Positions 1 to 64,000 of a DNA stretch of 64,000 nt are shown here, piece after piece. Within the stretch, counting starts at the first letter, position 1. Each line of letters starts with the position of its first letter. A model generated the notes under the pieces. The model did not search any database. It was not told the origin of the DNA and worked only from the letters and a program-made list of their open reading frames with translations. A program made the translations under genes and the position numbers. Origin of the DNA: Gemmatimonadales bacterium (GTDB lineage: Bacteria > Gemmatimonadota > Gemmatimonadetes > Gemmatimonadales > GWC2-71-9); assembly GCA_050733355.1 (NCBI GenBank), contig JBOHSY010000473.1, positions 1,095-65,094 on the forward strand. Direction: 5' to 3'.

Positions 1-14
1 TAGATTGACCGCTT

Positions 15-96
15 GCGAGCGTGGCGGAACCGGCAGACGCGCAGGACTTAGGATCCTGTCCCGCAAGGGGTCCGGGTTCGACTCCCGGCGTTCGCA
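15..96 (+). tRNA. tRNA-Leu (anticodon TAG)
   Basis: Hand-folded cloverleaf. Acceptor 15-21 GCGAGCG pairs with 89-95 CGTTCGC (one G-U). Anticodon stem 42-46/54-58 with 7-nt loop C-T-TAG-G-A (47-53). Long variable arm, T arm CCGGG-TTCGACT-CCCGG (72-88), discriminator A96, no encoded CCA. Confidence 0.85.
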
Positions 97-102
97 TCGA
101 CA

Positions 103-284
103 GGGCGGTACGGGCGGTAAGGGGTAAAGGGGTTGCACAGATGCAAGGGGGGCAGGGGGCGCACGCCCCTGCCGCCTTGTGACGTTCGCAACTCCCCTTC
201 CGCTTGTACCGCCTCGACCGCCTCGACCGCCTCGACCGCCTCTGCCGCCCTTTCGCCCCCTTGCCACCTGCTTACTTTACCCCC
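103..284. repeat. Tandem-unit inverted repeat element R1 (9-nt units GGGCGGTAN / NTACCGCCY) with central GC hairpin
   Basis: Left arm gggcggtac-gggcggtaa-ggggtaaag (103-129). Central palindromes ttgcacagatgcaa (133-146) and ggcaggggg-cgcacg-cccctgcc (151-173). Right arm is about 8 degenerate 9-mers (gtaccgcct, cgaccgcct x3, ctgccgccc, tttcgcccc...) at 207-284. Confidence 0.8.
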
Positions 285-1538
285 ATGGCGGATATCGTAG
301 TCCAGAAGACCGGCGAAGACGTCGCCTCCAGGTCCCTCCGCGTCACCGTTCCCGTCGAGCGAGTTCGGCAGGCAGAAGATCGCGCGCTCCAGTACTTCAG
401 CCGCCGGGCGCGGCTGCCCGGGTTTCGTCCCGGGAAGGCGCCGGCCGGAGTGGTCCGGAAGCGCTTCGGCGATCAGATCCGGCAGACCGTGCTCGAAGAA
501 GTGATCCGGGAGAGCTGGGCGACGGCCCAGAGCGCGGAGTCGCTCAAGCCCATCGCCGATCCGTCGATCAAGAATCTCAAGTTCGAGGATGGGAGTGCCA
601 TCGAGTTCGAGCTGCTGGTCGAGGTGCGCCCCGACATCACGCTGGAGCGCGTGGGTGGGTTCCGGGTCTCCCGGAGCGTCGCGACGGTGACCGACACCTC
701 GGTCGAGGAGCAGCTCCAGCGCATCCGCGAGCAGAAGGCGGCCTGGCTCCCGGTGGAGGGCACGCAGCCCGCGGCGGGCCAGATGGTGCGGGTCGAGGTC
801 ACCCCCATCGAGGACGGCGTCGCGGCGCCGGCCCAGCCGTATTCGCTCGTCCTGGGCGAGCAGCAGGCGGTGCCCGACCTGGAGGAGCGGATCATGGCGC
901 TCCTGCCCGGCCAGACGGTCGAGGCCGACATCCGCCTCCCGAACGACCATCCCGACGAGTCGCGGCGGGGCCAGACCCGCCGGGTCCGGGTCACGCTGCA
1001 CGAGGTGAAACGGCAGGAGCTGCCGGCATTGGACGACGGCTTCGCCCGCGAGCTCGGAGAATTCGATAGCCTTGCGGCGCTCCGCGCCGCCATCCGGCAG
1101 GACCTGGAGCGCGAGTCGGTGCGCGAGGCCGACGCTCGGGTTCGCCAGGCCCTCCTGGGCCAGGTCATCGAGGCCAATCGGATCCCGGCGCCCGACAGCC
1201 TGGTGCACCGCGTGCTGCACGGGCTGGCGCACGTGTACCGCGTCCCGGAGGAGCAACTGGAGGCCTTCGAGGCCCAGTTCCGTCCGGTGGCGGTCTCCCA
1301 AGTGCAGCGGGACCTGGCGTTGGACGCTCTGGTCGAGGCGCAGGGGCTCCGGGCCTCGGAGTCGGAGATCGACGAACGCGTGGCGGCGATGGCGACGGCA
1401 CGGAACCTGCCCGCCGGGGAGATGTACGCCACGTTGCAGAAGGCGAACCGGCTGTCGGAGCTCGAGCGGGGCATCACCGAGGACAAGGCGTTTGCCTTCC
1501 TGCTCCAACAGTCCACCGTTGACGAGGCGAGCACGTGA
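285..1538 (+). CDS. tig: Trigger factor
   Basis: ORF 204..1538. The first 27 codons translate repeat R1 (LDRLDRLDRL), so the start is placed at ATG 285 (MADIVVQK). GFRPGKAP motif and trigger-factor-like sequence; canonical tig-clpP-clpX order. Confidence 0.9.
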
Positions 1539-2179
1539 CGATGGCCACCTTGTATCCGCCGTACATCATCGAGCGCTCGAGCCGCGGGGAGCGGACCTAC
1601 GACATCTTCTCCCGACTGCTCATGGATCGGATCGTGTTTCTGGGCGCACCGATCAACGACGACGTCTCCAACATCATCATCGCCCAGCTCCTCTTTCTCG
1701 AGGCGGACAACCCCGAGAAGGACATCTACCTCTACATCAACTCGCCGGGCGGCGTGGTTTCGTCGGGGCTGGCCATCTACGACACGATGCAGCACCTCCG
1801 GGCGCCGGTGAACACGATCTGCATGGGGATGGCGGCGTCGATGGGGTCGTTCCTGCTCGCCGCCGGCAGCCCGGGCAAGCGGAGCGCGCTGCCGCACTCG
1901 CGCATCATGATCCACCAGCCGTCGGGCGGCACGCAGGGCACCGCGGCCGACATCGAGATCCAGGCGCGGGAGATCCTCTACCTCCGCTCGAAGCTGAACG
2001 CCATCTACGCCAAGCACACCGGACAGACCATCGAGACGATCGAGCGCGACATGGACCGCGACCGGTTCATGAGCGCCGAGGAAGCGCAATCCTACGGCCT
2101 GATCGACACGGTGTTCAACCCGCGCAAGGAGCTCGTCGCGACCGGCGGGAACGGCCAGAAGGCCTTGACGCCCTCCTGA
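1535..2179 (+). CDS. clpP: ATP-dependent Clp protease proteolytic subunit
   Basis: [20 protein letters not shown]..., catalytic region GMAASMG and IMIHQP. GTGA overlap with the tig stop (alternative ATG at 1541). Confidence 0.95.
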
Positions 2180-2228
2180 GTGGAGGGCAGGTTACCCGGA
2201 GCCGTTCACCCCAGCCGCGCGCCTCTAA

Positions 2229-3476
2229 ATGTCCAACGACAAGCACCTCCGTTGCTCGTTCTGCGGCAAGTCCAAGGACTCGGTCCGGAAGTTCATCTCG
2301 GGCCCGTCCGTCTACATCTGCAACGAGTGCATCACCCTCTGCAACGAGATCCTGGCGGAGGATGAGGAGCGCGAGGTCGCGGACAGCATCACGCAGGTCC
2401 CCACGCCCACCGAGATCAAGGACGTGCTGGATCAATACGTGATCGGGCAGGAGCGGGCGAAGCGGACCCTGGCCGTCGCGGTCTACAACCACTACAAGCG
2501 GATCAACGCGAGCAACGGCCGAGAGGCCGAGGTCGAACTCGACAAGTCGAATATCCTGCTCATCGGCCCTACCGGCGTCGGCAAGACCCTCCTCGCGCAG
2601 ACCCTGGCCCGCATTCTCGACGTCCCCTTCACCATCGCCGACGCCACCACGCTCACCGAGGCGGGGTACGTGGGCGAGGACGTGGAGAACATCCTGGTCC
2701 GGCTGCTGCAGGCCGGCGACTTCAACGTAGCCGAGTGCGAGCGGGGCATCGTCTACATCGACGAGATCGACAAGATCGCGCGGAAATCGGAGAACCCGAG
2801 CATCACGCGCGACGTCTCGGGCGAGGGTGTGCAACAGGCGCTGCTCAAGATCCTCGAGGGCACCGTCGCCTCGGTGCCTCCCCAGGGCGGCCGGAAGCAC
2901 CCGCAGCAGGAATACATTCAGATCAACACCAAGGACATCCTGTTCGTCTGCGGCGGTGCGTTCGACGGGCTGGAGAAGATCATCCAGGCCCGCACCGGCC
3001 GGCAGCAGATCGGCTTCGCGACCGCCAACGGCCCGAGCATGAAGGAGCTGGACAAGCAGAACCCGTTCGCCGAGGTCGAGCCGGACGACCTGCTCCGCTT
3101 CGGCCTGATCCCCGAGCTCGTGGGCCGGCTGCCGGTGAGCGTGGCGCTCGAAGCGCTGGACGAGGACGCGCTGGTCCGCATCCTGATCGAGCCCAAGAAC
3201 GCGCTCACCAAGCAGTACAAGAAGCTGTTCGAGCTCGAGGACGTGGGCCTCACCTTCCAGGACGAGGCGCTGCGGGCGGTGGCGGGCAAGGCCATCAAGC
3301 GCGGCACCGGCGCGCGCGGCCTCCGCAGCATCCTCGAGACCATGATGACGGATATCATGTTCGAGTTGCCAAGCAGGGATGATGTGCGAGAAGTGGTGAT
3401 CACCAAGGAGTGTGTGGCGGACGGGGTGGCGCCACTGGTGGTGACCGAAAGGGCCAGGGCAAAGAAGGAAGCGTGA
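2229..3476 (+). CDS. clpX: ATP-dependent Clp protease ATP-binding subunit ClpX
   Basis: N-terminal zinc finger CSFCGK...CNEC, Walker A GPTGVGKT, Walker [10 protein letters not shown], ClpX-typical length. Confidence 0.95.
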
Positions 3477-3481
3477 CGAAC

Positions 3482-3640
3482 AGGCGGTAGGGGCGGCAAA
3501 GGGCGGTAAAGACGGCAAGGTGGGCGGATGGGTCAAAGAAGGCTGCAAGGCGCATGCGCCCTGCGGCCTTTCGTACATGCCGACCCTGTACCGCCCCTAC
3601 CGCCCCTACCGCCCCTACCGCCCGTACCACCTACTTTCCC
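3482..3640. repeat. Tandem-unit inverted repeat element R2 (same 9-mer family as R1)
   Basis: Left arm aggcggtag-gggcggcaa-agggcggta-aagacggca (3482-3517+). Central near-perfect palindrome aaggctgcaaggcgcatgcgccctgcggcctt (3538-3569). Right arm ctgtaccgc-ccctaccgc x3-ccgtaccac (3586-3630+). Confidence 0.8.
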
Positions 3641-3669
3641 GCGTGTCCTCTCCTTTTGCCGGACTGCCA

Positions 3670-4257
3670 GTGGACTTCGTGGGGTCGTTTCCCGACCCCC
3701 TGGTGGCGTTACAGCCAGCGCTACCGGAGGTAGCGCTGATCGGAAGAAGCAATGTCGGCAAGTCCAGCCTGCTGAACAGCCTGGTGGGCCGGTCGATCGC
3801 CAGGGTGAGCGGCACGCCGGGCAAGACCACGCTGCTCAACGCCTACCGGCTGCCCACTTTCCATGTCGTGGACCTGCCGGGCTACGGCTTCGCCCGCGCC
3901 GGCAAGTCGGCGCGCGCGGGTTACCGTTCGCTGCTCACGCGCTACCTCCGCGATCGCCCGACGCTCGCCGGTGTGGTCTGGCTGCTCGACATCCGCCATT
4001 CGCCCTCGAAGGACGACCACGAGTTCCAGCAGCTCCTGATCGACAGCGGGCGCCCCGTGCTCGCCGTGCTCACGAAGGCGGACAAGTTGCCCCGCGGGCA
4101 ACGCTCGGCGCGGGTGCGCGCCCTCGCCCGCGAGCTCGAGCTGGCGGACGACCAGGTGCTGCCCACCAGCAGCCGGTCCGGGGACGGCGTGCCGGAGCTG
4201 GCCGAGGCGATGCTGCTGCTGGCTGCGAAGGCGGCCGCGAATCGCGGTCTGTTCTAG
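3670..4257 (+). CDS. engB: Ribosome biogenesis GTP-binding protein EngB/YsxC
   Basis: G1 motif GRSNVGKSS, G3 DLPGYG, G4 TKADK. ORF opens at 3520, but codons 3586-3630 are translated R2 repeat (YRPYRPYRPY). GTG 3670 gives the usual ~26 residues before G1; ATG 3577 is the alternative. Confidence 0.8.
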   Translation: MDFVGSFPDPLVALQPALPEVALIGRSNVGKSSLLNSLVGRSIARVSGTPGKTTLLNAYRLPTFHVVDLPGYGFARAGKSARAGYRSLLTRYLRDRPTLAGVVWLLDIRHSPSKDDHEFQQLLIDSGRPVLAVLTKADKLPRGQRSARVRALARELELADDQVLPTSSRSGDGVPELAEAMLLLAAKAAANRGLF

Positions 4258-4369
4258 GTTTTTCGGTCAGAGACCCTCACCGACAGGCGGTCTGCCCATC
4301 TCCTTCCCTTCCTGGCTCCGGTCGCTGGCGCCCGAGACGCTGCTCGGGGTCGCCTTCCTCGCGGCGGCG

Positions 4370-6472
4370 GTGGGCGGCACGCTGGCCGCGATGGGACTGG
4401 GCGGCGTCGCGCCTGGGTTGCTCCTCGTGCTCGCCGGCGTGTTCGCCCTCGAGCGAGGCGTGCTCAAGGTGCGGGCGCGGCTGCGTGACAGCCAGCGGCT
4501 GCAGGAGGACACCGCCCGGCAGCTCGACCGGCGAATCAGCGAGCTGTTCTCGCTCCAGGAGCTGAGCTACGTCCTCTCCGAGTCGATTCAACTCGACCGG
4601 ATCGCCGAGCAGGTCGCCCGCTACGCGGGGCGGTTCCTCCAGGCGGAGGGGGCGCTGCTCGCTCTGGTCGAGGATCCGGACGGCCGGCGGCTCAGGGTCA
4701 CCGCCGCGAGCGGGACGCTCGCGGCGCTGCAGGGCCGCCTGTTCGAGGGATCGGAGGCGGCCCTGGTCCGATCCGCGCTTGTGCGCGAGCGTATCGAGGT
4801 GGCGCAGAGCACCGCCGGCGCCGAGGTCACGCTGCTCGGCGGCGCCACCGTCCGCTCCGCGGCCGTGGCGCCGCTCCGGGCGCAGGGCCTCCCGCTGGGC
4901 GCGTTGGCCGTGGCCAACCGGCGCGACGGTCAGTTCACCACCGAAGACCTGTGGCTCCTTTCGACGGTCGCGACCCAGACCTCCGTGGTGGTCGCCAACA
5001 GCCGCCTATACGAGATGGTGCGGCGCAGCACCGAGGAATGGGAGACCGCGTTCAACGCCCTTTCGGAGGGACTGGCCGTGGTCGGGCCCGAAGGCGAGAT
5101 CCTCCGGGCGAACCGGGCGCTGGGCGAGCTCGCCGGCCGGACGCCCAGCCAGCTGCTCGGCGCCGACTTTGCCGACGCCGTCGCCGACCGGGCGCTCGCC
5201 GCGCGGGAGCTCCCCGCCGCGGCGCAGGAGGACGCCCGCCCCGCACCGGTCGAGATCCGGGTGGACGGCGATCGCAGGGTCCTCCGCCTCACGGCTGCAC
5301 CGCTCGCCGGGCCCGCCCGCGGTGCCGTGGTGGTGCTGGTGGAGGACGTGACCGGGCAGCGGGCGATGCAGTCGCAGCTCATCCACAGCGAGAAGATGGC
5401 GGCGATCGGGCAGCTCGTATCCGGCGTGGCGCACGAGCTGAACAACCCGCTCGCGTCCATCGCGGGCCTGTCCGAGCTGCTGGTCCAGCCCGGCATGCTG
5501 CCCGACCCGTCGCCGGCACGCGAGCACCTGCGGGTGATTCATGACCAGGCCGAGCGGGCCGGCCGGATCGTGCGCAACCTGCTCACCTTCGCCCGCAAGG
5601 GAGGACGGGACAAGAGCCCGGTGGACCTGAACGATGTCGTCTCCCGCACGGCCCTGCTGATCGCCTACGATCTCCAGCAGCGCCAGATCGACCTCGCGCG
5701 GGAGCTGTCGGCCGATCCCGTCGTGGTGCTGGGGGATCGGCAGGAGCTCCAGCAGGTGCTGCTCAACCTCATCATGAACGCGGCCCAGGCGCTGACCGGG
5801 GTCGCGCCAGGGCGCCCGCGGCGGCTCACGCTCGCGACAGCGCGCCAGAGGGGCGAAGGCCTGCTCAGCGTGACCGACACCGGCCCCGGCGTCCCGCCGG
5901 CACAGGTCGCCCAGCTCTTCACGCCGTTCTTCACCACGAAGGCGCCCGGGCACGGCACCGGACTGGGTCTCTCGCTCAGCTACGGGATGGTGGAGGCACA
6001 CGGAGGGCGGATCACATACCAGCCGGCGCGGGGCGGCGGCGCGGAGTTCACGGTGCGGCTGCCGTTGCACGACGCCGAGCGTCCCGCGGCCCCCGCCCGG
6101 CGCGTGCTCGTCGTCGACGACGACCCCGCAGTGCACCGGCTGGTGCACGCGCTCTTCGCGCCCGACGGGCACGTGGTGGCGGCCGCGCGGACCGGTGAGC
6201 AGGGACTTCGCCTGGCGGCGGAGCGGAACTTCGATCTGGTCATCGCGGATGGTCGCCTCTCCGCCGGAGGCGACCGACGCTTCGTCGCCGCGCTGCTCAC
6301 GGAGCACCCCGACTGGCGCGACCGGCTCATCGTGGCCGGCGCGCCTCGCCCGTCGCAAGGGGGCGCCGATGGCGATCCAGCGCCCACCCATACGATCCCG
6401 AAGCCGCTCCAGGTGCGCGATCTGCGACGCCTGGTGACCCGGCTGCTCGGGAGCGGAGAAGGACGGCCGTGA
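4370..6472 (+). CDS. Hybrid sensor histidine kinase (TM - GAF-like - PAS - HisKA - HATPase_c - receiver)
   Basis: H-box SGVAHELNNPL, N/G boxes NLIMNAAQA and DTGPGV / GTGLGL, C-terminal REC (VLVVDDD...DLVIADG...PKPL). The frame stays open upstream to ~4253 with no ATG/GTG/TTG, so the true start is uncertain. Confidence 0.85.
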   Translation: MGGTLAAMGLGGVAPGLLLVLAGVFALERGVLKVRARLRDSQRLQEDTARQLDRRISELFSLQELSYVLSESIQLDRIAEQVARYAGRFLQAEGALLALVEDPDGRRLRVTAASGTLAALQGRLFEGSEAALVRSALVRERIEVAQSTAGAEVTLLGGATVRSAAVAPLRAQGLPLGALAVANRRDGQFTTEDLWLLSTVATQTSVVVANSRLYEMVRRSTEEWETAFNALSEGLAVVGPEGEILRANRALGELAGRTPSQLLGADFADAVADRALAARELPAAAQEDARPAPVEIRVDGDRRVLRLTAAPLAGPARGAVVVLVEDVTGQRAMQSQLIHSEKMAAIGQLVSGVAHELNNPLASIAGLSELLVQPGMLPDPSPAREHLRVIHDQAERAGRIVRNLLTFARKGGRDKSPVDLNDVVSRTALLIAYDLQQRQIDLARELSADPVVVLGDRQELQQVLLNLIMNAAQALTGVAPGRPRRLTLATARQRGEGLLSVTDTGPGVPPAQVAQLFTPFFTTKAPGHGTGLGLSLSYGMVEAHGGRITYQPARGGGAEFTVRLPLHDAERPAAPARRVLVVDDDPAVHRLVHALFAPDGHVVAAARTGEQGLRLAAERNFDLVIADGRLSAGGDRRFVAALLTEHPDWRDRLIVAGAPRPSQGGADGDPAPTHTIPKPLQVRDLRRLVTRLLGSGEGRP

Positions 6473-6630
6473 CGCATATGTGACGCTTGGGTGACCGGCC
6501 CGTTGAGCCGGCCTCGAGCGCACCGCTTTGTGACGCAGTCGTTGCACCCGTGTGCGTATCCCGAGACACGACTCCCGCACGTTCCCCGCCGACAACCGCT
6601 CGTCGCTCCCACTCACCCCGCAAGGTGCCC

Positions 6631-9411
6631 ATGAAGCTCGTCCGTGCGGTTCGTTGCCTCGTGTTGCTGGCCGCGGCCTGGCTCCTGCCCGGGTCGCTCG
6701 GCGCGCAGGATGCGCCGGCCGGCCGCGTCGTCGGGCGCGTCGTGGATGCCGGTCAAGGATCCCCGATCGCGGGCGCACAGATCCAGGTCACGGGAACCGA
6801 GCTCCGCGCGACCAGTGCGGTGGACGGCCGCTTCTCGATTGCGAACATTCCCGCTGGGCCCGTGAGCCTCACGGCGCGCATGATCGGATTCCAGCCGAAG
6901 ACCGTCACCGGGCTCGAGGTGCCGGCCGGCGACGCCGTCGAGCAGAACGTGGCCTTGAGCTCGCGGGTGGTCGAGCTCGCCGAGATCACCGTTTCGGCCG
7001 AGGCGGAGCGCGGCAGCGTCGCCCGTGCTCTCGATGAGCAGCGCAATGCGGTGGACATCGTGAACTCCGTATCGCGGGAGCAGATCGCCAAGAGCCCCGA
7101 TAGCGACGCCGCGGCTGCGATCCAGCGGGTGAGCGGGGTGACCGTGCAGGACGGGAGATACGTCGCCGTCCGTGGCCTGGGTGATCGGTACACCCAGGCA
7201 TCGTTGAACGGCGCGCGGATCCCCAGCCCCGAGCCGGAGAAGAAGGTGGTGCCGCTCGATCTGTTTCCGGCTTCCCTCATCGAGGCGATCACCACATCCA
7301 AGACGTACACGGTCGACCGGCCGGGCGACTACAGCGGCGCCGAGGTGAACATCAGGACCCGCGAGTTTCCGACCCGGCGTACGCTGACGATGACCGTCGG
7401 CTCCGGATTCAACACGCGTTCGACCGGCACCCAGAGCAACTTTGCGCCCGCTACGGGGACCGACTGGCTCGCGTTCGGCTCCAACCGGCGTGAGCTCCCC
7501 ACCCCCATCGCAGCCAACCCGACACTCGCGGGGGTGAACCACCCACAGGCCATTAACGATGTGGTGAACTCATTGCGCAACGTCTGGTCGGCCCGCCAGC
7601 GCGACGGCTCGCCGAGCGGCTCGTTCGGCCTGTCGGTGGGCGGCAGCGATCGCGTGTTCGGCAAGGAGCTCGGGTACCTGCTGTCGGGATCGTATTCCTA
7701 CGCGCAGGAAGTGAAGTCCGATCAGGTGCGCGCGCTCGCGCTCGCCGGTGCGGGCGGCGCGCCCACCGAGATCGACCGATACGAGGGGGAGACGGGCCGG
7801 GCGACCGTTCTCTGGGGCGGGCTGGCGAACTTCACCACGACGCTCGGCAGCCACACCAAGCTCTCGTTCAACAACACCTACAGCCGGACGATGGACAACG
7901 ACGGGCGCCTCGAGTTTACGCCCCGAAGCGAGAATCTCGGCATCCCGCTGCAGATTCAGCGGCTCCGTTATGTCGAGCGGAACGTGCTGTCGAGCCGGCT
8001 CTCCGCGCTGCATCAGCTCGCTCGCCGCCACCAGGTCGAATGGGCGGCCGGCTACTCGGATGTGGCGCGGAAGGAGCCGGACCGCTCGGAGATCGTGTAC
8101 ACCGCCCAGCTCGACGCGAACGGCTCGCCGGTCGGCACGCGGTGGCTCGGGATCAGCAACGAGGCCGCGGTCCGCACGTTCGCGGATCTCGACGAGAACG
8201 CGCTGGACGGGCAGCTCAGCTACCAGCTCCTGCTCGGCTCGCTCGACAACCCCTGGGCCCTGAAGGTCGGCGGTTACTACCGCTCGGTGGAGCGCGACGC
8301 GGACAACACCTACTACAGCATCAGCCTGGCCGGCTCGCTGCCGGAGACGGCGCTCCAGCTGCCGCCGGAGCAGATCTTCGACGGACGTTTCTCCACCGGC
8401 ACCACGACGGCGTTCCGGGTCGCGGCCCTGGGCCAGGGAGGCTCGTACGCCGCGGAGGACCGGTTGACCGCGAGCTTCGCCCAGCTCTCGATTCCGCTCG
8501 GCAGCCGTTTCGACGTCACCGCCGGCGCACGGTACGAGCACTCGGACGTGACGGTGAACGCGGTCTCGACCACGGGCGTCCCGACGGTCACGGCTCCCGG
8601 GTACGACGACATCCTGCCGTCGCTGCTGCTGACCTACCGGCTGTCGGAGTCGCAGAATCTCCGGCTGGGCCTGTCGAGAACCCTCAGCCGGCCCGAGTAC
8701 CGCGAGCTGGCGCCCCTGCTGTTCCGCGAGGTGATCGGGTTCGACAACGTGATCGGCAATCCCAACCTCCAGCGCGCCCGCATCGACAACGTCGACTTGC
8801 GGTGGGAGTGGTATCCGACCGGCGCCGAAATCGTGAGCGTGAGCCTGTTTGCCAAGCGGTTCGACGATCCGATCGAACGGGTGTACCTCGCTACGTCCGG
8901 CACACGCATCATCAGCTACGTGAACGCGCAGGCTGCGAACAACTACGGCATCGAGCTGGAGTTCAGAAAGAATCTCGGCACGTTCCGCAACTCTCTGACT
9001 CCGTTCACGCTCTTCGCCAACACGACGCTGATGCGGAGTGAGATCGACATCGCGAACAGCTCCGCTTCGATCACGAATCCCGAGCGTCGCATGGTGGGCC
9101 AGGCGCCCTACGTGGTGAACGCCGGGCTGACCTACACGTCGGGCAGCGGCGCGTGGAGCGCAACCACACTCTACAACGTCACGGGGCCGCGCATTACCGA
9201 AGCGGGGGAGATTCCGCTTCCGGACGTCGAGGAGCGGCCGCGCCACGTCATGGACTTCTCGCTCCGGTTCCCCGTGTTCCCCGGGCTCTCGGGTCGCCTG
9301 GACGCGAAGAACCTCTTCGACTCGCCGTACAAGCTCGTGCAGGGACCGGTCGAGCGCGAGACGTACCAGCTGGGCCGCACCTTCGGGATCGGGTTCTCGT
9401 GGCAGCCCTGA
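6631..9411 (+). CDS. TonB-dependent receptor with N-terminal carboxypeptidase-regulatory-like domain
   Basis: Signal peptide MKLVRAVRCLVLLAAAWLLPGSLGAQD from ATG 6631, plug-like region (VQDGRYVAVRGLGDRY), ~900-aa barrel ending ...GIGFSWQP. Confidence 0.85.
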   Translation: MKLVRAVRCLVLLAAAWLLPGSLGAQDAPAGRVVGRVVDAGQGSPIAGAQIQVTGTELRATSAVDGRFSIANIPAGPVSLTARMIGFQPKTVTGLEVPAGDAVEQNVALSSRVVELAEITVSAEAERGSVARALDEQRNAVDIVNSVSREQIAKSPDSDAAAAIQRVSGVTVQDGRYVAVRGLGDRYTQASLNGARIPSPEPEKKVVPLDLFPASLIEAITTSKTYTVDRPGDYSGAEVNIRTREFPTRRTLTMTVGSGFNTRSTGTQSNFAPATGTDWLAFGSNRRELPTPIAANPTLAGVNHPQAINDVVNSLRNVWSARQRDGSPSGSFGLSVGGSDRVFGKELGYLLSGSYSYAQEVKSDQVRALALAGAGGAPTEIDRYEGETGRATVLWGGLANFTTTLGSHTKLSFNNTYSRTMDNDGRLEFTPRSENLGIPLQIQRLRYVERNVLSSRLSALHQLARRHQVEWAAGYSDVARKEPDRSEIVYTAQLDANGSPVGTRWLGISNEAAVRTFADLDENALDGQLSYQLLLGSLDNPWALKVGGYYRSVERDADNTYYSISLAGSLPETALQLPPEQIFDGRFSTGTTTAFRVAALGQGGSYAAEDRLTASFAQLSIPLGSRFDVTAGARYEHSDVTVNAVSTTGVPTVTAPGYDDILPSLLLTYRLSESQNLRLGLSRTLSRPEYRELAPLLFREVIGFDNVIGNPNLQRARIDNVDLRWEWYPTGAEIVSVSLFAKRFDDPIERVYLATSGTRIISYVNAQAANNYGIELEFRKNLGTFRNSLTPFTLFANTTLMRSEIDIANSSASITNPERRMVGQAPYVVNAGLTYTSGSGAWSATTLYNVTGPRITEAGEIPLPDVEERPRHVMDFSLRFPVFPGLSGRLDAKNLFDSPYKLVQGPVERETYQLGRTFGIGFSWQP

Positions 9412-9544
9412 GGCGCGCCAGGGCCGCGTGACAGAGCTGTGACGGCGGCGTGGCCGCCGGGTGACGGCCTGCTGCTTGGATAGCAGCGCGCCTGGTTCAG
9501 GCGGGCGGATCGACGACTTCCTTCTCCCACACTTGGGTAGGTGA

Positions 9545-11230
9545 ATGAATCGACTTCTTCGTGCTGTTTGCGGATCCGGCGTCCTGGCGATGGCCGGCCT
9601 GTTCGTTGGGTGCGGCGGGGATGACACGACCGGACCGGGCGTGGTGAATCCCCCGTCCAGCGTCACCGCGCAGGCGAGTACCGCCACCTCGGCGGACGTC
9701 ACGTTCACGCCGGTGATCGGCGCGACCAGCTACGTGGTCGAGCGGGCGCCGGGCGCCTCGGGCGGGACGTTCGAGGAGGTCGGCACGCCGTCGACGTCGC
9801 CATTTACCGACCCAGGCCTCGAGCCCAACACGACCTATCGCTACCGGGTCGCCACCGTGTCCGGCAGCACGACCAGCGCATTCTCCAGCGAAGCGCAGGT
9901 CACCACGCTGGCCCCCGGTCGCCAGGTCGTGAATGTCACAGCAGACATCACGACCAACACCACGTGGGTCGTCGACAACGTCTATCGGCTGCAGGGCTTC
10001 CGGAAGGTGACGTCGGGCGCCACGCTGACCATTCAGCCGGGCACGCGGATCGAGGGTGACTTCAACACCATCGGTTCGTCACTCTTCGTGCTGCGCGGCG
10101 CGCGGATCCAGGCCATCGGCACGGCGGCGAACCCGATCGTGTTCACCTCGTCGCAGACGGCGGGCACCCGTCAGCCGGGTGACTGGGGCGGGCTCATCAT
10201 CGTCGGCAACGGGGCGATCAACCGGGCCGATCCGACCACCCTCGAGGGCACCGGCACCAACGCCGACAACCCGCTGATCAACTACGCCGGCGGGAACAAC
10301 AACGCCGACAACAGCGGTGAGCTGCGCTACGTGCGGGTGGAGTTCGCCGGATTCGCACCTGCCGAGAATGCGGAGCTCAACTCGTTCACGTTCGCCGCGG
10401 TCGGCAGCGGGACCGCTTTGAATTACCTCCAGTCGCTCGCGGGCCTCGACGACTCGTTCGAGTGGTTCGGAGGCGCCGCTGATGGGAAGTACTTCGTCTC
10501 GTACGAGTCCGGCGACGACCACTTCGATATGTCGGAGGGCTACTCGGGGCGGCTCCAGTATCTCGTCGCGCTTCAGACCAGGATCCTCCAGACGCGGCCC
10601 GAGGCCGGCGGCGTGTCGTCGGATCCGCAGGGCATCGAGAACGATGGCTGCGCCGGCACGGGCTGCGCGAACGGCGAGGATTCCCAGCCCTTCACGATTC
10701 CCGTGGTAGCCAACTTCACGCTCATCGGGACCCCCGCCGGCGTGACGATCCCGTCGGGCGGCGGCCGCGGTTTGGTGCTGCGCCGGGGCACGGGCGGCTT
10801 CTATGTGAACGGGCTGATCGGCCGCTGGCCGACCGCGGGCTATAGCGTCCGGACCGCCGCCACGACCGGAGCGCGGCAGGCCGCCGGTCTGCTCGATCTG
10901 GACAACCTGCTGGTGGTCGAGACCCCCGCGCTGACCGATGCGGCAAGCGACGTCGCAGTCGACGCCGGCGCGAACGCCATCGAGTATCAAGCCGCCACCA
11001 CAGCCGCGAGCATCCTCACCGCGCTGCCCACTGATCCAGCCGATGGGGCTGCGCTGGACTGGACGCCTACGGCCGGATCGGCGGCGGCATCCGGCGGACT
11101 GGCGACGTTCACCGGGGAGCTGGCTACCCGAGCCGGCTCGGTCGTGGTCGGGACGGCGTTCCGCGGCGCGGCGCATCCGAGCGGCGCCGACAAGTGGTGG
11201 CAGACCTGGACGAACTACGCAGACAACTGA
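9545..11230 (+). CDS. Lipoprotein with fibronectin-III-like domain and beta-helix-like region, partner of the upstream TonB-dependent receptor
   Basis: Lipobox LFVGC. FN3-like segment (TFTPVIGATSYVVERAP...YRYRV). Function unknown. Confidence 0.7.
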   Translation: MNRLLRAVCGSGVLAMAGLFVGCGGDDTTGPGVVNPPSSVTAQASTATSADVTFTPVIGATSYVVERAPGASGGTFEEVGTPSTSPFTDPGLEPNTTYRYRVATVSGSTTSAFSSEAQVTTLAPGRQVVNVTADITTNTTWVVDNVYRLQGFRKVTSGATLTIQPGTRIEGDFNTIGSSLFVLRGARIQAIGTAANPIVFTSSQTAGTRQPGDWGGLIIVGNGAINRADPTTLEGTGTNADNPLINYAGGNNNADNSGELRYVRVEFAGFAPAENAELNSFTFAAVGSGTALNYLQSLAGLDDSFEWFGGAADGKYFVSYESGDDHFDMSEGYSGRLQYLVALQTRILQTRPEAGGVSSDPQGIENDGCAGTGCANGEDSQPFTIPVVANFTLIGTPAGVTIPSGGGRGLVLRRGTGGFYVNGLIGRWPTAGYSVRTAATTGARQAAGLLDLDNLLVVETPALTDAASDVAVDAGANAIEYQAATTAASILTALPTDPADGAALDWTPTAGSAAASGGLATFTGELATRAGSVVVGTAFRGAAHPSGADKWWQTWTNYADN

Positions 11231-11311
11231 GCCCTTGCGGCAGGCTCGGCGACGGTCGGCGTTTCGCACGCCGGCCGTCGTGCTTCCTGGCCCGTGCGAA
11301 GGGATGAGACG

Positions 11312-11938
11312 ATGACGAGACGAGCGCTGCTGGCCGCGTACGCGCTGCTGGCTGCCTGCGACCCCGAGAAGCCCCGCCACGCAACGGTTGACCGCCAGCA
11401 GATCGCGTCGGCCGTCGCCGCAGAACCGCCGCCGGGACACCTCGTCGACAGCGCCCTGCCCATCGCCGAGCACCTCCGGCGTTTCCGTGCGGGCGTGGAT
11501 TCGACGGATCGGCTCCAGGGGGGCTCACCGACGCCGCAGGCGCTGGCGAAGCGGTTTCTGGAAGCAGTCGCGCGGCGAGACACGATCGATCTGGCCCGGA
11601 TGGTCCTGACCAGACCGGAGTTTGCCTGGCTGTATTACCCGAGCCATATCTATCACGACCCGCCGTACGAGCTGGACCCGGGCACGTTCTGGATGCTGAT
11701 ACAGAACAACAGCAGGAAGGGCTTCGTCCGGGTGTTGCGGCATTATGGCGGGCAGCGACTCGAGTACCGCGAGCTGCGTTGTACGCGCTCCGCGAACCTG
11801 AATCCGCCGCTGGAGGAGTCGGAGCGGTGTGCTCTGGAGTTTACAGCCAACAAGCAGCCCGAGTCGCGGCGGATGTTCGGCTCGATCGCGGGCTACGGCG
11901 GCCGCTACAAGCTTGTGAGCCACGCGAACGAGTTCTGA
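11312..11938 (+). CDS. Hypothetical lipoprotein
   Basis: MTRRALLAAYALLAAC lipobox from ATG 11312 (ORF opens at GTG 11294). No recognisable catalytic motif. Confidence 0.6.
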   Translation: MTRRALLAAYALLAACDPEKPRHATVDRQQIASAVAAEPPPGHLVDSALPIAEHLRRFRAGVDSTDRLQGGSPTPQALAKRFLEAVARRDTIDLARMVLTRPEFAWLYYPSHIYHDPPYELDPGTFWMLIQNNSRKGFVRVLRHYGGQRLEYRELRCTRSANLNPPLEESERCALEFTANKQPESRRMFGSIAGYGGRYKLVSHANEF

Positions 11939-11988
11939 TCGGAGCAGTCCCCTTGGCACCGGCGATTCAGGGACCTGGATCTGGCGCA

Positions 11989-12684
11989 ATGAGTGAGGGC
12001 TCGAGGGACGTAGCGCGAGGCCGTTGGGTGAAGGGATTCGGGGCCGTCGCGGCCGCGCTCGGCTGGACGGCCCTCGCGCTGCAGTTCTACCTGTCCATGG
12101 GTCTATCCATCACCCGGGGCAAGGGGTTCCTCGGCGGGTTGATCACTTTTTTCAGCTATTTCACCATCCTGACGAACATCCTCGTCGCGCTGGCGCTGAC
12201 TGCCCCGCTGGTGCGTGTGCGATCGAGCGTCGCCGAGTTCCTTACGCGGCCGGTGAACACCGGCATCGCGGCAAGTATTGCCCTGGTAGGCGTCGCCTAC
12301 GCCTTGCTCCTGCAGCACATCTGGGATCCCAAAGGCCTCCAGCTCGTGGCCGACGGGCTCCTCCACTACGTGATGCCGGTGCTCTTCCTGGCGTACTGGT
12401 GGTTCGCGGTGCCGAGGGTCGACGTGCGCTGGGGCCACGGTTCGCGCTGGATGCTGTACCCTCTTCTCTATTTCTTGTACGCCATGGTTCGCGGCGCCCT
12501 GTCAGGCTTTTATCCCTACCCTTTCATCAATGCGAGTGAGCTTGGCTACCCGCGCGCACTCGCCAACGCTGCCGGCGTCCTGCTCGGTTTCCTCGCGCTC
12601 GCGTGGCTCCTGGTCGCCCTGGGACGACTCAAGCGCGCCGCGATCATCGCCGCCATACCCCCACCTGGGCGGCGTGCGCGATGA
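11989..12684 (+). CDS. Polytopic membrane protein (Pr6Pr-like)
   Basis: ATG 11989 after the preceding stop. About six hydrophobic helices; FFSYFTILTNILVALAL segment resembles the Pr6Pr family. Confidence 0.65.
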   Translation: MSEGSRDVARGRWVKGFGAVAAALGWTALALQFYLSMGLSITRGKGFLGGLITFFSYFTILTNILVALALTAPLVRVRSSVAEFLTRPVNTGIAASIALVGVAYALLLQHIWDPKGLQLVADGLLHYVMPVLFLAYWWFAVPRVDVRWGHGSRWMLYPLLYFLYAMVRGALSGFYPYPFINASELGYPRALANAAGVLLGFLALAWLLVALGRLKRAAIIAAIPPPGRRAR

Positions 12685-12818
12685 AACAGGAGGTGCCGAC
12701 ACCGGAGGCGATGTTGTCGCCGACCGGTCGCGAACCAGCGCGATCGGCCAGGCCGACCTACGCAAACGCCCGCCGGCCGACCTGATTCCGGTTCCCTGGC
12801 GACTTGAAATCACCGGAC

Positions 12819-13577
12819 TCATCCCGCGTCTCGAACGGTAAAGCCCTTCGCCCGCAGGAACTCCCGCGCCTCCGGAATCGTGGAGCCCTGAAAATGAAAG
12901 ATCGAGGCCGCGAGCACGCCGTGTGCTCCGGCCTCGAGCGCCTCCGCGAGGTGCTCGAGCTTCCCAGCCCCGCCCGACGCGATCACCGGGATTCGCACCG
13001 CCGCTGAGGCGGCTCGCAGCAGCTCGAGGTCATACCCTGACTGGGTGCCGTCCCGGTCCATGCTGGTGAGCAGGATCTCCCCCGCGCCGAGCTGCTCCAG
13101 CCGACGCAGCCACTCGACCGCCTCGAGTTGCGTCTCCTCCCGCCCCGCCGAGACCATCACCGCGCGCCGCGCCGCGATCCATTTCACGTCCACCGCCACC
13201 ACCACACACTGGGATCCGAAGCTCGCGGCGAGCCGCTCCACCAGCGACGGATCGCGGACCGCCGCGGTGTTGACCGACACCTTGTCCGCGCCCGCGCGGA
13301 GCGCCAGCCCTGCATCGTCCACCGTGCGGATGCCGCCGCCCACCGTGAACGGGATGAACACGGTGTCGGCCACACGGCTCACCATGTCGAGCGTGGTGCG
13401 GCGGGCGTCGATCGTCGCGGAGATGTCCAGGAAGACGAGCTCGTCGGCGCCCTCGGCGTCGTACCGCGCGGCCTGTTCGACCGGGTCACCGGCGTCCCGG
13501 AGCGACTCGAAATGAACGCCCTTCACGACCCTGCCGCCGGACACGTCGAGGCAGGGAATGATGCGCCGCGCTAGCAT
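12819..13577 (-). CDS. hisF: Imidazole glycerol phosphate synthase cyclase subunit
   Basis: [20 protein letters not shown]... and HisF-typical barrel motifs. Start set at ATG 13577; the 41 upstream codons of the ORF lie inside the NUDIX gene. Confidence 0.95.
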
Positions 13578-14047
13578 ACGCGCAGCACGTCCTCCATCCG
13601 GCCCGCATCGCCCCAGCTGACGAGGACGAGCAGATCCTCCAGCGCCCGCCGCTCCCGCGGCCAGGTGAAGCGATCGCGCGCCTCGGCCGGCAACAGCCAC
13701 TCGAAGCGGTCGTGCTCCGGGCCCATGCGAATGTCGGCGCCCGACTCGACGAATGCGGCGAACACGGGCACGAGCGCAACCTCGTCCGGATGATGCTGAT
13801 AGAACAGGTCGACCCGGCTCAGGTTGTACATGCGAAGTGGGGGAAGCCCGGTCTCCTCGAGAAGCTCACGGCGCGCGGCGTCGGCCGGGGTCTCCCCGGC
13901 CTCGATGTGGCCGTGCACTGTCTCCCAGCAGCCGGGGCGCTTCGCGTTCGGGGACCGCCGGAGTACCAGGCACTCGAGGGCCCGCCCGGCGCCGCGCAGC
14001 ACGTACACGTCCACCAGCGAAACCGTCACCGAGGTCAAGGCGCCCAC
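13571..14047 (-). CDS. NUDIX hydrolase
   Basis: Intact Nudix box [23 protein letters not shown] (about 13847-13915). Overlaps the hisH stop by 13 nt and the hisF start by 7 nt. Confidence 0.85.
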
Positions 14048-14649
14048 CGCGCGAACGCGGAGAGCAGCTCGATCCCGGCGCGCTGCGACTTCTCCGGATG
14101 AAACTGCACGCCCACGACGTTGCGCTGCCCCACGACCGTGGAAAACTCATAGCCGTAGTCGGCGGTGGCGAGCACGGCCTCGTCGGGCAGGCCGGCTGGG
14201 TGGTAACTGTGCACGTGGTAGAAGAACTCGCCGCCGTCGACCCCGCGGAGCATGGGGTGCGCACGACCGGCCGGCGTCGGGCGCACCTCGGCCCACCCCA
14301 CGTGGGGCACCGGCAGGTTCACGTCGAGGCGGCGCACCCGTCCCGGCAGCAGGCCAAGGCCCCGGGCGTCGGGGGCCTCGTCGCTCCGCTCGAGGCAGAG
14401 CTGGAGGCCGAGGCAGATGCCCATGACCGGCCGCCCGGCGGCGGCCGCGTCGCGGACGGCATCGCCCAGACCGCTCCGCGCGAGATTGGTGGTGCCTTGG
14501 CCGAAGTTTCCGACACCGGGAAGGAGAACATGGTCGGCGCGGCGGACGGCCGCGGGATCGGCGGTGAGCTCGGCGGCGTGGCCGCCCGCGAGGAGCGCGC
14601 GCACGACGCTCCTTACGTTGTTCACCCCATAGTCCACGACTGCGATCAC
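14035..14649 (-). CDS. hisH: Imidazole glycerol phosphate synthase glutamine amidotransferase subunit
   Basis: GICLGLQ catalytic Cys and FHPEKS motifs. 4-nt overlap with hisB. Confidence 0.9.
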   Translation of the reverse strand: MIAVVDYGVNNVRSVVRALLAGGHAAELTADPAAVRRADHVLLPGVGNFGQGTTNLARSGLGDAVRDAAAAGRPVMGICLGLQLCLERSDEAPDARGLGLLPGRVRRLDVNLPVPHVGWAEVRPTPAGRAHPMLRGVDGGEFFYHVHSYHPAGLPDEAVLATADYGYEFSTVVGQRNVVGVQFHPEKSQRAGIELLSAFARWAP

Positions 14650-15236
14650 AGTACGCCCTTGGTCGAGGGCACGCCCCGGACTCGCGGGTCCAGTGCGGTG
14701 GCCGCGTCCAGTGCCTTGGCAAAGGCCTTGAACGCCGCCTCGACGATGTGATGCGGATTATCGCCGCGCACCAGGTCGATGTGCGCGGTGAGCCCCGCGT
14801 TGGTCACCAGCGCCCGAAAGAACTCCGGCGTGAGAAACACGTCGTAGTCTCCCAGCATCTGCCACTTCGGGATGTCCACCTGGTACGCCAGGAACGGGCG
14901 CCCCGACACGTCGAGCACGACGCGGACGAGCGCGTCGTCCAGCGGCACCATCGCATCGGCGTAGCGGCGGATGCCCGCGCGATCACCCAGGGCCTCCGCG
15001 ATGGCCTGGCCCAGAGCGATCCCGGTGTCCTCCACCGTGTGGTGGCCGTCCACGTGAAGGTCGCCGGTGGCCTGGACCTCGAGATCGAGCAGCGCGTGGC
15101 GCGCCAGTGCCTCGAGCATGTGGTCGAAGAAGCCGATGCCGGTGCGGATGCTCGCCTCGCCCCGGCCGTCCAGATCGACCCGGACGCGCAGCTCGGTCTC
15201 CTTAGTGGTACGGGTGACGTCGCCTACCCGTGGCAC
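14646..15236 (-). CDS. hisB: Imidazoleglycerol-phosphate dehydratase (monofunctional)
   Basis: 196 aa with typical IGPD sequence (GIGFFDHML, HHIVEAAFKA). No phosphatase domain. Confidence 0.95.
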   Translation of the reverse strand: MPRVGDVTRTTKETELRVRVDLDGRGEASIRTGIGFFDHMLEALARHALLDLEVQATGDLHVDGHHTVEDTGIALGQAIAEALGDRAGIRRYADAMVPLDDALVRVVLDVSGRPFLAYQVDIPKWQMLGDYDVFLTPEFFRALVTNAGLTAHIDLVRGDNPHHIVEAAFKAFAKALDAATALDPRVRGVPSTKGVL

Positions 15237-15245
15237 GGAACCTCC

Positions 15246-15268
15246 CGCTCACCGCTCACCGCTCACCG
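15246..15268. repeat. Solo tandem array (CGCTCAC)x3
   Basis: cgctcac-cgctcac-cgctcac-cg spans the hisC stop and the hisC-hisB spacer. Same unit family as R10/R11, with no inverted partner within ~200 nt. Confidence 0.6.
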
Positions 15269-16355
15269 TCGACGATCTGCTCCAGCGCCGCGACCACCGC
15301 GTCCATGTCCTCCTCGGTGCCGATCGAGATGCGCAGGCACTCCTGGAGCTCGCTCGCGCCGGAGACGTCGCGGACCAGAATGCCATGCTCGTCCAGCAGC
15401 CGGCGGAAGACGTCGCGCGCCGGCGTCCGGTGGCAGCGGAGCAGCACGAAGTTGGCGGCGGTCGGGAACACGGTGACGCCCGGCAGCACGCGCAGCCGCT
15501 CGAGCGTGCGGTCCCGCGTGGCCACGAGCGACCGGATCCGCTCGGCCCGGAGCTCCGCGTGCCCCATCAGCGTCGTCGCGGCCGCGAGGGTGATGGCGTT
15601 CACGTTGTACGGCGGCTTGCCCTTCGCGATCTCGCGCGCGAGCGCCGGGTGCGCCAGCGCATAGCCGAACCGGAGTGCCGCCAGGCCGAACGCCTTCGAG
15701 AACGTGCGGAGCACCACCACCCGCGGTGACGACGGCAGCAGCGGGACCGCCGTGGGTCCGCCGAAGTCCTGGTAGGCCTCGTCGCAGAGCACCAGCGCGT
15801 CGGTGGCCTCCAGCACGCGCTCGACCCCGTCGTGCGGGAGCGCGCTGCCGGTGGGATTGTTCGGCGAGTTGAGCACCACGACCCGGGCCCGCTCCCGCGC
15901 GGCAGCCCGGACGAGCGAGTCGACGTCGTACCGGAAACCCGCCCCGAGCGCCACCGGCACGTAGCGCCCGCCGAAGACGTTCGTAAGCAGGCGGTAGAGG
16001 GAGAACGTCGGCGAGGGTGACACCACGGCGCTTCCCGGAGTCAGCGTGGTGGCGAGCACCGCCTGGATCAGCTCGTTGGAGCCATTGCCGACCAGGATCC
16101 CCTCGGGGTGCCACGCGTGCGCCGCCGCGATTCGTCGCAGCAGCTCGGCCGGAACGAACTCGGGATAGCGGTTCCATGGGAGCGCCATCGCGCGCTCGAC
16201 GATCTCACGCTTGAGCGGCTCGGGCACGTCCCATGGGCTCTCGTTCTGGTTCAGCTTCCGGCGGGAGGGGCGCGGGACGAGCGTGTACGCCGGCTGCCCG
16301 CGCACGGCGGGCTTGACCAGCTCGATGGCGGGGCTCGCGTCCGCGAGCGATTCGG

Positions 16356-16359
<4 letters not shown>
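15256..16359 (-). CDS. hisC: Histidinol-phosphate aminotransferase
   Basis: Start at ATG 16359 (MTESLADAS...). Class-II aminotransferase sequence with SKAFGLAALRFGY (PLP Lys). The 637-aa ORF in the track is an out-of-frame extension into the upstream gene. Confidence 0.9.
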
Positions 16360-18623
<2,264 letters not shown>

Positions 18624-18660
18624 GCGCCGCTCGACGGTGCCGGGAAAGTGAAAACCTAAC

Positions 18661-18723
18661 CGGCAGGCGGGCAGGCGGGCAGGCGGCCGCTCGATCGCCG
18701 GTCCGCCGGTCCGCCGGTCCGCC
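18661..18723. repeat. Paired tandem 8-mer arrays R3 (GCAGGCGG x3 ... CCGGTCCG x3)
   Basis: cggcaggcgggcaggcgggcaggcgg (18661-18686), spacer ccgctcgatc, gccggtccgccggtccgccggtccgcc (18697-18723). G-rich then C-rich arms, only partly complementary. Confidence 0.65.
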
Positions 18724-20535
18724 TTACAGGATCCCCCACCATTCCGGGTGGACGTCCAGGGTGACCTCGAAGTCGCCGTCACGGAGCCCGATACCGGCCT
18801 CCAGCCGGATCAGGCGCATCAGCCACTCGATGGCGACGCCCGCGACCGGCCGCATGCCCCTGGTCGCGGCCCACGGCAGGCCGGCCACCGGTCGCCCGGT
18901 CCAGCCTGCCGCCACGAAGGGGGCCACGATCGCGGTGCGGCCGGTGGATGCGTACGACCCGAGCGGGATGGCCGGGACGGGCGCCTCCAGCCGCCACTCC
19001 ACGCGGCCGAGTGCGAACTCGCGGCCGCCCCAGGCCCGGAATGGTTCACCGACGAGCGTGCCTCGCCCGCCGAGCACGAAGGAGCGATATGCCGGCAGGC
19101 CCGCGGTGCCCACCCCGGCGTCGGCCTTGATGAGGAGCTGGCTGCCACCGACCGGGAGCAGCCAGGCGGCCGCACCCGCCGCGCGGAAATAGTCCGTCGG
19201 ACCCTCGCCGACCTCGGCCGAGACATGCCCAGCGAGTCCGTTGCTCGGCGGGGCGGCCCCGGCGCGCTCCAGCCGAAGGCGCGCAAGGCGGTACTCGCCC
19301 GCGCCGAGCGCGGGGTTGGGGCGATAGCTGCCGCGCGACGGTGTCGCCCGCACGTCGAGGGAGCGACTGCGTTCTAGCCCGAGGTCCAGCGACACGGACC
19401 AGAGCCCCCCAAGCGGCTGGCGCAGGCCAGCCCCCGCCGCGTCGAGCAACACATAGTCGCCGGCGTCGTCGCCCCCCTCCTGGGCGCGGAACGAGTTCAG
19501 AAAGCCCGAGATCACCCGCAGCTCGCTGAAGTCCGTCACCTGCCGTCCGACGAAGCCGGTGAGCTCCGCGGGGCCGACGCCGATGTCGACCGCGAGCTCG
19601 CCGGTCAGCCGGTCGTCCGCGGTGCCGAACCCGATCCTGGGCCGAAGCCGGACCCGGCTCGTCCCCAGACGCAGCGTGCCTCCGAGCCCGAGGGTGAGCC
19701 CCTGTACCCGGTTCACGCGCACCACGTCGCTGATCGACCCGACGGCGAGCCGGCCGGCCGGCAGGCCGCTCAGGCCGCGCGTGCCCGCGATGCGCTCCAC
19801 CTCGGCGCGCAGCGCCTCGATGTCGCGGCGATCGAGCGGTGGCGTGGCGCCGGCGATCGCGTCGCGCAGCGGCACGGTCCATCGGGGGTCGTCCGGCTGC
19901 GGCCGCCGGAGGCCGCCGATGTCGGCCCCGGCGAACACGACGGCCGGGAGGGCGATGCCGAGCTCGTAGTCGCCGATCTCCCACCGGCCGCGGATGATGC
20001 CGCGTGCCGGAAAGTCGAGCCAGCTCGTCCGGCGCCGGATTTCGATCTCCTGGCGAAACGGGAGCCAGAAGCGGCCTTCCACCAGCGAGTTCTCCAGCAG
20101 GACGCTGATGTCCTCGAGCTGGCGGTCGAGGTAGGCGGCCGGGGTGAAACTGAACCGGAAGCGTACGACCCGGGTGGACGCCGCATCCAGGTACAGGGAG
20201 CCGACCACCAGCGGCGCGGCGAAGTCGCGCGGACGCACCCTCAGCTCGCGCACCCGGATCTCGCCGGCGGCGCTCCGGATCGAGAGCGAGTCGCCCAGCG
20301 CAAACTCGTACGCCTCGAGCCCCGCCGGTGAGAGCGGGTGGGGCACGTCGCGCACCTCGTCGCCCTCGCCAATCCGGATCACGTCACCGAAGTCGTTGGT
20401 GACGATGCCGAGGTGGTCCCGGTGATAGTCGATATCGGTCGGCAGAAAGCGTCCGTCGCGCCAGCCGCGGATGACTTGCTTGCTCCGCCCCGGCACCTGC
20501 CAATACACTTCCACGTCCAGCTCGTCCGCCTTCAC
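18724..20535 (-). CDS. Hypothetical protein, possibly an outer-membrane beta-barrel (Omp85-like C-terminal region)
   Basis: 603-aa ORF from GTG 20535, with Gly/aromatic alternating strands in the C-terminal 300 aa. No signal peptide at the called start. The frame stays open upstream to 20781 without a canonical start. Confidence 0.55.
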   Translation of the reverse strand: MKADELDVEVYWQVPGRSKQVIRGWRDGRFLPTDIDYHRDHLGIVTNDFGDVIRIGEGDEVRDVPHPLSPAGLEAYEFALGDSLSIRSAAGEIRVRELRVRPRDFAAPLVVGSLYLDAASTRVVRFRFSFTPAAYLDRQLEDISVLLENSLVEGRFWLPFRQEIEIRRRTSWLDFPARGIIRGRWEIGDYELGIALPAVVFAGADIGGLRRPQPDDPRWTVPLRDAIAGATPPLDRRDIEALRAEVERIAGTRGLSGLPAGRLAVGSISDVVRVNRVQGLTLGLGGTLRLGTSRVRLRPRIGFGTADDRLTGELAVDIGVGPAELTGFVGRQVTDFSELRVISGFLNSFRAQEGGDDAGDYVLLDAAGAGLRQPLGGLWSVSLDLGLERSRSLDVRATPSRGSYRPNPALGAGEYRLARLRLERAGAAPPSNGLAGHVSAEVGEGPTDYFRAAGAAAWLLPVGGSQLLIKADAGVGTAGLPAYRSFVLGGRGTLVGEPFRAWGGREFALGRVEWRLEAPVPAIPLGSYASTGRTAIVAPFVAAGWTGRPVAGLPWAATRGMRPVAGVAIEWLMRLIRLEAGIGLRDGDFEVTLDVHPEWWGIL

Positions 20536-20701
20536 GAGGCGCGGTGGTCCGGTGAGCCCATCTCCGATCTGCGCCAGGAAGAAGACGAAACCGTGCGCGC
20601 GCGTCCGCCAGCTCCGGAGCGCGGAATCGGCCTGGGCCTCCTGCCGTCGCTCGACGCCTGCGCGGGCGAAGGCGAGAGCTTCGGGAGACTCCCATTGCGC
20701 C

Positions 20702-20807
20702 GTGAGAGGTGAGAGGTGAGAGGGAACAAGACGAACCCCATCCCCGCAACTGAGCGCCGCCAGGCCATGAGCGTTTTCCTCTCACCTCTCACGTCTCACC
20801 TCTCACC
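20702..20807. repeat. Tandem-unit hairpin R4 (GTGAGAG x3 / CTCTCAC x4)
   Basis: Left arm gtgagaggtgagaggtgagaggg (20702-20724), ~54-nt spacer, right arm cctctcacctctcacgtctcacctctcacc (20779-20807). Arms are complementary. Confidence 0.85.
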
Positions 20808-21387
20808 AGTCTGCCGGGTGATCGCCCTGCTCGCAATCGCAGCCTGCGCCTCGCCCAATCCGGCCGCTCCCGCCCCGAAGCCCGCCGGCACCACCGGCGA
20901 TCCATCGCGGACGTACGCGCTCGACCAGGTCTTCCTGCTCGAGGTCGGCGGCGTGCCGCCGGGCGATACCACGCTGACCGTGGCGCCGGGCGCCCGGCGG
21001 GTGGTCGTGCTCCGCCACGGGCCGCCCGACAACCTCGTCTTCGCGGAAGTGACTCTCCCCGCCGAAGCGTTCGACAGCGCGGCGCCGGCGCCCGACCCGG
21101 TCCGACTCTCGCTCCGCCCGCGTCCCGGCGTGTACGGCGTCGACCTGGAGGGCCCGACGCCGATGGCCGGGGTCACGCTGACGTTCAAGTATCCCGTGCA
21201 CTTCTCGGCGCCGGTCGACGCCACGCGGAAGTACGGCAACGACGTGGCGTTCGAAGCGGTGCTGGCCGTCGGGCAGCTGCTGCCCGCGGGCGGAATCCGG
21301 TTCCTCGTCTCGACCCGGCCGGCGTCCGACAATCTTCGCGCGACGGTGCCCGGGCCCGGCAGCTACGTGGTCGGAGCGCCGAAGTGA
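20767..21387 (+). CDS. Hypothetical lipoprotein
   Basis: ATG 20767. Lipobox LAIAAC. The N-terminal LSPLTSHLSP is the translated right arm of R4. Stop overlaps the trpE GTG (GTGA). Confidence 0.55.
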   Translation: MSVFLSPLTSHLSPVCRVIALLAIAACASPNPAAPAPKPAGTTGDPSRTYALDQVFLLEVGGVPPGDTTLTVAPGARRVVVLRHGPPDNLVFAEVTLPAEAFDSAAPAPDPVRLSLRPRPGVYGVDLEGPTPMAGVTLTFKYPVHFSAPVDATRKYGNDVAFEAVLAVGQLLPAGGIRFLVSTRPASDNLRATVPGPGSYVVGAPK

Positions 21388-22919
21388 GCGCGGGAATCGA
21401 GGCCATTGTCGCCGGTGCCCGGGCGGGCGGCGCTATCGTACCGGTCACCCGCCAGGTGCTGCTCGACGGCGATACCCCGGTCACCGCCTTCGCGAAGCTC
21501 CACCGCGGCCCGTTCGGCTTCCTCCTCGAGTCGCTCGAGGGTGGCGAGCGGTGGGCGCGCTACACCTTCCTGGCCACCGACCCGCGGGAGGTCTTCCGCT
21601 ACCGAGGCCGCAACTGCGAGCGCTGGACCGCCGCCACGGGTTGGCGGCCGGAGGCCGAGGACGTCGCACCGCTCGAGCACCTCGGCCGCACCATGCGGCG
21701 CTACGCCCCGGTGGAGGTGCCGGGGCTGCCGCGCTTCGCCGGAGGTGCCGTCGGATACCTCGGCTACGACATCGTACGCACCATCGAGTCGCTGCCGTCC
21801 TCGCCGCCTGACGACCGCGGCCTGCCGGACGCGCTGCTCATGGTCGCCGACACCCTTCTCGTGCTCGACAACGTGTACAACCGCGCCACCGTGATCGCGA
21901 ACGTGGAGGTGCCCGAGGGTGCGGACGACACCACGCTGGCCGGCCTTCATGCGGCGGCGGAGGCGCGGATCGACGACTGGCTGGCGCGGCTCGCGGCACC
22001 GGCCACGACGCAGCCGCTGCCGATGACGCCGGTCGCCACGCCCGCGGTCACGTCGCCTTACGCCGACAGCCGCTTCGAGGACGACGTACGCCGCATCAAG
22101 GAATACATCGCCGCTGGCGACACATTCCAGACGGTGCTCTCTCGGCGGCTGGATCTGCCCGCGCCGGACCCGTTTCTCACGTACCGCTATCTCCGCGCCC
22201 TCAACCCGGCGCCGTATCTCTACTGCCTGCACTTCGAGGACCTGCACATCGTCGGCAGCTCGCCCGAGATCCTGGTACGGGTCGAAGAGGGAGAGGTCAC
22301 CCTCCGGCCCATCGCGGGCACCCGCCCCCGGGGCGACACGCCCGAGCGCGATGCCGCCCTCGCCGCGGAGCTCGAAGCCGACCCCAAGGAGCGCGCCGAG
22401 CACCTGATGCTGGTGGACCTCGGCCGGAACGACGTGGGCCGCGTCGCCGAGTTCGGCTCCGTCCACCTCACGGCGTTCATGACGATCGAGCGCTATTCGC
22501 ACGTCATGCACCTGGTGAGCGAGGTGCGCGGCCGGTTGCGGCCGGGCCTCGACGCAGTGGCTGCGCTTGCGGCGTGCTTCCCGGCCGGAACGGTCAGCGG
22601 CGCCCCCAAGGTGCGGGCCATGGAGATCATCGATGAACTCGAGCCAGTGCGCCGGGGCCCGTACGCGGGCGCGGTGGGCTACATCGGGTGGGGCGCGCAG
22701 GTGCTCGACACCGCCATTGCCCTCCGCACGTGCGTGATGCAGGGCGGACGCGCCTGGGTGCAGGCCGGCGCCGGAATCGTCGCCGACTCCGATCCCCACA
22801 CCGAGTTCCGGGAGACCGAGGCGAAGGCGCGGGCGGTACTGCTCGCGCTGGCCTTGGCGGAGGGAGAGGGCGGGAGGGGGAGGGAGAGGGCGGAACAGGG
22901 AAGACCGACCCCCAGGTGA
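21384..22919 (+). CDS. trpE: Anthranilate synthase component I
   Basis: TrpE-typical sequence (LLESLEGGERWARYTF..., GTRPRG, MHLVS, GAPK, RGPYAGAVGY). The last ~20 codons (AEGEGGRGRERAEQG) translate the left arm of R5. Confidence 0.9.
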   Translation: MSAGIEAIVAGARAGGAIVPVTRQVLLDGDTPVTAFAKLHRGPFGFLLESLEGGERWARYTFLATDPREVFRYRGRNCERWTAATGWRPEAEDVAPLEHLGRTMRRYAPVEVPGLPRFAGGAVGYLGYDIVRTIESLPSSPPDDRGLPDALLMVADTLLVLDNVYNRATVIANVEVPEGADDTTLAGLHAAAEARIDDWLARLAAPATTQPLPMTPVATPAVTSPYADSRFEDDVRRIKEYIAAGDTFQTVLSRRLDLPAPDPFLTYRYLRALNPAPYLYCLHFEDLHIVGSSPEILVRVEEGEVTLRPIAGTRPRGDTPERDAALAAELEADPKERAEHLMLVDLGRNDVGRVAEFGSVHLTAFMTIERYSHVMHLVSEVRGRLRPGLDAVAALAACFPAGTVSGAPKVRAMEIIDELEPVRRGPYAGAVGYIGWGAQVLDTAIALRTCVMQGGRAWVQAGAGIVADSDPHTEFRETEAKARAVLLALALAEGEGGRGRERAEQGRPTPR

Positions 22920-22973
22920 GCATCGGAGCCGCTCGGCGCGGCCCGCTCCCGCCCTCTCCCTCCCTCTCCCGCC
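22857..22973. repeat. Tandem-unit hairpin R5 (GGAGGGAGA-type / complement)
   Basis: Left ggcggagggagagggcgggagggggagggagagggcgg (22857-22893); right ccgctcccgccctctccctccctctcccgcc (22943-22973). Includes an 18-bp perfect pairing ggagggagagggcgggag / ctcccgccctctccctcc. Confidence 0.85.
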
Positions 22974-22984
22974 ATATTATCTCC

Positions 22985-24523
22985 ATGCCTCTTTACCGCC
23001 TGGTCAGTACCTCAGGCACCCAGACCTTCGACCTCCCCGCGGGCCGCCCGGTGGTCCTCGGCCGAGGCGTCGCGAGTGACATCGCCATCTACGATCCGAC
23101 CATCTCGCGGCGCCACGCGGAGCTCACCGTGGCGGCCGACGGCGTCCACGTGAAGGACCTCGGCTCGTCAAACGGCACCTGCATCAACGGGCGCCGCGTC
23201 ACCGCGGGGCGCCTCGCGCCCAACGATTCCGTCACATTCGGCAAGCTGGTCTACCAGCTCCAGGCCGTGCGCGGGCCGGAAGATGCGGCGCCGCCCCCGC
23301 CGGTCAGCGGCGCGCCCGCCGGGGGCACGATCATCCGCCAGGTGCGGGTCGGGAGCGAGAGCGCGCCCCCGCACGCCGCCGCGCGCAAGCTCAGCTTGCT
23401 GCTCGGGGTCGCCCAGAAGCTCTCCGGCGAGCTGGACATCGACCGGCTGCTGGACACGGTGGTGTCGGTGACCTTCGAGGTCATGCAGGTCGACCGGGTC
23501 TCGATCCTGCTCCGGAACGAAACCACCGGCGAGCTGGTGCCCCGCATCTCGCGGACCCGGGTGGGCGATGCGGAGTTCCAGCACGTGCCCCGCTCGATCG
23601 TGCAGAAGGTGATGGACGAACGGCTCGCCGTGCTGACGCAGAACGCGGCCACCGACACGCGTTTCAAGGGCAAGTCGATCCTGGTACAGAGCGTGCGCAG
23701 CGCCATGTGCTCGCCGCTCATGGCGGAGGGCGACGAGGTGCTCGGCGTGCTGTACGTCGACAACCTGGCCATCGCCAATTCGTTCGGCGATGACGACCTC
23801 CAGTTCCTCGTGGCGTTCAGCGGACTCGCCGCGGTCGCCATCGGCAACAGCCGGTACGCCGAGCGGCTCCGCCGGGAAGAGACGGTGCGCGCGAATTTCG
23901 AGCGCTATTTCGCGCCCAACGTCGCCGCCGAGATCGCGCGGCACCAGCAGGCCGTTCGTCTCGGGGGCGAGCGCCGGCCCATGACGGTCCTCTTCGCCGA
24001 CATCAGGAACTTCACCGCGATGGCGGAGCGGATGGAGCCCGACGCGATCGCCGCGCTGCTCACCGACTATTTCACCGAGATGGTCGAGGTGATCTTCGAG
24101 CATGGCGGCACGCTGGACAAGTTCATCGGCGACGCGCTCATGGCACTCTGGGGCGCGCCGGTGGCCCAACCGGACGACCCGCGCCGCGCCTATCAGGCGG
24201 CGGTGGCCATGCAGCAGACCGTCGAGGGCCTGAATCAGCGGTGGCGCGCCGCGGGTGGCCCGACGATCGCCGTCGGCATCGGCATCAACCACGGCGAGGT
24301 GTTCGTCGGCAACATCGGGAGCCACCGGCGCCTGGAGTACACGGTCATCGGCGATGCCGTGAACGTCGCACAACGGCTCTGCGCCGAAGCCGGGTCCGGC
24401 GACATCCTGGTGAGCGAGGATTTCCGCCGTGCCATGGCGGCTCCGGTCGATGCCGAGCACCTGCCGGGCACCGGACTCAAGGGCAGGACGCAGACCGTGG
24501 AGGTGTTTCGGGTGCGCTGGTAG
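22985..24523 (+). CDS. FHA - GAF - class III adenylate/guanylate cyclase
   Basis: Start ATG 22985 (MPLYRLV). FHA motifs GRG...SRRHA...SSNGT, a GAF region, and a cyclase domain FADIRNFT...DKFIGDA...GEVFVGNIG...IGDAVNVAQRL. The upstream 99 codons of the ORF are trpE 3' end and R5. Confidence 0.85.
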   Translation: MPLYRLVSTSGTQTFDLPAGRPVVLGRGVASDIAIYDPTISRRHAELTVAADGVHVKDLGSSNGTCINGRRVTAGRLAPNDSVTFGKLVYQLQAVRGPEDAAPPPPVSGAPAGGTIIRQVRVGSESAPPHAAARKLSLLLGVAQKLSGELDIDRLLDTVVSVTFEVMQVDRVSILLRNETTGELVPRISRTRVGDAEFQHVPRSIVQKVMDERLAVLTQNAATDTRFKGKSILVQSVRSAMCSPLMAEGDEVLGVLYVDNLAIANSFGDDDLQFLVAFSGLAAVAIGNSRYAERLRREETVRANFERYFAPNVAAEIARHQQAVRLGGERRPMTVLFADIRNFTAMAERMEPDAIAALLTDYFTEMVEVIFEHGGTLDKFIGDALMALWGAPVAQPDDPRRAYQAAVAMQQTVEGLNQRWRAAGGPTIAVGIGINHGEVFVGNIGSHRRLEYTVIGDAVNVAQRLCAEAGSGDILVSEDFRRAMAAPVDAEHLPGTGLKGRTQTVEVFRVRW

Positions 24524-24525
24524 CG

Positions 24526-24613
24526 CCGGAAGAGCAGAAGAGCCGAGGAGCAGACGAGCGGATGGTGGAGTCGTTTATCTGCTCTTCCGCTCTGCGGCTC
24601 TTCTGCTCTTCCC
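24526..24613. repeat. Tandem-unit hairpin R6 (GAAGAGCA-type) between convergent genes
   Basis: ggaagagcagaagagcc (24528-24544) pairs perfectly (17 bp) with ggctcttctgctcttcc (24596-24612). Lies between the cyclase stop (24523) and overlaps the maf 3' end. Confidence 0.85.
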
Positions 24614-25173
24614 GAAGTCGTACGGAAATCCGGCTTGCTCCAGCAACACGAGAACGAGTCGGACCGGCAGTCCCATCACCCCGAAGAAATCGCCCTCGAT
24701 CCGCTCCACCAGCGCCGCGCCGTACCCCTGGATCCCGTAGGCGCCAGCCTTGTCCATCGGCTCGCCGGTGGCAACGTACGCCCGGAGCGTCTCGCGATCG
24801 GCGGGGCGGAAGGTCACGGCCGTGACGTCGGTGGCCTGGCGGGTACCGCCGGGCGCCCGCAGCGCGACCGCCGTGATGACCTCGTGGGTGCGGCCGGCCA
24901 GCCGCTCGAGCATCCGGAGCGCGTCCGCCTCGTTCTCGGGCTTCTCCAGCACCTCGCCGTCCAGCACGACGGTCGTATCGGCGGCGAGGACGAGCGCCCC
25001 GGGCACGGCCGCGGTCTTCTCGCGCGCGAGCCGCTCGACATACGCCCGCGGCGCCTCCCCCGCGGCGCGCACCTCCCGGATGTGCGGCGGCCGTACCTCG
25101 ACCGGAATCCCGAGCATCTCGAGCAGCTGCCGCCGCCGGGGAGACGACGAGGCGAGCACGAGCGGATCGGCGC

Positions 25174-25177
<4 letters not shown>
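24575..25177 (-). CDS. maf: Maf-like nucleoside triphosphate pyrophosphatase
   Basis: [15 protein letters not shown]-terminus and AGAYGIQG motif. GTGA overlap with the dtd stop. Confidence 0.9.
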
Positions 25178-25617
<440 letters not shown>

Positions 25618-25636
25618 CACGATCCTCAGTGCTGGA

Positions 25637-25728
25637 CCCCAAAGAGAGAAAGGGCACGAAGACAATCCGGCAAGTCCTGGCATCGGCGGGAATGACGTGA
25701 CCTTTGTGTTCTTCCCGCCTTTGTGGTT
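25637..25728. repeat. Degenerate purine-arm/pyrimidine-arm element in the divergent dtd / MBL promoter region
   Basis: ccccaaagagagaaagggcacgaagacaatcc (25637-25668) versus cctttgtgttcttcccgcctttgtggtt (25701-25728). Only roughly complementary; unit resembles the CACAGAG/CACAAAG family of R8/R9. Confidence 0.4.
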
Positions 25729-25739
25729 TATCGTCCAGC

Positions 25740-26648
25740 ATGCCCCTTAGCCGGTTCCGGACCCGCCTGAACTTCGCCCGCTGCTACGTGCGCGACGCCG
25801 CCATCGAGCGGCCCCGTGATGCCTCCACCCCTGTTCTGCCCGCGCCCCACCGGCCCGACCCCTCGCGCTGGTCCGACGACCACGCGTCGGTGGCCTGGCT
25901 CGGCCATGCCACCGTGCTGGGCAACTTCTTCGGCGCGTGGTTCCTCACCGATCCGGCGCTGGAGACCCGGATCGGCATCGGCCGTGGTCTCGCCAAGTTC
26001 GGCCCGCGGCGCCTCATCGCGCCCGCGCTGCTCCCGCCGGAGCTTCCGCGCCTGGACCTGGTGCTCCTCTCGCATGCGCACATGGACCATACCGATCTCG
26101 GCACGCTGGCCGCGCTTCCGAAGCACGTCCATGTCGTCGTCCAGCCGGGCAATCGCGACCTCGTGCGGCGGTTCCGCCGGGTGAGCGAGCTCGCGTGGGG
26201 AGAGCGGATCGAGATTGCGGGCATCGAGATCGAGTCGGTGGAGGTCCGCCACTGGGGCGCGCGCCTGATCACCGATCGGCACCGCGGCTACGGCGGCTAC
26301 GTCCTCCGCCGGCGGGGACGGACGATCCTGTTCGCGGGGGACACCGCCTATACCGACGTGCTCACGCCCATCGGCCGGCGCGGGCGGGTGGATCTGGCCG
26401 TCCTGCCCATCGGCGCGTACGACCCCTGGATCGCGAACCACGCCTCACCCGAGCAGGCCTGGCGGATGGTCCAGGACCTCGGCGCCGACCATGTCCTTCC
26501 GATCCACCACTCGACCTTCCGGCTCAGCCGCGAGCCGATGCGGGAGCCAATCGAGCGGTTCCTCGCCGCCGCCGGGGCCGAGGCACACCGCGTGGCGCTC
26601 ACGGAAGTAGGCCAGACGTTTACACTTGCAGCCCGCGCCGGGCCGTGA
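25740..26648 (+). CDS. MBL-fold metallo-hydrolase
   Basis: HAHMDH metal-binding motif; WLGHATVL... beta-lactamase-fold N-terminus. Start ATG 25740 (alternative 25704). Confidence 0.75.
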
Positions 26649-26724
26649 CCGCGATGGGGCGATTGGCATGACGCCGCCTTGACCCGCCGGAAGGAGCTTC
26701 CGGCGACCCTTCAGGCGGAGTCCC

Positions 26725-27870
26725 ATGCGGATCGCGCTGTTCTCCGAGGTTTACTGGCCGATGGTGAGCGGCGTCTCCCTCACCCTCCAGCGGGCGGTGG
26801 ACGGACTCCGCGAGCGGGGGCACGCGGTGCGGGTGTACAGCGCCCGCTACGAGCTGCCCGCCGGCGAGCCGGACCGGCCGGAGGTCCACCGCTCATCCAG
26901 CCGGCCGCTGTTCATCTCTCCCGAGGTGCAGTGGGCGTTTCCCCGGCGCAGCGAGTTGCGCGACGACCTCGCGCGCTTCGGCCCCGACCTCGCGCACCTC
27001 GCCACGGAATTCCCCATCGGTCTCGCGGGGCTGCGTTGTGCCCGCGAGCTCGGGATCCCGATCATCGCCTCCAGCCACACCGATTACGAGCGCTATGCCG
27101 ACCGCTACGGACTGAAGTGGGCGGTCCGGCCCGGCTGGCGTTACCTGCGCTGGTTCTACGGCCACGCCGCGCGCGTGCTCTGCCCGTCGCTGGGGTACGA
27201 GGCGCACCTTCGCGCCCGGGGAGTGCGCCATACGGCCATCTGGAGCCGCGGGGTGGACGCCGAACGCTTCCATCCGCGTCACCGCTCGGAGGCGTGGCGC
27301 CGAAGCCTCGGCGTGGGACCGGGTGATCTGCTCGTAGCGAACGTAGGTCGCGTCGCTCCCGAGAAAGGGATCGACGTGCTGCTGGACGCGTGGGCGCTCC
27401 TCGAGGACCTGCGGGATCGAACGCGGCTCGTGTTCGTCGGCGGCGGGCCGATGGAGGCAGAGATCGCCCGTCGCGGCCTGCCGGGTGTGCGGGTGGCGGG
27501 ATTCCGGCAGGACAGCGAGTTGAGCGCGGCCTACGCGTCGGCCGACCTGTTCGTGCTGCCCTCGGCCACGGAGACCTTCGGGAACGTACTGCTCGAGGCG
27601 ATGGCCTCGGGGCTGCCCTGCATCGCCGCGGCGGCGGGCGGACCACTGGACCTCGTCGAGCACGGCTGGAACGGATGGCTGGTGCGGCCGGACGACGCCC
27701 CCGCGCTCGCGGACGCCCTGCGCGCGATGCTGGAGGACGAGACGCAGCGACAGCGCCTGGCCCGCGCGGCTCGCGCTGCCGCCGAAGGGCGGAGCTGGGG
27801 CGCCGTGCACGACGGTCTGGTCGCGGAGTACGAGCGTGCCGCGCGGTGCTGCGTCGCTGCGGCGGCGTAA
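26725..27870 (+). CDS. Glycosyltransferase family 4 (GT-B)
   Basis: MRIALFSEVYWPMVSGV N-terminus and C-terminal ETFGNVLLEAMASGLP (EX7E-type) motif. Confidence 0.85.
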   Translation: MRIALFSEVYWPMVSGVSLTLQRAVDGLRERGHAVRVYSARYELPAGEPDRPEVHRSSSRPLFISPEVQWAFPRRSELRDDLARFGPDLAHLATEFPIGLAGLRCARELGIPIIASSHTDYERYADRYGLKWAVRPGWRYLRWFYGHAARVLCPSLGYEAHLRARGVRHTAIWSRGVDAERFHPRHRSEAWRRSLGVGPGDLLVANVGRVAPEKGIDVLLDAWALLEDLRDRTRLVFVGGGPMEAEIARRGLPGVRVAGFRQDSELSAAYASADLFVLPSATETFGNVLLEAMASGLPCIAAAAGGPLDLVEHGWNGWLVRPDDAPALADALRAMLEDETQRQRLARAARAAAEGRSWGAVHDGLVAEYERAARCCVAAAA

Positions 27871-27905
27871 AAACGCCCCCGGACACACGTCCGGGGGCGC
27901 TTTGT
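27869..27905. terminator. Bidirectional rho-independent terminator
   Basis: aaaaa-CGCCCCCGGAC-acac-GTCCGGGGGCG-ctttg. 11-bp perfect GC stem (27874-27884 / 27889-27899) flanked by an A-run and a T-run, between the convergent GT4 and glmS genes. Confidence 0.8.
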
Positions 27906-27948
27906 TGACCAAGCGATGATCGGCGGGGGGACGTTATCGAGTCGTCCG

Positions 27949-29778
27949 CTACTCCACCGTCACCGACTTGGCCAGATTTCGGGGCTGATCCACGTTGCAC
28001 CCCCGCCGCACCGCGACGTAGTACGCCAACAGTTGCAGCGGGATACTGGTGAGAATCGGGGTCAGGAGGTCCAGCGTCTCCGGAATTTCGAAGGTCGCGT
28101 CCGCCAGCCGCTCGATCTCGCCATCACCGGTATTGACCAGCGCAATAACCTTGCCACCCCGCGCCTTCACCTCTTCGATGTTCGACACGATCTTGGGGTG
28201 CACCGCGTCGCGTGGCGCGATGAACACCACCGGCATGTTCTCGTCGATCAGGGCGATCGGGCCGTGCTTCATTTCGGCCGCGGGGTAGCCCTCGGCGTGG
28301 ATGTACGAAATCTCCTTCAACTTCAACGCGCCCTCGAGGGCGACCGGAAAATTCACCCCGCGGCCCAGGTAGAGCGCGTTGTGCGTGGTGCCGAGGAACC
28401 GCTCGGCGAGCCGCTCGATCTCCTCGGATCGCTGAAGGATGGCCGCCATCTGATCGGGCAGGCACCTGAGCGCCTGGATGATCTGTCGGCCCTGCAGGAT
28501 GCTCAGGTTCCGCAGCCGGGCGATGCGCAACGCGATCAGCGAAAGCGCCGCCACCTGGCTCGTGAACGCCTTGGTGCTGGCGACGCCCACCTCGGGACCG
28601 GCATGCAGGTAGATGCCGCCGTCTACTTCGCGCGCGATCGTCGAGCCTACCACGTTCACCACGCCGACGGTGCGGGCGCCGCGCTGCTTGGCCTCGCGGA
28701 TGGCCGCGAGCGTGTCGGCGGTCTCGCCGGACTGCGACACGCCGATCACGAGCGTGTGCTCGTCCACGACCGGGTTGCGATACCGGAACTCGGAGGCGTA
28801 TTCGACCTCCACCGGAATCCGGGCCATCTCCTCGAGCATGTACTCGCCGATGAGTCCCGCATGCCAGGACGTCCCGCACGCCGTGATGACGATGCGGTGC
28901 ACCTTGGCGAGCTGCTCGTCGGAGAGGTTGAGGCCGGTCACCCGAGCGGTGCCCTCGTCCTCGAGCAGGTGGCCGCGGAGCGTGTTCCGCAGGCTCTCCG
29001 GCTGCTCGCGGATCTCCTTGAGCATGAAGTGCGGATAGCCGCCCCGTTCGATCGTGGCGAGGTCCCATTCGATCTGCGCGATGGGCTTGCTGATCCGCGC
29101 CGTGTCCAGCGTGCGTACCCGGTACCCCTCGCGGCTGAGCACCGCCATCTCGCCGTCGTCGAGATAGATCACCGAGCGGGTGTACTGGAGCAGCGGCGAG
29201 GCGTCCGACGCCACGAACCACTCGTTCTCGCCGACGCCCACCAGGAGGGGTGACCCCTTGCGCGCCGCCACCAGCACGTTCGGCTCGTCGGCCGAGATGA
29301 ACGCGAGACCGTAGGCCCCCTCCACGTCGCGCAAGGCGAGCGCCACGGCCTCCTCGAGGTTGCCGCGGTAGAACTCGCCTACCAGGTGGGCGAGCACCTC
29401 GGTGTCGGTCTCCGAGCGGAAGGTATGGCCGCGCTGGAGCAGCGCCTTCCGGATCGACGCGGCGTTCTCGATGATGCCGTTGTGGATGACCGCGATCCGG
29501 CCTGACTGGTCGGTGTGCGGATGCGCGTTGGGTGTGGTCGGGGCGCCGTGCGTGGCCCAGCGGGTGTGCCCGATGCCGAGCGTGCCCCCGGGGAGGTTGC
29601 CGTCGAGCTGCTGCTCGAGCGCCGACAGCTTGCCGGCGGCCTTATGGATCTTGAGGCCGGCACCGTTGACCACCGCGATTCCCGCGGAGTCGTAGCCGCG
29701 ATACTCGAGGCGCCGAAGTCCGTCGATGAGCAGGTTCGCCGCGGGACGGGGACCGATGTATCCGACAATGCCACACAT
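27949..29778 (-). CDS. glmS: Glutamine--fructose-6-phosphate aminotransferase
   Basis: Start ATG 29778 (MCGIVGYIG, catalytic Cys2), two SIS domains, C-terminal ...NLAKSVTVE. 609 aa. Confidence 0.95.
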   Translation of the reverse strand: MCGIVGYIGPRPAANLLIDGLRRLEYRGYDSAGIAVVNGAGLKIHKAAGKLSALEQQLDGNLPGGTLGIGHTRWATHGAPTTPNAHPHTDQSGRIAVIHNGIIENAASIRKALLQRGHTFRSETDTEVLAHLVGEFYRGNLEEAVALALRDVEGAYGLAFISADEPNVLVAARKGSPLLVGVGENEWFVASDASPLLQYTRSVIYLDDGEMAVLSREGYRVRTLDTARISKPIAQIEWDLATIERGGYPHFMLKEIREQPESLRNTLRGHLLEDEGTARVTGLNLSDEQLAKVHRIVITACGTSWHAGLIGEYMLEEMARIPVEVEYASEFRYRNPVVDEHTLVIGVSQSGETADTLAAIREAKQRGARTVGVVNVVGSTIAREVDGGIYLHAGPEVGVASTKAFTSQVAALSLIALRIARLRNLSILQGRQIIQALRCLPDQMAAILQRSEEIERLAERFLGTTHNALYLGRGVNFPVALEGALKLKEISYIHAEGYPAAEMKHGPIALIDENMPVVFIAPRDAVHPKIVSNIEEVKARGGKVIALVNTGDGEIERLADATFEIPETLDLLTPILTSIPLQLLAYYVAVRRGCNVDQPRNLAKSVTVE

Positions 29779-29792
29779 TCTGCGTGGTCCTC

Positions 29793-31181
29793 TCAGGTCA
29801 GCGGTTCTCGCGCGGCGGCGACCAGGGCCTCCGCCTCGACGGCGGTCGGAGCCTCGGCGATCAGGCGGACGATGGGCTCGGTGCCCGAGGGCCGCACGTG
29901 CAGCCACCGGTCCCGCCAGGCGAGTCGCAGCCCATCGCTTTCGTCCACGATCGCATCGGGGAAGCGCCGCCGGAGCCGGTCGTAGAGCGGGGCCATCGCG
30001 GGCGCGCGGGGGCCCTTGGCCTTGAGGATCACGTACCGGGGCGAGGCGGCTACCACGCGGGAAAGCGATGCCCCAACCTTGGCCAAATGATGCAAAATCA
30101 AGGCCACCGCGAGGGGGGCGTCACGCCCGATGTGGAGCGTGGGCAGGATCACACCGCCGTTTCCTTCCCCGCCGATCACCGCCCGCTCGTCGCGGATGGC
30201 CCGGGCGACGTTGGCCTCCCCGACCGGCGCCCGGACCAGGCGGGCTCCGTGGTCGCGGGCTGCGTCCTCGACCACGAGGCTGGTAGACTGGTTGACTACC
30301 ACAGCCGGCACGGCGTCACTGTTCCCGCCCGTTCGCGCCCGCTCCCGCCCACGCCCGCTCAACACGGCTCGCACGGCGAGCGCCAGCGTGTAGTCCTCGC
30401 CCACGGCCGCGCCGGTTTCGTCCACCAGCGCGAGCCGATCTACGTCGGGGTCCACGGCGAAGCCGAGCTCGGCGCCGCTGTCCCGCACCAGTCGCCCCAA
30501 GTCGCCCAGGTTCTCGGACACCGGCTCAGGCGGATGGGGAAACCGCCCGTCGGGCTCCAGATGAATGCCGCTCACGCGGACACCCAGCCGCTCGAGGAGT
30601 GGCGGAATCGCAACACCTCCGGCGCCCCTGACGCAGTCCAGCGCCACATGAAACCGACGCGCGCGAATCGCTGCGACGTCGATCACGGGCAACGCGAGAA
30701 TGGCATCGAGATGCCGGGCAACCGCGTCCGGATCGTCGCGCACCCGGCCGAGACCGTCCCATGCGGCGCGCGCGGGGCCGGCGTCGGCCGTGGCGCGCAC
30801 CGCCGCGCCCGCCGCCGCGTCCAGGAAGATGCCGTCGGGGCCCACAAGCTTGAGCGCGTTCCACTCGATCGGGTTGTGGCTCGCCGTGATGACGAGCCCG
30901 GCGCCGGCGTGGTGGTGCTCCACCGCGAGCTGCGTCGTGGGCGTGGGCACGACCCCCAGGTCGATCACGTCGACACCGACGGACATGAGGCCCGCCGTCG
31001 CCGCGTGCGCGAACATGGGGCCGCTGGTACGCGCGTCACGGCCCAGCACCACGAGCGGTCGGCCCTGCGCGCGCGCCCACGCGCCCAGCGCCGCGGCGTG
31101 CCGCGCCACGAGCTCGGGCGTGAGGTCGGTGCCGACATGACCCCGCATCCCGGACACGCTGATCATCAGGGTGGCGGACAT
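29793..31181 (-). CDS. glmM: Phosphoglucosamine mutase
   Basis: Start ATG 31181 (MSATLMISVSGMRG). Active-site TASHNP and phosphohexomutase domain order. The 823-aa ORF in the track is an out-of-frame upstream extension. Confidence 0.9.
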   Translation of the reverse strand: MSATLMISVSGMRGHVGTDLTPELVARHAAALGAWARAQGRPLVVLGRDARTSGPMFAHAATAGLMSVGVDVIDLGVVPTPTTQLAVEHHHAGAGLVITASHNPIEWNALKLVGPDGIFLDAAAGAAVRATADAGPARAAWDGLGRVRDDPDAVARHLDAILALPVIDVAAIRARRFHVALDCVRGAGGVAIPPLLERLGVRVSGIHLEPDGRFPHPPEPVSENLGDLGRLVRDSGAELGFAVDPDVDRLALVDETGAAVGEDYTLALAVRAVLSGRGRERARTGGNSDAVPAVVVNQSTSLVVEDAARDHGARLVRAPVGEANVARAIRDERAVIGGEGNGGVILPTLHIGRDAPLAVALILHHLAKVGASLSRVVAASPRYVILKAKGPRAPAMAPLYDRLRRRFPDAIVDESDGLRLAWRDRWLHVRPSGTEPIVRLIAEAPTAVEAEALVAAAREPLT

Positions 31182-31186
31182 CGAGC

Positions 31187-32236
31187 TCAGACCTGGAGCG
31201 GCAGCACCGACGGTTCCGGAAAGGCCGTGAGAAACGCCGTGACCACCGACTCGTCGAAATGGGTGCGGACGCAGCGGCGGAGCTCGTCGACCGCCTCCAC
31301 CGGCGTGAGGGAGGGCCGATAGGCGCGGTTGGTGGTCATCGCGTCGAACGCGTCCACCACCGCGACGATCCGCGCCTCGACCGGGATCTCGATGCCGCCG
31401 AGCCGGTCGGGGAAGCCCCTGCCGTCGATCCGCTCGTGGTGCGACCGGACGATGTGGAGCACGGCGGGAGACTCGCCCAGGAACGGCGCGAGGATCCGCT
31501 CGCCAAGTGTGGTGTGCACCTTGATGTGCTCGAACTCCTCCCCCGTGAGCGGGCCGGGCTTGTTCAGGATGGCCTCGCGGGTCCCGATCTTGCCGATGTC
31601 GTGCAGCTCGCCGCCCAGCCGGATCTGCTCGAGCGGTTCGCCGGCGAAGCCGAGATGGACGGCGGTTTTCACCGCGTAGCGGCTCACCCGGGCCGAGTGG
31701 CCGCTGGTGTAGGCGTCCTTGGCCTCCAGCGCGTGCACCAGCATTTGCACGCCGTTGATGAGCGATTGCTTGTTGCGGTGGTCGAGCTCGCGCACCTGGC
31801 TCTCGAGATGCTGCTGGTAGAACCGGTTCTGGAGAATGAGGTCCCGCTTCTCCAGGGCCTTCTGGACCCGCGCGCGCACCTCGTCGATCAGCACCGGCTT
31901 GGAGATGTAGTCCAGCGCACCGAGCTGGAGGCACTCGACCGCCGTGCCCACGTCGGCCACGCCGGTGAGCATGATGATGGCCATGTCCGGATAGAGCCGG
32001 AGCGCCTCGCGCAGGAAGGTGACGCCGTCCATCTCGGGCATGTAGATGTCCGAGATGCAGACCGGGATCTCGCCCTCCGCGCGCAGCAGCTCGAGCGCCT
32101 CGGTCCCCGACGCGGCTTCGGCACAGGCGAGTCCCTGCGCCGTGATGACGCGGGCCAGCGCGCCGCGTACCTGCGCGTCGTCGTCGACCACGAGGCACCG
32201 GGTGCCGGCCGCCGCGCGCATGGAGAGGGCAGTCAC
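31187..32236 (-). CDS. Response regulator with HD-GYP domain (RpfG-like c-di-GMP phosphodiesterase)
   Basis: REC (VVDDD, SDIYMPEMDG, LTG, SKP), then HD-GYP (HSARV...HDIGK...HHERIDGRGFP). Ends 5 nt before the glmM start. Start GTG 32236 or ATG 32221. Confidence 0.85.
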   Translation of the reverse strand: MTALSMRAAAGTRCLVVDDDAQVRGALARVITAQGLACAEAASGTEALELLRAEGEIPVCISDIYMPEMDGVTFLREALRLYPDMAIIMLTGVADVGTAVECLQLGALDYISKPVLIDEVRARVQKALEKRDLILQNRFYQQHLESQVRELDHRNKQSLINGVQMLVHALEAKDAYTSGHSARVSRYAVKTAVHLGFAGEPLEQIRLGGELHDIGKIGTREAILNKPGPLTGEEFEHIKVHTTLGERILAPFLGESPAVLHIVRSHHERIDGRGFPDRLGGIEIPVEARIVAVVDAFDAMTTNRAYRPSLTPVEAVDELRRCVRTHFDESVVTAFLTAFPEPSVLPLQV

Positions 32237-32352
32237 TCCGCGAAGCTATCGCTGCCCCGGGCAATCTTCAACCGGCGCTTGCCCGGAAGTGCCGGACGCC
32301 GTTACGCTTCCGCGACTTCCCGCAGTCCGGAGACCCGCCCTCGGCAGGGCCC

Positions 32353-33534
<1,182 letters not shown>

Positions 33535-33548
33535 ACTGCGTTCCCACC

Positions 33549-33575
33549 AAGGCGCGGAGGACGCGGAGAACAACC
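33549..33575. repeat. Solo purine-rich tandem array (GCGCGGAGGA-CGCGGAGAA)
   Basis: aaggcgcggaggacgcggagaacaacc resembles the cgcagaggcgcagggacgcggaggg segment of R9. No inverted partner nearby. Confidence 0.4.
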
Positions 33576-33650
33576 TTGAGTGCTGTTCAATCTGAAACAT
33601 GCCCCGATGCCGGCCCGTAGAGCCGGGCATACCCGAACCGTGAGCCGTCC

Positions 33651-34661
33651 ATGACCCTCCCCGCCACCCGACCCCGTCAGCGATTTCCGGAGATCGCCGC
33701 GGTCTCCTGGGAGCACCCGGCCGATCGCGCCGCGCTCCAATCGCTGCGAGCACTCCCCGGCTTCGATGAGGTCGTGCGCAAGGTCATCTCCTTCCTCGGC
33801 GGCGAGCGCGGCATCCGTCTGCTCTTCCAGGGCAACGCGGTGCGGGCGGGCGCGACCCAGTTTCCCAAGCTGTGGACCCTGCAGACCGAAGTCGGGCACA
33901 CTTTCGACTGGCCGCAAGTGCCGGAGCTCTACGTCTCGCAGACCCCCGTCTTCAACGCCGGCGCGTACGGCGTGGACGATCCGTTCATCGTGGTGCACTC
34001 GGCGGCGCTCGAGATGCTCGACGACGACGAGTTGCGTGTGCTGCTCGCCCATGAAATGGGCCACGTCGTGAGCGGCCACGCGCTGTACCGGACGATCGCC
34101 GAGATCCTCCTGAGCGTCGGCCTCTCGGCACTCCCCATTCTCGCCGGAATCGCGCTTTTCCCGATCCGATTGGCCATTCTCGAGTGGGCGCGCAAGGCCG
34201 AGCTCTCCGCCGACCGCGCCGGGCTCCTCGGCTCGCAGGACGTGCTCGCGGCGCAGCGGCTGTTCATGAAGATGGCGGGCGGGACACGGGGGCAGTTCAA
34301 TCGCGGCGAGATGAGTCTCGACGCCTTCATGTCGCAGGCCAACGAGTATCTCGGCGCACGCGAAGGGTTCGACGCGATCTACAAGATCCTGAACACGCTC
34401 GCGCTCACCCACCCGATGCACACGATCCGCGCGGCCGAACTCCAGCAGTGGGTCGCGGGCGGCGAGTACGACCGGATCTTGCGGGGCGAGTACACCCGGC
34501 GGGGCGTCGAGGAGCAGGCCCGCCCGCTGGGCGACGACATGGCCGCCGCCGGATCGTACTACGTCGCCGAGGCACGCGAGTTCGCGTCGGCGGTAGCCGA
34601 CGCCGCGAAGCGCGCCGCCGAGCGGGCCGCCGAGGCGTTCCGCGCCGCCCAGCGGCGGTGA
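33651..34661 (+). CDS. M48-family zinc metallopeptidase
   Basis: HEMGHVVSGH (HExxH) followed by hydrophobic helices and a downstream Glu ligand region. Confidence 0.8.
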   Translation: MTLPATRPRQRFPEIAAVSWEHPADRAALQSLRALPGFDEVVRKVISFLGGERGIRLLFQGNAVRAGATQFPKLWTLQTEVGHTFDWPQVPELYVSQTPVFNAGAYGVDDPFIVVHSAALEMLDDDELRVLLAHEMGHVVSGHALYRTIAEILLSVGLSALPILAGIALFPIRLAILEWARKAELSADRAGLLGSQDVLAAQRLFMKMAGGTRGQFNRGEMSLDAFMSQANEYLGAREGFDAIYKILNTLALTHPMHTIRAAELQQWVAGGEYDRILRGEYTRRGVEEQARPLGDDMAAAGSYYVAEAREFASAVADAAKRAAERAAEAFRAAQRR

Positions 34662-34663
34662 GA

Positions 34664-35947
34664 ATGCTGGTCGTCGGGAGCGGAGGGCGGGAGCACGCGC
34701 TCTGCCACGCCCTCCGCCGCGAGAATCCCGACGCCGCGATCCACTGCGCTCCCGGCAATCCCGGCATCGGCGCACTCGCCCACACACTCGCCATCCCACC
34801 CGACGACATCGACCGCATCACCGATGCGGCCGACATGCTGGGCATCGACCTGGTGGTGATCGGGCCGGAGGCGCCGCTGGCCGCCGGCCTCGCCGACCGG
34901 TTGCGGGCCGAGGGCCGCGCGGTCGTAGGACCGAATGCCGCGGCGGCGCAGCTCGAGGCGTCGAAGGCGTTCGCCAAGGAGGTCATGACCGCCGCCGGGG
35001 TGCCCACGGCCGCGAGCGCCACGTTCACGGACCTGCGCGCGGCGCTGGCCTACGTCGCCGCGCACGCCGAGCCGCTCGTGGTGAAGGCGTCCGGGCTCGC
35101 CGCGGGCAAAGGCGCGATCGTCTGCGCCACCCGCGGCGACGCCACCGCGGCGGTACGCGCGATGCTGGGTGAGGGCAGGTTCGGCGACGCCGGGCGGGTA
35201 GTGGTCATCGAAGCATTCCTCGCGGGGGAGGAGCTCTCGGTACTCGCGCTGACCAACGGCGAGGAGATCGAGCTCCTGCCCGCGGCGCAGGATCACAAGC
35301 GGCTGCTGGAGGGCGACCACGGGCCGAACACGGGCGGCATGGGCGCGTACAGCCCCGTCACCCTTGCTACCCCCGAGCTGCTGGACCGCGCCAGGCGCGA
35401 GGTGTGCCTCCCGGTGCTCGGGGAACTGCGCCGGCGTGACCTCCCGTTTTCGGGCGTGCTGTACGCCGGGCTGATGGTGGATCCCGCCGGCAACCTCTCG
35501 GTGGTCGAGTTCAACTGCCGGCTCGGTGACCCCGAGTCCCAGGCGGTGCTGCCGCTCGTGAAGGCGGGACTCACCGACGCGTTCTGGCGGATCGCCCACG
35601 GCGACGCGCCGTCCCGCCTTCGCATCGCCGGAGGCGCGGCGGTCACCACCGTGCTTGCGGCGCGCGGGTATCCGGACCAGCCGGAGAAGGGCGCCGCCAT
35701 TCGCATCCCGCCCGATCTCCCGGCCGGCGTCGCGGTGTACCACGCCGGCACCGCCCGCGACGGCCAGGGTACGCTCCGCGTCGCCGGAGGCCGGGTACTC
35801 GCGGTGACGGCGGCGGCCGCGACGTTCGTCGAGGCGCAGGCTCTGAGCCGCGAAGCGGCCGAGCGGATTGCGTTCGAGGGCAAGCAGTTCCGGCGTGACA
35901 TCGGCTGGCGCGAGGCGCAGCGCACGGAGACCGCGGAGCGCCGCTGA
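34664..35947 (+). CDS. purD: Phosphoribosylamine--glycine ligase
   Basis: Start ATG 34664 (MLVVGSGGREHAL). ATP-grasp motifs; GPNTGGMGAYSP. Confidence 0.95.
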   Translation: MLVVGSGGREHALCHALRRENPDAAIHCAPGNPGIGALAHTLAIPPDDIDRITDAADMLGIDLVVIGPEAPLAAGLADRLRAEGRAVVGPNAAAAQLEASKAFAKEVMTAAGVPTAASATFTDLRAALAYVAAHAEPLVVKASGLAAGKGAIVCATRGDATAAVRAMLGEGRFGDAGRVVVIEAFLAGEELSVLALTNGEEIELLPAAQDHKRLLEGDHGPNTGGMGAYSPVTLATPELLDRARREVCLPVLGELRRRDLPFSGVLYAGLMVDPAGNLSVVEFNCRLGDPESQAVLPLVKAGLTDAFWRIAHGDAPSRLRIAGGAAVTTVLAARGYPDQPEKGAAIRIPPDLPAGVAVYHAGTARDGQGTLRVAGGRVLAVTAAAATFVEAQALSREAAERIAFEGKQFRRDIGWREAQRTETAERR

Positions 35948-35991
35948 GCCGCCGGAGGGAACCCCCGGGCGGAGACCCTCGTTGACGCGGC

Positions 35992-37395
35992 ATGCTGGAT
36001 ACGGGCCGCCGCACGGCGCTGCTGATGGTGGGAGCACTCGCCGGGCTGCCACCGGATGCGTCGGCGCAGCAGCCCGTCCTCCCTCCCCGTCCCCCGTTCC
36101 ACGCGCTTCCATCCGACGACGACTGGAGCGCCCTGCGCGATCCGCGACTCCGCACCGAGTGGTGGGACCGCCTCAAGTACGTGCCGCTCGCAGGCTCGGG
36201 CCGGGTCTGGCTCAGCCTGGGCGGCGACGCGCGGGTGCGCTACGAAGCCTTCCGCAACCCGCTGTTCGGGGCGGACCCACCCGACCGCGGAGGATACCTG
36301 CTCCAGCGGTACCGGCTCCACGCCGACTTCCGGATCGGGGGCCGGGTCCGCACGTACCTGGAGGTCCAGAGCGCGCTCGAGTCCGGACGCACCGGCGGAC
36401 CGCGGGCGCTGGACGAGAACCAGCTGGATCTCCATCAGGCATTCGTCGACGTGGCGCTCGATCGCGACGCCGACGTCGTGGTCCGTCTGGGACGGCACGA
36501 GCTCGAGTTCGGCTCCTCCCGCCTCGTGTCCGCGCGCGAGATGGTCAACGTCCGGCAGAGCTTTTGGGGCGCTCGCGTGCTCGCGCGGGGCACGACCTGG
36601 CGCGGGTCGGCCTGGCTCGTGCGGCCGCTGACCATCGAGCGTGGCGCACTCGACGACTCGCCCGACCCGGCACGCACGCTGTGGGGACTGTCGTGGGTCC
36701 GTAACGGGCCGGCCGGAGCGCACGCGGCGCTCTATTACGTCGGGCTCGAGCGGACGGACGCCAGGTTCGACCAGGGAACCGCGGACGAGTTGCGGCACAT
36801 AGTGGGTGCCCGGATATGGGGGCGGCGCGGCGCCTGGGACTTCAACGTCGAGGCCGGCGTTCAGGCTGGCCGGTTCGGCGCGGGGCGGATCCGCGCCTGG
36901 GATGCCGCGACGGACAATGGGCTCACGCTGGAGCAGCTCCCGCTCGCCCCGCGGATCGGGCTCCGGGCCGATGCGACCAGCGGCGATCGGGATCCGGGAA
37001 ATCCCGACCTCGAGACGTTCAACCCGCTCTTTCCGAACACCGCCTACTCCGGGCTGTCGGGACTCGTCGGTCCCGCCAACTCGCTCGACCTGGTGCCATC
37101 CGTGAGGCTCTCACTTGCCCCGAGGCTGGCCTTGACCGGCGGGCTCGCGTTCTTCTGGCGCACCAGCGTCCGGGACGGGCTGTACGGCATTACGGTTGTG
37201 CCGGTGCGCACCGGGGGCGGGAGCCGGGCCCGTTTCGTCGGACGCCAGACCACGCTCGAGCTCGTCTGGCGTCCGGACCATCACCTGACGTACTCGGCCA
37301 CGCTCACCGCGTTCGCCACCGGCCGGTATCTGCGCGAGACGCCGCCCGGCGAGAGCGTCCGCTATGTCCAGAGCTGGGTGAGCTACCGATTCTGA
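35992..37395 (+). CDS. Outer-membrane porin, alginate-export (AlgE-like) family
   Basis: Signal-like N-terminus ending ASAQQ. Long alternating beta-strand sequence ending ...SWVSYRF. Family call is from sequence resemblance only. Confidence 0.7.
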   Translation: MLDTGRRTALLMVGALAGLPPDASAQQPVLPPRPPFHALPSDDDWSALRDPRLRTEWWDRLKYVPLAGSGRVWLSLGGDARVRYEAFRNPLFGADPPDRGGYLLQRYRLHADFRIGGRVRTYLEVQSALESGRTGGPRALDENQLDLHQAFVDVALDRDADVVVRLGRHELEFGSSRLVSAREMVNVRQSFWGARVLARGTTWRGSAWLVRPLTIERGALDDSPDPARTLWGLSWVRNGPAGAHAALYYVGLERTDARFDQGTADELRHIVGARIWGRRGAWDFNVEAGVQAGRFGAGRIRAWDAATDNGLTLEQLPLAPRIGLRADATSGDRDPGNPDLETFNPLFPNTAYSGLSGLVGPANSLDLVPSVRLSLAPRLALTGGLAFFWRTSVRDGLYGITVVPVRTGGGSRARFVGRQTTLELVWRPDHHLTYSATLTAFATGRYLRETPPGESVRYVQSWVSYRF

Positions 37396-37443
37396 CCCCG
37401 GCTGGCGCGCTCGGAGGCGGCCCGGTATCGTAGGCCTCTATCC

Positions 37444-43812
<6,369 letters not shown>

Positions 43813-43814
43813 CG

Positions 43815-43877
43815 ACTCCCAACGGGATCCCACGCCGGCTATGAAACTCCCAATACATTGGGAATGAGTTTGGGAAT
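43815..43877. promoter_or_regulatory. Candidate upstream activator sequences (four ACTCCCAA / TTGGGAAT half-sites)
   Basis: actcccaac (43815-43823). Near-perfect palindrome actcccaat-ac-attgggaat (43846-43865). tttgggaat (43869-43877). Located ~85-150 nt upstream of the -24 element. Confidence 0.4.
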
Positions 43878-43921
43878 CGGCTGTTTACCTCTCGAGTTGC
43901 CCCGGTAGCAAACCACTCTCG

Positions 43922-43933
43922 ATCAACTACTTA
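43922..43933 (+). promoter_or_regulatory. IHF-like site
   Basis: ATCAActacTTA matches the ATCAANNNNTTR core, in the AT-richer stretch between the half-sites and the -24/-12 element. Confidence 0.3.
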
Positions 43934-43961
43934 CACTACCACAGCGCGGGTCAGCGGCAAC

Positions 43962-43977
43962 TGGCATGCGGACTGCT
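43962..43977 (+). promoter_or_regulatory. Sigma54 (-24/-12) promoter
   Basis: cTGGCATgcggaCTGCTt versus consensus TGGCAC-N5-TTGCW. GG (43963-64) and GC (43975-76) are separated by exactly 10 nt. GGGAG RBS at 44002-44006 and ATG at 44010 follow. Confidence 0.6.
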
Positions 43978-44009
43978 TTTCCTTGGCGCCGAAACCACGG
44001 ACGGGAGTC

Positions 44010-44276
44010 ATGCTCAGACTGACCCGGCTCGCTGTCGAGCCCGCACTCATCCGACTCAAAGTCGAGGGCGCCGTGACCCGGAGGTCGGCGGCGGTGCTGG
44101 AACAGGAACTGGCCGACGCCCTGAGTGGCGCGTCCCGGATCCAGCTCGACTTCCAGGGCGTGTCCTACATCGACGGTTCCGGCGTGGAGGTGCTCCGCCG
44201 TCTCCCGCCGCACCGAATCGAGATCGTGAACTGCACCCCCCTCATCGGGCAGTTGCTGAGCAAGGAGCTCGCATGA
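44010..44276 (+). CDS. STAS-domain protein (anti-sigma-factor-antagonist-like)
   Basis: 88 aa from ATG 44010 (RBS gggag 3 nt upstream; TTG 43983 alternative). ...IQLDFQGVSYIDGSGVEVL... resembles the SpoIIAA/RsbV core. Stop overlaps the next ATG (ATGA). Confidence 0.75.
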   Translation: MLRLTRLAVEPALIRLKVEGAVTRRSAAVLEQELADALSGASRIQLDFQGVSYIDGSGVEVLRRLPPHRIEIVNCTPLIGQLLSKELA

Positions 44277-44854
44277 CGCCCTTCACATCGGACGACCGGG
44301 CGCACGAATTCGAGGAGCTGCTTCGCCCCGTCCTGGACGCCGCCTACCGTGCGGCCTACTACCTGTCGCGCAACCGGTCCGACGCCGACGACCTCGTCCA
44401 GGAGGCGGCGCTCCTGGCCTGGCGCAGCTTCGACAGCTTCGAGCGGGGGACGAACTTCCGAGCCTGGTTCCACCGCATCCTGACCAACGTCTTCCTGACC
44501 CGCTGTCGCAGCGCGCGGCGCCACCCCACGGTGCCGCTCGACGCCGACGCCGACGACGGCAGCGACCGGACGCTCGCGGATGCGCGCGGGGCGACCGGCA
44601 GCGCCGATCCGGCGTCGGCGATCCTCTCCGGGCTTGCCCTCGAGGACGTCAGGGCCGCGCTCGAATCGCTGCCGGTCGAATACCGTACGGTGGCCGTGCT
44701 GTACTTCGTCGACGACCTCTCCTACGAACAGATTGCCACGGCGCTGGATTGCCCGGTGGGAACCGTGCGCTCCCGGCTTCACCGCGGCCGGCGCATGCTC
44801 TGGCAGCGCCTGCGGGACACTGCGAAGGACTTCGGGATCCGCGCCGCCGGGTGA
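44273..44854 (+). CDS. ECF-type RNA polymerase sigma factor
   Basis: Region 2 DADDLVQEAALLAWRSFDSF...FRAWFHRILTN. Region 4 LPVEYRTVAVLYFVDDLSYEQIATALDCPVGTVRSRLHRGR. Confidence 0.9.
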   Translation: MTPFTSDDRAHEFEELLRPVLDAAYRAAYYLSRNRSDADDLVQEAALLAWRSFDSFERGTNFRAWFHRILTNVFLTRCRSARRHPTVPLDADADDGSDRTLADARGATGSADPASAILSGLALEDVRAALESLPVEYRTVAVLYFVDDLSYEQIATALDCPVGTVRSRLHRGRRMLWQRLRDTAKDFGIRAAG

Positions 44855-44928
44855 CCTCCGATCGCCTCCTCCCAGCCGCGTTGGAATGCCCGGAACCCGG
44901 GCGCGCGACGCGGCGTTATCGGCCTGAA

Positions 44929-45194
44929 TCTCACGGGCAGTTCCTCTGCGCCCGTGAGGCAGTGCCCGAGTTCCAGCGCCGCGGCGTCCGCCCCGAGGTA
45001 TCCTGCGCGGCCGGCAAGATCGTCTGGGTGAGCTCGGTGCACGAGGTGATCGTGGCAAGCGCATCGGCGAGCCGGAGGATATCGGCCGGGCGGTCGTATG
45101 GATGGCGTCCGACGAGTCCGATTACGTGACCGGAGCCAGTCTCTACGTGGACGGCGGGATGACGCTCTACCCCGGCTTCGCCACCGGGGGCTGA
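44929..45194 (+). pseudogene. Relic of a glucose-1-dehydrogenase-like short-chain dehydrogenase (N-terminally truncated, internally deleted, frame-shifted)
   Basis: Frame 1: [13 protein letters not shown]...[13 protein letters not shown] (~44935-45055). Frame 0: [47 protein letters not shown] (45063-45194). No Rossmann TGxxxGxG part, no start codon, and the ~75 aa between the two pieces (including the catalytic YxxxK) are missing. Confidence 0.6.
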
Positions 45195-45220
45195 GCCCGG
45201 CATCCCGGGGAGAGCGGACC

Positions 45221-45586
45221 ATGCTGGGCCTGATTGGGGCGGCGCTGGACCGGCTGGCCACGGCGGTGGATCTGATCACCGGCCTGGTGGTGGCGTTCGC
45301 CGTCGCCGAGGCGGTGACCCACGGCCTTCGCCTGTCGCTCCCGTCTAAACGATGGGCCCACGGCGGTCGCGACGAGATCCGGCTCCGGCTCGGTTCATGG
45401 CTCGCGCTCGCGCTCGAGTTCGCCCTTGCCTCCGACATCATCCGGACCGCACTGGCGCCGAGCTGGGACGACATCGGCAAGCTCGCCGCGATCGTGGCGC
45501 TCCGAACGGTGCTGAACTACTTCCTCGGCCGGGAGCTAGTCGCGGGTGCCCGCCTCGTTCCCGAGGTCCGGCGTGAGGCTGCCTAG
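45221..45586 (+). CDS. DUF1622-like small membrane protein
   Basis: ATG 45221 (MLGLIGAALDRLATAVDLITGLVVAF...). Hydrophobic helices. Confidence 0.7.
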   Translation: MLGLIGAALDRLATAVDLITGLVVAFAVAEAVTHGLRLSLPSKRWAHGGRDEIRLRLGSWLALALEFALASDIIRTALAPSWDDIGKLAAIVALRTVLNYFLGRELVAGARLVPEVRREAA

Positions 45587-45773
45587 CGTTCCCGAGCTCG
45601 CCGCTGCCGCCCAGCTCCTGGCAGCCGCGGTCATGGTGGGTCACCTGGCTGCTGCGCTGGCCGCCGCCCGCCGGCAGAACCTCACTGGTGCGCGGGTCAC
45701 CGCCGTCGAGGGCATCGTCGCCGGCCTCGGCATCATGACGGCCGCCACCATCGTTCGCACGCTCGCGCTGTGA
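45546..45773 (+). CDS. Possible small two-helix membrane protein
   Basis: 75-codon ORF overlapping the previous gene's end, with two hydrophobic stretches. No other support. Confidence 0.3.
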   Translation: MPASFPRSGVRLPSVPELAAAAQLLAAAVMVGHLAAALAAARRQNLTGARVTAVEGIVAGLGIMTAATIVRTLAL

Positions 45774-46020
45774 ACCTGGCCGCAGATCGCGATGCTCGCG
45801 GCGATCCTGGGGCCCTCCGCATCGCCGTGAAGCGAGCCGTGACCCTTGAACGCGCCGGACTGTGCGACCGACCCCCCCGCCAACGTCCTAGTCGTGTGGG
45901 GGATGGCTCGCCCTACCGCGGCCTGCCCGCGGCCGCGTCCGCCCCCCGTATGGACGGGCTCGCCTCGCGGCGACGGTTGTCCCGCTGCGTCCCGTTCGTC
46001 CGTCCGACGTGAGGCACCCG

Positions 46021-46476
46021 ATGTCCACCTCTGCTCCGTTCGACCCCCTTCGCAGGGTTGCCGCGCTGATGCTCGTCTTCGCCACCGCCTGCGGCGGTGA
46101 CAGTTCCGGCCCCGCCGGCGGCAACAACAACAACCAGCCTCCGCCGGCCCAACAGGCGAACGACATCAGCATCGACGAGGGTGCGTCGAGCCTCACGGTC
46201 GACGCGTTCAACCCGAGCCCCAAGCCCGTCTCGCTCGGCGGGGGCGGGAACGTGTCCGTCCGGTGGGTCAACCGCGACATCACCGGCGGCGATTACCAGT
46301 CCGGTACGGCCACGGTCCACAGGATCGAGGCCACGAACCCCGCGGGCGCCTTTCCGCCCTCCGGAAACCTGGGCGGGAACCAGACGCACACCGTCAGCTT
46401 CACGGCGCAGGGCACCTACGACTATCACTGCTCGGTCCATCCGAACATGGTGGGCACCATCGTGGTGAATCCGTAG
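46021..46476 (+). CDS. Cupredoxin (type-1 blue copper) lipoprotein
   Basis: Lipobox FATAC. C-terminal copper-ligand motif YHCSVHPNM (Cys-x2-His-x2-Met) with an upstream His. Confidence 0.8.
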   Translation: MSTSAPFDPLRRVAALMLVFATACGGDSSGPAGGNNNNQPPPAQQANDISIDEGASSLTVDAFNPSPKPVSLGGGGNVSVRWVNRDITGGDYQSGTATVHRIEATNPAGAFPPSGNLGGNQTHTVSFTAQGTYDYHCSVHPNMVGTIVVNP

Positions 46477-46501
46477 CGCTTCGGATACCTTTCGGGCCGC
46501 G

Positions 46502-47326
46502 ATGCCCGAGCTTCCCGAAGTCGAAACGATCGTCCGGGATCTGCGCCCGCGTGTCGTCGGGCGCACCCTTGGCTCGGTCTCCCTCAGTCATGACGATGTG
46601 CTCCGCGGCACCACCCGGCGACGGCTGCTGGGTGGGCTCCGCGGCGCGACGGTGCGGGGGCTCGTTCGCCGGGCGAAGCACGCCGTATTCGACCTCGGCC
46701 GGCGCCGCCTCGTAATCCAGCCCGGCATGACGGGATCGCTGGTCGTACACGACCGGCCGCTCACCCGCGACGAGCAGCGCTACGCCGTGCTGACCGTGGC
46801 GCTCGACGATGGTCGGCGGCTGGTTTATCGGGACGTGCGGCGGCTCGGCACCCTGCTCCTGCTGGACGAGCGCGGCTGGCACGCCTACGACGCCGCCATC
46901 GGTCCGGAGCCGCTCGATCCCTCGTTTACCGCCGAGGATCTCGGCCGGATCTTCGCCCGTTCGCGCCAGGCCGTGAAGAAGGTCCTGATGGACCAGCGGC
47001 TCCTGGCGGGGGTGGGCAACATCTACGCGAACGAGGCCCTGTTCGCCGCCGGGGTGGATCCGTCCCGCGCCGCCCGCTCGCTCGGCGCGGACGAGACCGC
47101 GCGGGTGCACGCGGAAGTGCGGCGGATTCTCGACGCGGCGATCGCGTCGAACGGCACCACGTTCCGGGACTACCGGACGGGCACCGGCGAGCGCGGCGAT
47201 TTTCAGCTCGAGCTCTTCGTGTACGGCCGAGAAGGTGAGCCCTGCCGGCGCTGCGGCACCCGGCTCGCCGGCACCCACGCCATCGACGCGCGAATCACGG
47301 TCTTCTGCCACCGGTGCCAGCGATGA
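46502..47326 (+). CDS. mutM: Formamidopyrimidine-DNA glycosylase
   Basis: MPELPEVE N-terminus (catalytic Pro2/Glu3) and C-terminal zinc finger CRRCG...CHRCQ. Confidence 0.9.
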   Translation: MPELPEVETIVRDLRPRVVGRTLGSVSLSHDDVLRGTTRRRLLGGLRGATVRGLVRRAKHAVFDLGRRRLVIQPGMTGSLVVHDRPLTRDEQRYAVLTVALDDGRRLVYRDVRRLGTLLLLDERGWHAYDAAIGPEPLDPSFTAEDLGRIFARSRQAVKKVLMDQRLLAGVGNIYANEALFAAGVDPSRAARSLGADETARVHAEVRRILDAAIASNGTTFRDYRTGTGERGDFQLELFVYGREGEPCRRCGTRLAGTHAIDARITVFCHRCQR

Positions 47327-48420
47327 GACGCTCCCGCGCGATGAGGTTCGCGTCGCCCGCGACCGACCTCGCTGCGCTCCGGACCCGGGTTCGTGGAATG
47401 GCGGAGCATCGTCCCGCGGTGTACCGGATGGTGGACGCGACGGGGAAGATTCTCTACGTCGGCAAGGCGAAACGGCTCCGCGCGCGTCTGCTCACCTATT
47501 TCCGCGCGCGCTATCCGGCCGACAAGGCGGCACGGATCCTCTACGCCGCGCAGGACATCCAGTGGGACTACGTGCCCAGCGAGTTCGCCGCCTACCTCAC
47601 CGAGCTCCGCCAGATCCGCCGCTACCATCCCCACTTCAACTTCGCTCTGAATCGCACCCGCCGGGCGGTGTTCGTGAAGGTCTCGCGCGGGCCGGCGCCC
47701 CGCATCACCTGCGGCACCACCATTGCCGCGGACGACGCGCGCTGCTACGGGCCGTTCCGCTCGCTCGGCCGCGCGGCCGAGGCGGTGCGGACGTTGAGCG
47801 ATCTGCTCGGCATCCGCGACTGCGCGGCGAGCATGCCCATCCTGTTCGCGGGGCAGGGCGACCTCTTCGACGCGGCGAAGCGCGCCGCCTGCATGCGGCA
47901 CGAGTTCGGGTTCTGCAGTGGTCCCTGCGCGGGCTTCGTGGCGGAGTGGGACTACCGGCGGCGGGTCGAGACCGCGATGGCGTTCCTCGAGGGGCGTACC
48001 GCACAGCCGATCGACCGCGTGGTGGCCTCGATGCAGGCGGCGGCGGCCCGGGCGGAGTTCGAGGCCGCCGCCAAATGGCGGGAGCGGTTCGAGCACCTGG
48101 AATGGCTGTTCGGGGCGATCAGCCGGGCGCGCACTGCGGTGGACCTGCTCACGTTCGTGTATCGCGATCCCGGCGCGTTCGGCGACGAGCGGGTCTATCT
48201 GATCCGGCGCGGCGTGGTGAAGGCTTCGTTTCCCTGGCCCGACACCCCGATCGAGCACGAGGCGTTCCGCGCCGTCGTGCGCGAGGAGCTAGCGCTGCCC
48301 GACGCGCCGCCGGGACCGCTGCCCCTGGATGCCATCGACGAGATCCTCCTCATGATGGCGTGGTTCAGGGCGCACCCGGAGGCGCTGCGCCGGACGACCC
48401 CGCTGGCACAGTGGGTCTGA
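47323..48420 (+). CDS. GIY-YIG nuclease with UVR motif (truncated UvrC/Cho-like)
   Basis: GIY-YIG core VYRMVDATGKILYVGKAKRLRARL...; UVR-like FEAAAKWRERFEHLEWL. No C-terminal Endo-V/HhH half. ATG 47323 overlaps the mutM stop (ATGA); GTG 47314 alternative. Confidence 0.75.
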   Translation: MRRSRAMRFASPATDLAALRTRVRGMAEHRPAVYRMVDATGKILYVGKAKRLRARLLTYFRARYPADKAARILYAAQDIQWDYVPSEFAAYLTELRQIRRYHPHFNFALNRTRRAVFVKVSRGPAPRITCGTTIAADDARCYGPFRSLGRAAEAVRTLSDLLGIRDCAASMPILFAGQGDLFDAAKRAACMRHEFGFCSGPCAGFVAEWDYRRRVETAMAFLEGRTAQPIDRVVASMQAAAARAEFEAAAKWRERFEHLEWLFGAISRARTAVDLLTFVYRDPGAFGDERVYLIRRGVVKASFPWPDTPIEHEAFRAVVREELALPDAPPGPLPLDAIDEILLMMAWFRAHPEALRRTTPLAQWV

Positions 48421-49096
48421 CCGGACCCCACAGCGCCGGCCGCCGCTCCACCCGTGCCGGATGCGTGCCCGGTGGCGGCGGCGGCCACGCGTGCCAGCCA
48501 CCGGGCGCGTCATCGTAGATCCGGATCGCAAGGCCGGGTGCTGCGCCCCGTCCGAGCCCGAGCCACCCTGCATCGAGCCGCAGCACCACGGTCCAACCCG
48601 ATCCTCCGCGCCGCTCCGCCGCACGCACGTCCCAGCCCGCCCCCGAACGCTCTTGGCCCAGCCGCCAGTCGGGGTCACCCTGCGGCTCGCCCCACTGCCC
48701 CGCGCGTCCACGATAGACCACGCTGCTGTCGAGTACCCGGCGGAAGTACCACTGGGAGTCGTCGTGCTGCGGCGACTCGGCGCCATCCCCCTCGGTATCC
48801 AGGCTCACGACAAGATCGTCGCCCCAGTAGGGCGTCGAGTCGGGAATCACGGCGACCAGGTAGACGCTGTCAGCGGTGCGGAGCAGCCACACCGAGGCCG
48901 TGCCCTGCCCCGTCGTCACCGCGATCTGCGCTGAGCCCCAGCTCGCGGAGTCGACCAGGTCGACCCTGGGCGCCTGCTCGACGGGGCGCACGGTCACAGT
49001 GTCCGGACCCGCGACGAGCGAGAGGGCGAGTACCGCGCCGGCGGCGGTCAGAAGCTGATGCTCACGCCGAGCCCGGCCGGGCGCACCCGGGTCCAC
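48365..49096 (-). CDS. Hypothetical secreted protein
   Basis: 243-aa ORF with a signal-like LLTAAGAVLALSLVAG and beta-rich Trp/Asp-rich sequence. Its 3' end overlaps the convergent GIY-YIG gene by 56 nt. Confidence 0.5.
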   Translation of the reverse strand: MDPGAPGRARREHQLLTAAGAVLALSLVAGPDTVTVRPVEQAPRVDLVDSASWGSAQIAVTTGQGTASVWLLRTADSVYLVAVIPDSTPYWGDDLVVSLDTEGDGAESPQHDDSQWYFRRVLDSSVVYRGRAGQWGEPQGDPDWRLGQERSGAGWDVRAAERRGGSGWTVVLRLDAGWLGLGRGAAPGLAIRIYDDAPGGWHAWPPPPPGTHPARVERRPALWGPVRPTVPAGSSGAAPPGAP

Positions 49097-49710
49097 CGCG
49101 GGCTCTTGATGAGCGCGCCCGTGGCGCCGGCACCCAGATACTCGAGCCCTTCGAGATAACCGGTATCCCCGTCGTCATGGTGGGCGAGCAGGAGCACGAC
49201 GGCCCCAGCCGCGCGATTCCCGCGCCGATCCCGAGGCCCATGGAGCACGTTCCGCCTCGACCCGGTCGCGATGTCGAGTCGTCTGATGTCGGCCGGGGAA
49301 TAGACCAGCGTGTGGGTGCGCTGGGTGATTTGATCCTGCTGCTGCTTGCGGCACTCGCGCGGCAGGCCAGGAAGCTGCGGAGCCATGCAGGAAAGCCCGC
49401 CCGGTAGCTCAGGGCGGCGCCCACCATCACGCGATGGATGCGGCGCTCGGTCAGTACCAGTTGATAGCGGGCGAGCAGCGAGATACCCCAGCGCGTAGCG
49501 GGAAAGAGATCGAGGCCCGTGCCGGCGCCGAGTGCGAACTCCGACTCGCTTCGGCTGAACTCGGGAATGGTTTCGTCGTCGAACCACATGTGGTAGATCC
49601 CCACCTCGGGACCTGCCGCGGCAGGAGGGGAGAGGGGCGAGATCGGCGGCGGCGAGCGTCGCGAGCACCAGCGTGGCGCGCCACGGAACCCGGTCCGGCC
49701 TGCGGGTCAT
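49048..49710 (-). pseudogene. Possible frame-disrupted small outer-membrane beta-barrel gene
   Basis: Signal peptide MTRRPDRVPWRATLVLATLAAA in one frame (ATG 49710, TGATG junction with the upstream gene). Barrel-like GIYHMWFDDETIPEFSRSESEFALGAGTGLDLFPATRWGISLLARYQL in a second frame (49604 downward). C-terminal ...YLGAGATGALIKSPRWTRVRPAGLGVSISF back in the first frame. Confidence 0.4.
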
Positions 49711-50189
49711 CAGCCGTCGAGCGCCACGATGCGTCCCCGGGGTGGAATCCCGGGCTCGAGCTCGAGAATCCCGACGGACGCGGGCAGGTCGAACCGCCGG
49801 TGCCCGGCACCCCCGGGATTCATGACGGTCACCACCTGATCCACGAGCGTGAGCAGCGGCTGGTGCGTGTGGCCGAAGACGAGGATCTCCGCCTCGGGGA
49901 ACGCGGCGTTCAGCTTGGCGGGTGTGGGGGAGCCGAACTGGTCGCCGTGGGTCACCACGATGCGGAATCCGTCGAGCTGGATCCGGGCCACCGGCGGCAG
50001 CCTCGCCCGGACGTCCGACCCGTCGGTGTTCCCGTAGACCGCCGTCACCGGCGCGATTGCCTCGAGCTCGGCGAGCAGCGCGAGCGGGCCGAGGTCGCCA
50101 CCGTGCAGAATGTGATCGACCTCGGCGAACACGTCGAACACCGCCGGGCGCAGCAGTCCGTGCGTGTCCGCGATGATGCCGAGCCTCAT
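49710..50189 (-). CDS. Metallophosphoesterase (YfcE/MJ0936-like)
   Basis: MRLGIIADTHG, GGD and GHTH motifs. ATG 50189 overlaps the ubiX stop (ATGA). Confidence 0.8.
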   Translation of the reverse strand: MRLGIIADTHGLLRPAVFDVFAEVDHILHGGDLGPLALLAELEAIAPVTAVYGNTDGSDVRARLPPVARIQLDGFRIVVTHGDQFGSPTPAKLNAAFPEAEILVFGHTHQPLLTLVDQVVTVMNPGGAGHRRFDLPASVGILELEPGIPPRGRIVALDG

Positions 50190-50806
50190 CCCTCCCACCG
50201 CGGGGCGATTGTCAGGTCGAGCTCGAGCAGATCGAGGACGCGCTGCACGACGAAGTCGACCAGCTCACCCACCCGGGTGGGACGGTGGTAGAACCCGGGC
50301 GCGGCCGGCAGCACCACCGCCCCGGCCTCGGTGACCGTCACCAGGTTGCGCAGATGCACCAGGGAAAACGGCGTCTCTCTGGGCACGAGGATCAGGCGGC
50401 GGCGCTCCTTGAGCGTCACATCCGCGGCGCGCTCCACCAGCGAGCGGCTGGTCCCTCCCGCGATGGCGGCCACGGTGCCCATGGAGCAGGGACACACGAC
50501 CATCCCCGCGGTACGCTGCGATCCGGAGGCGGGAAGCGCACCGCGGTCGCCATCAGGGAAATGACGCACGCTGCGCCAATCGCCACCGGTCGCCGCCTGC
50601 AGGTCGTCGATCGAGCCGACCTCGCACTCGGCCTTGAGCAGGCGCGCGCCGTGGCTGGTGACGACCAGCCACACCGGCAGATGGTTCCGTGCGAGCACGT
50701 CCAGGAGCCGGATCCCATACGCGGCGCCCGACGCGCCCGTTATGGCCAGCACCACGGGGTACCTCTCCCGCCCGCTCCCGCTCGCTCCCACCGGCTCCTC
50801 CCTCAT
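50186..50806 (-). CDS. ubiX: Flavin prenyltransferase UbiX
   Basis: Start ATG 50806. VVLAITGASGAAYGIRLL and UbiX/Pad1-like sequence. 4-nt overlap with the UbiA-like stop. Confidence 0.9.
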   Translation of the reverse strand: MREEPVGASGSGRERYPVVLAITGASGAAYGIRLLDVLARNHLPVWLVVTSHGARLLKAECEVGSIDDLQAATGGDWRSVRHFPDGDRGALPASGSQRTAGMVVCPCSMGTVAAIAGGTSRSLVERAADVTLKERRRLILVPRETPFSLVHLRNLVTVTEAGAVVLPAAPGFYHRPTRVGELVDFVVQRVLDLLELDLTIAPRWEG

Positions 50807-51780
50807 ACGAGTCGATCCGCGAGCGCGAAGAGGAAGACGGTCACGCTCATTACCCCGTTCATCGTGAAGAACGCGGCATCCAGCTTCGACAGGTCGCCGG
50901 GACGGACGAGGCGGTGCTCGTACACCAGGATGGCGGCCGCAACCGCCAGCCCCGCGAAGTACAGCGGGCCGAAGCCCGCCGCCCATCCGAACAGCGCGAG
51001 CGCCGGAATCGTGACCCCGTGCAGCAGCTTGGCCAGCAGGATCCCGCGCGCCTCACCCAGCCGAACGACGGCGCTCCGGAGGCCCTCGCTCCGGTCGAAC
51101 GCCTCGTCCGGCAGCGCGTAGAAGATGTCGAACCCAGCCACCCACGTGGCGACGGCCACGGTGATCGCCGCGAGCAGCCACCAGGGCTCGCTCCACGCCC
51201 CGGTCACGGCCAGCCATCCGCCGACGGGCGCGATCGCCAGGCTCAGGCCCAGCCAGAGGTGCGGCCACCAGGTAAATCGCTTGGCGAAGCTGTACGTCAT
51301 CACCCATGCGAGCGCCAGCGGACTCAGCGCCAGGCAGAGGGGGTTGAGCCAAGCGGCGGCCAGGACGAAGCACGCCGCGGCGACGAGCACCGACGCCCAC
51401 GCCTGCGGGAGGCTGAGCGCCCCGCGCGGCAGCTCGCGATTCCGGGTGCGCGGGTTCCGCGCGTCGTACTCGCGGTCGGCGATTCGGTTGAAGCCCATGG
51501 CCACCCAGCGCGCTGCCGAGAACGCGAGCATCACGAGGAGCACCGTGCGCGACGTGACCGGTGCCCGCATCGATGCGGCCACGAGGCCGAGCAGGGCGAA
51601 CGGGAGGGCGAAGAGCGTGTGGGGAAGCCTGACGAGGTTGGCGTAGCGGACGAGGAGGGATTCGCCCGAGAACGTCTGGCCTTCCTGGCCGGTGAGAGGT
51701 GAGACGTGAGAGGCGAGCGGGGGCTCCGGCGCAGGCGTCGGGCTCGTGAGGTCACCCCGGTACTCCCTCTCGCCTCTCAC
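50803..51780 (-). CDS. UbiA-family aromatic prenyltransferase
   Basis: NRIADREYDARNPRT (NxxxDxxxD) motif and ~8 TM helices. The only in-frame start is GTG 51780, inside the right arm of R7. Confidence 0.85.
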   Translation of the reverse strand: MRGEREYRGDLTSPTPAPEPPLASHVSPLTGQEGQTFSGESLLVRYANLVRLPHTLFALPFALLGLVAASMRAPVTSRTVLLVMLAFSAARWVAMGFNRIADREYDARNPRTRNRELPRGALSLPQAWASVLVAAACFVLAAAWLNPLCLALSPLALAWVMTYSFAKRFTWWPHLWLGLSLAIAPVGGWLAVTGAWSEPWWLLAAITVAVATWVAGFDIFYALPDEAFDRSEGLRSAVVRLGEARGILLAKLLHGVTIPALALFGWAAGFGPLYFAGLAVAAAILVYEHRLVRPGDLSKLDAAFFTMNGVMSVTVFLFALADRLV

Positions 51781-51808
51781 GTCTCACCTCTCACGGCTCA
51801 CCTCTCAG
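51691..51808. repeat. Tandem-unit hairpin R7 (GTGAGAG family, as R4)
   Basis: Left ggtgagaggtgagacgtgagaggcgag (51691-51717). Right ctcgcctctcacgtctcacctctcac... (51769-51808). 26/27 complementary. Spans the UbiD-like stop and the UbiA-like start. Confidence 0.9.
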
Positions 51809-53287
51809 CGGGAGTCGGATCCCAAGCCGAGACCACATCTCGTCCACCCGCTTCTTCGTCTCGTCGTCCATCGTGATGCGCTCCGGCCACTCCCGGTCGA
51901 ACCCTTCCTCTTTCCACTTCCGGGTGGCGTCGATGCCCATCTTGCTCCCGTAGGTGAACGCGCGGCTCGAGTGGTCGAGCACGTCCACCGGGCCCATGGT
52001 GAACCGCGTGTCACGCTCGGGGTCGATGTTGTTGAGCGCCACCCACCAGGCCTCGTCGGGGTCGCGCACGTTGACGTCCTTGTCCAGCACCACGATCACC
52101 TTGGCCAGCGACATCAGCCCCTGGCCCCAGAGCGCGTTCATCACCTTCCACGCCTGCCCCGGATACTGCTTGTCGATGCTGACGAACACCAGGTTGTGGA
52201 AGATGCCTGGCGCCGGCATGTGATAATCGACGATCTCGGGCACCGTGAGCCGGAGCAGCGGGAGGAAGATCCGCTCGGTCGCGTGCCCGAGGTAGTAGTC
52301 CTCCATGGGCGGCCGGCCCACGAGGGTGGCCGGGTACACCGGGTCCCGCCGCATCGTGGCCGCGGTGACGTGCACGGTGGGATAGTAGTCCGCGAGCGAG
52401 TAGAAGCCGGTGTGGTCGCCGAACGGCCCCTCGAGCACGAGCGCCTCGGCGGGATCGATGTATCCCTCGAGCACGATGTCCGCCTCGGCCGGCACGTCCA
52501 GGTCGCAGGTGATGGACCGGGCGAGGTCGACCGGCGACCGTCGCAGGAAGCCCGCGAAGATGAACTCGTCGATGGTGGGAGGGAGCGGCGCCGAGGCGGA
52601 ATAGATGCTGGCGGGATCGCCGCCGAGCGCGATCGCCACCGGCATGCGCTCGCCGCGCGCCGCCATCTCTCGCCAGTGCGCCGCACCGACTTTGTGCCGC
52701 TGCCAGTGCATCGCGAGCGTGTTCCGTCCGAGCACCTGCACGCGGTACATCCCGACGTTGCGGATGCCGCGCGCGGGATCCGTGGTGATCACCATCGGCA
52801 GGGTGATGTACGGGCCCCCGTCCTGGGGCCATGTCGTGAGGAACGGGATGACGGAGAGATCCACCTCGTCACCGCGCGCGACCGTGTGCTGGCAGGGCGG
52901 CTTCCCGCCCCGGACCCTGGGGGGGAACTTGGCCACCTCGGCCAGGCGCGGCAGCATGGAGAGCTTGCCCAGCAGGCCCTCGGGCACCTTGAGCTCGAGC
53001 AGCTCGCTGATGCGCCCGCCGACCTCGTCCAGTGCGTCGACGCCCAGCGCCAGGCACATGCGGCGCATCGAGCCGAAGAGGTTGATGGCGACCGGATAGG
53101 CGCTGCGCCGCCCGTCGTCGAGCAGCACATGCTCGAAGCGGAGCGCCGGCCCGCCGCCCGGGCTCTTCATGCACCGGTCGGCGATCTCCGCGATCTCGAG
53201 CCGTGCCTTCACCGGCTGCGTCACCCGCACCAGCTCGCCGATCTTCTCGATCTCGCGGACGAACTCCGTCAGGTTCTCGATCGCCAT
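51791..53287 (-). CDS. UbiD-family (prenyl-FMN dependent) decarboxylase
   Basis: 498 aa, UbiD-like throughout (MAIENLTEFVREIEKIGELVRV...). The last codons (PLRGEP-stop) lie in the right arm of R7. Confidence 0.9.
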   Translation of the reverse strand: MAIENLTEFVREIEKIGELVRVTQPVKARLEIAEIADRCMKSPGGGPALRFEHVLLDDGRRSAYPVAINLFGSMRRMCLALGVDALDEVGGRISELLELKVPEGLLGKLSMLPRLAEVAKFPPRVRGGKPPCQHTVARGDEVDLSVIPFLTTWPQDGGPYITLPMVITTDPARGIRNVGMYRVQVLGRNTLAMHWQRHKVGAAHWREMAARGERMPVAIALGGDPASIYSASAPLPPTIDEFIFAGFLRRSPVDLARSITCDLDVPAEADIVLEGYIDPAEALVLEGPFGDHTGFYSLADYYPTVHVTAATMRRDPVYPATLVGRPPMEDYYLGHATERIFLPLLRLTVPEIVDYHMPAPGIFHNLVFVSIDKQYPGQAWKVMNALWGQGLMSLAKVIVVLDKDVNVRDPDEAWWVALNNIDPERDTRFTMGPVDVLDHSSRAFTYGSKMGIDATRKWKEEGFDREWPERITMDDETKKRVDEMWSRLGIRLPLRGEP

Positions 53288-53319
53288 TCGGGCTCCGTTA
53301 CGCGTGGACCAACTGGATC

Positions 53320-53523
53320 AACCACCGAGGACACCCAGAGAACACAGAGAAACGTCAACGACAACGCAGAGGCGCAGAGAAACTGGTGAGGTTGTGGTCT
53401 CACGTCCGAGCTTTCGATGACTGGGAATGAGACCACAAGAAATTGCCCCCATACGTCGGCGCCTCTGCGTCTCTGCGGTTCCGCTGTTGCAGTGCCCCGT
53501 GTCCTCCGTGTCCTCTGTGGTTC
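53320..53523. repeat. Long (~200 nt) imperfect hairpin R8 (CAGAGRA / CACAGAG units)
   Basis: Left arm 53320-53402 (aaccaccgaggacacccagagaacacagag...cgcagaggcgcagagaaac...ggttgtggtctcac). Right arm 53429-53523 (gagaccacaag...gcgcctctgcgtctctgcg...gtgtcctccgtgtcctctgtggtt). Outer 15 nt are 14/15 complementary. Confidence 0.85.
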
Positions 53524-53531
53524 AAGTTCGT

Positions 53532-54263
53532 TCACTGCGATCGAACGCCGACGTGCAGCGCGGTCACACCGCCCAGGAGCAACGTGTAACGTACGTCCTC
53601 GAACCCCGCCGCGGCGATCCGGCGCGCCAGCTCCGGGGGCGCCGGAAAGACCCGGGTCGACTCTGGCAGCCACTCGTAGGCGCTCGTATGCTTCGAGATC
53701 AGCCGGCCGATCCGCGGCAGCACCCGCTCGAAATACAGGAGATAGAGTCCGCGCAGCGGCTGTCGGGGCGGCGTGGCCATGTCGAGGATGACCACGCGCC
53801 CGCCCGGCTTCACGACCCGCGCCAGCTCGGCGAGCCCCACGTCGAGATCCGCCAGGTTTCGCAGCCCCCACCCGATCATCGCACCGTCAAATACCGCACG
53901 CTCGAACGGCAATTCCAGCGCGTCGGCCGCCACCGGGTCGAGGCGGCCCCCCTTGCCCCGGCCGAGCTCGAGCATGGGGCGCACGAAGTCAGCGCCGATC
54001 ACACGGCCTCGAAATCCCGGACAGCCGGCAAGCCCGGCTGCAAAGTCGAGCGTGCCGGCGCAGAGGTCGAGGTAGATTCCGTCCGGGCGGCGCTCCCAAC
54101 CGAGTTGCGCCACCGCCTGTCTGCGCCAGCGGAGGTCGAGCCGGAAGCTCAAAATCCGATTCAACCGGTCGTACGTCGGGGCGATCGCCGCGAACATCGC
54201 TCGGACGTAGGCGCGTTTCGCCGCCCCGCCGGAAACCGGTAACTTCTGATCCGAGGCTAACAT
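53532..54263 (-). CDS. ubiE: Demethylmenaquinone/ubiquinone C-methyltransferase
   Basis: MFAAIAPTYDRLNRILSF..., SAM motif DLCAGTLD, UbiE/MenG-typical length. Confidence 0.9.
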   Translation of the reverse strand: MLASDQKLPVSGGAAKRAYVRAMFAAIAPTYDRLNRILSFRLDLRWRRQAVAQLGWERRPDGIYLDLCAGTLDFAAGLAGCPGFRGRVIGADFVRPMLELGRGKGGRLDPVAADALELPFERAVFDGAMIGWGLRNLADLDVGLAELARVVKPGGRVVILDMATPPRQPLRGLYLLYFERVLPRIGRLISKHTSAYEWLPESTRVFPAPPELARRIAAAGFEDVRYTLLLGGVTALHVGVRSQ

Positions 54264-54316
54264 AGGCGCTCAATGTACCCCGTGCTCGGACCGCTCCGCA
54301 AGCGTCAGGGACGGCA

Positions 54317-54916
54317 GTGCGTAGGCCCGAGCTGGCCGACCGGACCGATCAGGAAATCGTCGCCCTCGCGCGGGGCGGCGTGGAGGCGGCGTATCGCGAG
54401 CTGGTGCGGCGTTACGAGCGACCGCTCTTCTCGCTGCTCTACCGGATGGTGCGCGACCGCGAGCTGGCGGAGGATCTTGCCCAGGAGACGTTCGTCAAGG
54501 CGCTGAACGCGATCGAGTCGTACCGCCCGGAGTACAAGTTTTCGTCCTGGATCTTCAAGATCGCCAACAACGCCGCGATCGATCACCTGCGCCGGCGCGA
54601 GCTGGACACGCTGTCGCTCGAGGGATCGCCGCACGCCGAGACGCCGGAAGCGATCGAGGCCACGGCGCTTCAGATCGGCGATCGCCAGGAGTCGCCGCTC
54701 GACGAGGTCGCGGCGCGCGAGCTGGGCGGCGAGATCGAGGCGGCGATCGCGAAGCTCAGGCCGGAGTATCGCTCGTGCATCCTGCTCCGCCACGTCGAGG
54801 GTCGCGCCTACGAGGAGATCGCCGAGATCCTGGGGCTTCCGCTGGGCACTGTCAAGACCTACATCCATCGCGCACGCAACGAGTTGCGGCGTGAGCTGGC
54901 GCACCTCCGGCCATGA
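54317..54916 (+). CDS. ECF-type RNA polymerase sigma factor (RpoE-like)
   Basis: Region 2 ELAEDLAQETFVKA...FSSWIFKIANN. Region 4 EYRSCILLRHVEGRAYEEIAEILGLPLGTVKTYIHRAR. GTG start. Confidence 0.9.
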   Translation: MRRPELADRTDQEIVALARGGVEAAYRELVRRYERPLFSLLYRMVRDRELAEDLAQETFVKALNAIESYRPEYKFSSWIFKIANNAAIDHLRRRELDTLSLEGSPHAETPEAIEATALQIGDRQESPLDEVAARELGGEIEAAIAKLRPEYRSCILLRHVEGRAYEEIAEILGLPLGTVKTYIHRARNELRRELAHLRP

Positions 54917-54953
54917 AACCTTCCCATCACAGCCATCGTAAAGGGGCTCACTT

Positions 54954-55484
54954 ATGACTGGCTCGCCCGAATCGCCGCTGGCTCCCGACGAGTTCGACCG
55001 CTGGCTCGATGAGCGCCTCGCGGCGCTGCCGCTGTTCGCGCCGCGCGTCGATTTCAGCGACCGGGTCATGGCCTCGGTCAGAGTGCCCGACCCCTTCTCG
55101 ATCCGTTCCATTCGTACCGCGCGCCGCCGGCTGTTCTCCACCCCGAAGTCGGTGGCCATCGCGGCGTCGCTCGCGCTCCTGGTCGTCGGCTCGATGGCCG
55201 CCAGCGTCGCGTGGACGCTCGCCAATCGCGAGACGATGCTCGCCCTGGGCGGCTGGCTGGTCGCCGAGGCCGGGCAGTGGGCGTGGGTCGGGCTGCGGGG
55301 AACGGCGCTCACTCTCATGGAGCAACCGTGGTTCTCGGGATTCCGCGGCCTCCTCGATGCGCCTGGCCGCCTCGCCCTCGCGTCGGCGTTCGGCATGCTG
55401 GTGTACCTGACGGGAGTGCTGGCTCTCCGGCGACTCCTCACGGTTCCGGCTCCGACCCAGCGGGTGGCGCATGCCAACTGGTAG
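54954..55484 (+). CDS. Putative membrane anti-sigma factor
   Basis: Position directly after the ECF gene. Cytoplasmic N-domain followed by 3 hydrophobic helices. No zinc-binding HxxxCxxC motif. Confidence 0.5.
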   Translation: MTGSPESPLAPDEFDRWLDERLAALPLFAPRVDFSDRVMASVRVPDPFSIRSIRTARRRLFSTPKSVAIAASLALLVVGSMAASVAWTLANRETMLALGGWLVAEAGQWAWVGLRGTALTLMEQPWFSGFRGLLDAPGRLALASAFGMLVYLTGVLALRRLLTVPAPTQRVAHANW

Positions 55485-56721
55485 CCGCTCAGCCGCGATC
55501 GCGCTCGCCCTCGCCACCCTCGTCGCCCCGCCGGCCCACCCCGCGGGCGGCGGCGGAATGGCCGATGAGATCGTCGAGGCGGTACGCGGCTACATCCAGC
55601 AGATCGCCCGGGACCCGAAACCCCGCCCCCAAGCGGTCGAGCCCGCTGATGCGGGCGGTCCCACCGTCGATATCTCCGATCTGAGCCAGTCCGGACGCGT
55701 CGAGCGGGCGGTTCGCCGGGCGGCACCTCGTCCCGGTCCCGACCTGCGGCTCACTGTGCCCAACGGTCGGGCGCGCGTGGGTGACTTCACCATCGGTTCC
55801 GACCAGACCATCCCCGGTCACCTCCTGGTGCTCGAGGGCGACGCCAACGTCTACGGGCGGCTGCTCGGCAATCTCGTGACCATGAACGGCGACGTGGTCG
55901 TGTACCCGGGCGGCGTCGTCCAGGGCGACATCCTGGCGTTGAACGGCGAGGTGTCGTCCCGCGGCGGCGAGATCGGCGGCGAAGCGAGCGAGTTCACCAC
56001 TCCGCCCCCGCCGCCGGCCGTCCCGACCGCGACGCTTTCGCCGGTCGCGCGCGTGGGGCTGGGCATCGCCGGCGTGTTCGGCGTGTTCCTGACGACGCTC
56101 GCGCTCGGATTCGGGCTCGTGCTTTTCGCGCGGCCCAATCTCGAAATCGTCTCAGACACCGTCACGCACTCGTTCGGCCGCGCGTTCATCACCGGCCTCA
56201 TCGGCCAGATTCTCGTGCTGCCGACGTTCGGCATGCTGGTCGTCGGGCTCATCCTGAGCGTCGCCGGCATCCTGCTCCTGCCCTTCGCCGTCGCGGTGTA
56301 CGCGCTGCTCGCGCTCCTCGGTGTGGTCGGCGGCTACCTCGCCGTCGCGCATGCCATCGGCGAGACGTGGACCCGCCGCCGGCTCGCCAAGGGAGCCATG
56401 CTCGGCTCCCCCAACAGCTATCGGTATGTCGGCGTGGGGCTCGCGGGACTGTTCGCGCTCTGGTTCGCCTGGGCACTCTTCGGGTGGGTGCCGGTGGCGG
56501 GCGAACTGGTCCGCGGGGCGGCGGTGCTCGTCACCTGGCTGCTCGCCACGGTCGGGTTCGGCGCCGCGCTGCTGAGCCGAGCCGGCATTCGCGAACACTT
56601 CGCCGGGCGCCTGATCCCGCCCGAGGCGCTCACGGACGAGTACCTCTGGGCCACGCCGCAGTTCGGCGTTCCCGCGGTGCGCCGCCCCGGCGCGCGCCCG
56701 CCCGAGCCGCCGGCGCGGTGA
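55471..56721 (+). CDS. Membrane protein with bactofilin-like beta-helical segment and polytopic C-terminal half
   Basis: Signal-like N-terminus. GHLLVLEGDANVYGRLLGNLVTMNGDVVVYPGGVVQGDILALNGEVSSRGGEIGGE repeat-like segment, then ~6 TM helices. Confidence 0.6.
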   Translation: MPTGSRSAAIALALATLVAPPAHPAGGGGMADEIVEAVRGYIQQIARDPKPRPQAVEPADAGGPTVDISDLSQSGRVERAVRRAAPRPGPDLRLTVPNGRARVGDFTIGSDQTIPGHLLVLEGDANVYGRLLGNLVTMNGDVVVYPGGVVQGDILALNGEVSSRGGEIGGEASEFTTPPPPPAVPTATLSPVARVGLGIAGVFGVFLTTLALGFGLVLFARPNLEIVSDTVTHSFGRAFITGLIGQILVLPTFGMLVVGLILSVAGILLLPFAVAVYALLALLGVVGGYLAVAHAIGETWTRRRLAKGAMLGSPNSYRYVGVGLAGLFALWFAWALFGWVPVAGELVRGAAVLVTWLLATVGFGAALLSRAGIREHFAGRLIPPEALTDEYLWATPQFGVPAVRRPGARPPEPPAR

Positions 56722-57569
56722 CCTGGCGGGCCCTTGCCGCGGCGGCGGCCGGCGTGCTCTGCTGGACCGGTGTCGCCTCCGCCCAGAGCTGGCGCCCCTA
56801 CTCCACCTTCCGGCAGTTCCACGGCGAGACGAAGCTCCGCGCGCAGCTCGAGTTCGCCGCCGGGTTGCTGAAGGTGATGCCGGGGCGGGACGCGGAGCTG
56901 TACCGGATGCACCTGTCCTACGACGCCGACCGGTTCGTGCCGCTCAGCCAGTACCAGGCGCGGGCCTCGACCGTGCGGCTCGGGGTGGAGTCGGCCGGCC
57001 GCGCGGGGCTTCGCGTAGTCTCCAAGAATCAGCTGCGTCAGAAGGCCGTCGTCGAGCTGTCTCCCAAGGCCGATCTCGCGCTCGACCTCAATCTCGGCGC
57101 CGGCGAGGCGGACGTGGACCTGGGCGGGCTCCGCATCGCCAGCGTGCGGCTCGAGACCGGTGCCAGCCGCGCCAGCATCCGCTTTTCGGCCCCGAACCGC
57201 ACCCGGTGCCGCTCCGCGGTGTTTGCCGCCGGAGCGGCGGACCTCTCCGTGCTCCGCCTGGGCAACAGCCGCTGCGAGAGGGTCAAAGTCGAGGGCGGCG
57301 TCGGGAAGCTCACCCTCGATTTCGGCGGCGCCTGGACGACCACGCAGAAGGCCGATCTGACGCTCGCGATGGGCGAGCTCCGCCTCCGGTTGCCGAAGCG
57401 GGCTCCGGTCCGGATCACGATGGCCAAGTTCCTCGCCAGCTTCGAGCCGGAGGGGTTGGTGCGGCGCGGGGCATCGTGGGCGACGCGCGACTTCGAGCCC
57501 GCCCAGCCGCATCTCGATATCGCGCTCACGTGCAGCGTGGGCGCGGTGCGCGTGGAGTGGGTAAATTGA
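56718..57569 (+). CDS. Toastrack-like (LiaF/LiaG-type beta-strand repeat) exported protein
   Basis: GTG 56718 overlaps the previous stop (GTGA). Signal peptide VTWRALAAAAAGVLCWTGVASAQ. Repeated xDLxLxLGAGEAxVDL / VEGGVGKLTLDF strands. Confidence 0.6.
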   Translation: MTWRALAAAAAGVLCWTGVASAQSWRPYSTFRQFHGETKLRAQLEFAAGLLKVMPGRDAELYRMHLSYDADRFVPLSQYQARASTVRLGVESAGRAGLRVVSKNQLRQKAVVELSPKADLALDLNLGAGEADVDLGGLRIASVRLETGASRASIRFSAPNRTRCRSAVFAAGAADLSVLRLGNSRCERVKVEGGVGKLTLDFGGAWTTTQKADLTLAMGELRLRLPKRAPVRITMAKFLASFEPEGLVRRGASWATRDFEPAQPHLDIALTCSVGAVRVEWVN

Positions 57570-57573
57570 ACCC

Positions 57574-58197
57574 ATGTCGCCGCTGGAGACGCTGGGCTGG
57601 GCGCTCGGAACCTCGTTCGCGTCGGGGCTGAACCTCTACGCCACCGTCGCCGCGGCGGGGCTGCTCCAGCAACACGGCATCATCCACCTCCCTCCAGCGC
57701 TCCAGGTCCTGGCGCAGCCGCTCGTCTGGGGCATCGCGCTCGCGCTGTTCGTCGTCGAGTTCGTCGCCGACAAGATCCCCGTAGTGGACAGCGCCTGGGA
57801 CACCATCCACACGTTCATCCGTCCGCCGGCGGCCGCGGTGCTCGCCTACAGCGCGTTCAGCGACGTGCCCGAGGGCTGGAAGTTGGGCGCGGCGCTTCTC
57901 GCCGGCAGCGTCGCGCTCACCTCGCACGGCGCCAAGGCGACCACCCGCGCCGCGGCGAACACCAGCCCGGAGCCGTTCAGCAACTGGATCCTGAGCGTCT
58001 TCGAGGACATGCTGGCCGTCGGGCTGGCGTGGCTGGCCGCGGAGCATCCGGTGCTGACCGGCGCGATCGTCGTGGTGCTGGTGGTTCTGTGCGTGCTCCT
58101 GATCTGGAGGCTGTTCGGATTCTTCAAGCGGGTGGTGGCGAGAATCCGCGGGCAACCGCTGGCCGAGGCGAGCGGTACTGGAACGAGCTACGGCTAG
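57574..58197 (+). CDS. DUF4126-like membrane protein
   Basis: LNLYATVAAAGLL...FVVEFVADKIPVVDSAWD motif. Starts 4 nt after the previous stop. Confidence 0.75.
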   Translation: MSPLETLGWALGTSFASGLNLYATVAAAGLLQQHGIIHLPPALQVLAQPLVWGIALALFVVEFVADKIPVVDSAWDTIHTFIRPPAAAVLAYSAFSDVPEGWKLGAALLAGSVALTSHGAKATTRAAANTSPEPFSNWILSVFEDMLAVGLAWLAAEHPVLTGAIVVVLVVLCVLLIWRLFGFFKRVVARIRGQPLAEASGTGTSYG

Positions 58198-58973
58198 AGC
58201 CGCGAATCACCGCCGAACCGCGAAGAACGGCGTCGCAGCACAAGGCGTACCGCAGTTCCGACCGTCGCAGCAAGCCGCTCCGCGGCTGACCCGTTCCGCA
58301 CCGCGATCTCGATCGTCCCCCCGGAGCCGAGGAACGCCACCAGCTCCCCCTCCGCGACATCGCTGAACGTGCGCCGCAGCCGCACCCGCGCCCCGTCGAT
58401 CTCGACCGGGCCGTCGGCATCGCGCTCGAGGTTCGTCACGAGCGTCCCGTACCGGTCCACGTAGATCACCTCGCCGGCCACGGCACTGCCCTCACGCCGC
58501 GGCTGGGACGACGCAAGCTGAGTTGGAGCCGTGCGCACCGCCGCGCCCAGGTCGCTCGCGGGCGTGCCGCCCGCGAGGGCCGCGGCAGCCGGCGCGAACA
58601 CGTCCCGGCCATGGAAGGTGGGGGCCGCCGACTCCGGAATCGGCAGCTCGACGATCCGCTCCGCCCGCGGCAGCACCGGGGTGAGGAGCCCGTTGTCCGG
58701 AGCCACGAAATGATGCCCGTCCGCCCGGACGGCGAGCGCCGAACGCGGCCCCCCCACACCCGGATCGACGATCGCCACGTGCACGGTCCCCGGCGGGAAC
58801 GTCGGCCAGGCGCGGCCGAGCACGTAGGCCGCGGCGCGCACGTCCCCCGGCGGGATGTGGTGGCTGATGTCGGCGAGGACCGCACCGGGCGCCCGGGTGA
58901 GGAGGGCACCCCGCAGCTCGCCGACGTAGGAGTCGCGCGTGCCGAAGTCGGTCAGGAGAGTGATGACTGGCAT
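58194..58973 (-). CDS. SAM hydrolase / SAM-dependent halogenase family protein (DUF62)
   Basis: Start ATG 58973 (MPVITLLTDFGTRDSYVGELRG). The upstream 21 codons of the ORF translate repeat R9. Confidence 0.85.
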   Translation of the reverse strand: MPVITLLTDFGTRDSYVGELRGALLTRAPGAVLADISHHIPPGDVRAAAYVLGRAWPTFPPGTVHVAIVDPGVGGPRSALAVRADGHHFVAPDNGLLTPVLPRAERIVELPIPESAAPTFHGRDVFAPAAAALAGGTPASDLGAAVRTAPTQLASSQPRREGSAVAGEVIYVDRYGTLVTNLERDADGPVEIDGARVRLRRTFSDVAEGELVAFLGSGGTIEIAVRNGSAAERLAATVGTAVRLVLRRRSSRFGGDSRL

Positions 58974-59004
58974 CGGGACAGGGCCGGAACCGAAAAAACG
59001 GGAA

Positions 59005-59069
59005 TCACAGAGGACCCAGAGAACACAGAGGACCACCTATTGAACGCAGAGGCGCAGGGACGCGGAGGG
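59005..59069. repeat. Solo half-element R9, homologous to the left arm of R8
   Basis: tcacagaggacccagagaacacagaggaccacc...aacgcagaggcgcagggacgcggaggg. Shares ccagagaacacagag and aacgcagaggcgcag (15/15) with 53330-53380. No complementary arm nearby. Confidence 0.8.
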
Positions 59070-59102
59070 ATCGCGACACCATTTTTGGTGGTCGAGCAGC
59101 AG

Positions 59103-60209
59103 TCAGCCGCGGAGGATCGGCAGCTCGACCACGCGCCCGCCGGCTTCCTTCACCAGCGCTGCGGCGATCGCACGCAGGGTCGTCGCGGCCGGGCTCTCCG
59201 GCTCGGCCACGACCACCGGCCGGCCCTCATCCGCATACGCCGCCAGGCGCGGCTGGAGCGGCACCTCGCCCAGGAGCGGCGCGCCGATCTCGGCCGCCAG
59301 CCGGCGCCCCCCGCCCGAGGCGAAGAACTCCACCCGTCGCCCGGTCTGCGGATCGGTGTACCCGCTCATGTTCTCGACCACCCCCAACACCGGTACCCCG
59401 ACCCGCTCGAACATCCGGGCGCCCCGGAGCGCGTCGCCCACCGCCATCTCCTGAGGGGTCGTCACGATCAGCGCCCCGGAGACGTGGGTGGACTGGACCA
59501 GCGAGAGCTGCGCATCGCCGGTCCCTGGCGGCAGATCCACCAGGAAATAGTCGAGCCGGCCCCAGTCCACGTCGCGCAGGAACTGCTGCACGACCTTCAT
59601 GATGATCGGTCCGCGCCAGATCGCGGGCGCGTCGCGCTCCACGAGGAATCCGAGCGACATCAGCTTGACCCCGTGGGCCCCGAGCGGCTGAATCCGCCCT
59701 CCGAACACCGGCGGCTTGTCGAACACGCCGAACATGCGCGGAATGTTCGGCCCGTAGATGTCGGCATCCATGATTCCCACCGCGTGCCCCGCCTCGGCCA
59801 GTGCCACGGCGAGGTTCGCGGCCACCGTCGACTTCCCGACGCCGCCCTTCCCCGAGGAGACCGCGATGATCCGACCCAGGTTGGGCTGCTCCGGCGGCGG
59901 CGGCGGCGCGACATTGGCCGGCACCGCGCCAGGCGGCGCGTGCGTCGCTTTCGCGGGACCGGCCGGATCGGCAACCGAGATCTTCACGTCCTCCCGCCGG
60001 ACGCCCTCGACGCCGCTCACGGCGTTCCGGGCCTCGCGAACGAGCGTCGCGGGGTCCTCCCGCGAGAGCAGGAACGTGAACGACACCCCGCCCTCCGGGG
60101 TGACCGTGAGGTCGCGCACCATCCCCGTCGACAGGAGGTCGGCCTCGAGACGGGGATTCTGGATGCAGGAAAGCGCGGCGATGACCCGCGCCTGGAGTGA
60201 CTCGGTCAC
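59103..60209 (-). CDS. Mrp/ApbC-family Fe-S cluster carrier ATPase
   Basis: N-terminal MIP18-like domain, deviant Walker A SGKGGVGKST, CxxC-region equivalents, Mrp-typical length. Confidence 0.9.
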   Translation of the reverse strand: MTESLQARVIAALSCIQNPRLEADLLSTGMVRDLTVTPEGGVSFTFLLSREDPATLVREARNAVSGVEGVRREDVKISVADPAGPAKATHAPPGAVPANVAPPPPPEQPNLGRIIAVSSGKGGVGKSTVAANLAVALAEAGHAVGIMDADIYGPNIPRMFGVFDKPPVFGGRIQPLGAHGVKLMSLGFLVERDAPAIWRGPIIMKVVQQFLRDVDWGRLDYFLVDLPPGTGDAQLSLVQSTHVSGALIVTTPQEMAVGDALRGARMFERVGVPVLGVVENMSGYTDPQTGRRVEFFASGGGRRLAAEIGAPLLGEVPLQPRLAAYADEGRPVVVAEPESPAATTLRAIAAALVKEAGGRVVELPILRG

Positions 60210-60215
60210 GGGGGC

Positions 60216-60446
60216 TCAGACGGCGTCGACGGTCTTCACTTCCGGCACCAGCTCGCGGAGCCGGAGCTCGATCCCCTGCCTCAGGGTGACAGTTGACGCG
60301 CTGCAGCCGTGGCAGGTGCCGCCGAGGCGGAGCAGCAGCCGGCCCTCCCCCTCGTCGAAGTCCACCACCTCCACGTGCCCGCGGTGGGAGGCGATATAGG
60401 GCCGAAGGAGGTCGAGAGTGCGCTCGATGCGGTCGATGATCTCCAT
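60216..60446 (-). CDS. NifU-like (Nfu C-terminal domain) protein
   Basis: 76 aa with GGTCHGCSAS CxxC motif. Confidence 0.85.
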   Translation of the reverse strand: MEIIDRIERTLDLLRPYIASHRGHVEVVDFDEGEGRLLLRLGGTCHGCSASTVTLRQGIELRLRELVPEVKTVDAV

Positions 60447-60499
60447 ATGCGGACGCTAATTCCTAGTTCCCTTGTCGGCAATATACTGCCGCGCCGGCA

Positions 60500-61522
60500 T
60501 CATGGGCGTCCGTTTCCGGCCAGGTAGGCTCGCGCCGCCGAGAGCACGGTGGCCTGGACCTCCGCGAGCGAGCCGACCAGGGCCAGGCCGGCGGCCTTGG
60601 TATGCCCGCCCCCTCCGAACTGCCGGGCGAACGCCGCCACGTCGACGGTTCCGACCGACCGGAGTGACACCTTCACGCGCCCGGCCGACACCTCGCGGAA
60701 CAGCAGAGCCATGCGCACGCCATCGACCGACCTCGGGTACTCGACGACGCCGTCGAGATCGTCCGAGGTGAGGCCGAACCGCTCCACGGCTCCCGGCGGG
60801 ACGGTCAACCAGGCAAGCCCGATATCGGGCTCGACCACCAGGGTCTGCAGCGCTTCCCCGAGGAGCCTCGGCCGGCCTTCCGGCGCGCGCGCGTACACGT
60901 CGAGATAGATGCCCTCCGGGTCGAGCCCGGTCTCGAGCAGTTCGGCGGCGATCCGGAGCGTGCGCGGCTGCGTGTTACTGAAGCGGAAGCCGCCGGTGTC
61001 GGTGAGGAGCGCGACGTAAAGAGCGCGCGCGGCGGGCTGCCCGAGCTGCCACCCGTTCGCGAGGGCGACCTCGAAGACCAGCTCGCCGGTCGCGGACGCG
61101 GTGGGATCGACGTACCGCGGTCCGGGGGGAAGCGCGCCCTGGCTCACGTGGTGATCGATGCACGCCACCGGCACGCCGCGCTCCCGCACCGCCTCGGCCA
61201 GCATGCCCAGCCGGCCGAGCTCCGAGATGTCGAGCACGACAATGACGTCCGCGCGCCGGATCTCCTTCACCGCCTCCGGCGTGCGGTCGACGCCGGGCAG
61301 CTCGTCGAACAGAAACCGGAACCGGGTCGGGGTGGGCGTCGGATTGGTGACGCTGACGTCGAGCCCCCGCGCGCGCAGCAGGTGTGCGAGCCCGACCTCG
61401 CTGCCGAGGCCGTCGCCGTCCGGGTTGACGTGAGTCGTGAGGCAGACCCGCTGCCCCGGCTGGAACGCGGCCGCGAGCGCGACGGCCGCGGCGCGATCCG
61501 CGGCACTCAGGGTGGAGGGCAT
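60500..61522 (-). CDS. DHH/DHHA1 phosphoesterase (NrnA-like)
   Basis: Start ATG 61522. HVNPDGDGLGS, DHH (IDHHVS) and GGGH motifs. The upstream 20 codons translate R10. Confidence 0.8.
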   Translation of the reverse strand: MPSTLSAADRAAAVALAAAFQPGQRVCLTTHVNPDGDGLGSEVGLAHLLRARGLDVSVTNPTPTPTRFRFLFDELPGVDRTPEAVKEIRRADVIVVLDISELGRLGMLAEAVRERGVPVACIDHHVSQGALPPGPRYVDPTASATGELVFEVALANGWQLGQPAARALYVALLTDTGGFRFSNTQPRTLRIAAELLETGLDPEGIYLDVYARAPEGRPRLLGEALQTLVVEPDIGLAWLTVPPGAVERFGLTSDDLDGVVEYPRSVDGVRMALLFREVSAGRVKVSLRSVGTVDVAAFARQFGGGGHTKAAGLALVGSLAEVQATVLSAARAYLAGNGRP

Positions 61523-61535
61523 GGAGGAAAGATAA

Positions 61536-61606
61536 GTGAGCAGTGAGCAGTGAGCGGCCAGACGACTCCGGACACTGCCCACCGCTCACTGCTCACTGCT
61601 CACTGC
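61536..61606. repeat. Tandem-unit hairpin R10 (GTGAGCA x3 / TGCTCAC x3)
   Basis: gtgagcagtgagcagtgagcgg (61536-61557) pairs perfectly (22 bp) with ccgctcactgctcactgctcac (61582-61603). Confidence 0.9.
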
Positions 61607-61620
61607 CCATTGCTTGCAGT

Positions 61621-63057
61621 TTACCGCCGCGCCAGCCGGCTGTGCGTCCGCCCGTACACGAAGTAGAGGACGAGCCCGAGGACGAACCAGATGATGAGCC
61701 GCCGCCACGTGCTCCAGGGAAGCGAGATCATCAGATACAGGGCCGAGATCGCGCCCATTGGCGCCGTGAACCAAACGATTGGCACTTTGAATGGACGCGG
61801 GAGACCCGGCTCGCGGACGCGGAGGACCAGGATGCCGATGGAGACGATCACGAACGCGAGCAAGGTACCGATGGAGACCAGGCTTCCCGCCTCGCGCACC
61901 GTGAGGAGCGCCGAGAAGATCGCGACACCGATGCCGGTCACGATGGACGTGATCCAGGGAGTCCGGAACTTCGGATGCACGGCGGCCACGAACGGCGGCA
62001 GGAGCCCGTCCTTCGACATCGTCCAGAAGACCCGCGACTGACCCAGCAGCATCACGAGAATGACGGACGAGAGCCCGGCGATCGCGCCCAGCTTGATCAG
62101 ACCAGCGATCCACCCGAGGCCCGCGCGATCCGCCGCCTTGGCGATCGGGTCCGGCACGTCGAGCTCGGCGTAAGGGACAACCCCCGTGGCGATGCCGGCG
62201 ACGACGATGTAGAGCAGGGTGCAGATCAGCAGCGACCCGATGATGCCGATGGGCATGTCCTTCTGCGGATTCTTCGCCTCTTGTGCGGCGGTGCTCACGG
62301 CATCGAACCCGATGTAGGCGAAGAAGACGACGCCGGCGCCAGCCATCACTCCGGTCCACCCGAAGTGCTCGCGCACTCCGGTATTCTCTGGAATGAACGG
62401 GCGCCAGTTGGCCGGGTCCACCGCCTGCGCCGCGAGCGCGATGAAGAGCAGCACCACCGCGACCTTTATGATCACGATGACGTCGTTGACCGTCGCGGAC
62501 TCGCGGATGCCGATGACCAGCAGCGTGGTGACGATCGCGATGATGACGACGGCCGGCAGGTTGAACAGCGCGGTGACGGCGGAGCCGTCGGCCAGCGTGA
62601 CGACGGTGCCTCGCGCGGCCGTGAGCTCGGGCGGGATGTGAATCCCGATGCCGCTCAGAAACGACACCACGTATCCCGACCAGCCGATTGCTACGGTGAC
62701 GGCGCCGAGCGCATACTCGAGAACCAGGTCCCAGCCGATGATCCAGGCGATGAACTCACCGAGGGTCGCGTAGCCGTAGGTGTAGGCGCTGCCCGCCATC
62801 GGTACGAGCGACGCGAACTCGGCGTAGCACAGCGCCGCGAAGACCGACGCGACGCCGGCGATGACGAACGAGAGTACCACGGCCGGCCCCGCGTTCTGCG
62901 CCGCGACCGTGCCGGTGAGCACGAAGATCCCGGTGCCGATGATCGCGCCGACGCCGAGCATGACGAGGTTGAGCGGCCCCAGCGCACGCCTGAGACTCTG
63001 GTCGCTGGCCGCCTCGGCCTGGAGACCGGTGATGCTCTTCCGGCGGAAGAGATCCAT
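61621..63057 (-). CDS. APC-family amino acid permease (cationic amino acid transporter-like)
   Basis: 478 aa, ~12 TM helices, N-terminal RALGPLNLVMLGVGAIIGTGIFVLTG signature-like segment. Confidence 0.9.
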   Translation of the reverse strand: MDLFRRKSITGLQAEAASDQSLRRALGPLNLVMLGVGAIIGTGIFVLTGTVAAQNAGPAVVLSFVIAGVASVFAALCYAEFASLVPMAGSAYTYGYATLGEFIAWIIGWDLVLEYALGAVTVAIGWSGYVVSFLSGIGIHIPPELTAARGTVVTLADGSAVTALFNLPAVVIIAIVTTLLVIGIRESATVNDVIVIIKVAVVLLFIALAAQAVDPANWRPFIPENTGVREHFGWTGVMAGAGVVFFAYIGFDAVSTAAQEAKNPQKDMPIGIIGSLLICTLLYIVVAGIATGVVPYAELDVPDPIAKAADRAGLGWIAGLIKLGAIAGLSSVILVMLLGQSRVFWTMSKDGLLPPFVAAVHPKFRTPWITSIVTGIGVAIFSALLTVREAGSLVSIGTLLAFVIVSIGILVLRVREPGLPRPFKVPIVWFTAPMGAISALYLMISLPWSTWRRLIIWFVLGLVLYFVYGRTHSRLARR

Positions 63058-63089
63058 GGGATCCTCTGGTTGTGGGTGATCGGAGCCGC

Positions 63090-63180
63090 GTGAGCAGCAA
63101 GCGGTGAGCAGTGAGCAGGGGCTACGGGGTCTACCCGGGCATTGGAATTCCCTGCTTACCGCTCACCGCTCACTGCTTAC
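63090..63180. repeat. Tandem-unit hairpin R11 (GTGAGCA family)
   Basis: gtgagcagcaagcggtgagcagtgagcagg (63090-63119) versus cctgcttaccgctcaccgctcactgcttac (63151-63180), ~80% complementary. The right arm contains the guaB stop codon. Confidence 0.8.
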
Positions 63181-64000
63181 TGTAGTTCGGTGCTTCGCGC
63201 GTGATCGTGACGTCGTGCGGGTGGGACTCGCGGAGCCCCGCGGCCGTCACGCGGATCATCTCGACATCGCACTGGAGCGCCGCGAGGTCGGCGACGCCGC
63301 AGTAGCCCATGCCGCTCCGGAGCCCGCCCACCATCTGGAAGAGCACGTCGGCAACGGGGCCCTTGTAGGGAACCCGGCCCTCGATGCCCTCCGGCACCAT
63401 CTTGGTGGCGGTCATCTCGCCTTCCTGGAAGTACCGGTCGGCGCTGCCGTCCTGCATCGCGGAGAGACTGCCCATGCCCCGGATCATCTTGAAGCGGCGC
63501 CCTTCCGCCAGCACGGCCTCGCCTGGGCTTTCTTCGGTGCCGGCGAGCATCGATCCCATCATCGCCGAGGACGCCCCGGCGGCGATGGCCTTCACGACGT
63601 CACCCGAATACTTGATGCCGCCGTCCGCGATGATGGGCACGTCGCCGGCGCCGCGCCTCGCGTCCTGGATGGCCGTGACTTGCGGGACGCCGACGCCGGT
63701 GACGACCCGCGTGGTGCAGATGCTCCCGGGGCCGATGCCGACCTTGACGGCGTCCGCGCCCCGTTGGACCAGCTCCCGCGCGCCCGCCTCGGTGGCGACG
63801 TTGCCCACGATCACCTCGACATCAGGGAAGCTTTCCTTGATCGCGTCGAGCGCCTGGAGCACGCCCTCGCTGTGCCCGTGCGCCGAGTCCACGCACAGAA
63901 CGTCGACCCCGGCGCCGACCAGCGCGCGGGCCCGCGTGACGGCGTCGGGCGCGCCGCCCACCGCGGCCGCCACCCGGAGCCGGCCGTGCTGATCCTTGTT
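63170..64000 (-). CDS. guaB: IMP dehydrogenase (3' part; gene continues beyond the window)
   Basis: [12 protein letters not shown] catalytic-Cys loop, [17 protein letters not shown] is open to the window edge. Confidence 0.9.

Follow-up and report, generated by a model that had tools for sequence, protein, structure and literature searches.

Hairpins with tandem-unit arms at gene junctions of a Gemmatimonadales genome and their likeness to intervening-sequence stems

What are the hairpins that recur between the genes of this soil Gemmatimonadales genome, with arms made of tandem copies of a short unit and of its complement? They were studied in the window, i.e., the whole stretch of DNA analysed (64 kb). 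Arrays of period 6–12 with at least two copies were collected with TRF, and a pairing script called a strict pair where an array had a reverse-complement unit (≥75% match) within 200 nt. Seven strict pairs were obtained (R3, R4, R5, R6, R7, R10, and R11), whereas 30 dinucleotide-preserving shuffles gave one pair in a single shuffle and none in the other 29 (mean 0.03), so that the paired hairpins described in an earlier note on this DNA are real. The same seven pairs rank top among the inverted repeats across the window. Folding gives z values of −5.5 to −10.5 for R2, R4, R5, R6, R7, R10, and R11, and the perfect pairings claimed for R5, R6, R7, and R10 are indeed there (18, 18, 26, and 23 bp). 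Stems of the elements have 23–76 predicted base pairs. The window really bears about ten long gene-junction hairpins, whose arms are complementary runs of a 7–10-base unit.

The loci total 14 in 64 kb (Table 1). The locus list of the earlier note stands for the seven strict pairs, although pairing is weak in R3; R1, R2, and R8 are looser composites rather than strict pairs, and the degenerate locus at 25637–25728 forms no significant hairpin. The three solo arms were correctly described as such, since no partner arm was found for any of them; TRF confirms 15245–15268 and 59006–59030, and 33549–33575 consists of two units only. An "R9" in the unit list of that note carries no coordinates there and is presumably 59005–59069.

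Table 1. Tandem-unit loci of the window (z, folding z value; IR, inverted repeat; MFE in kcal/mol).
Locus	Position	Units and loop	Pairing	Setting
R1	103–284	Composite: GGGCGGTAN units left, inner GC-rich hairpin ~149–178, ACCGCCTCG x3.9 right; TRF rows 102–123, 208–242	Arms complementary only in part (core GGCGGT/ACCGCC); MFE −83, z −2.4	Between tRNA-Leu (14–98) and tig start codon (285)
R2	3482–3640	Unit family of R1: GGGCGGTAA-type arrays and TACCGCCCC x4.4 around inner terminator-like hairpin 3539–3570	MFE −90, z −7.0	Begins 6 nt past clpX stop codon (3476)
R3	18661–18723	GGCAGGCG x3.1, then CGCCGGTC x3.5 (TRF, strict pair)	GGCAGGCG vs CGCCGGTC weak; longest perfect run 5 bp, z −2.3	End coincides with stop codon (18724) of minus-strand DUF5686-like gene
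R4	20702–20807	GTGAGAG x3.1, 54-nt loop, CCTCTCA x4.3 (TRF, inverted-repeat search)	IR 25 nt, 92% complementary; z −5.8	Site where relatives encode DUF5686-like signal peptide (N-terminal comparison)
R5	22857–22973	GGAGGGAGAG-type units x4.3, then GCCCTCTCCC x3.3	z −5.5	Left arm forms ~20 extra C-terminal trpE codons; trpE stop codon 22917–22919 in loop; no element at this junction in relatives
R6	24526–24613	GAAGAGCA x3.9, 13-nt loop, GCTCTTCC x4	IR 36 nt, 86% complementary; z −10.5	Between convergent genes; maf stop codon (24575) in right arm; in relatives, different-unit element in L001, none in four others
R7	51689–51811	GGTGAGA-type units, then CCTCTCA x6	IR 38 nt, 89% complementary; z −8.0	ubiD/ubiA junction (minus-strand genes); purine-rich arm (gene strand) contains ubiD stop codon 51791–51793 and sole in-frame ubiA start, GTG 51780
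R8	53320–53523	Nested composite, cross-phylum 9-mer class: outer CACCGAGGA/CCCAGAGAA/CACAGAGAA arrays (consensus CACAGAGRA), inner CGCAGAGG arrays (consensus CGCAGAGR), central hairpin TTGTGGTCTCA...TGAGACCACAA		Between ubiE and ubiD
R10	61535–61614	AGTGAGC x3, 24-nt loop, CACTGCT x6	IR 23 nt, 100% complementary; z −8.4	6 nt from amino-acid permease stop codon
R11	63090–63182	GTGAGCA x4.1 (unit of neighbour R10), then CTGCTCA x4.4	IR 31 nt, 84% complementary; z −9.0	Overlaps guaB stop codon (63170)
Degenerate locus	25637–25728	Units resemble 9-mer class (CACGAAGA / CTTTGTG)	Not significant: MFE −28.5, z −0.8	Divergent intergenic region
Solo array	15245–15268	Pyrimidine-rich CCGCTCA x3.4 (complement of GTGAGCG), TRF 100% matches		Spans stop codon of hisC-like gene; AGGGAGT hairpin at this junction in L001
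Solo array	33549–33575	Purine-rich, two 9-mer-class units (GCGCGGAGGA CGCGGAGAA)		Begins 14 nt past stop codon of Cys/Met-metabolism gene
Solo half-element	59005–59069	Purine-rich; CACAGAGGA-type units, then CGCAGAGG-type units

The gene-boundary location reported earlier is correct. On a rough gene map of the window, elements occupy 12 of the 34 gaps that are 40 nt or longer, and every paired locus touches a stop codon or tRNA 3′ end or lies within 8 nt of one, except R4, which sits in a divergent region. For 21 of 23 co-directional elements, the distance from the upstream stop codon to the element start is −70 to +4 nt (mostly within 13 nt); the next start codon is 7–870 nt away. Several elements overlap coding sequence, namely the tail of trpE (R5), the head of ubiA (R7), and the 5′ end of the DUF5686-like gene (R4); such overlap is easier to reconcile with insertions that are tolerated than with a processing signal under selection.

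Such placement would also suit intrinsic, possibly bidirectional, terminators or 3′-end stabilisers of mRNA in which the repeat-built stem is incidental. Elements beginning at or just past stop codons, an inner terminator-like hairpin in R1, R2, and the element at 20272–20424 of the closest MAG (L001), and the position of R6 all speak for it. However, the stems are not followed by a U-tract, and a terminator scan of 15–35 kb flags only 27874–27899 and one intragenic site; stems of 20–45 bp far exceed terminator stem length; and elements occur within an operon (ubiE-ubiD-ubiA), in the divergent region of R4, and, for R7, within the ubiA reading frame. We therefore regard a terminator role as quite unlikely. 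The window also holds ordinary short hairpins and one canonical terminator (27874–27899), so the tandem-arm elements are not the sole 3′-end structures of the genome.

At least six unit families are present in 64 kb, and neighbouring elements tend toward common units (R1/R2, R10/R11, and R8/59005). Dispersed extragenic palindromes near stop codons and gene 3′ ends, in genome-specific families, recall REP/BIME/REPIN sequences, and these features together with the units common to neighbours would fit a REP-type family moved by a RAYT, an IS200-like Y1 transposase whose gene would lie in another part of the genome. On the other hand, a REP family repeats a single imperfect palindrome whose head is conserved, whereas here the arms are tandem arrays, not REP hairpins, and the unit differs by site; as the earlier note had it, no one palindrome is conserved, and the units vary within a constant architecture. 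No transposase was found among the ~50 ORFs of the window (weak evidence, only 64 kb being covered), and no target-site signature or duplication was seen between occupied and empty junctions. A REP/RAYT origin is thus very unlikely. REP repeats flank the small associated gene RAYT, a part that GxxExxY may play here for the 9-mer arrays. MITEs are likewise short, non-coding, multi-copy, and bounded by terminal inverted repeats; here, in contrast, no target-site duplication is seen between occupied and empty junctions, no parent IS was found, and the arms grow and shrink by units in situ.

Inverted pairs of short tandem units also resemble operator or iteron layouts (PMC2700814), and G-runs occur in R1, R2, and R5 (PMC4692102). 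The elements could accordingly be paired targets of a DNA-binding protein, either a global regulator or, as proposed for Geobacter, IHF/HU; or they could be G-quadruplexes, as proposed for Xanthomonas. This is the least probable of the explanations weighed and in our judgement very improbable: more than 25 units among close relatives, with turnover of the unit at one orthologous site, are incompatible with a single sequence-specific protein, and most units (GTGAGAG, GTGAGCA, GAAGAGCA, CACAGAGAA) are unable to form G4.

How the units change can be followed at orthologous sites. At one of them (alignment A1), the unit is AACGCGG, AATGCGG, or ATTGCGG, each with matching complements in ~4+4 copies between conserved flanks. 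Over 30 pairs, 92.7% of the cells are paired, vs. 28–52% in slid controls; both sides have changed in 7 of the 30 pairs, and none of 500 shuffles reached the observed covariation score. The arms therefore co-vary, as the earlier note had proposed. A unit change running through all copies of both arms is concerted evolution; slippage during replication together with intrastrand template switching would produce it, and so would selection for pairing. Copy number differs among relatives as well: past ubiD, GGTGAGA is present in 3.9, 6.4, or 7.4 copies. At this ubiD/ubiA junction, the array unit matches the local SD-GTG-TGA overlap sequence. In L082 the sequence reads ...GGTGAGAGGTGAGCGG and ubiA starts at the GTGA overlap; (GGTGAGA)n ... 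(CCTCTCA)n stands at this same position in the window, L099, and L121. The states found among relatives are the overlap alone, two units without a partner arm, and the full hairpin. More generally, elements at ATGA/GTGA overlaps are present in some relatives and absent in others. Arm co-variation, copy-number change, and the SD-GTG-TGA match fit slippage combined with arm homogenisation by template switching. Furthermore, when folding energies of the sense and antisense strands are compared, either strand is the more stable one about half the time, and this absence of a strand-specific G-U bias fits a symmetric maintenance process at the DNA level.

Quasipalindrome template-switch mutagenesis accounts for homogenised arms and compensatory double changes, and can also turn out the complement of an arm that is already there (PMC8794818, PMC7202029). 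The hairpins might then be a pure mutational by-product, in which slippage of 7–9-nt units escaping mismatch repair and intrastrand template switching build them in situ, at weakly constrained junctions, with neither mobility nor function. The unit match and intermediate states at the ubiD/ubiA junction, the presence/absence pattern at overlaps, the variable copy number, the co-varying arms, the lack of G-U bias, and the known ability of template switching to create and repair hairpins all agree with this, and among the alternatives it deserves the most weight, although we still consider it unlikely. Template switching is a mutational process and not an element family, and alone it leaves multi-copy and cross-phylum units unexplained. 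Three Gemmatirosa sites carry near-identical 28-nt arms with variant units in equal order and differing loop tips; the AT-rich unit ATTGAAG recurs at three or more sites of a relative with 64% GC; one 9-mer class, CRCNGAGGA, is common to Gemmatimonadota, Bacteroidota, and Proteobacteria and tied to GxxExxY genes; and anchoring to the upstream stop codon persists in long intergenic regions.

These multi-copy families and the cross-phylum 9-mer imply that whole arms or elements are somehow copied to new junctions. The right end of R8 (...CCGTGTCCTCTGTGGTTC) is identical to that of a Gemmatirosa element (L161:1736–1810), and the left half of R8 and 59005–59069 have the same order of two sub-arrays. 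The earlier note had argued for a generation or maintenance mechanism rather than simple copying; this opposition fails, as copies also disperse.

The tandem-arm architecture is not peculiar to the window genome. Across 764 kb of independent soil contigs related by UbiD there are 31 real strict pairs, built from more than 25 units (32 were detected and one within coding sequence was set aside), MAG L001 has at least four elements, and the finished Gemmatirosa kalamazoonensis megaplasmid has ~20 in 290 kb, so the elements do recur in independent assemblies. The same layout is found in Proteobacteria, Bacteroidota, and Cyanobacteria. It is already in the literature, unexplained, as the class 1–3 'paired sites' of G. 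metallireducens (Aklujkar et al., 2009; PMC2700814) and the GGGAATC inverted array pairs of Xanthomonas (Rehm et al., 2015; PMC4692102); the Coxiella intervening sequence has a stem of this kind too (PMC4990558). Like the window elements, the Xanthomonas, G. metallireducens, and cyanobacterial STRR heptamers form intergenic arrays of 3–14 units of 7–9 nt, one per strand, convergent, and variably spaced, keeping their position between species while their length changes; the Nostoc heptamer AGGGAGT is even identical to a unit of L001. However, unit families number one to three in each of those cases, vs. at least six in the window, and the earlier reports, which proposed G4 or IHF/HU, contain neither the arm co-variation nor the link to cassette genes.

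This link comes from similar stems elsewhere that enclose small genes of two families, the four-helix-bundle/S23p family (TIGR02436) and GxxExxY (TIGR04256). GxxExxY lies between purine-rich and pyrimidine-rich 9-mer arrays in L050, L041, L022, L163 (Bacteroides), and L164 (Bernardetia), and is bracketed in part in L162 (Sphingomonas); a four-helix-bundle gene is bracketed in L161 (Gemmatirosa), L168 (Nostoc), L169 (Anabaena), L170 (Geminocystis), and L171 (Azospirillum). The association is not uniform: in Gemmatirosa, complete hairpins follow or flank the two GxxExxY genes but no single stem encloses them, the GxxExxY gene of Treponema has a plain inverted repeat only, and that of Prevotella has no arrays around it. 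When the loci then collected were scanned for complementary array pairs 200–4000 nt apart, a single gene was enclosed only in L050 (GxxExxY), the other hits being same-family neighbouring elements or coding repeats.

The best-studied parallel is the intervening sequence of 23S rRNA with an S23p ORF, e.g., in Coxiella burnetii and Leptospira, whose terminal inverted repeats form a stem of at least 20 bp, as here. In Coxiella, the 28-bp stem has the S23p ORF inside, is cut by RNase III, and bears on its 5′ side tandem heptamers (GACAGAT) of strain-variable number, much like the window arrays (PMC4990558). The window elements, by contrast, carry no ORF and are found at junctions of protein genes instead of in helix 25 or 45 of rRNA; RNase III cleavage, shown for the Coxiella stem, is inferred here. 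The 64-kb window contains no four-helix-bundle, GxxExxY, or rRNA gene, and the link to intervening sequences is thus one of architecture, with identity of units added only in R8 and the solo 9-mer arrays.

The window hairpins appear to be the empty form of an element that, in other genomes, has small, selfish-looking genes inside its repeat stem. A member of this class is a 60–200-nt imperfect palindrome at a gene junction; its usual start is the upstream stop codon or a point within a few bases of it, and it has a 5′ arm of 3–7 tandem G-rich or purine-rich units of 7–10 nt and a complementary array as 3′ arm. The 5′ arm is G-rich in 55 of 62 elements (not all independent), and only 12 of the 62 5′ arms have stop codons in all three frames; being palindromic, an element has a like arm layout on both strands. 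On balance, we find it reasonably probable that the window loci are cargo-less, intervening-sequence-like stalks, part of a class of junction elements that is widespread but poorly described, and that they evolve by slippage and arm homogenisation, and what follows on their function and spread is conditional. Transcribed either way, stems of 20–45 bp would yield double-stranded RNA stalks, which RNase III may process or which may serve as 3′-end barriers, so that adjacent cistrons would be separated or buffered. The elements would then be tolerated, semi-selfish insertions and not regulators with a sequence-specific partner.

The window (about 70% G+C) carries housekeeping genes, including tRNA-Leu, tig, clpP, clpX, a his cluster, a pilB-like ATPase gene, trpE, maf/dtd, glmS/glmM, purD, ubiE/ubiD/ubiA/ubiX and guaB. 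Its TrpE is 76% identical to those of two uncultured Gemmatimonadales MAGs and its gene order is kept in six Gemmatimonadota contigs; therefore, the window comes from the chromosome of a Gemmatimonadales bacterium of soil. It also encodes a 2122-aa protein combining a Ser/Thr kinase, an AAA_16 STAND-type ATPase, GAF, PAS and sigma-54 activator domains and a Fis-type HTH. Two stretches (approximately 0.9 and 1.3 kb) were left without a confident gene in the GC3-based map, and Pfam gave no match for the longest ORFs in them. A 97-nt tRNA-Ser(cga) called by ARAGORN, unreported by the Rfam gathering scan, overlaps on the opposite strand the C-terminal codons of a phosphoglucosamine-mutase-like gene and is probably a false positive.

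The tandem-arm hairpins proposed in the earlier note were probed with TRF, which returned short-period arrays at every claimed locus. Defining a strict pair as an array and a reverse-complement array of equal period at most 200 nt apart, we found seven in the window (R3, R4, R5, R6, R7, R10, and R11), as compared with a mean of 0.03 in 30 dinucleotide-preserving shuffles. The hairpins are therefore real, and the seven strict-pair loci are the strongest inverted repeats of the window. They consist of three or more tandem 7–9-nt units in intergenic DNA, paired at varying spacing with a complementary array carried by the opposite strand. The terminal inverted repeats give long stems of 23–76 predicted pairs, thus exceeding 20 bp, and the stronger hairpins have folding z-scores of −5.5 to −10.5. 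The perfect runs reported in the earlier note were confirmed, with 18 bp in R5, 18 bp in R6, 26 bp in R7, and 23 bp in R10. R1, R2, and R8 are looser composites, with arrays placed around an inner hairpin, the arms of R3 show weak complementarity, and three arrays lack a partner arm. The "degenerate" locus at 25637–25728 is not a significant hairpin, since it folds no better than shuffled sequence (z −0.8). Overall, elements fill about one in three intergenic gaps of 40 nt or more, and at least six units occur in 64 kb, i.e., GTGAGAG, GTGAGCR, GGGCGGTAN, GGAGGGAGAG, GAAGAGCA, GGCAGGCG, and the CRCNGAGRA class.

The positions of the elements, reported in the table, show that their anchor point is where the upstream gene ends. 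Indeed, 21 of the 23 elements in co-directional contexts of related contigs begin at −70 to +4 nt relative to the upstream stop codon, mostly within 13 nt, while the downstream gap ranges from 7 to 870 nt. In 55 of 62 elements, the G-rich arm precedes the other. Stop codons supplied in three frames were considered as a general reason for this order and rejected, because they occur in only 12 of the 62 5′ arms; 28 arms have no stop codon at all.

Coordinates and positions of the elements and of other features discussed in the text
Feature	Coordinates	Position or content
R1 (window)		spans the whole gap between tRNA-Leu (3′ end) and tig (start codon)
R2 (window)		starts 6 nt past the clpX stop codon
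R3 (window)		ends at the base just before a stop codon
R4 site (window)	20690–20790	stretch in which relatives encode the signal peptide of the DUF5686-like protein
R6 (window)		starts 2 nt past one stop codon; the convergent gene's stop codon lies within it
R7 (window)	51689–51811	ubiD/ubiA junction
R8 (window)		8 nt from a stop codon
R10 (window)		6 nt from a stop codon
R11 (window)		overlaps a stop codon
Solo array (window)	15245	overlaps a stop codon
tRNA-Ser(cga) call (window)	29801–29897	
2122-aa protein (window)	37444–43812	
Stretches without a confident gene (window)	11939–12818; 48421–49709	
L148, L155	12373–12499; 12407–12533	variant unit in both arms
L096 (related soil contig)	4024–4110	long solo array
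L173 (Gemmatirosa plasmid)	1979–2091 (plasmid 201979–202091)	strongly asymmetric hairpin
L050 (Proteobacteria)	11413–11829	GxxExxY gene in CRCNGAGGA-class arrays
L041 (Proteobacteria)	11436–11890	GxxExxY gene in CRCNGAGGA-class arrays
L022 (Proteobacteria)	3675–4100	GxxExxY gene in CRCNGAGGA-class arrays
L163 (Bacteroides)	1445–1922	GxxExxY gene in CRCNGAGGA-class arrays
L164 (Bernardetia)	1440–1927	GxxExxY gene in CRCNGAGGA-class arrays
L168 (Nostoc edaphicum)	470–1010	four-helix-bundle/"S23 ribosomal protein" gene in arrays
L169 (Anabaena)		four-helix-bundle/"S23 ribosomal protein" gene in arrays
L170 (Geminocystis)		four-helix-bundle/"S23 ribosomal protein" gene in arrays
L171 (Azospirillum)		four-helix-bundle/"S23 ribosomal protein" gene in arrays
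L161 (Gemmatirosa)	33746–34290	four-helix-bundle/"S23 ribosomal protein" gene in arrays

Several elements reach into coding sequence. The left arm of R5 amounts to about 20 extra trpE codons, and R4 stands in place of a signal peptide that relatives encode in a DUF5686-like protein. The window gene has no ATG upstream of AQWESPEAL, the conserved start of the mature part, so that it is possibly N-terminally altered or uses another start codon. In R7, the purine-rich array contains both the stop codon of ubiD and the sole in-frame start of ubiA (GTG at 51780); consequently, translation runs through the loop and the other arm, and UbiA would gain a 34-residue N-terminal extension. The same arrangement, including the extension, is seen in three relatives (L099, L086, and L089). 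The start codon of tig has nothing resembling a Shine-Dalgarno sequence in front of it (window 255–285, ...CTTACTTTACCCCCATG), and several genes downstream of elements have the pyrimidine-rich arm in front instead of a Shine-Dalgarno sequence. Translation initiation in this Gemmatimonadales lineage may be largely SD-independent.

The architecture was found again in relatives, with different units. The closest Gemmatimonadales MAG (L001) carries ATTGAAG-type arrays at three or more sites, AGGGAGT at two sites, and CAGCCGT. Among 80 soil contigs retrieved via UbiD (75–86% identity), 31 of the 32 strict pairs detected were real, and they comprise more than 25 units. The finished plasmid of Gemmatirosa kalamazoonensis holds about 20 elements of at least nine unit families in the 290 kb sampled. 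The recurrence across numerous independent metagenome assemblies, as well as in a finished genome, rules out an assembly artefact, a possibility raised in the earlier note, and demonstrates that the elements are real and recurrent. Junctions occupied in the window are often a plain ATGA/GTGA overlap in relatives, and the reverse case also occurs, indicating that the elements come and go exactly at gene junctions. A strongly asymmetric hairpin on the Gemmatirosa plasmid (L173) has CGTGGCTG x3 on one arm and nine complementary copies on the other, so a single arm is evidently able to expand alone. A long solo array, GGCGGTTG x10.9, is present in the related soil contig L096.

Two orthologous sites were compared among relatives. 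At the 3′ side of ubiA, the flanks are conserved among five contigs and the loop partly so, while the left-arm unit is AATGCGG, ATTGCGG, or AACGCGG in all of its approximately four copies, with the exact complement in the right arm. In this alignment 92.7% of cells are paired (28–52% in slid controls), 7 of 30 pairs have changes on both sides, and the observed covariation score was reached by none of 500 shuffles. The same place is taken in other contigs by GGGGACG, CGGGAAA, GGGAGAG, GCGAGAT, or GGGGAAC. The elements evolve by gain and loss of units with co-variation of the arms. In L148 and L155 the variant unit AGTGCGG/ACTCCGC occupies the fourth ordinal position in both arms; the two variants therefore do not pair in the in-register hairpin, which points to inter-arm copying with the register shifted.

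Where ubiD meets ubiA, the stop and start codons overlap in most relatives. In the window and in its relatives L099 and L121, (GGTGAGA)n is followed by a loop and (CCTCTCA)n, the copies numbering 3.9, 6.4, and 7.4, respectively. The relative L082 has GGTGAGAGGTGAGCGG with no partner arm, and L086 and L089 carry other units. The GGTGAGA unit is the local module of a Shine-Dalgarno sequence, a GTG start codon, and a TGA stop codon. This site demonstrates that elements are able to arise from local junction sequence. A strand test at the RNA level, in which sense and antisense folding energies and G-U counts were compared with gene direction, gave no consistent bias, hence no evidence for selection on one transcript strand. 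This outcome fits a symmetric maintenance at the DNA level, e.g., by template switching (PMC8794818; PMC7202029).

In addition, some elements form families of copies. Two sub-arrays follow each other in the same order in R8 and in the half-element at 59005, and three elements of the G. kalamazoonensis plasmid have near-identical 28-nt arms with differing loop tips. The 9-mer class CRCNGAGRA, present in the window in R8, 33549, and 59005, is found also in MAGs of beta- and gamma-proteobacteria and in Gemmatirosa, where an 18-nt end is identical. The earlier note, which had read the co-varying arms as a sign of a generating or maintaining mechanism rather than simple copying, was thus right about the co-variation but not in setting copying aside.

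Among known systems, REP/REPIN elements share one conserved imperfect palindrome of 20–40 nt, whereas the window elements have tandem-unit arms, a unit that varies by locus, and unrelated loops. No transposase-like domain, including Y1/IS200-like RAYT, was detected among about 50 ORFs of the 64 kb. A REP assignment was rejected because the elements are not copies of a single conserved palindrome. Likewise, occupied and empty junctions (maf/dtd, hisC-like/pilB-like, and cyclase/maf) show no target-site duplication, and the scan for distant array pairs gave no IS with array ends in the loci it covered; the MITE assignment, like the REP one, fails on a defining feature. As to Rho-independent terminators, no element is followed by a T-run, and the terminator scan of 15–35 kb flagged only a canonical site (27874–27899) and an intragenic one, leaving R3–R6 unflagged; the elements do not fit this type. 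Ordinary short hairpins occur elsewhere in the window. Integron attC sites have R″/R′ core sites (RYYYAAC ... GTTRRRY), extrahelical bases, and a cassette array beside intI. The 9-mer class does end in GAAC ... GTTC, but the other units lack such ends, no integrase was found in the window, and the genes flanking the elements belong to housekeeping operons; attC membership was thus discarded.

Closer likenesses have been described separately. G. metallireducens has "paired sites" of three to five tandem 7–9-nt units, tentatively regarded as IHF/HU sites (PMC2700814), and Xanthomonas has convergent pairs of GGGAATC arrays, studied as G-quadruplexes (PMC4692102). Xanthomonas GGGAATC, Geobacter class 1–3, and STRR repeats use one or few units genome-wide, unlike the variety seen in 64 kb here. 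In Coxiella, the intervening sequence of the 23S rRNA has a 28-bp stem around an S23p ORF; the 5′ side of this stem is made of three to four tandem GACAGAT heptamers, in strain-variable number, and RNase III cuts within it (PMC4990558). Such intervening sequences share with the window elements the long stem of terminal inverted repeats; on the other hand, they sit in helix 25 or 45 of the 23S rRNA gene, whereas the window elements lie at protein-gene or tRNA junctions, and the S23p/four-helix-bundle ORF is found in some of them and in none of the window elements. In published work, RNase III cleavage of such a stem is documented only for Coxiella. The Rfam gathering scan of the window returned one tRNA and no family at any element. 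Our literature search found no paper joining the Geobacter, Xanthomonas, and Coxiella observations, and the unit sequences matched only a Bacteroides fragilis PCR primer, by chance placed on such an array. We conclude that this is a genuine feature, of a kind already known but neglected.

In other genomes, small genes of two families lie within the same stems. At three proteobacterial loci, a 125-aa ORF lies between purine-rich and pyrimidine-rich arrays of the 9-mer class and encodes a GxxExxY protein (TIGR04256, E = 1e-44). When GxxExxY genes were sampled from plasmid records irrespective of repeats, those of Bacteroides finegoldii and Bernardetia were enclosed by 9-mer class arrays and that of Sphingomonas partly so; Treponema had a plain inverted repeat and Prevotella nothing. 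Array-enclosed GxxExxY genes (PD-(D/E)XK-like) are thus seen in both Proteobacteria and Bacteroidota, often within operons, e.g., between fabD and fabG. The second family is the four-helix-bundle protein (TIGR02436, S23p/23S rRNA intervening-sequence protein family), whose ORF was found inside the stem in Gemmatirosa, between AGGGCAGG arrays, and in four other genomes, with AGGGAGT/ACTCCCT in Nostoc, CAGGTGA/TCACCTG in Anabaena, GGGAAAA/TTTTCCC in Geminocystis, and an Azospirillum homologue likewise enclosed. These arrays are STRR-like heptamers with their complements, and the Nostoc unit is identical to one of L001. In the window, tblastn with five proteins of each family and two further GxxExxY queries gave no match. 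Among array pairs 200–4000 nt apart in the loci scanned, a single gene was enclosed once (GxxExxY in L050), and the Gemmatimonadota pairs were only neighbouring elements of the same family.

Transcripts of the elements would form RNase III-type stalks or 3′-end barriers, and the elements themselves may be tolerated, semi-selfish insertions, the ORF-less forms being presumably related to the cargo-bearing ones. A broader reading, which we regard as possible but rather unlikely, unites tandem-arm hairpins, STRR-type and Xanthomonas/Geobacter arrays, and ORF-bearing rRNA intervening sequences in one unrecognised class, that of mobile junction cassettes. In its autonomous members, the array stem would hold either a four-helix-bundle gene (S23p/Avd-like) or a GxxExxY gene (PD-(D/E)XK-fold). 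The GxxExxY protein would work on CRCNGAGGA 9-mer arrays in much the way that RAYT does on REPs, and the window elements would be non-autonomous derivatives, later evolving in place by slippage.

The elements offer a clean natural case of concerted evolution in both arms of a hairpin, since at a single orthologous site the unit has changed in all of some eight copies. They displace annotated gene starts and stops (trpE tail, ubiA head, lost signal peptide), may split operon transcripts, and are hypervariable markers for strain typing. If true, the unified-cassette reading would account for the abundance of long heptamer/nonamer repeats in some bacterial phyla, for the origin of rRNA intervening sequences, and for the role of two very abundant orphan families, the "four helix bundle protein"/S23p and the "GxxExxY protein".

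Follow-up and report, generated by a model that had tools for sequence, protein, structure and literature searches.

A predicted enhancer-dependent sigma-54 promoter for a STAS-ECF operon beside a giant activator gene in a Gemmatimonadales bacterium

Introduction

The ECF sigma factor gene hrpL is transcribed from a sigma-54 promoter, on which a bEBP acts from an upstream activating sequence (UAS) with an IHF site lying between the two (PMC5263251; PMC8103513). In E. coli, the P2 promoter of the rpoE gene is also sigma-54-dependent and is activated by QseF, a bEBP of the NtrC family and a two-component response regulator (PMC8103513). NorR, which activates norVW, is a GAF-containing bEBP that acts through several inverted-repeat enhancer sites, all three of which are needed (PMC2831303). 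Given these three precedents, the wiring that we describe in this work is of a known kind.

Here we have analysed a stretch of 64 kb (64,000 nt, G+C 70%) from a Gemmatimonadales bacterium, which we call the window. In this stretch, an intergenic spacer of 197 nt (43813-44009) lies between the stop codon of a giant activator gene and the ATG of a gene for a STAS-domain protein, which is followed by a gene for an ECF sigma factor. We propose that the two-gene STAS-ECF operon is transcribed from an enhancer-dependent sigma-54 promoter region located in this spacer, and put the probability of this reading at about 0.72. That is, as judged from the sequence and its conservation, a sigma-54 promoter and an upstream palindrome most likely switch on the STAS and ECF sigma genes together.

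An earlier inspection of the same DNA (the original prediction) had suggested that a sigma-54 promoter, an array of half-sites and an adjacent bEBP act on a STAS/ECF operon. This suggestion is supported by the conservation that we have found in orthologous loci. Its coordinates for the elements are also borne out on reading the sequence, and all the four half-sites that it listed are present, save that the outer copy placed at 43869 was set one base early and starts at 43870.

Methods

The whole-activator search of the genome collection yielded L001 and L002 as its only orthologous loci, and the rest of its matches were mostly generic bEBPs reached via MAYDWPGN. The loci L081-L089 and L092-L096 come from exact-protein look-ups. 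Two metagenome loci (L090 and L091) were found by a scan with alignment A2, which consists of five STAS sequences. The spacer alignment A3 was made with MAFFT from seven spacers and has a mean column identity of 61%. The pattern used in the sigma-54 search is the general consensus and was not derived from these loci.

Results

Layout of the locus

The features of the locus are as follows, with positions given in the window.

37444-43812, forward strand: giant bEBP of 2122 aa, recognised by Pfam domains and sequence motifs
43810-43812, forward strand: stop codon TGA of the activator gene, from reading the sequence
43815-43822, reverse strand: distal extra half-site TTGGGAGT, which begins 3 nt past the activator stop codon
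43847-43864, no strand assigned: predicted core enhancer (UAS) palindrome CTCCCA-ATACAT-TGGGAA, conserved as an invariant island in alignment A3
43870-43877, forward strand: proximal extra half-site TTGGGAAT, which directly repeats 43858-43865 with a spacing of 12 nt
43900-43945, no strand assigned: AT-richer spacer with an IHF-like core ATCAACTACTTA (43922-43933), a possible but weak site for a bend or an architectural protein
43962-43977, forward strand: sigma-54 -24/-12 element TGGCAT-GCGGA-CTGCT (TGGCATGCGGACTGCT), with GG at 43963-64 and GC at 43975-76
43986-43990, forward strand: predicted transcription start, placed by standard sigma-54 geometry ~12 nt after the -12 C
44010-44276, forward strand: STAS-domain protein of 88 aa (Pfam STAS_2, 1e-09), first gene of the operon thought to be controlled
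44273-44854, forward strand: ECF sigma factor of 193 aa (Pfam Sigma70_r2 and r4_2)

The sigma-54 element

The element at 43962-43977 agrees with the -24/-12 consensus (TGGCAC-N5-TTGCW-like, GG-N10-GC), and it lies 34 nt before the STAS ATG at 44010. Its GG and GC are exactly 10 nt apart, which is the canonical spacing and is what the original prediction had reported. In the window alone, the pattern TGGCA-N7-TGC has 3 matches against 1.56 expected, which is not significant, and the element ties for the best score of the window in a crude weighted consensus scan. Its significance therefore comes from conservation in relatives and not from window statistics. The other two sigma-54-like matches of the window, at 28141-28156 and 34692-34707 (both on the reverse strand), have been rejected as promoters, since one is internal to a coding ORF and the other faces the end of a gene convergent to it.

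Among the loci with a homologous STAS gene, all 15 carry exactly one such element, on the correct strand and at 46-67 nt from the STAS ATG. These loci are kin by descent and do not count as 15 independent events, even though two gene layouts are represented. The background of the same pattern in the fetched loci is 0.027 per kb per strand. In addition, consensus positions that the pattern does not force are also kept, namely the T before GG in 13 of 15 loci and the T-run after the -12 GC in 12-13 of 15. The original prediction had asked for conservation of GG-N10-GC among orthologues, and this is now seen in every one of these loci, with the element forming an invariant island in A3.

From the predicted start, a 5' UTR of ~22 nt would follow. 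A regular-expression search for the RpoN box in the window and all the fetched loci (1.33 Mb) gave no match to rpoN. Indirectly, the intact GAFTGA of the activator and its thousands of bEBP homologues, the closest ones in Gemmatimonadales MAGs, speak for a sigma-54 in the genome.

The palindrome and its half-sites

Counting both strands, the 64 kb contain four copies of the octamer TTGGGART, all of them within a patch of 63 nt (43815-43877). The shuffle expectation is 0.8 copies, and none of 100 shuffles reached four. Two of the half-sites read ACTCCCAA (43815-43822 and 43846-43853) and two read TTGGGAAT (43858-43865 and 43870-43877). The inner two form a central near-palindrome, ACTCCCAAT-AC-ATTGGGAAT, at 43846-43865, just where a near-perfect palindrome had been proposed, while the distal half-site (43815-43822) pairs with 43870-43879 as an outer inverted repeat.

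The core palindrome is centred ~107 nt before the -24 GG, or roughly at -131 from the predicted start. In 10 loci this distance to the -24 GG is 99-110 nt, so that the geometry of the original prediction, with the UAS upstream of the promoter, holds in relatives as well. The motif itself, TTCCCA-N6-TGGGAA, is found in 11 orthologous loci, with positions 2-6 and 13-17 invariant. A search with TYCCCA-N6-TGGGAR across the 1.33 Mb of fetched loci returned these spacer sites and one stray match. Overall, the palindrome has what is looked for in a UAS: it is an inverted repeat located ~80-150 nt upstream of a -24/-12 element, and its sequence and distance are kept among orthologues.

The half-sites outside the central palindrome behave differently. 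The original prediction had called for a check of half-site conservation in orthologous loci, and in that comparison the central palindrome is kept, but the extra half-sites vary in number and position. In close relatives, the core palindrome is preceded by an additional TGGGA 3 nt upstream, and a distal TCCCA occurs at a variable distance of 10-21 nt. In the window, by contrast, the extra copies are the downstream TTGGGAAT at 43870-43877, which is peculiar to this genome, and a distal one 31 nt upstream. In two loci (L084 and L085), one arm of the palindrome reads TGTGAA. The variation of the extra half-sites between genomes, together with this altered arm, indicates that the site architecture is loose.

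Could the repeats be something other than protein-binding enhancer sites? One alternative is that the TGGGAAT repeats are the -35 of an ECF autoregulatory promoter, or belong to a sigma-70-type promoter, and that GG-N10-GC is incidental. In sequence, GGAAT and GGAAC do resemble ECF -35 motifs. ECF operons are mostly autoregulated (PMC8103513), and the lack of significance of TGGCA-N7-TGC in the window, given above, would also suit an incidental match. Against these points, the TGGGAAT motifs are arranged as an inverted repeat whose arms are invariant, all 15 loci keep GG-N10-GC at a set distance from the ATG, and no sigma-70-like promoter was called in 43400-44500. We thus regard this alternative as very improbable. 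The specific candidate of an ECF autoregulatory promoter with TGGGAAT as its -35 has been rejected, as A3 contains no conserved -10-like block 16-17 nt downstream.

Another alternative is that the inverted repeats act as RNA, either in a terminator or attenuator hairpin that ends the activator transcript, or in a structured leader. The nested inverted repeats do begin 3 nt past the activator stop codon, where a hairpin of this kind might be sought, but the repeats are followed by no T-run, and no intrinsic terminator was called in 43400-44500. Moreover, in loci with a divergent layout (described below) the sites persist upstream of the promoter, where no transcript would have its 3' end. The sequence of the arms is itself conserved and shows no compensatory changes, which is the signature of a protein site and argues against an RNA hairpin. 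We have rejected the RNA-level reading, since the segment 43805-43895 folds no better than its shuffles (z = -0.04) and Rfam gives no match for the region, and would call it scarcely credible. The lack of a terminator behind the activator gene has another consequence, namely that read-through from this gene could also express the STAS-ECF operon.

The spacer and the ribosome site

Between the palindrome and the sigma-54 element, the original prediction had placed an IHF site. The core match is indeed present, with 8 of 9 positions of WATCAANNNNTTR matched (GATCAACTACTTA), a score that 2.6% of shuffled 95-mers equal. However, when the 15 loci were scored, an IHF site was not found to be conserved in the orthologous promoters: 3 of the 15 reach at least 8/9, and three more have 7/9, two of them at the position seen in the window. 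An IHF-like match at position 41, with 7-8 of 9, is common to the window, L001 and L090. What is conserved is a dip in G+C: with the 95 nt ahead of TGGCA divided into bins of 19 nt, every locus falls to 0.21-0.58 in bins 3 and 4. Because the enrichment across the 15 spacers is weak, the firm IHF site has been downgraded to an AT-rich, probably bendable spacer, which a protein of the IHF/HU type may or may not bind.

A similar outcome holds for the ribosome site. The GGGAG of the original prediction is present and ends 2 nt before the ATG at 44010, but this Shine-Dalgarno sequence is absent from the orthologues.

Conservation in two gene layouts

A full-length orthologue of the activator, with 53-79% identity, is present in 12 of the 15 STAS-bearing loci. 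The gene order bEBP-STAS-ECF is kept in L001, L081-L085, L089 and L092-L096. In two other loci (L087 and L088, with activator identities of 67% and 62%), the STAS-ECF pair is upstream of the activator and divergent from it, and there the promoter and the TCCCA/TGGGA sites lie within the shared divergent spacer. In L086 the STAS gene has been lost; the ECF gene stands alone on the divergent side, with a sigma-54 element in front of it. The genes that flank the trio differ between loci, so the trio is the conserved unit.

The same picture is obtained at the nucleotide level. In A3, the palindrome with its adjacent TGGGA and the -24/-12 element form two islands that contain 23 of the 34 invariant positions of the alignment, and the remainder of the spacer has diverged. 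Taken together, the pattern is a phylogenetic footprint of two putative protein-binding sites at a fixed spacing, which has survived the reorientation of activator and target.

The giant activator

From N- to C-terminus, Pfam assigns to the activator Pkinase, AAA_16 (STAND NTPase), two GAF, PAS, Sigma54_activat, AAA_lid_14 and HTH_8 domains (E-values: Pkinase 3.6e-36, AAA_16 4.1e-43, Sigma54_activat 4.6e-74, HTH_8 1.5e-07; the PAS match is to PAS_3). Its AAA+ domain has GAFTGA at residue 1888, the Walker B motif LFLDEI and, in the printed sequence, a Walker-A-like GATGTGKE. The 2122-aa protein thus combines an AAA+ domain bearing GAFTGA and Walker A/B motifs with a C-terminal HTH, as a bEBP does. 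As all the three motifs are intact, it looks competent for sigma-54 contact and ATP hydrolysis. The earlier claim that a bEBP is encoded next to the operon is consequently well founded, with GAFTGA, Walker B, the Walker-A-like GTGK and HTH_8 all in place.

The last 340 residues, with the HTH among them, match FhlA best (1.3e-121, model positions 349-687 of 692), with a score far below the cut-off of the FhlA equivalog (407 against 830 bits). A protein identical to the activator is annotated in a Gemmatimonadales MAG. Homologous bEBPs number in the thousands, and the closest ones are in Gemmatimonadales MAGs; full-length relatives in the protein search have 52-79% identity, and the domain set is common to all the nearest homologues.

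With regard to DNA binding, the HTH segment GWRVSGPxGAAxxLGLKPTTLEARMKKLG is near-invariant across the activator orthologues. The HTH and the half-site of the palindrome are both essentially invariant among these orthologues, and the near-invariant recognition region would match the invariant half-site. On the other hand, identical or near-identical HTHs are also present in paralogues of 1820 aa (P0021; P0020-P0023), so that a paralogue might read the palindrome. This leads to the most serious rival, a paralogous bEBP: the sigma-54 promoter is real, but its palindrome is read by another regulator, be it a bEBP paralogue that shares this HTH or a repressor or activator of unrelated type, and the giant neighbour is uninvolved. 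Three observations speak against it. The adjacency of activator and site persists from the tandem to the divergent layout at 53-79% identity, the distance from palindrome to promoter is fixed (at ~106-110 nt) in a manner typical of an enhancer, and the gene tables of the relatives contain no other regulator gene conserved in the neighbourhood. The adjacency in two layouts favours the neighbouring activator as the probable reader of the palindrome, and we consider control by another regulator unlikely.

The STAS and ECF genes

The N-terminus of the STAS protein, MLRLT, is conserved in 10 aligned homologues, and this conservation fixes the STAS ATG at 44010. The ATG of the ECF gene overlaps the STAS stop codon by 4 nt (ATGA), which suggests that translation of the ECF gene is coupled to that of the STAS gene. 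Of the 10 orthologous loci in which both genes are called, 9 show the same 4-nt overlap.

In the 10 STAS homologues, the position that is phosphorylated in SpoIIAA/RsbV is occupied by G, A, W, R or P, and no Ser is conserved. No gene for a kinase of the RsbW/SpoIIAB type (HATPase_c anti-sigma) or for a PP2C phosphatase is found in the operon or in the loci of the relatives. That is, the two marks of SpoIIAA/RsbV partner switching, a phosphorylatable Ser and an adjacent anti-sigma kinase, are both missing here.

The ECF protein scores above the cut-off of the NCBIfam sigma70-ECF model; the best models are SigH/SigE/SigW-like, each below its own cut-off, and HrpL is absent among the best 25 of its 85 NCBIfam matches. 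It keeps a canonical acidic region 2, DADDLVQE. A gene for a small anti-sigma factor of the ZAS type (HxxxCxxC) comes after the ECF gene in some of the relatives. The window contains no ZAS anti-sigma gene, and a decayed SDR gene follows the ECF gene instead.

Proposed mechanism

Based on the above analyses, we propose the following course of events. Sigma-54 RNA polymerase would sit on TGGCAT-N5-CTGCT (43962-43977) as a closed complex. Dimers of the activator would bind CTCCCA-N6-TGGGAA (43847-43864) and the flanking half-sites through their Fis-type HTH. On perceiving their putative signals, the sensor modules (kinase-like, STAND, GAF and PAS) would release the AAA+ domain, and the activator would assemble into a ring on the enhancer. 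This ring would then reach the polymerase by looping the ~100 nt of AT-richer DNA, and ATP-driven opening of the promoter would take place near 43988. Translation of the transcript would yield the STAS protein and, coupled to it, the ECF sigma factor. The latter would redirect RNA polymerase to a second set of genes, its presumed regulon, and the whole would be a sigma-54 to ECF cascade.

We may go one step further, in a tentative and rather doubtful extension. The giant bEBP, with its kinase-like (degenerate Hanks-type), STAND, GAF and PAS modules, could be a dedicated master switch for the ECF factor in Gemmatimonadota and some Acidobacteriota, and the non-phosphorylatable STAS protein could be a new kind of ECF partner. 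In this master-switch reading, the STAS protein would possibly be a kinase-independent antagonist of a ZAS anti-sigma factor, or a factor that binds the sigma directly. If true, it would define an undescribed module of three parts, bEBP, STAS and ECF. It is speculative that the kinase-like domain acts post-translationally on the STAS protein or the ECF factor. Given what phosphorylation-dependent ECFs are like, the acidic DADDLVQE region 2 speaks against such an action.

Discussion

This work provides a conserved module for Gemmatimonadota, a phylum with almost no experimental data on gene regulation. The module comprises an enhancer motif, a sigma-54 promoter, a proposed activator, and an output of STAS and ECF genes. 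In full-text literature searches, neither a Pkinase-bEBP fusion nor a STAS-ECF pairing turned up. Giant kinase-like/STAND bEBPs are widespread, literature searches found no study of them, and one of them is here tied to a candidate target. The understanding of sigma-54 control in general is unchanged by this region.

One of the closest known systems is hrpL of Pseudomonas syringae, Erwinia and Pantoea, with HrpR/HrpS or HrpS as its activators. As in that case, the locus has a predicted sigma-54 promoter, an upstream site and an ECF target. The hrpL activators are small and not known to have a sensor domain, whereas the activator here is a protein of 2122 aa that carries kinase-like, STAND, GAF and PAS modules. 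The ECF factor does not look HrpL-like either, with SigH/SigE/SigW models as the best among the best 25 of 85 matches. Moreover, a coupled STAS gene precedes the ECF gene, the phylum is Gemmatimonadota, and the IHF element is not clearly conserved. The wiring is best described as analogous to that of hrpL (ECF32), with no sign of membership in the HrpL group among these matches.

Like P2 of E. coli rpoE, the promoter proposed here would be a sigma-54 promoter that places an ECF sigma gene under a bEBP. In E. coli, qseF is not known to lie beside rpoE, which has several other promoters, while in the window the activator gene is next to the operon and 43400-44500 yielded no further promoter.

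The resemblance to FhlA, which serves the hyc and hyp operons, is in the C-terminal AAA+-HTH part and in the GAF domains upstream of the AAA+ domain. Promoters of the FhlA type combine a UAS, an IHF site and a -24/-12 element, with the enhancer ~100 nt upstream and the intervening DNA bent. The N-terminus of the activator here is ~1300 residues longer than that of FhlA, and the target genes are unrelated. As to the binding site, TTCCCA-N6-TGGGAA is a motif derived from the loci analysed here. As at norVW with NorR, several inverted-repeat sites precede the predicted sigma-54 promoter; the motif differs from that of NorR, and the extra half-sites do not keep their positions.

The STAS protein is comparable to SpoIIAA/RsbV as a single-domain STAS protein encoded beside a sigma factor gene. 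It differs in that no Ser is conserved, the operon has neither kinase nor phosphatase, and its partner is an ECF and not a group-3 sigma factor.

Overall, control of ECF genes by sigma-54 is already known, and what differs here is the giant sensor, the STAS partner and the phylum. On the reading that we prefer, this region extends the sigma-54 to ECF cascade of the hrpL and rpoE P2 type to a distant phylum.

Layouts at other bEBP loci

We have found a comparable layout at the locus of a shorter bEBP (fetched locus L010):

L010 6885-10034: bEBP of 910 aa, Candidatus Polarisedimenticolia, Acidobacteriota

This bEBP is followed by GGCATGCTCCTTGCT, with 12 nt between the end of this sequence and the ATG of a STAS homologue (ORF of 95 aa from 9747; 36% identity to the STAS protein of the window). 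From this layout, the linkage of a bEBP, a predicted sigma-54 promoter and a STAS gene is not confined to Gemmatimonadota. Within Gemmatimonadota, a related near-perfect palindrome lies behind a 610-aa bEBP at ~9400-9450 of two further loci, reading CTCCAATATATTGGAG in L008 and CTCCAATATACTGGAG in L007. It is followed by an ECF homologue (39-40% identity), with a STAS homologue farther downstream, and no canonical GG-N10-GC was seen in this palindrome region.

In addition, a second sigma-54-like element has been observed at L088, a related locus of divergent layout, where it precedes a beta-lactamase-family gene just downstream of the activator gene:

L088 10469-10484: sigma-54-like element TGGTATTCTTGATGCT, 17 nt before the ATG of the beta-lactamase-family gene

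No TCCCA/TGGGA palindrome is found beside this element, which may be a chance match.

Conserved sites in and near the spacer

In the clade with 52-53% identity, the distal half-site falls within the final codons of the activator gene:

L089 ~10355-10385, and equivalent positions in L093 and L094: half-site TCCCAAT within the activator gene end

The codons covering it are AAG TCC CAA TCG TCG TGA (KSQSS*), and the C-terminal tail SQSS is conserved in four homologous activators (P0024, P0026, P0035 and P0047). Since the half-site overlaps its codons, this conserved tail may reflect constraint at the DNA level.

Within the spacer itself, the alignment of seven activator-STAS spacers (A3) reveals a sole further conserved spot, which precedes the -24 element by ~55 nt:

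A3 columns 108-110, window ~43908-43912: invariant AA within a (C/T)AA(A/G) motif

Genes around the operon

Three further genes lie around the operon in the window:

Window 35992-37395: Alginate_exp-type outer-membrane gene, directly upstream of the activator gene and after a likely purD ORF
Window 44935-45191: decayed short-chain dehydrogenase gene, between the ECF and DUF1622 genes
Window 54266-54916: second ECF sigma factor gene, 10 kb downstream of the first

The Alginate_exp-type region was compared with L081 12180-13811 and L082 from 12812 onward. In close relatives, purD stands directly 5' of the activator gene and the ECF operon has an Alginate_exp/DUF1622 gene on its downstream side, whereas in the window the Alginate_exp-type gene is upstream of the activator gene. 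A DUF1622 and a cupredoxin gene are found repeatedly near the operon. As to the dehydrogenase remnant, the intact homologue in L082 can be matched to it only over residues 138-176 and 242-286, with 87-96% identity, and in L081 this gene is present as a fragment of 81 aa. The second ECF protein is 28% identical to the first, and the two ORFs after its gene have no Pfam match.

In some relatives, the gene 3' of the ECF gene encodes a candidate anti-sigma factor, a small soluble protein that carries the HxxxCxxC (ZAS) motif and is found neither in the window nor in its closest relatives:

L084 11466-11738: ZAS anti-sigma candidate
L094 11467-11715: ZAS anti-sigma candidate

Kinase-like domain of the activator

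The activator begins with a kinase-like domain:

Window 37444-38250: kinase-like domain, activator residues 1-270

Within these residues the glycine-rich loop is absent, the sequence there being IYRGRRRVVFRG, while the VAIK lysine (as VVIK), DFG and SPE are all retained. Judged by these motifs, the domain may be a pseudokinase or an atypical kinase, with a catalytic loop reading HKDVNPNN as against HRDxKxxN.
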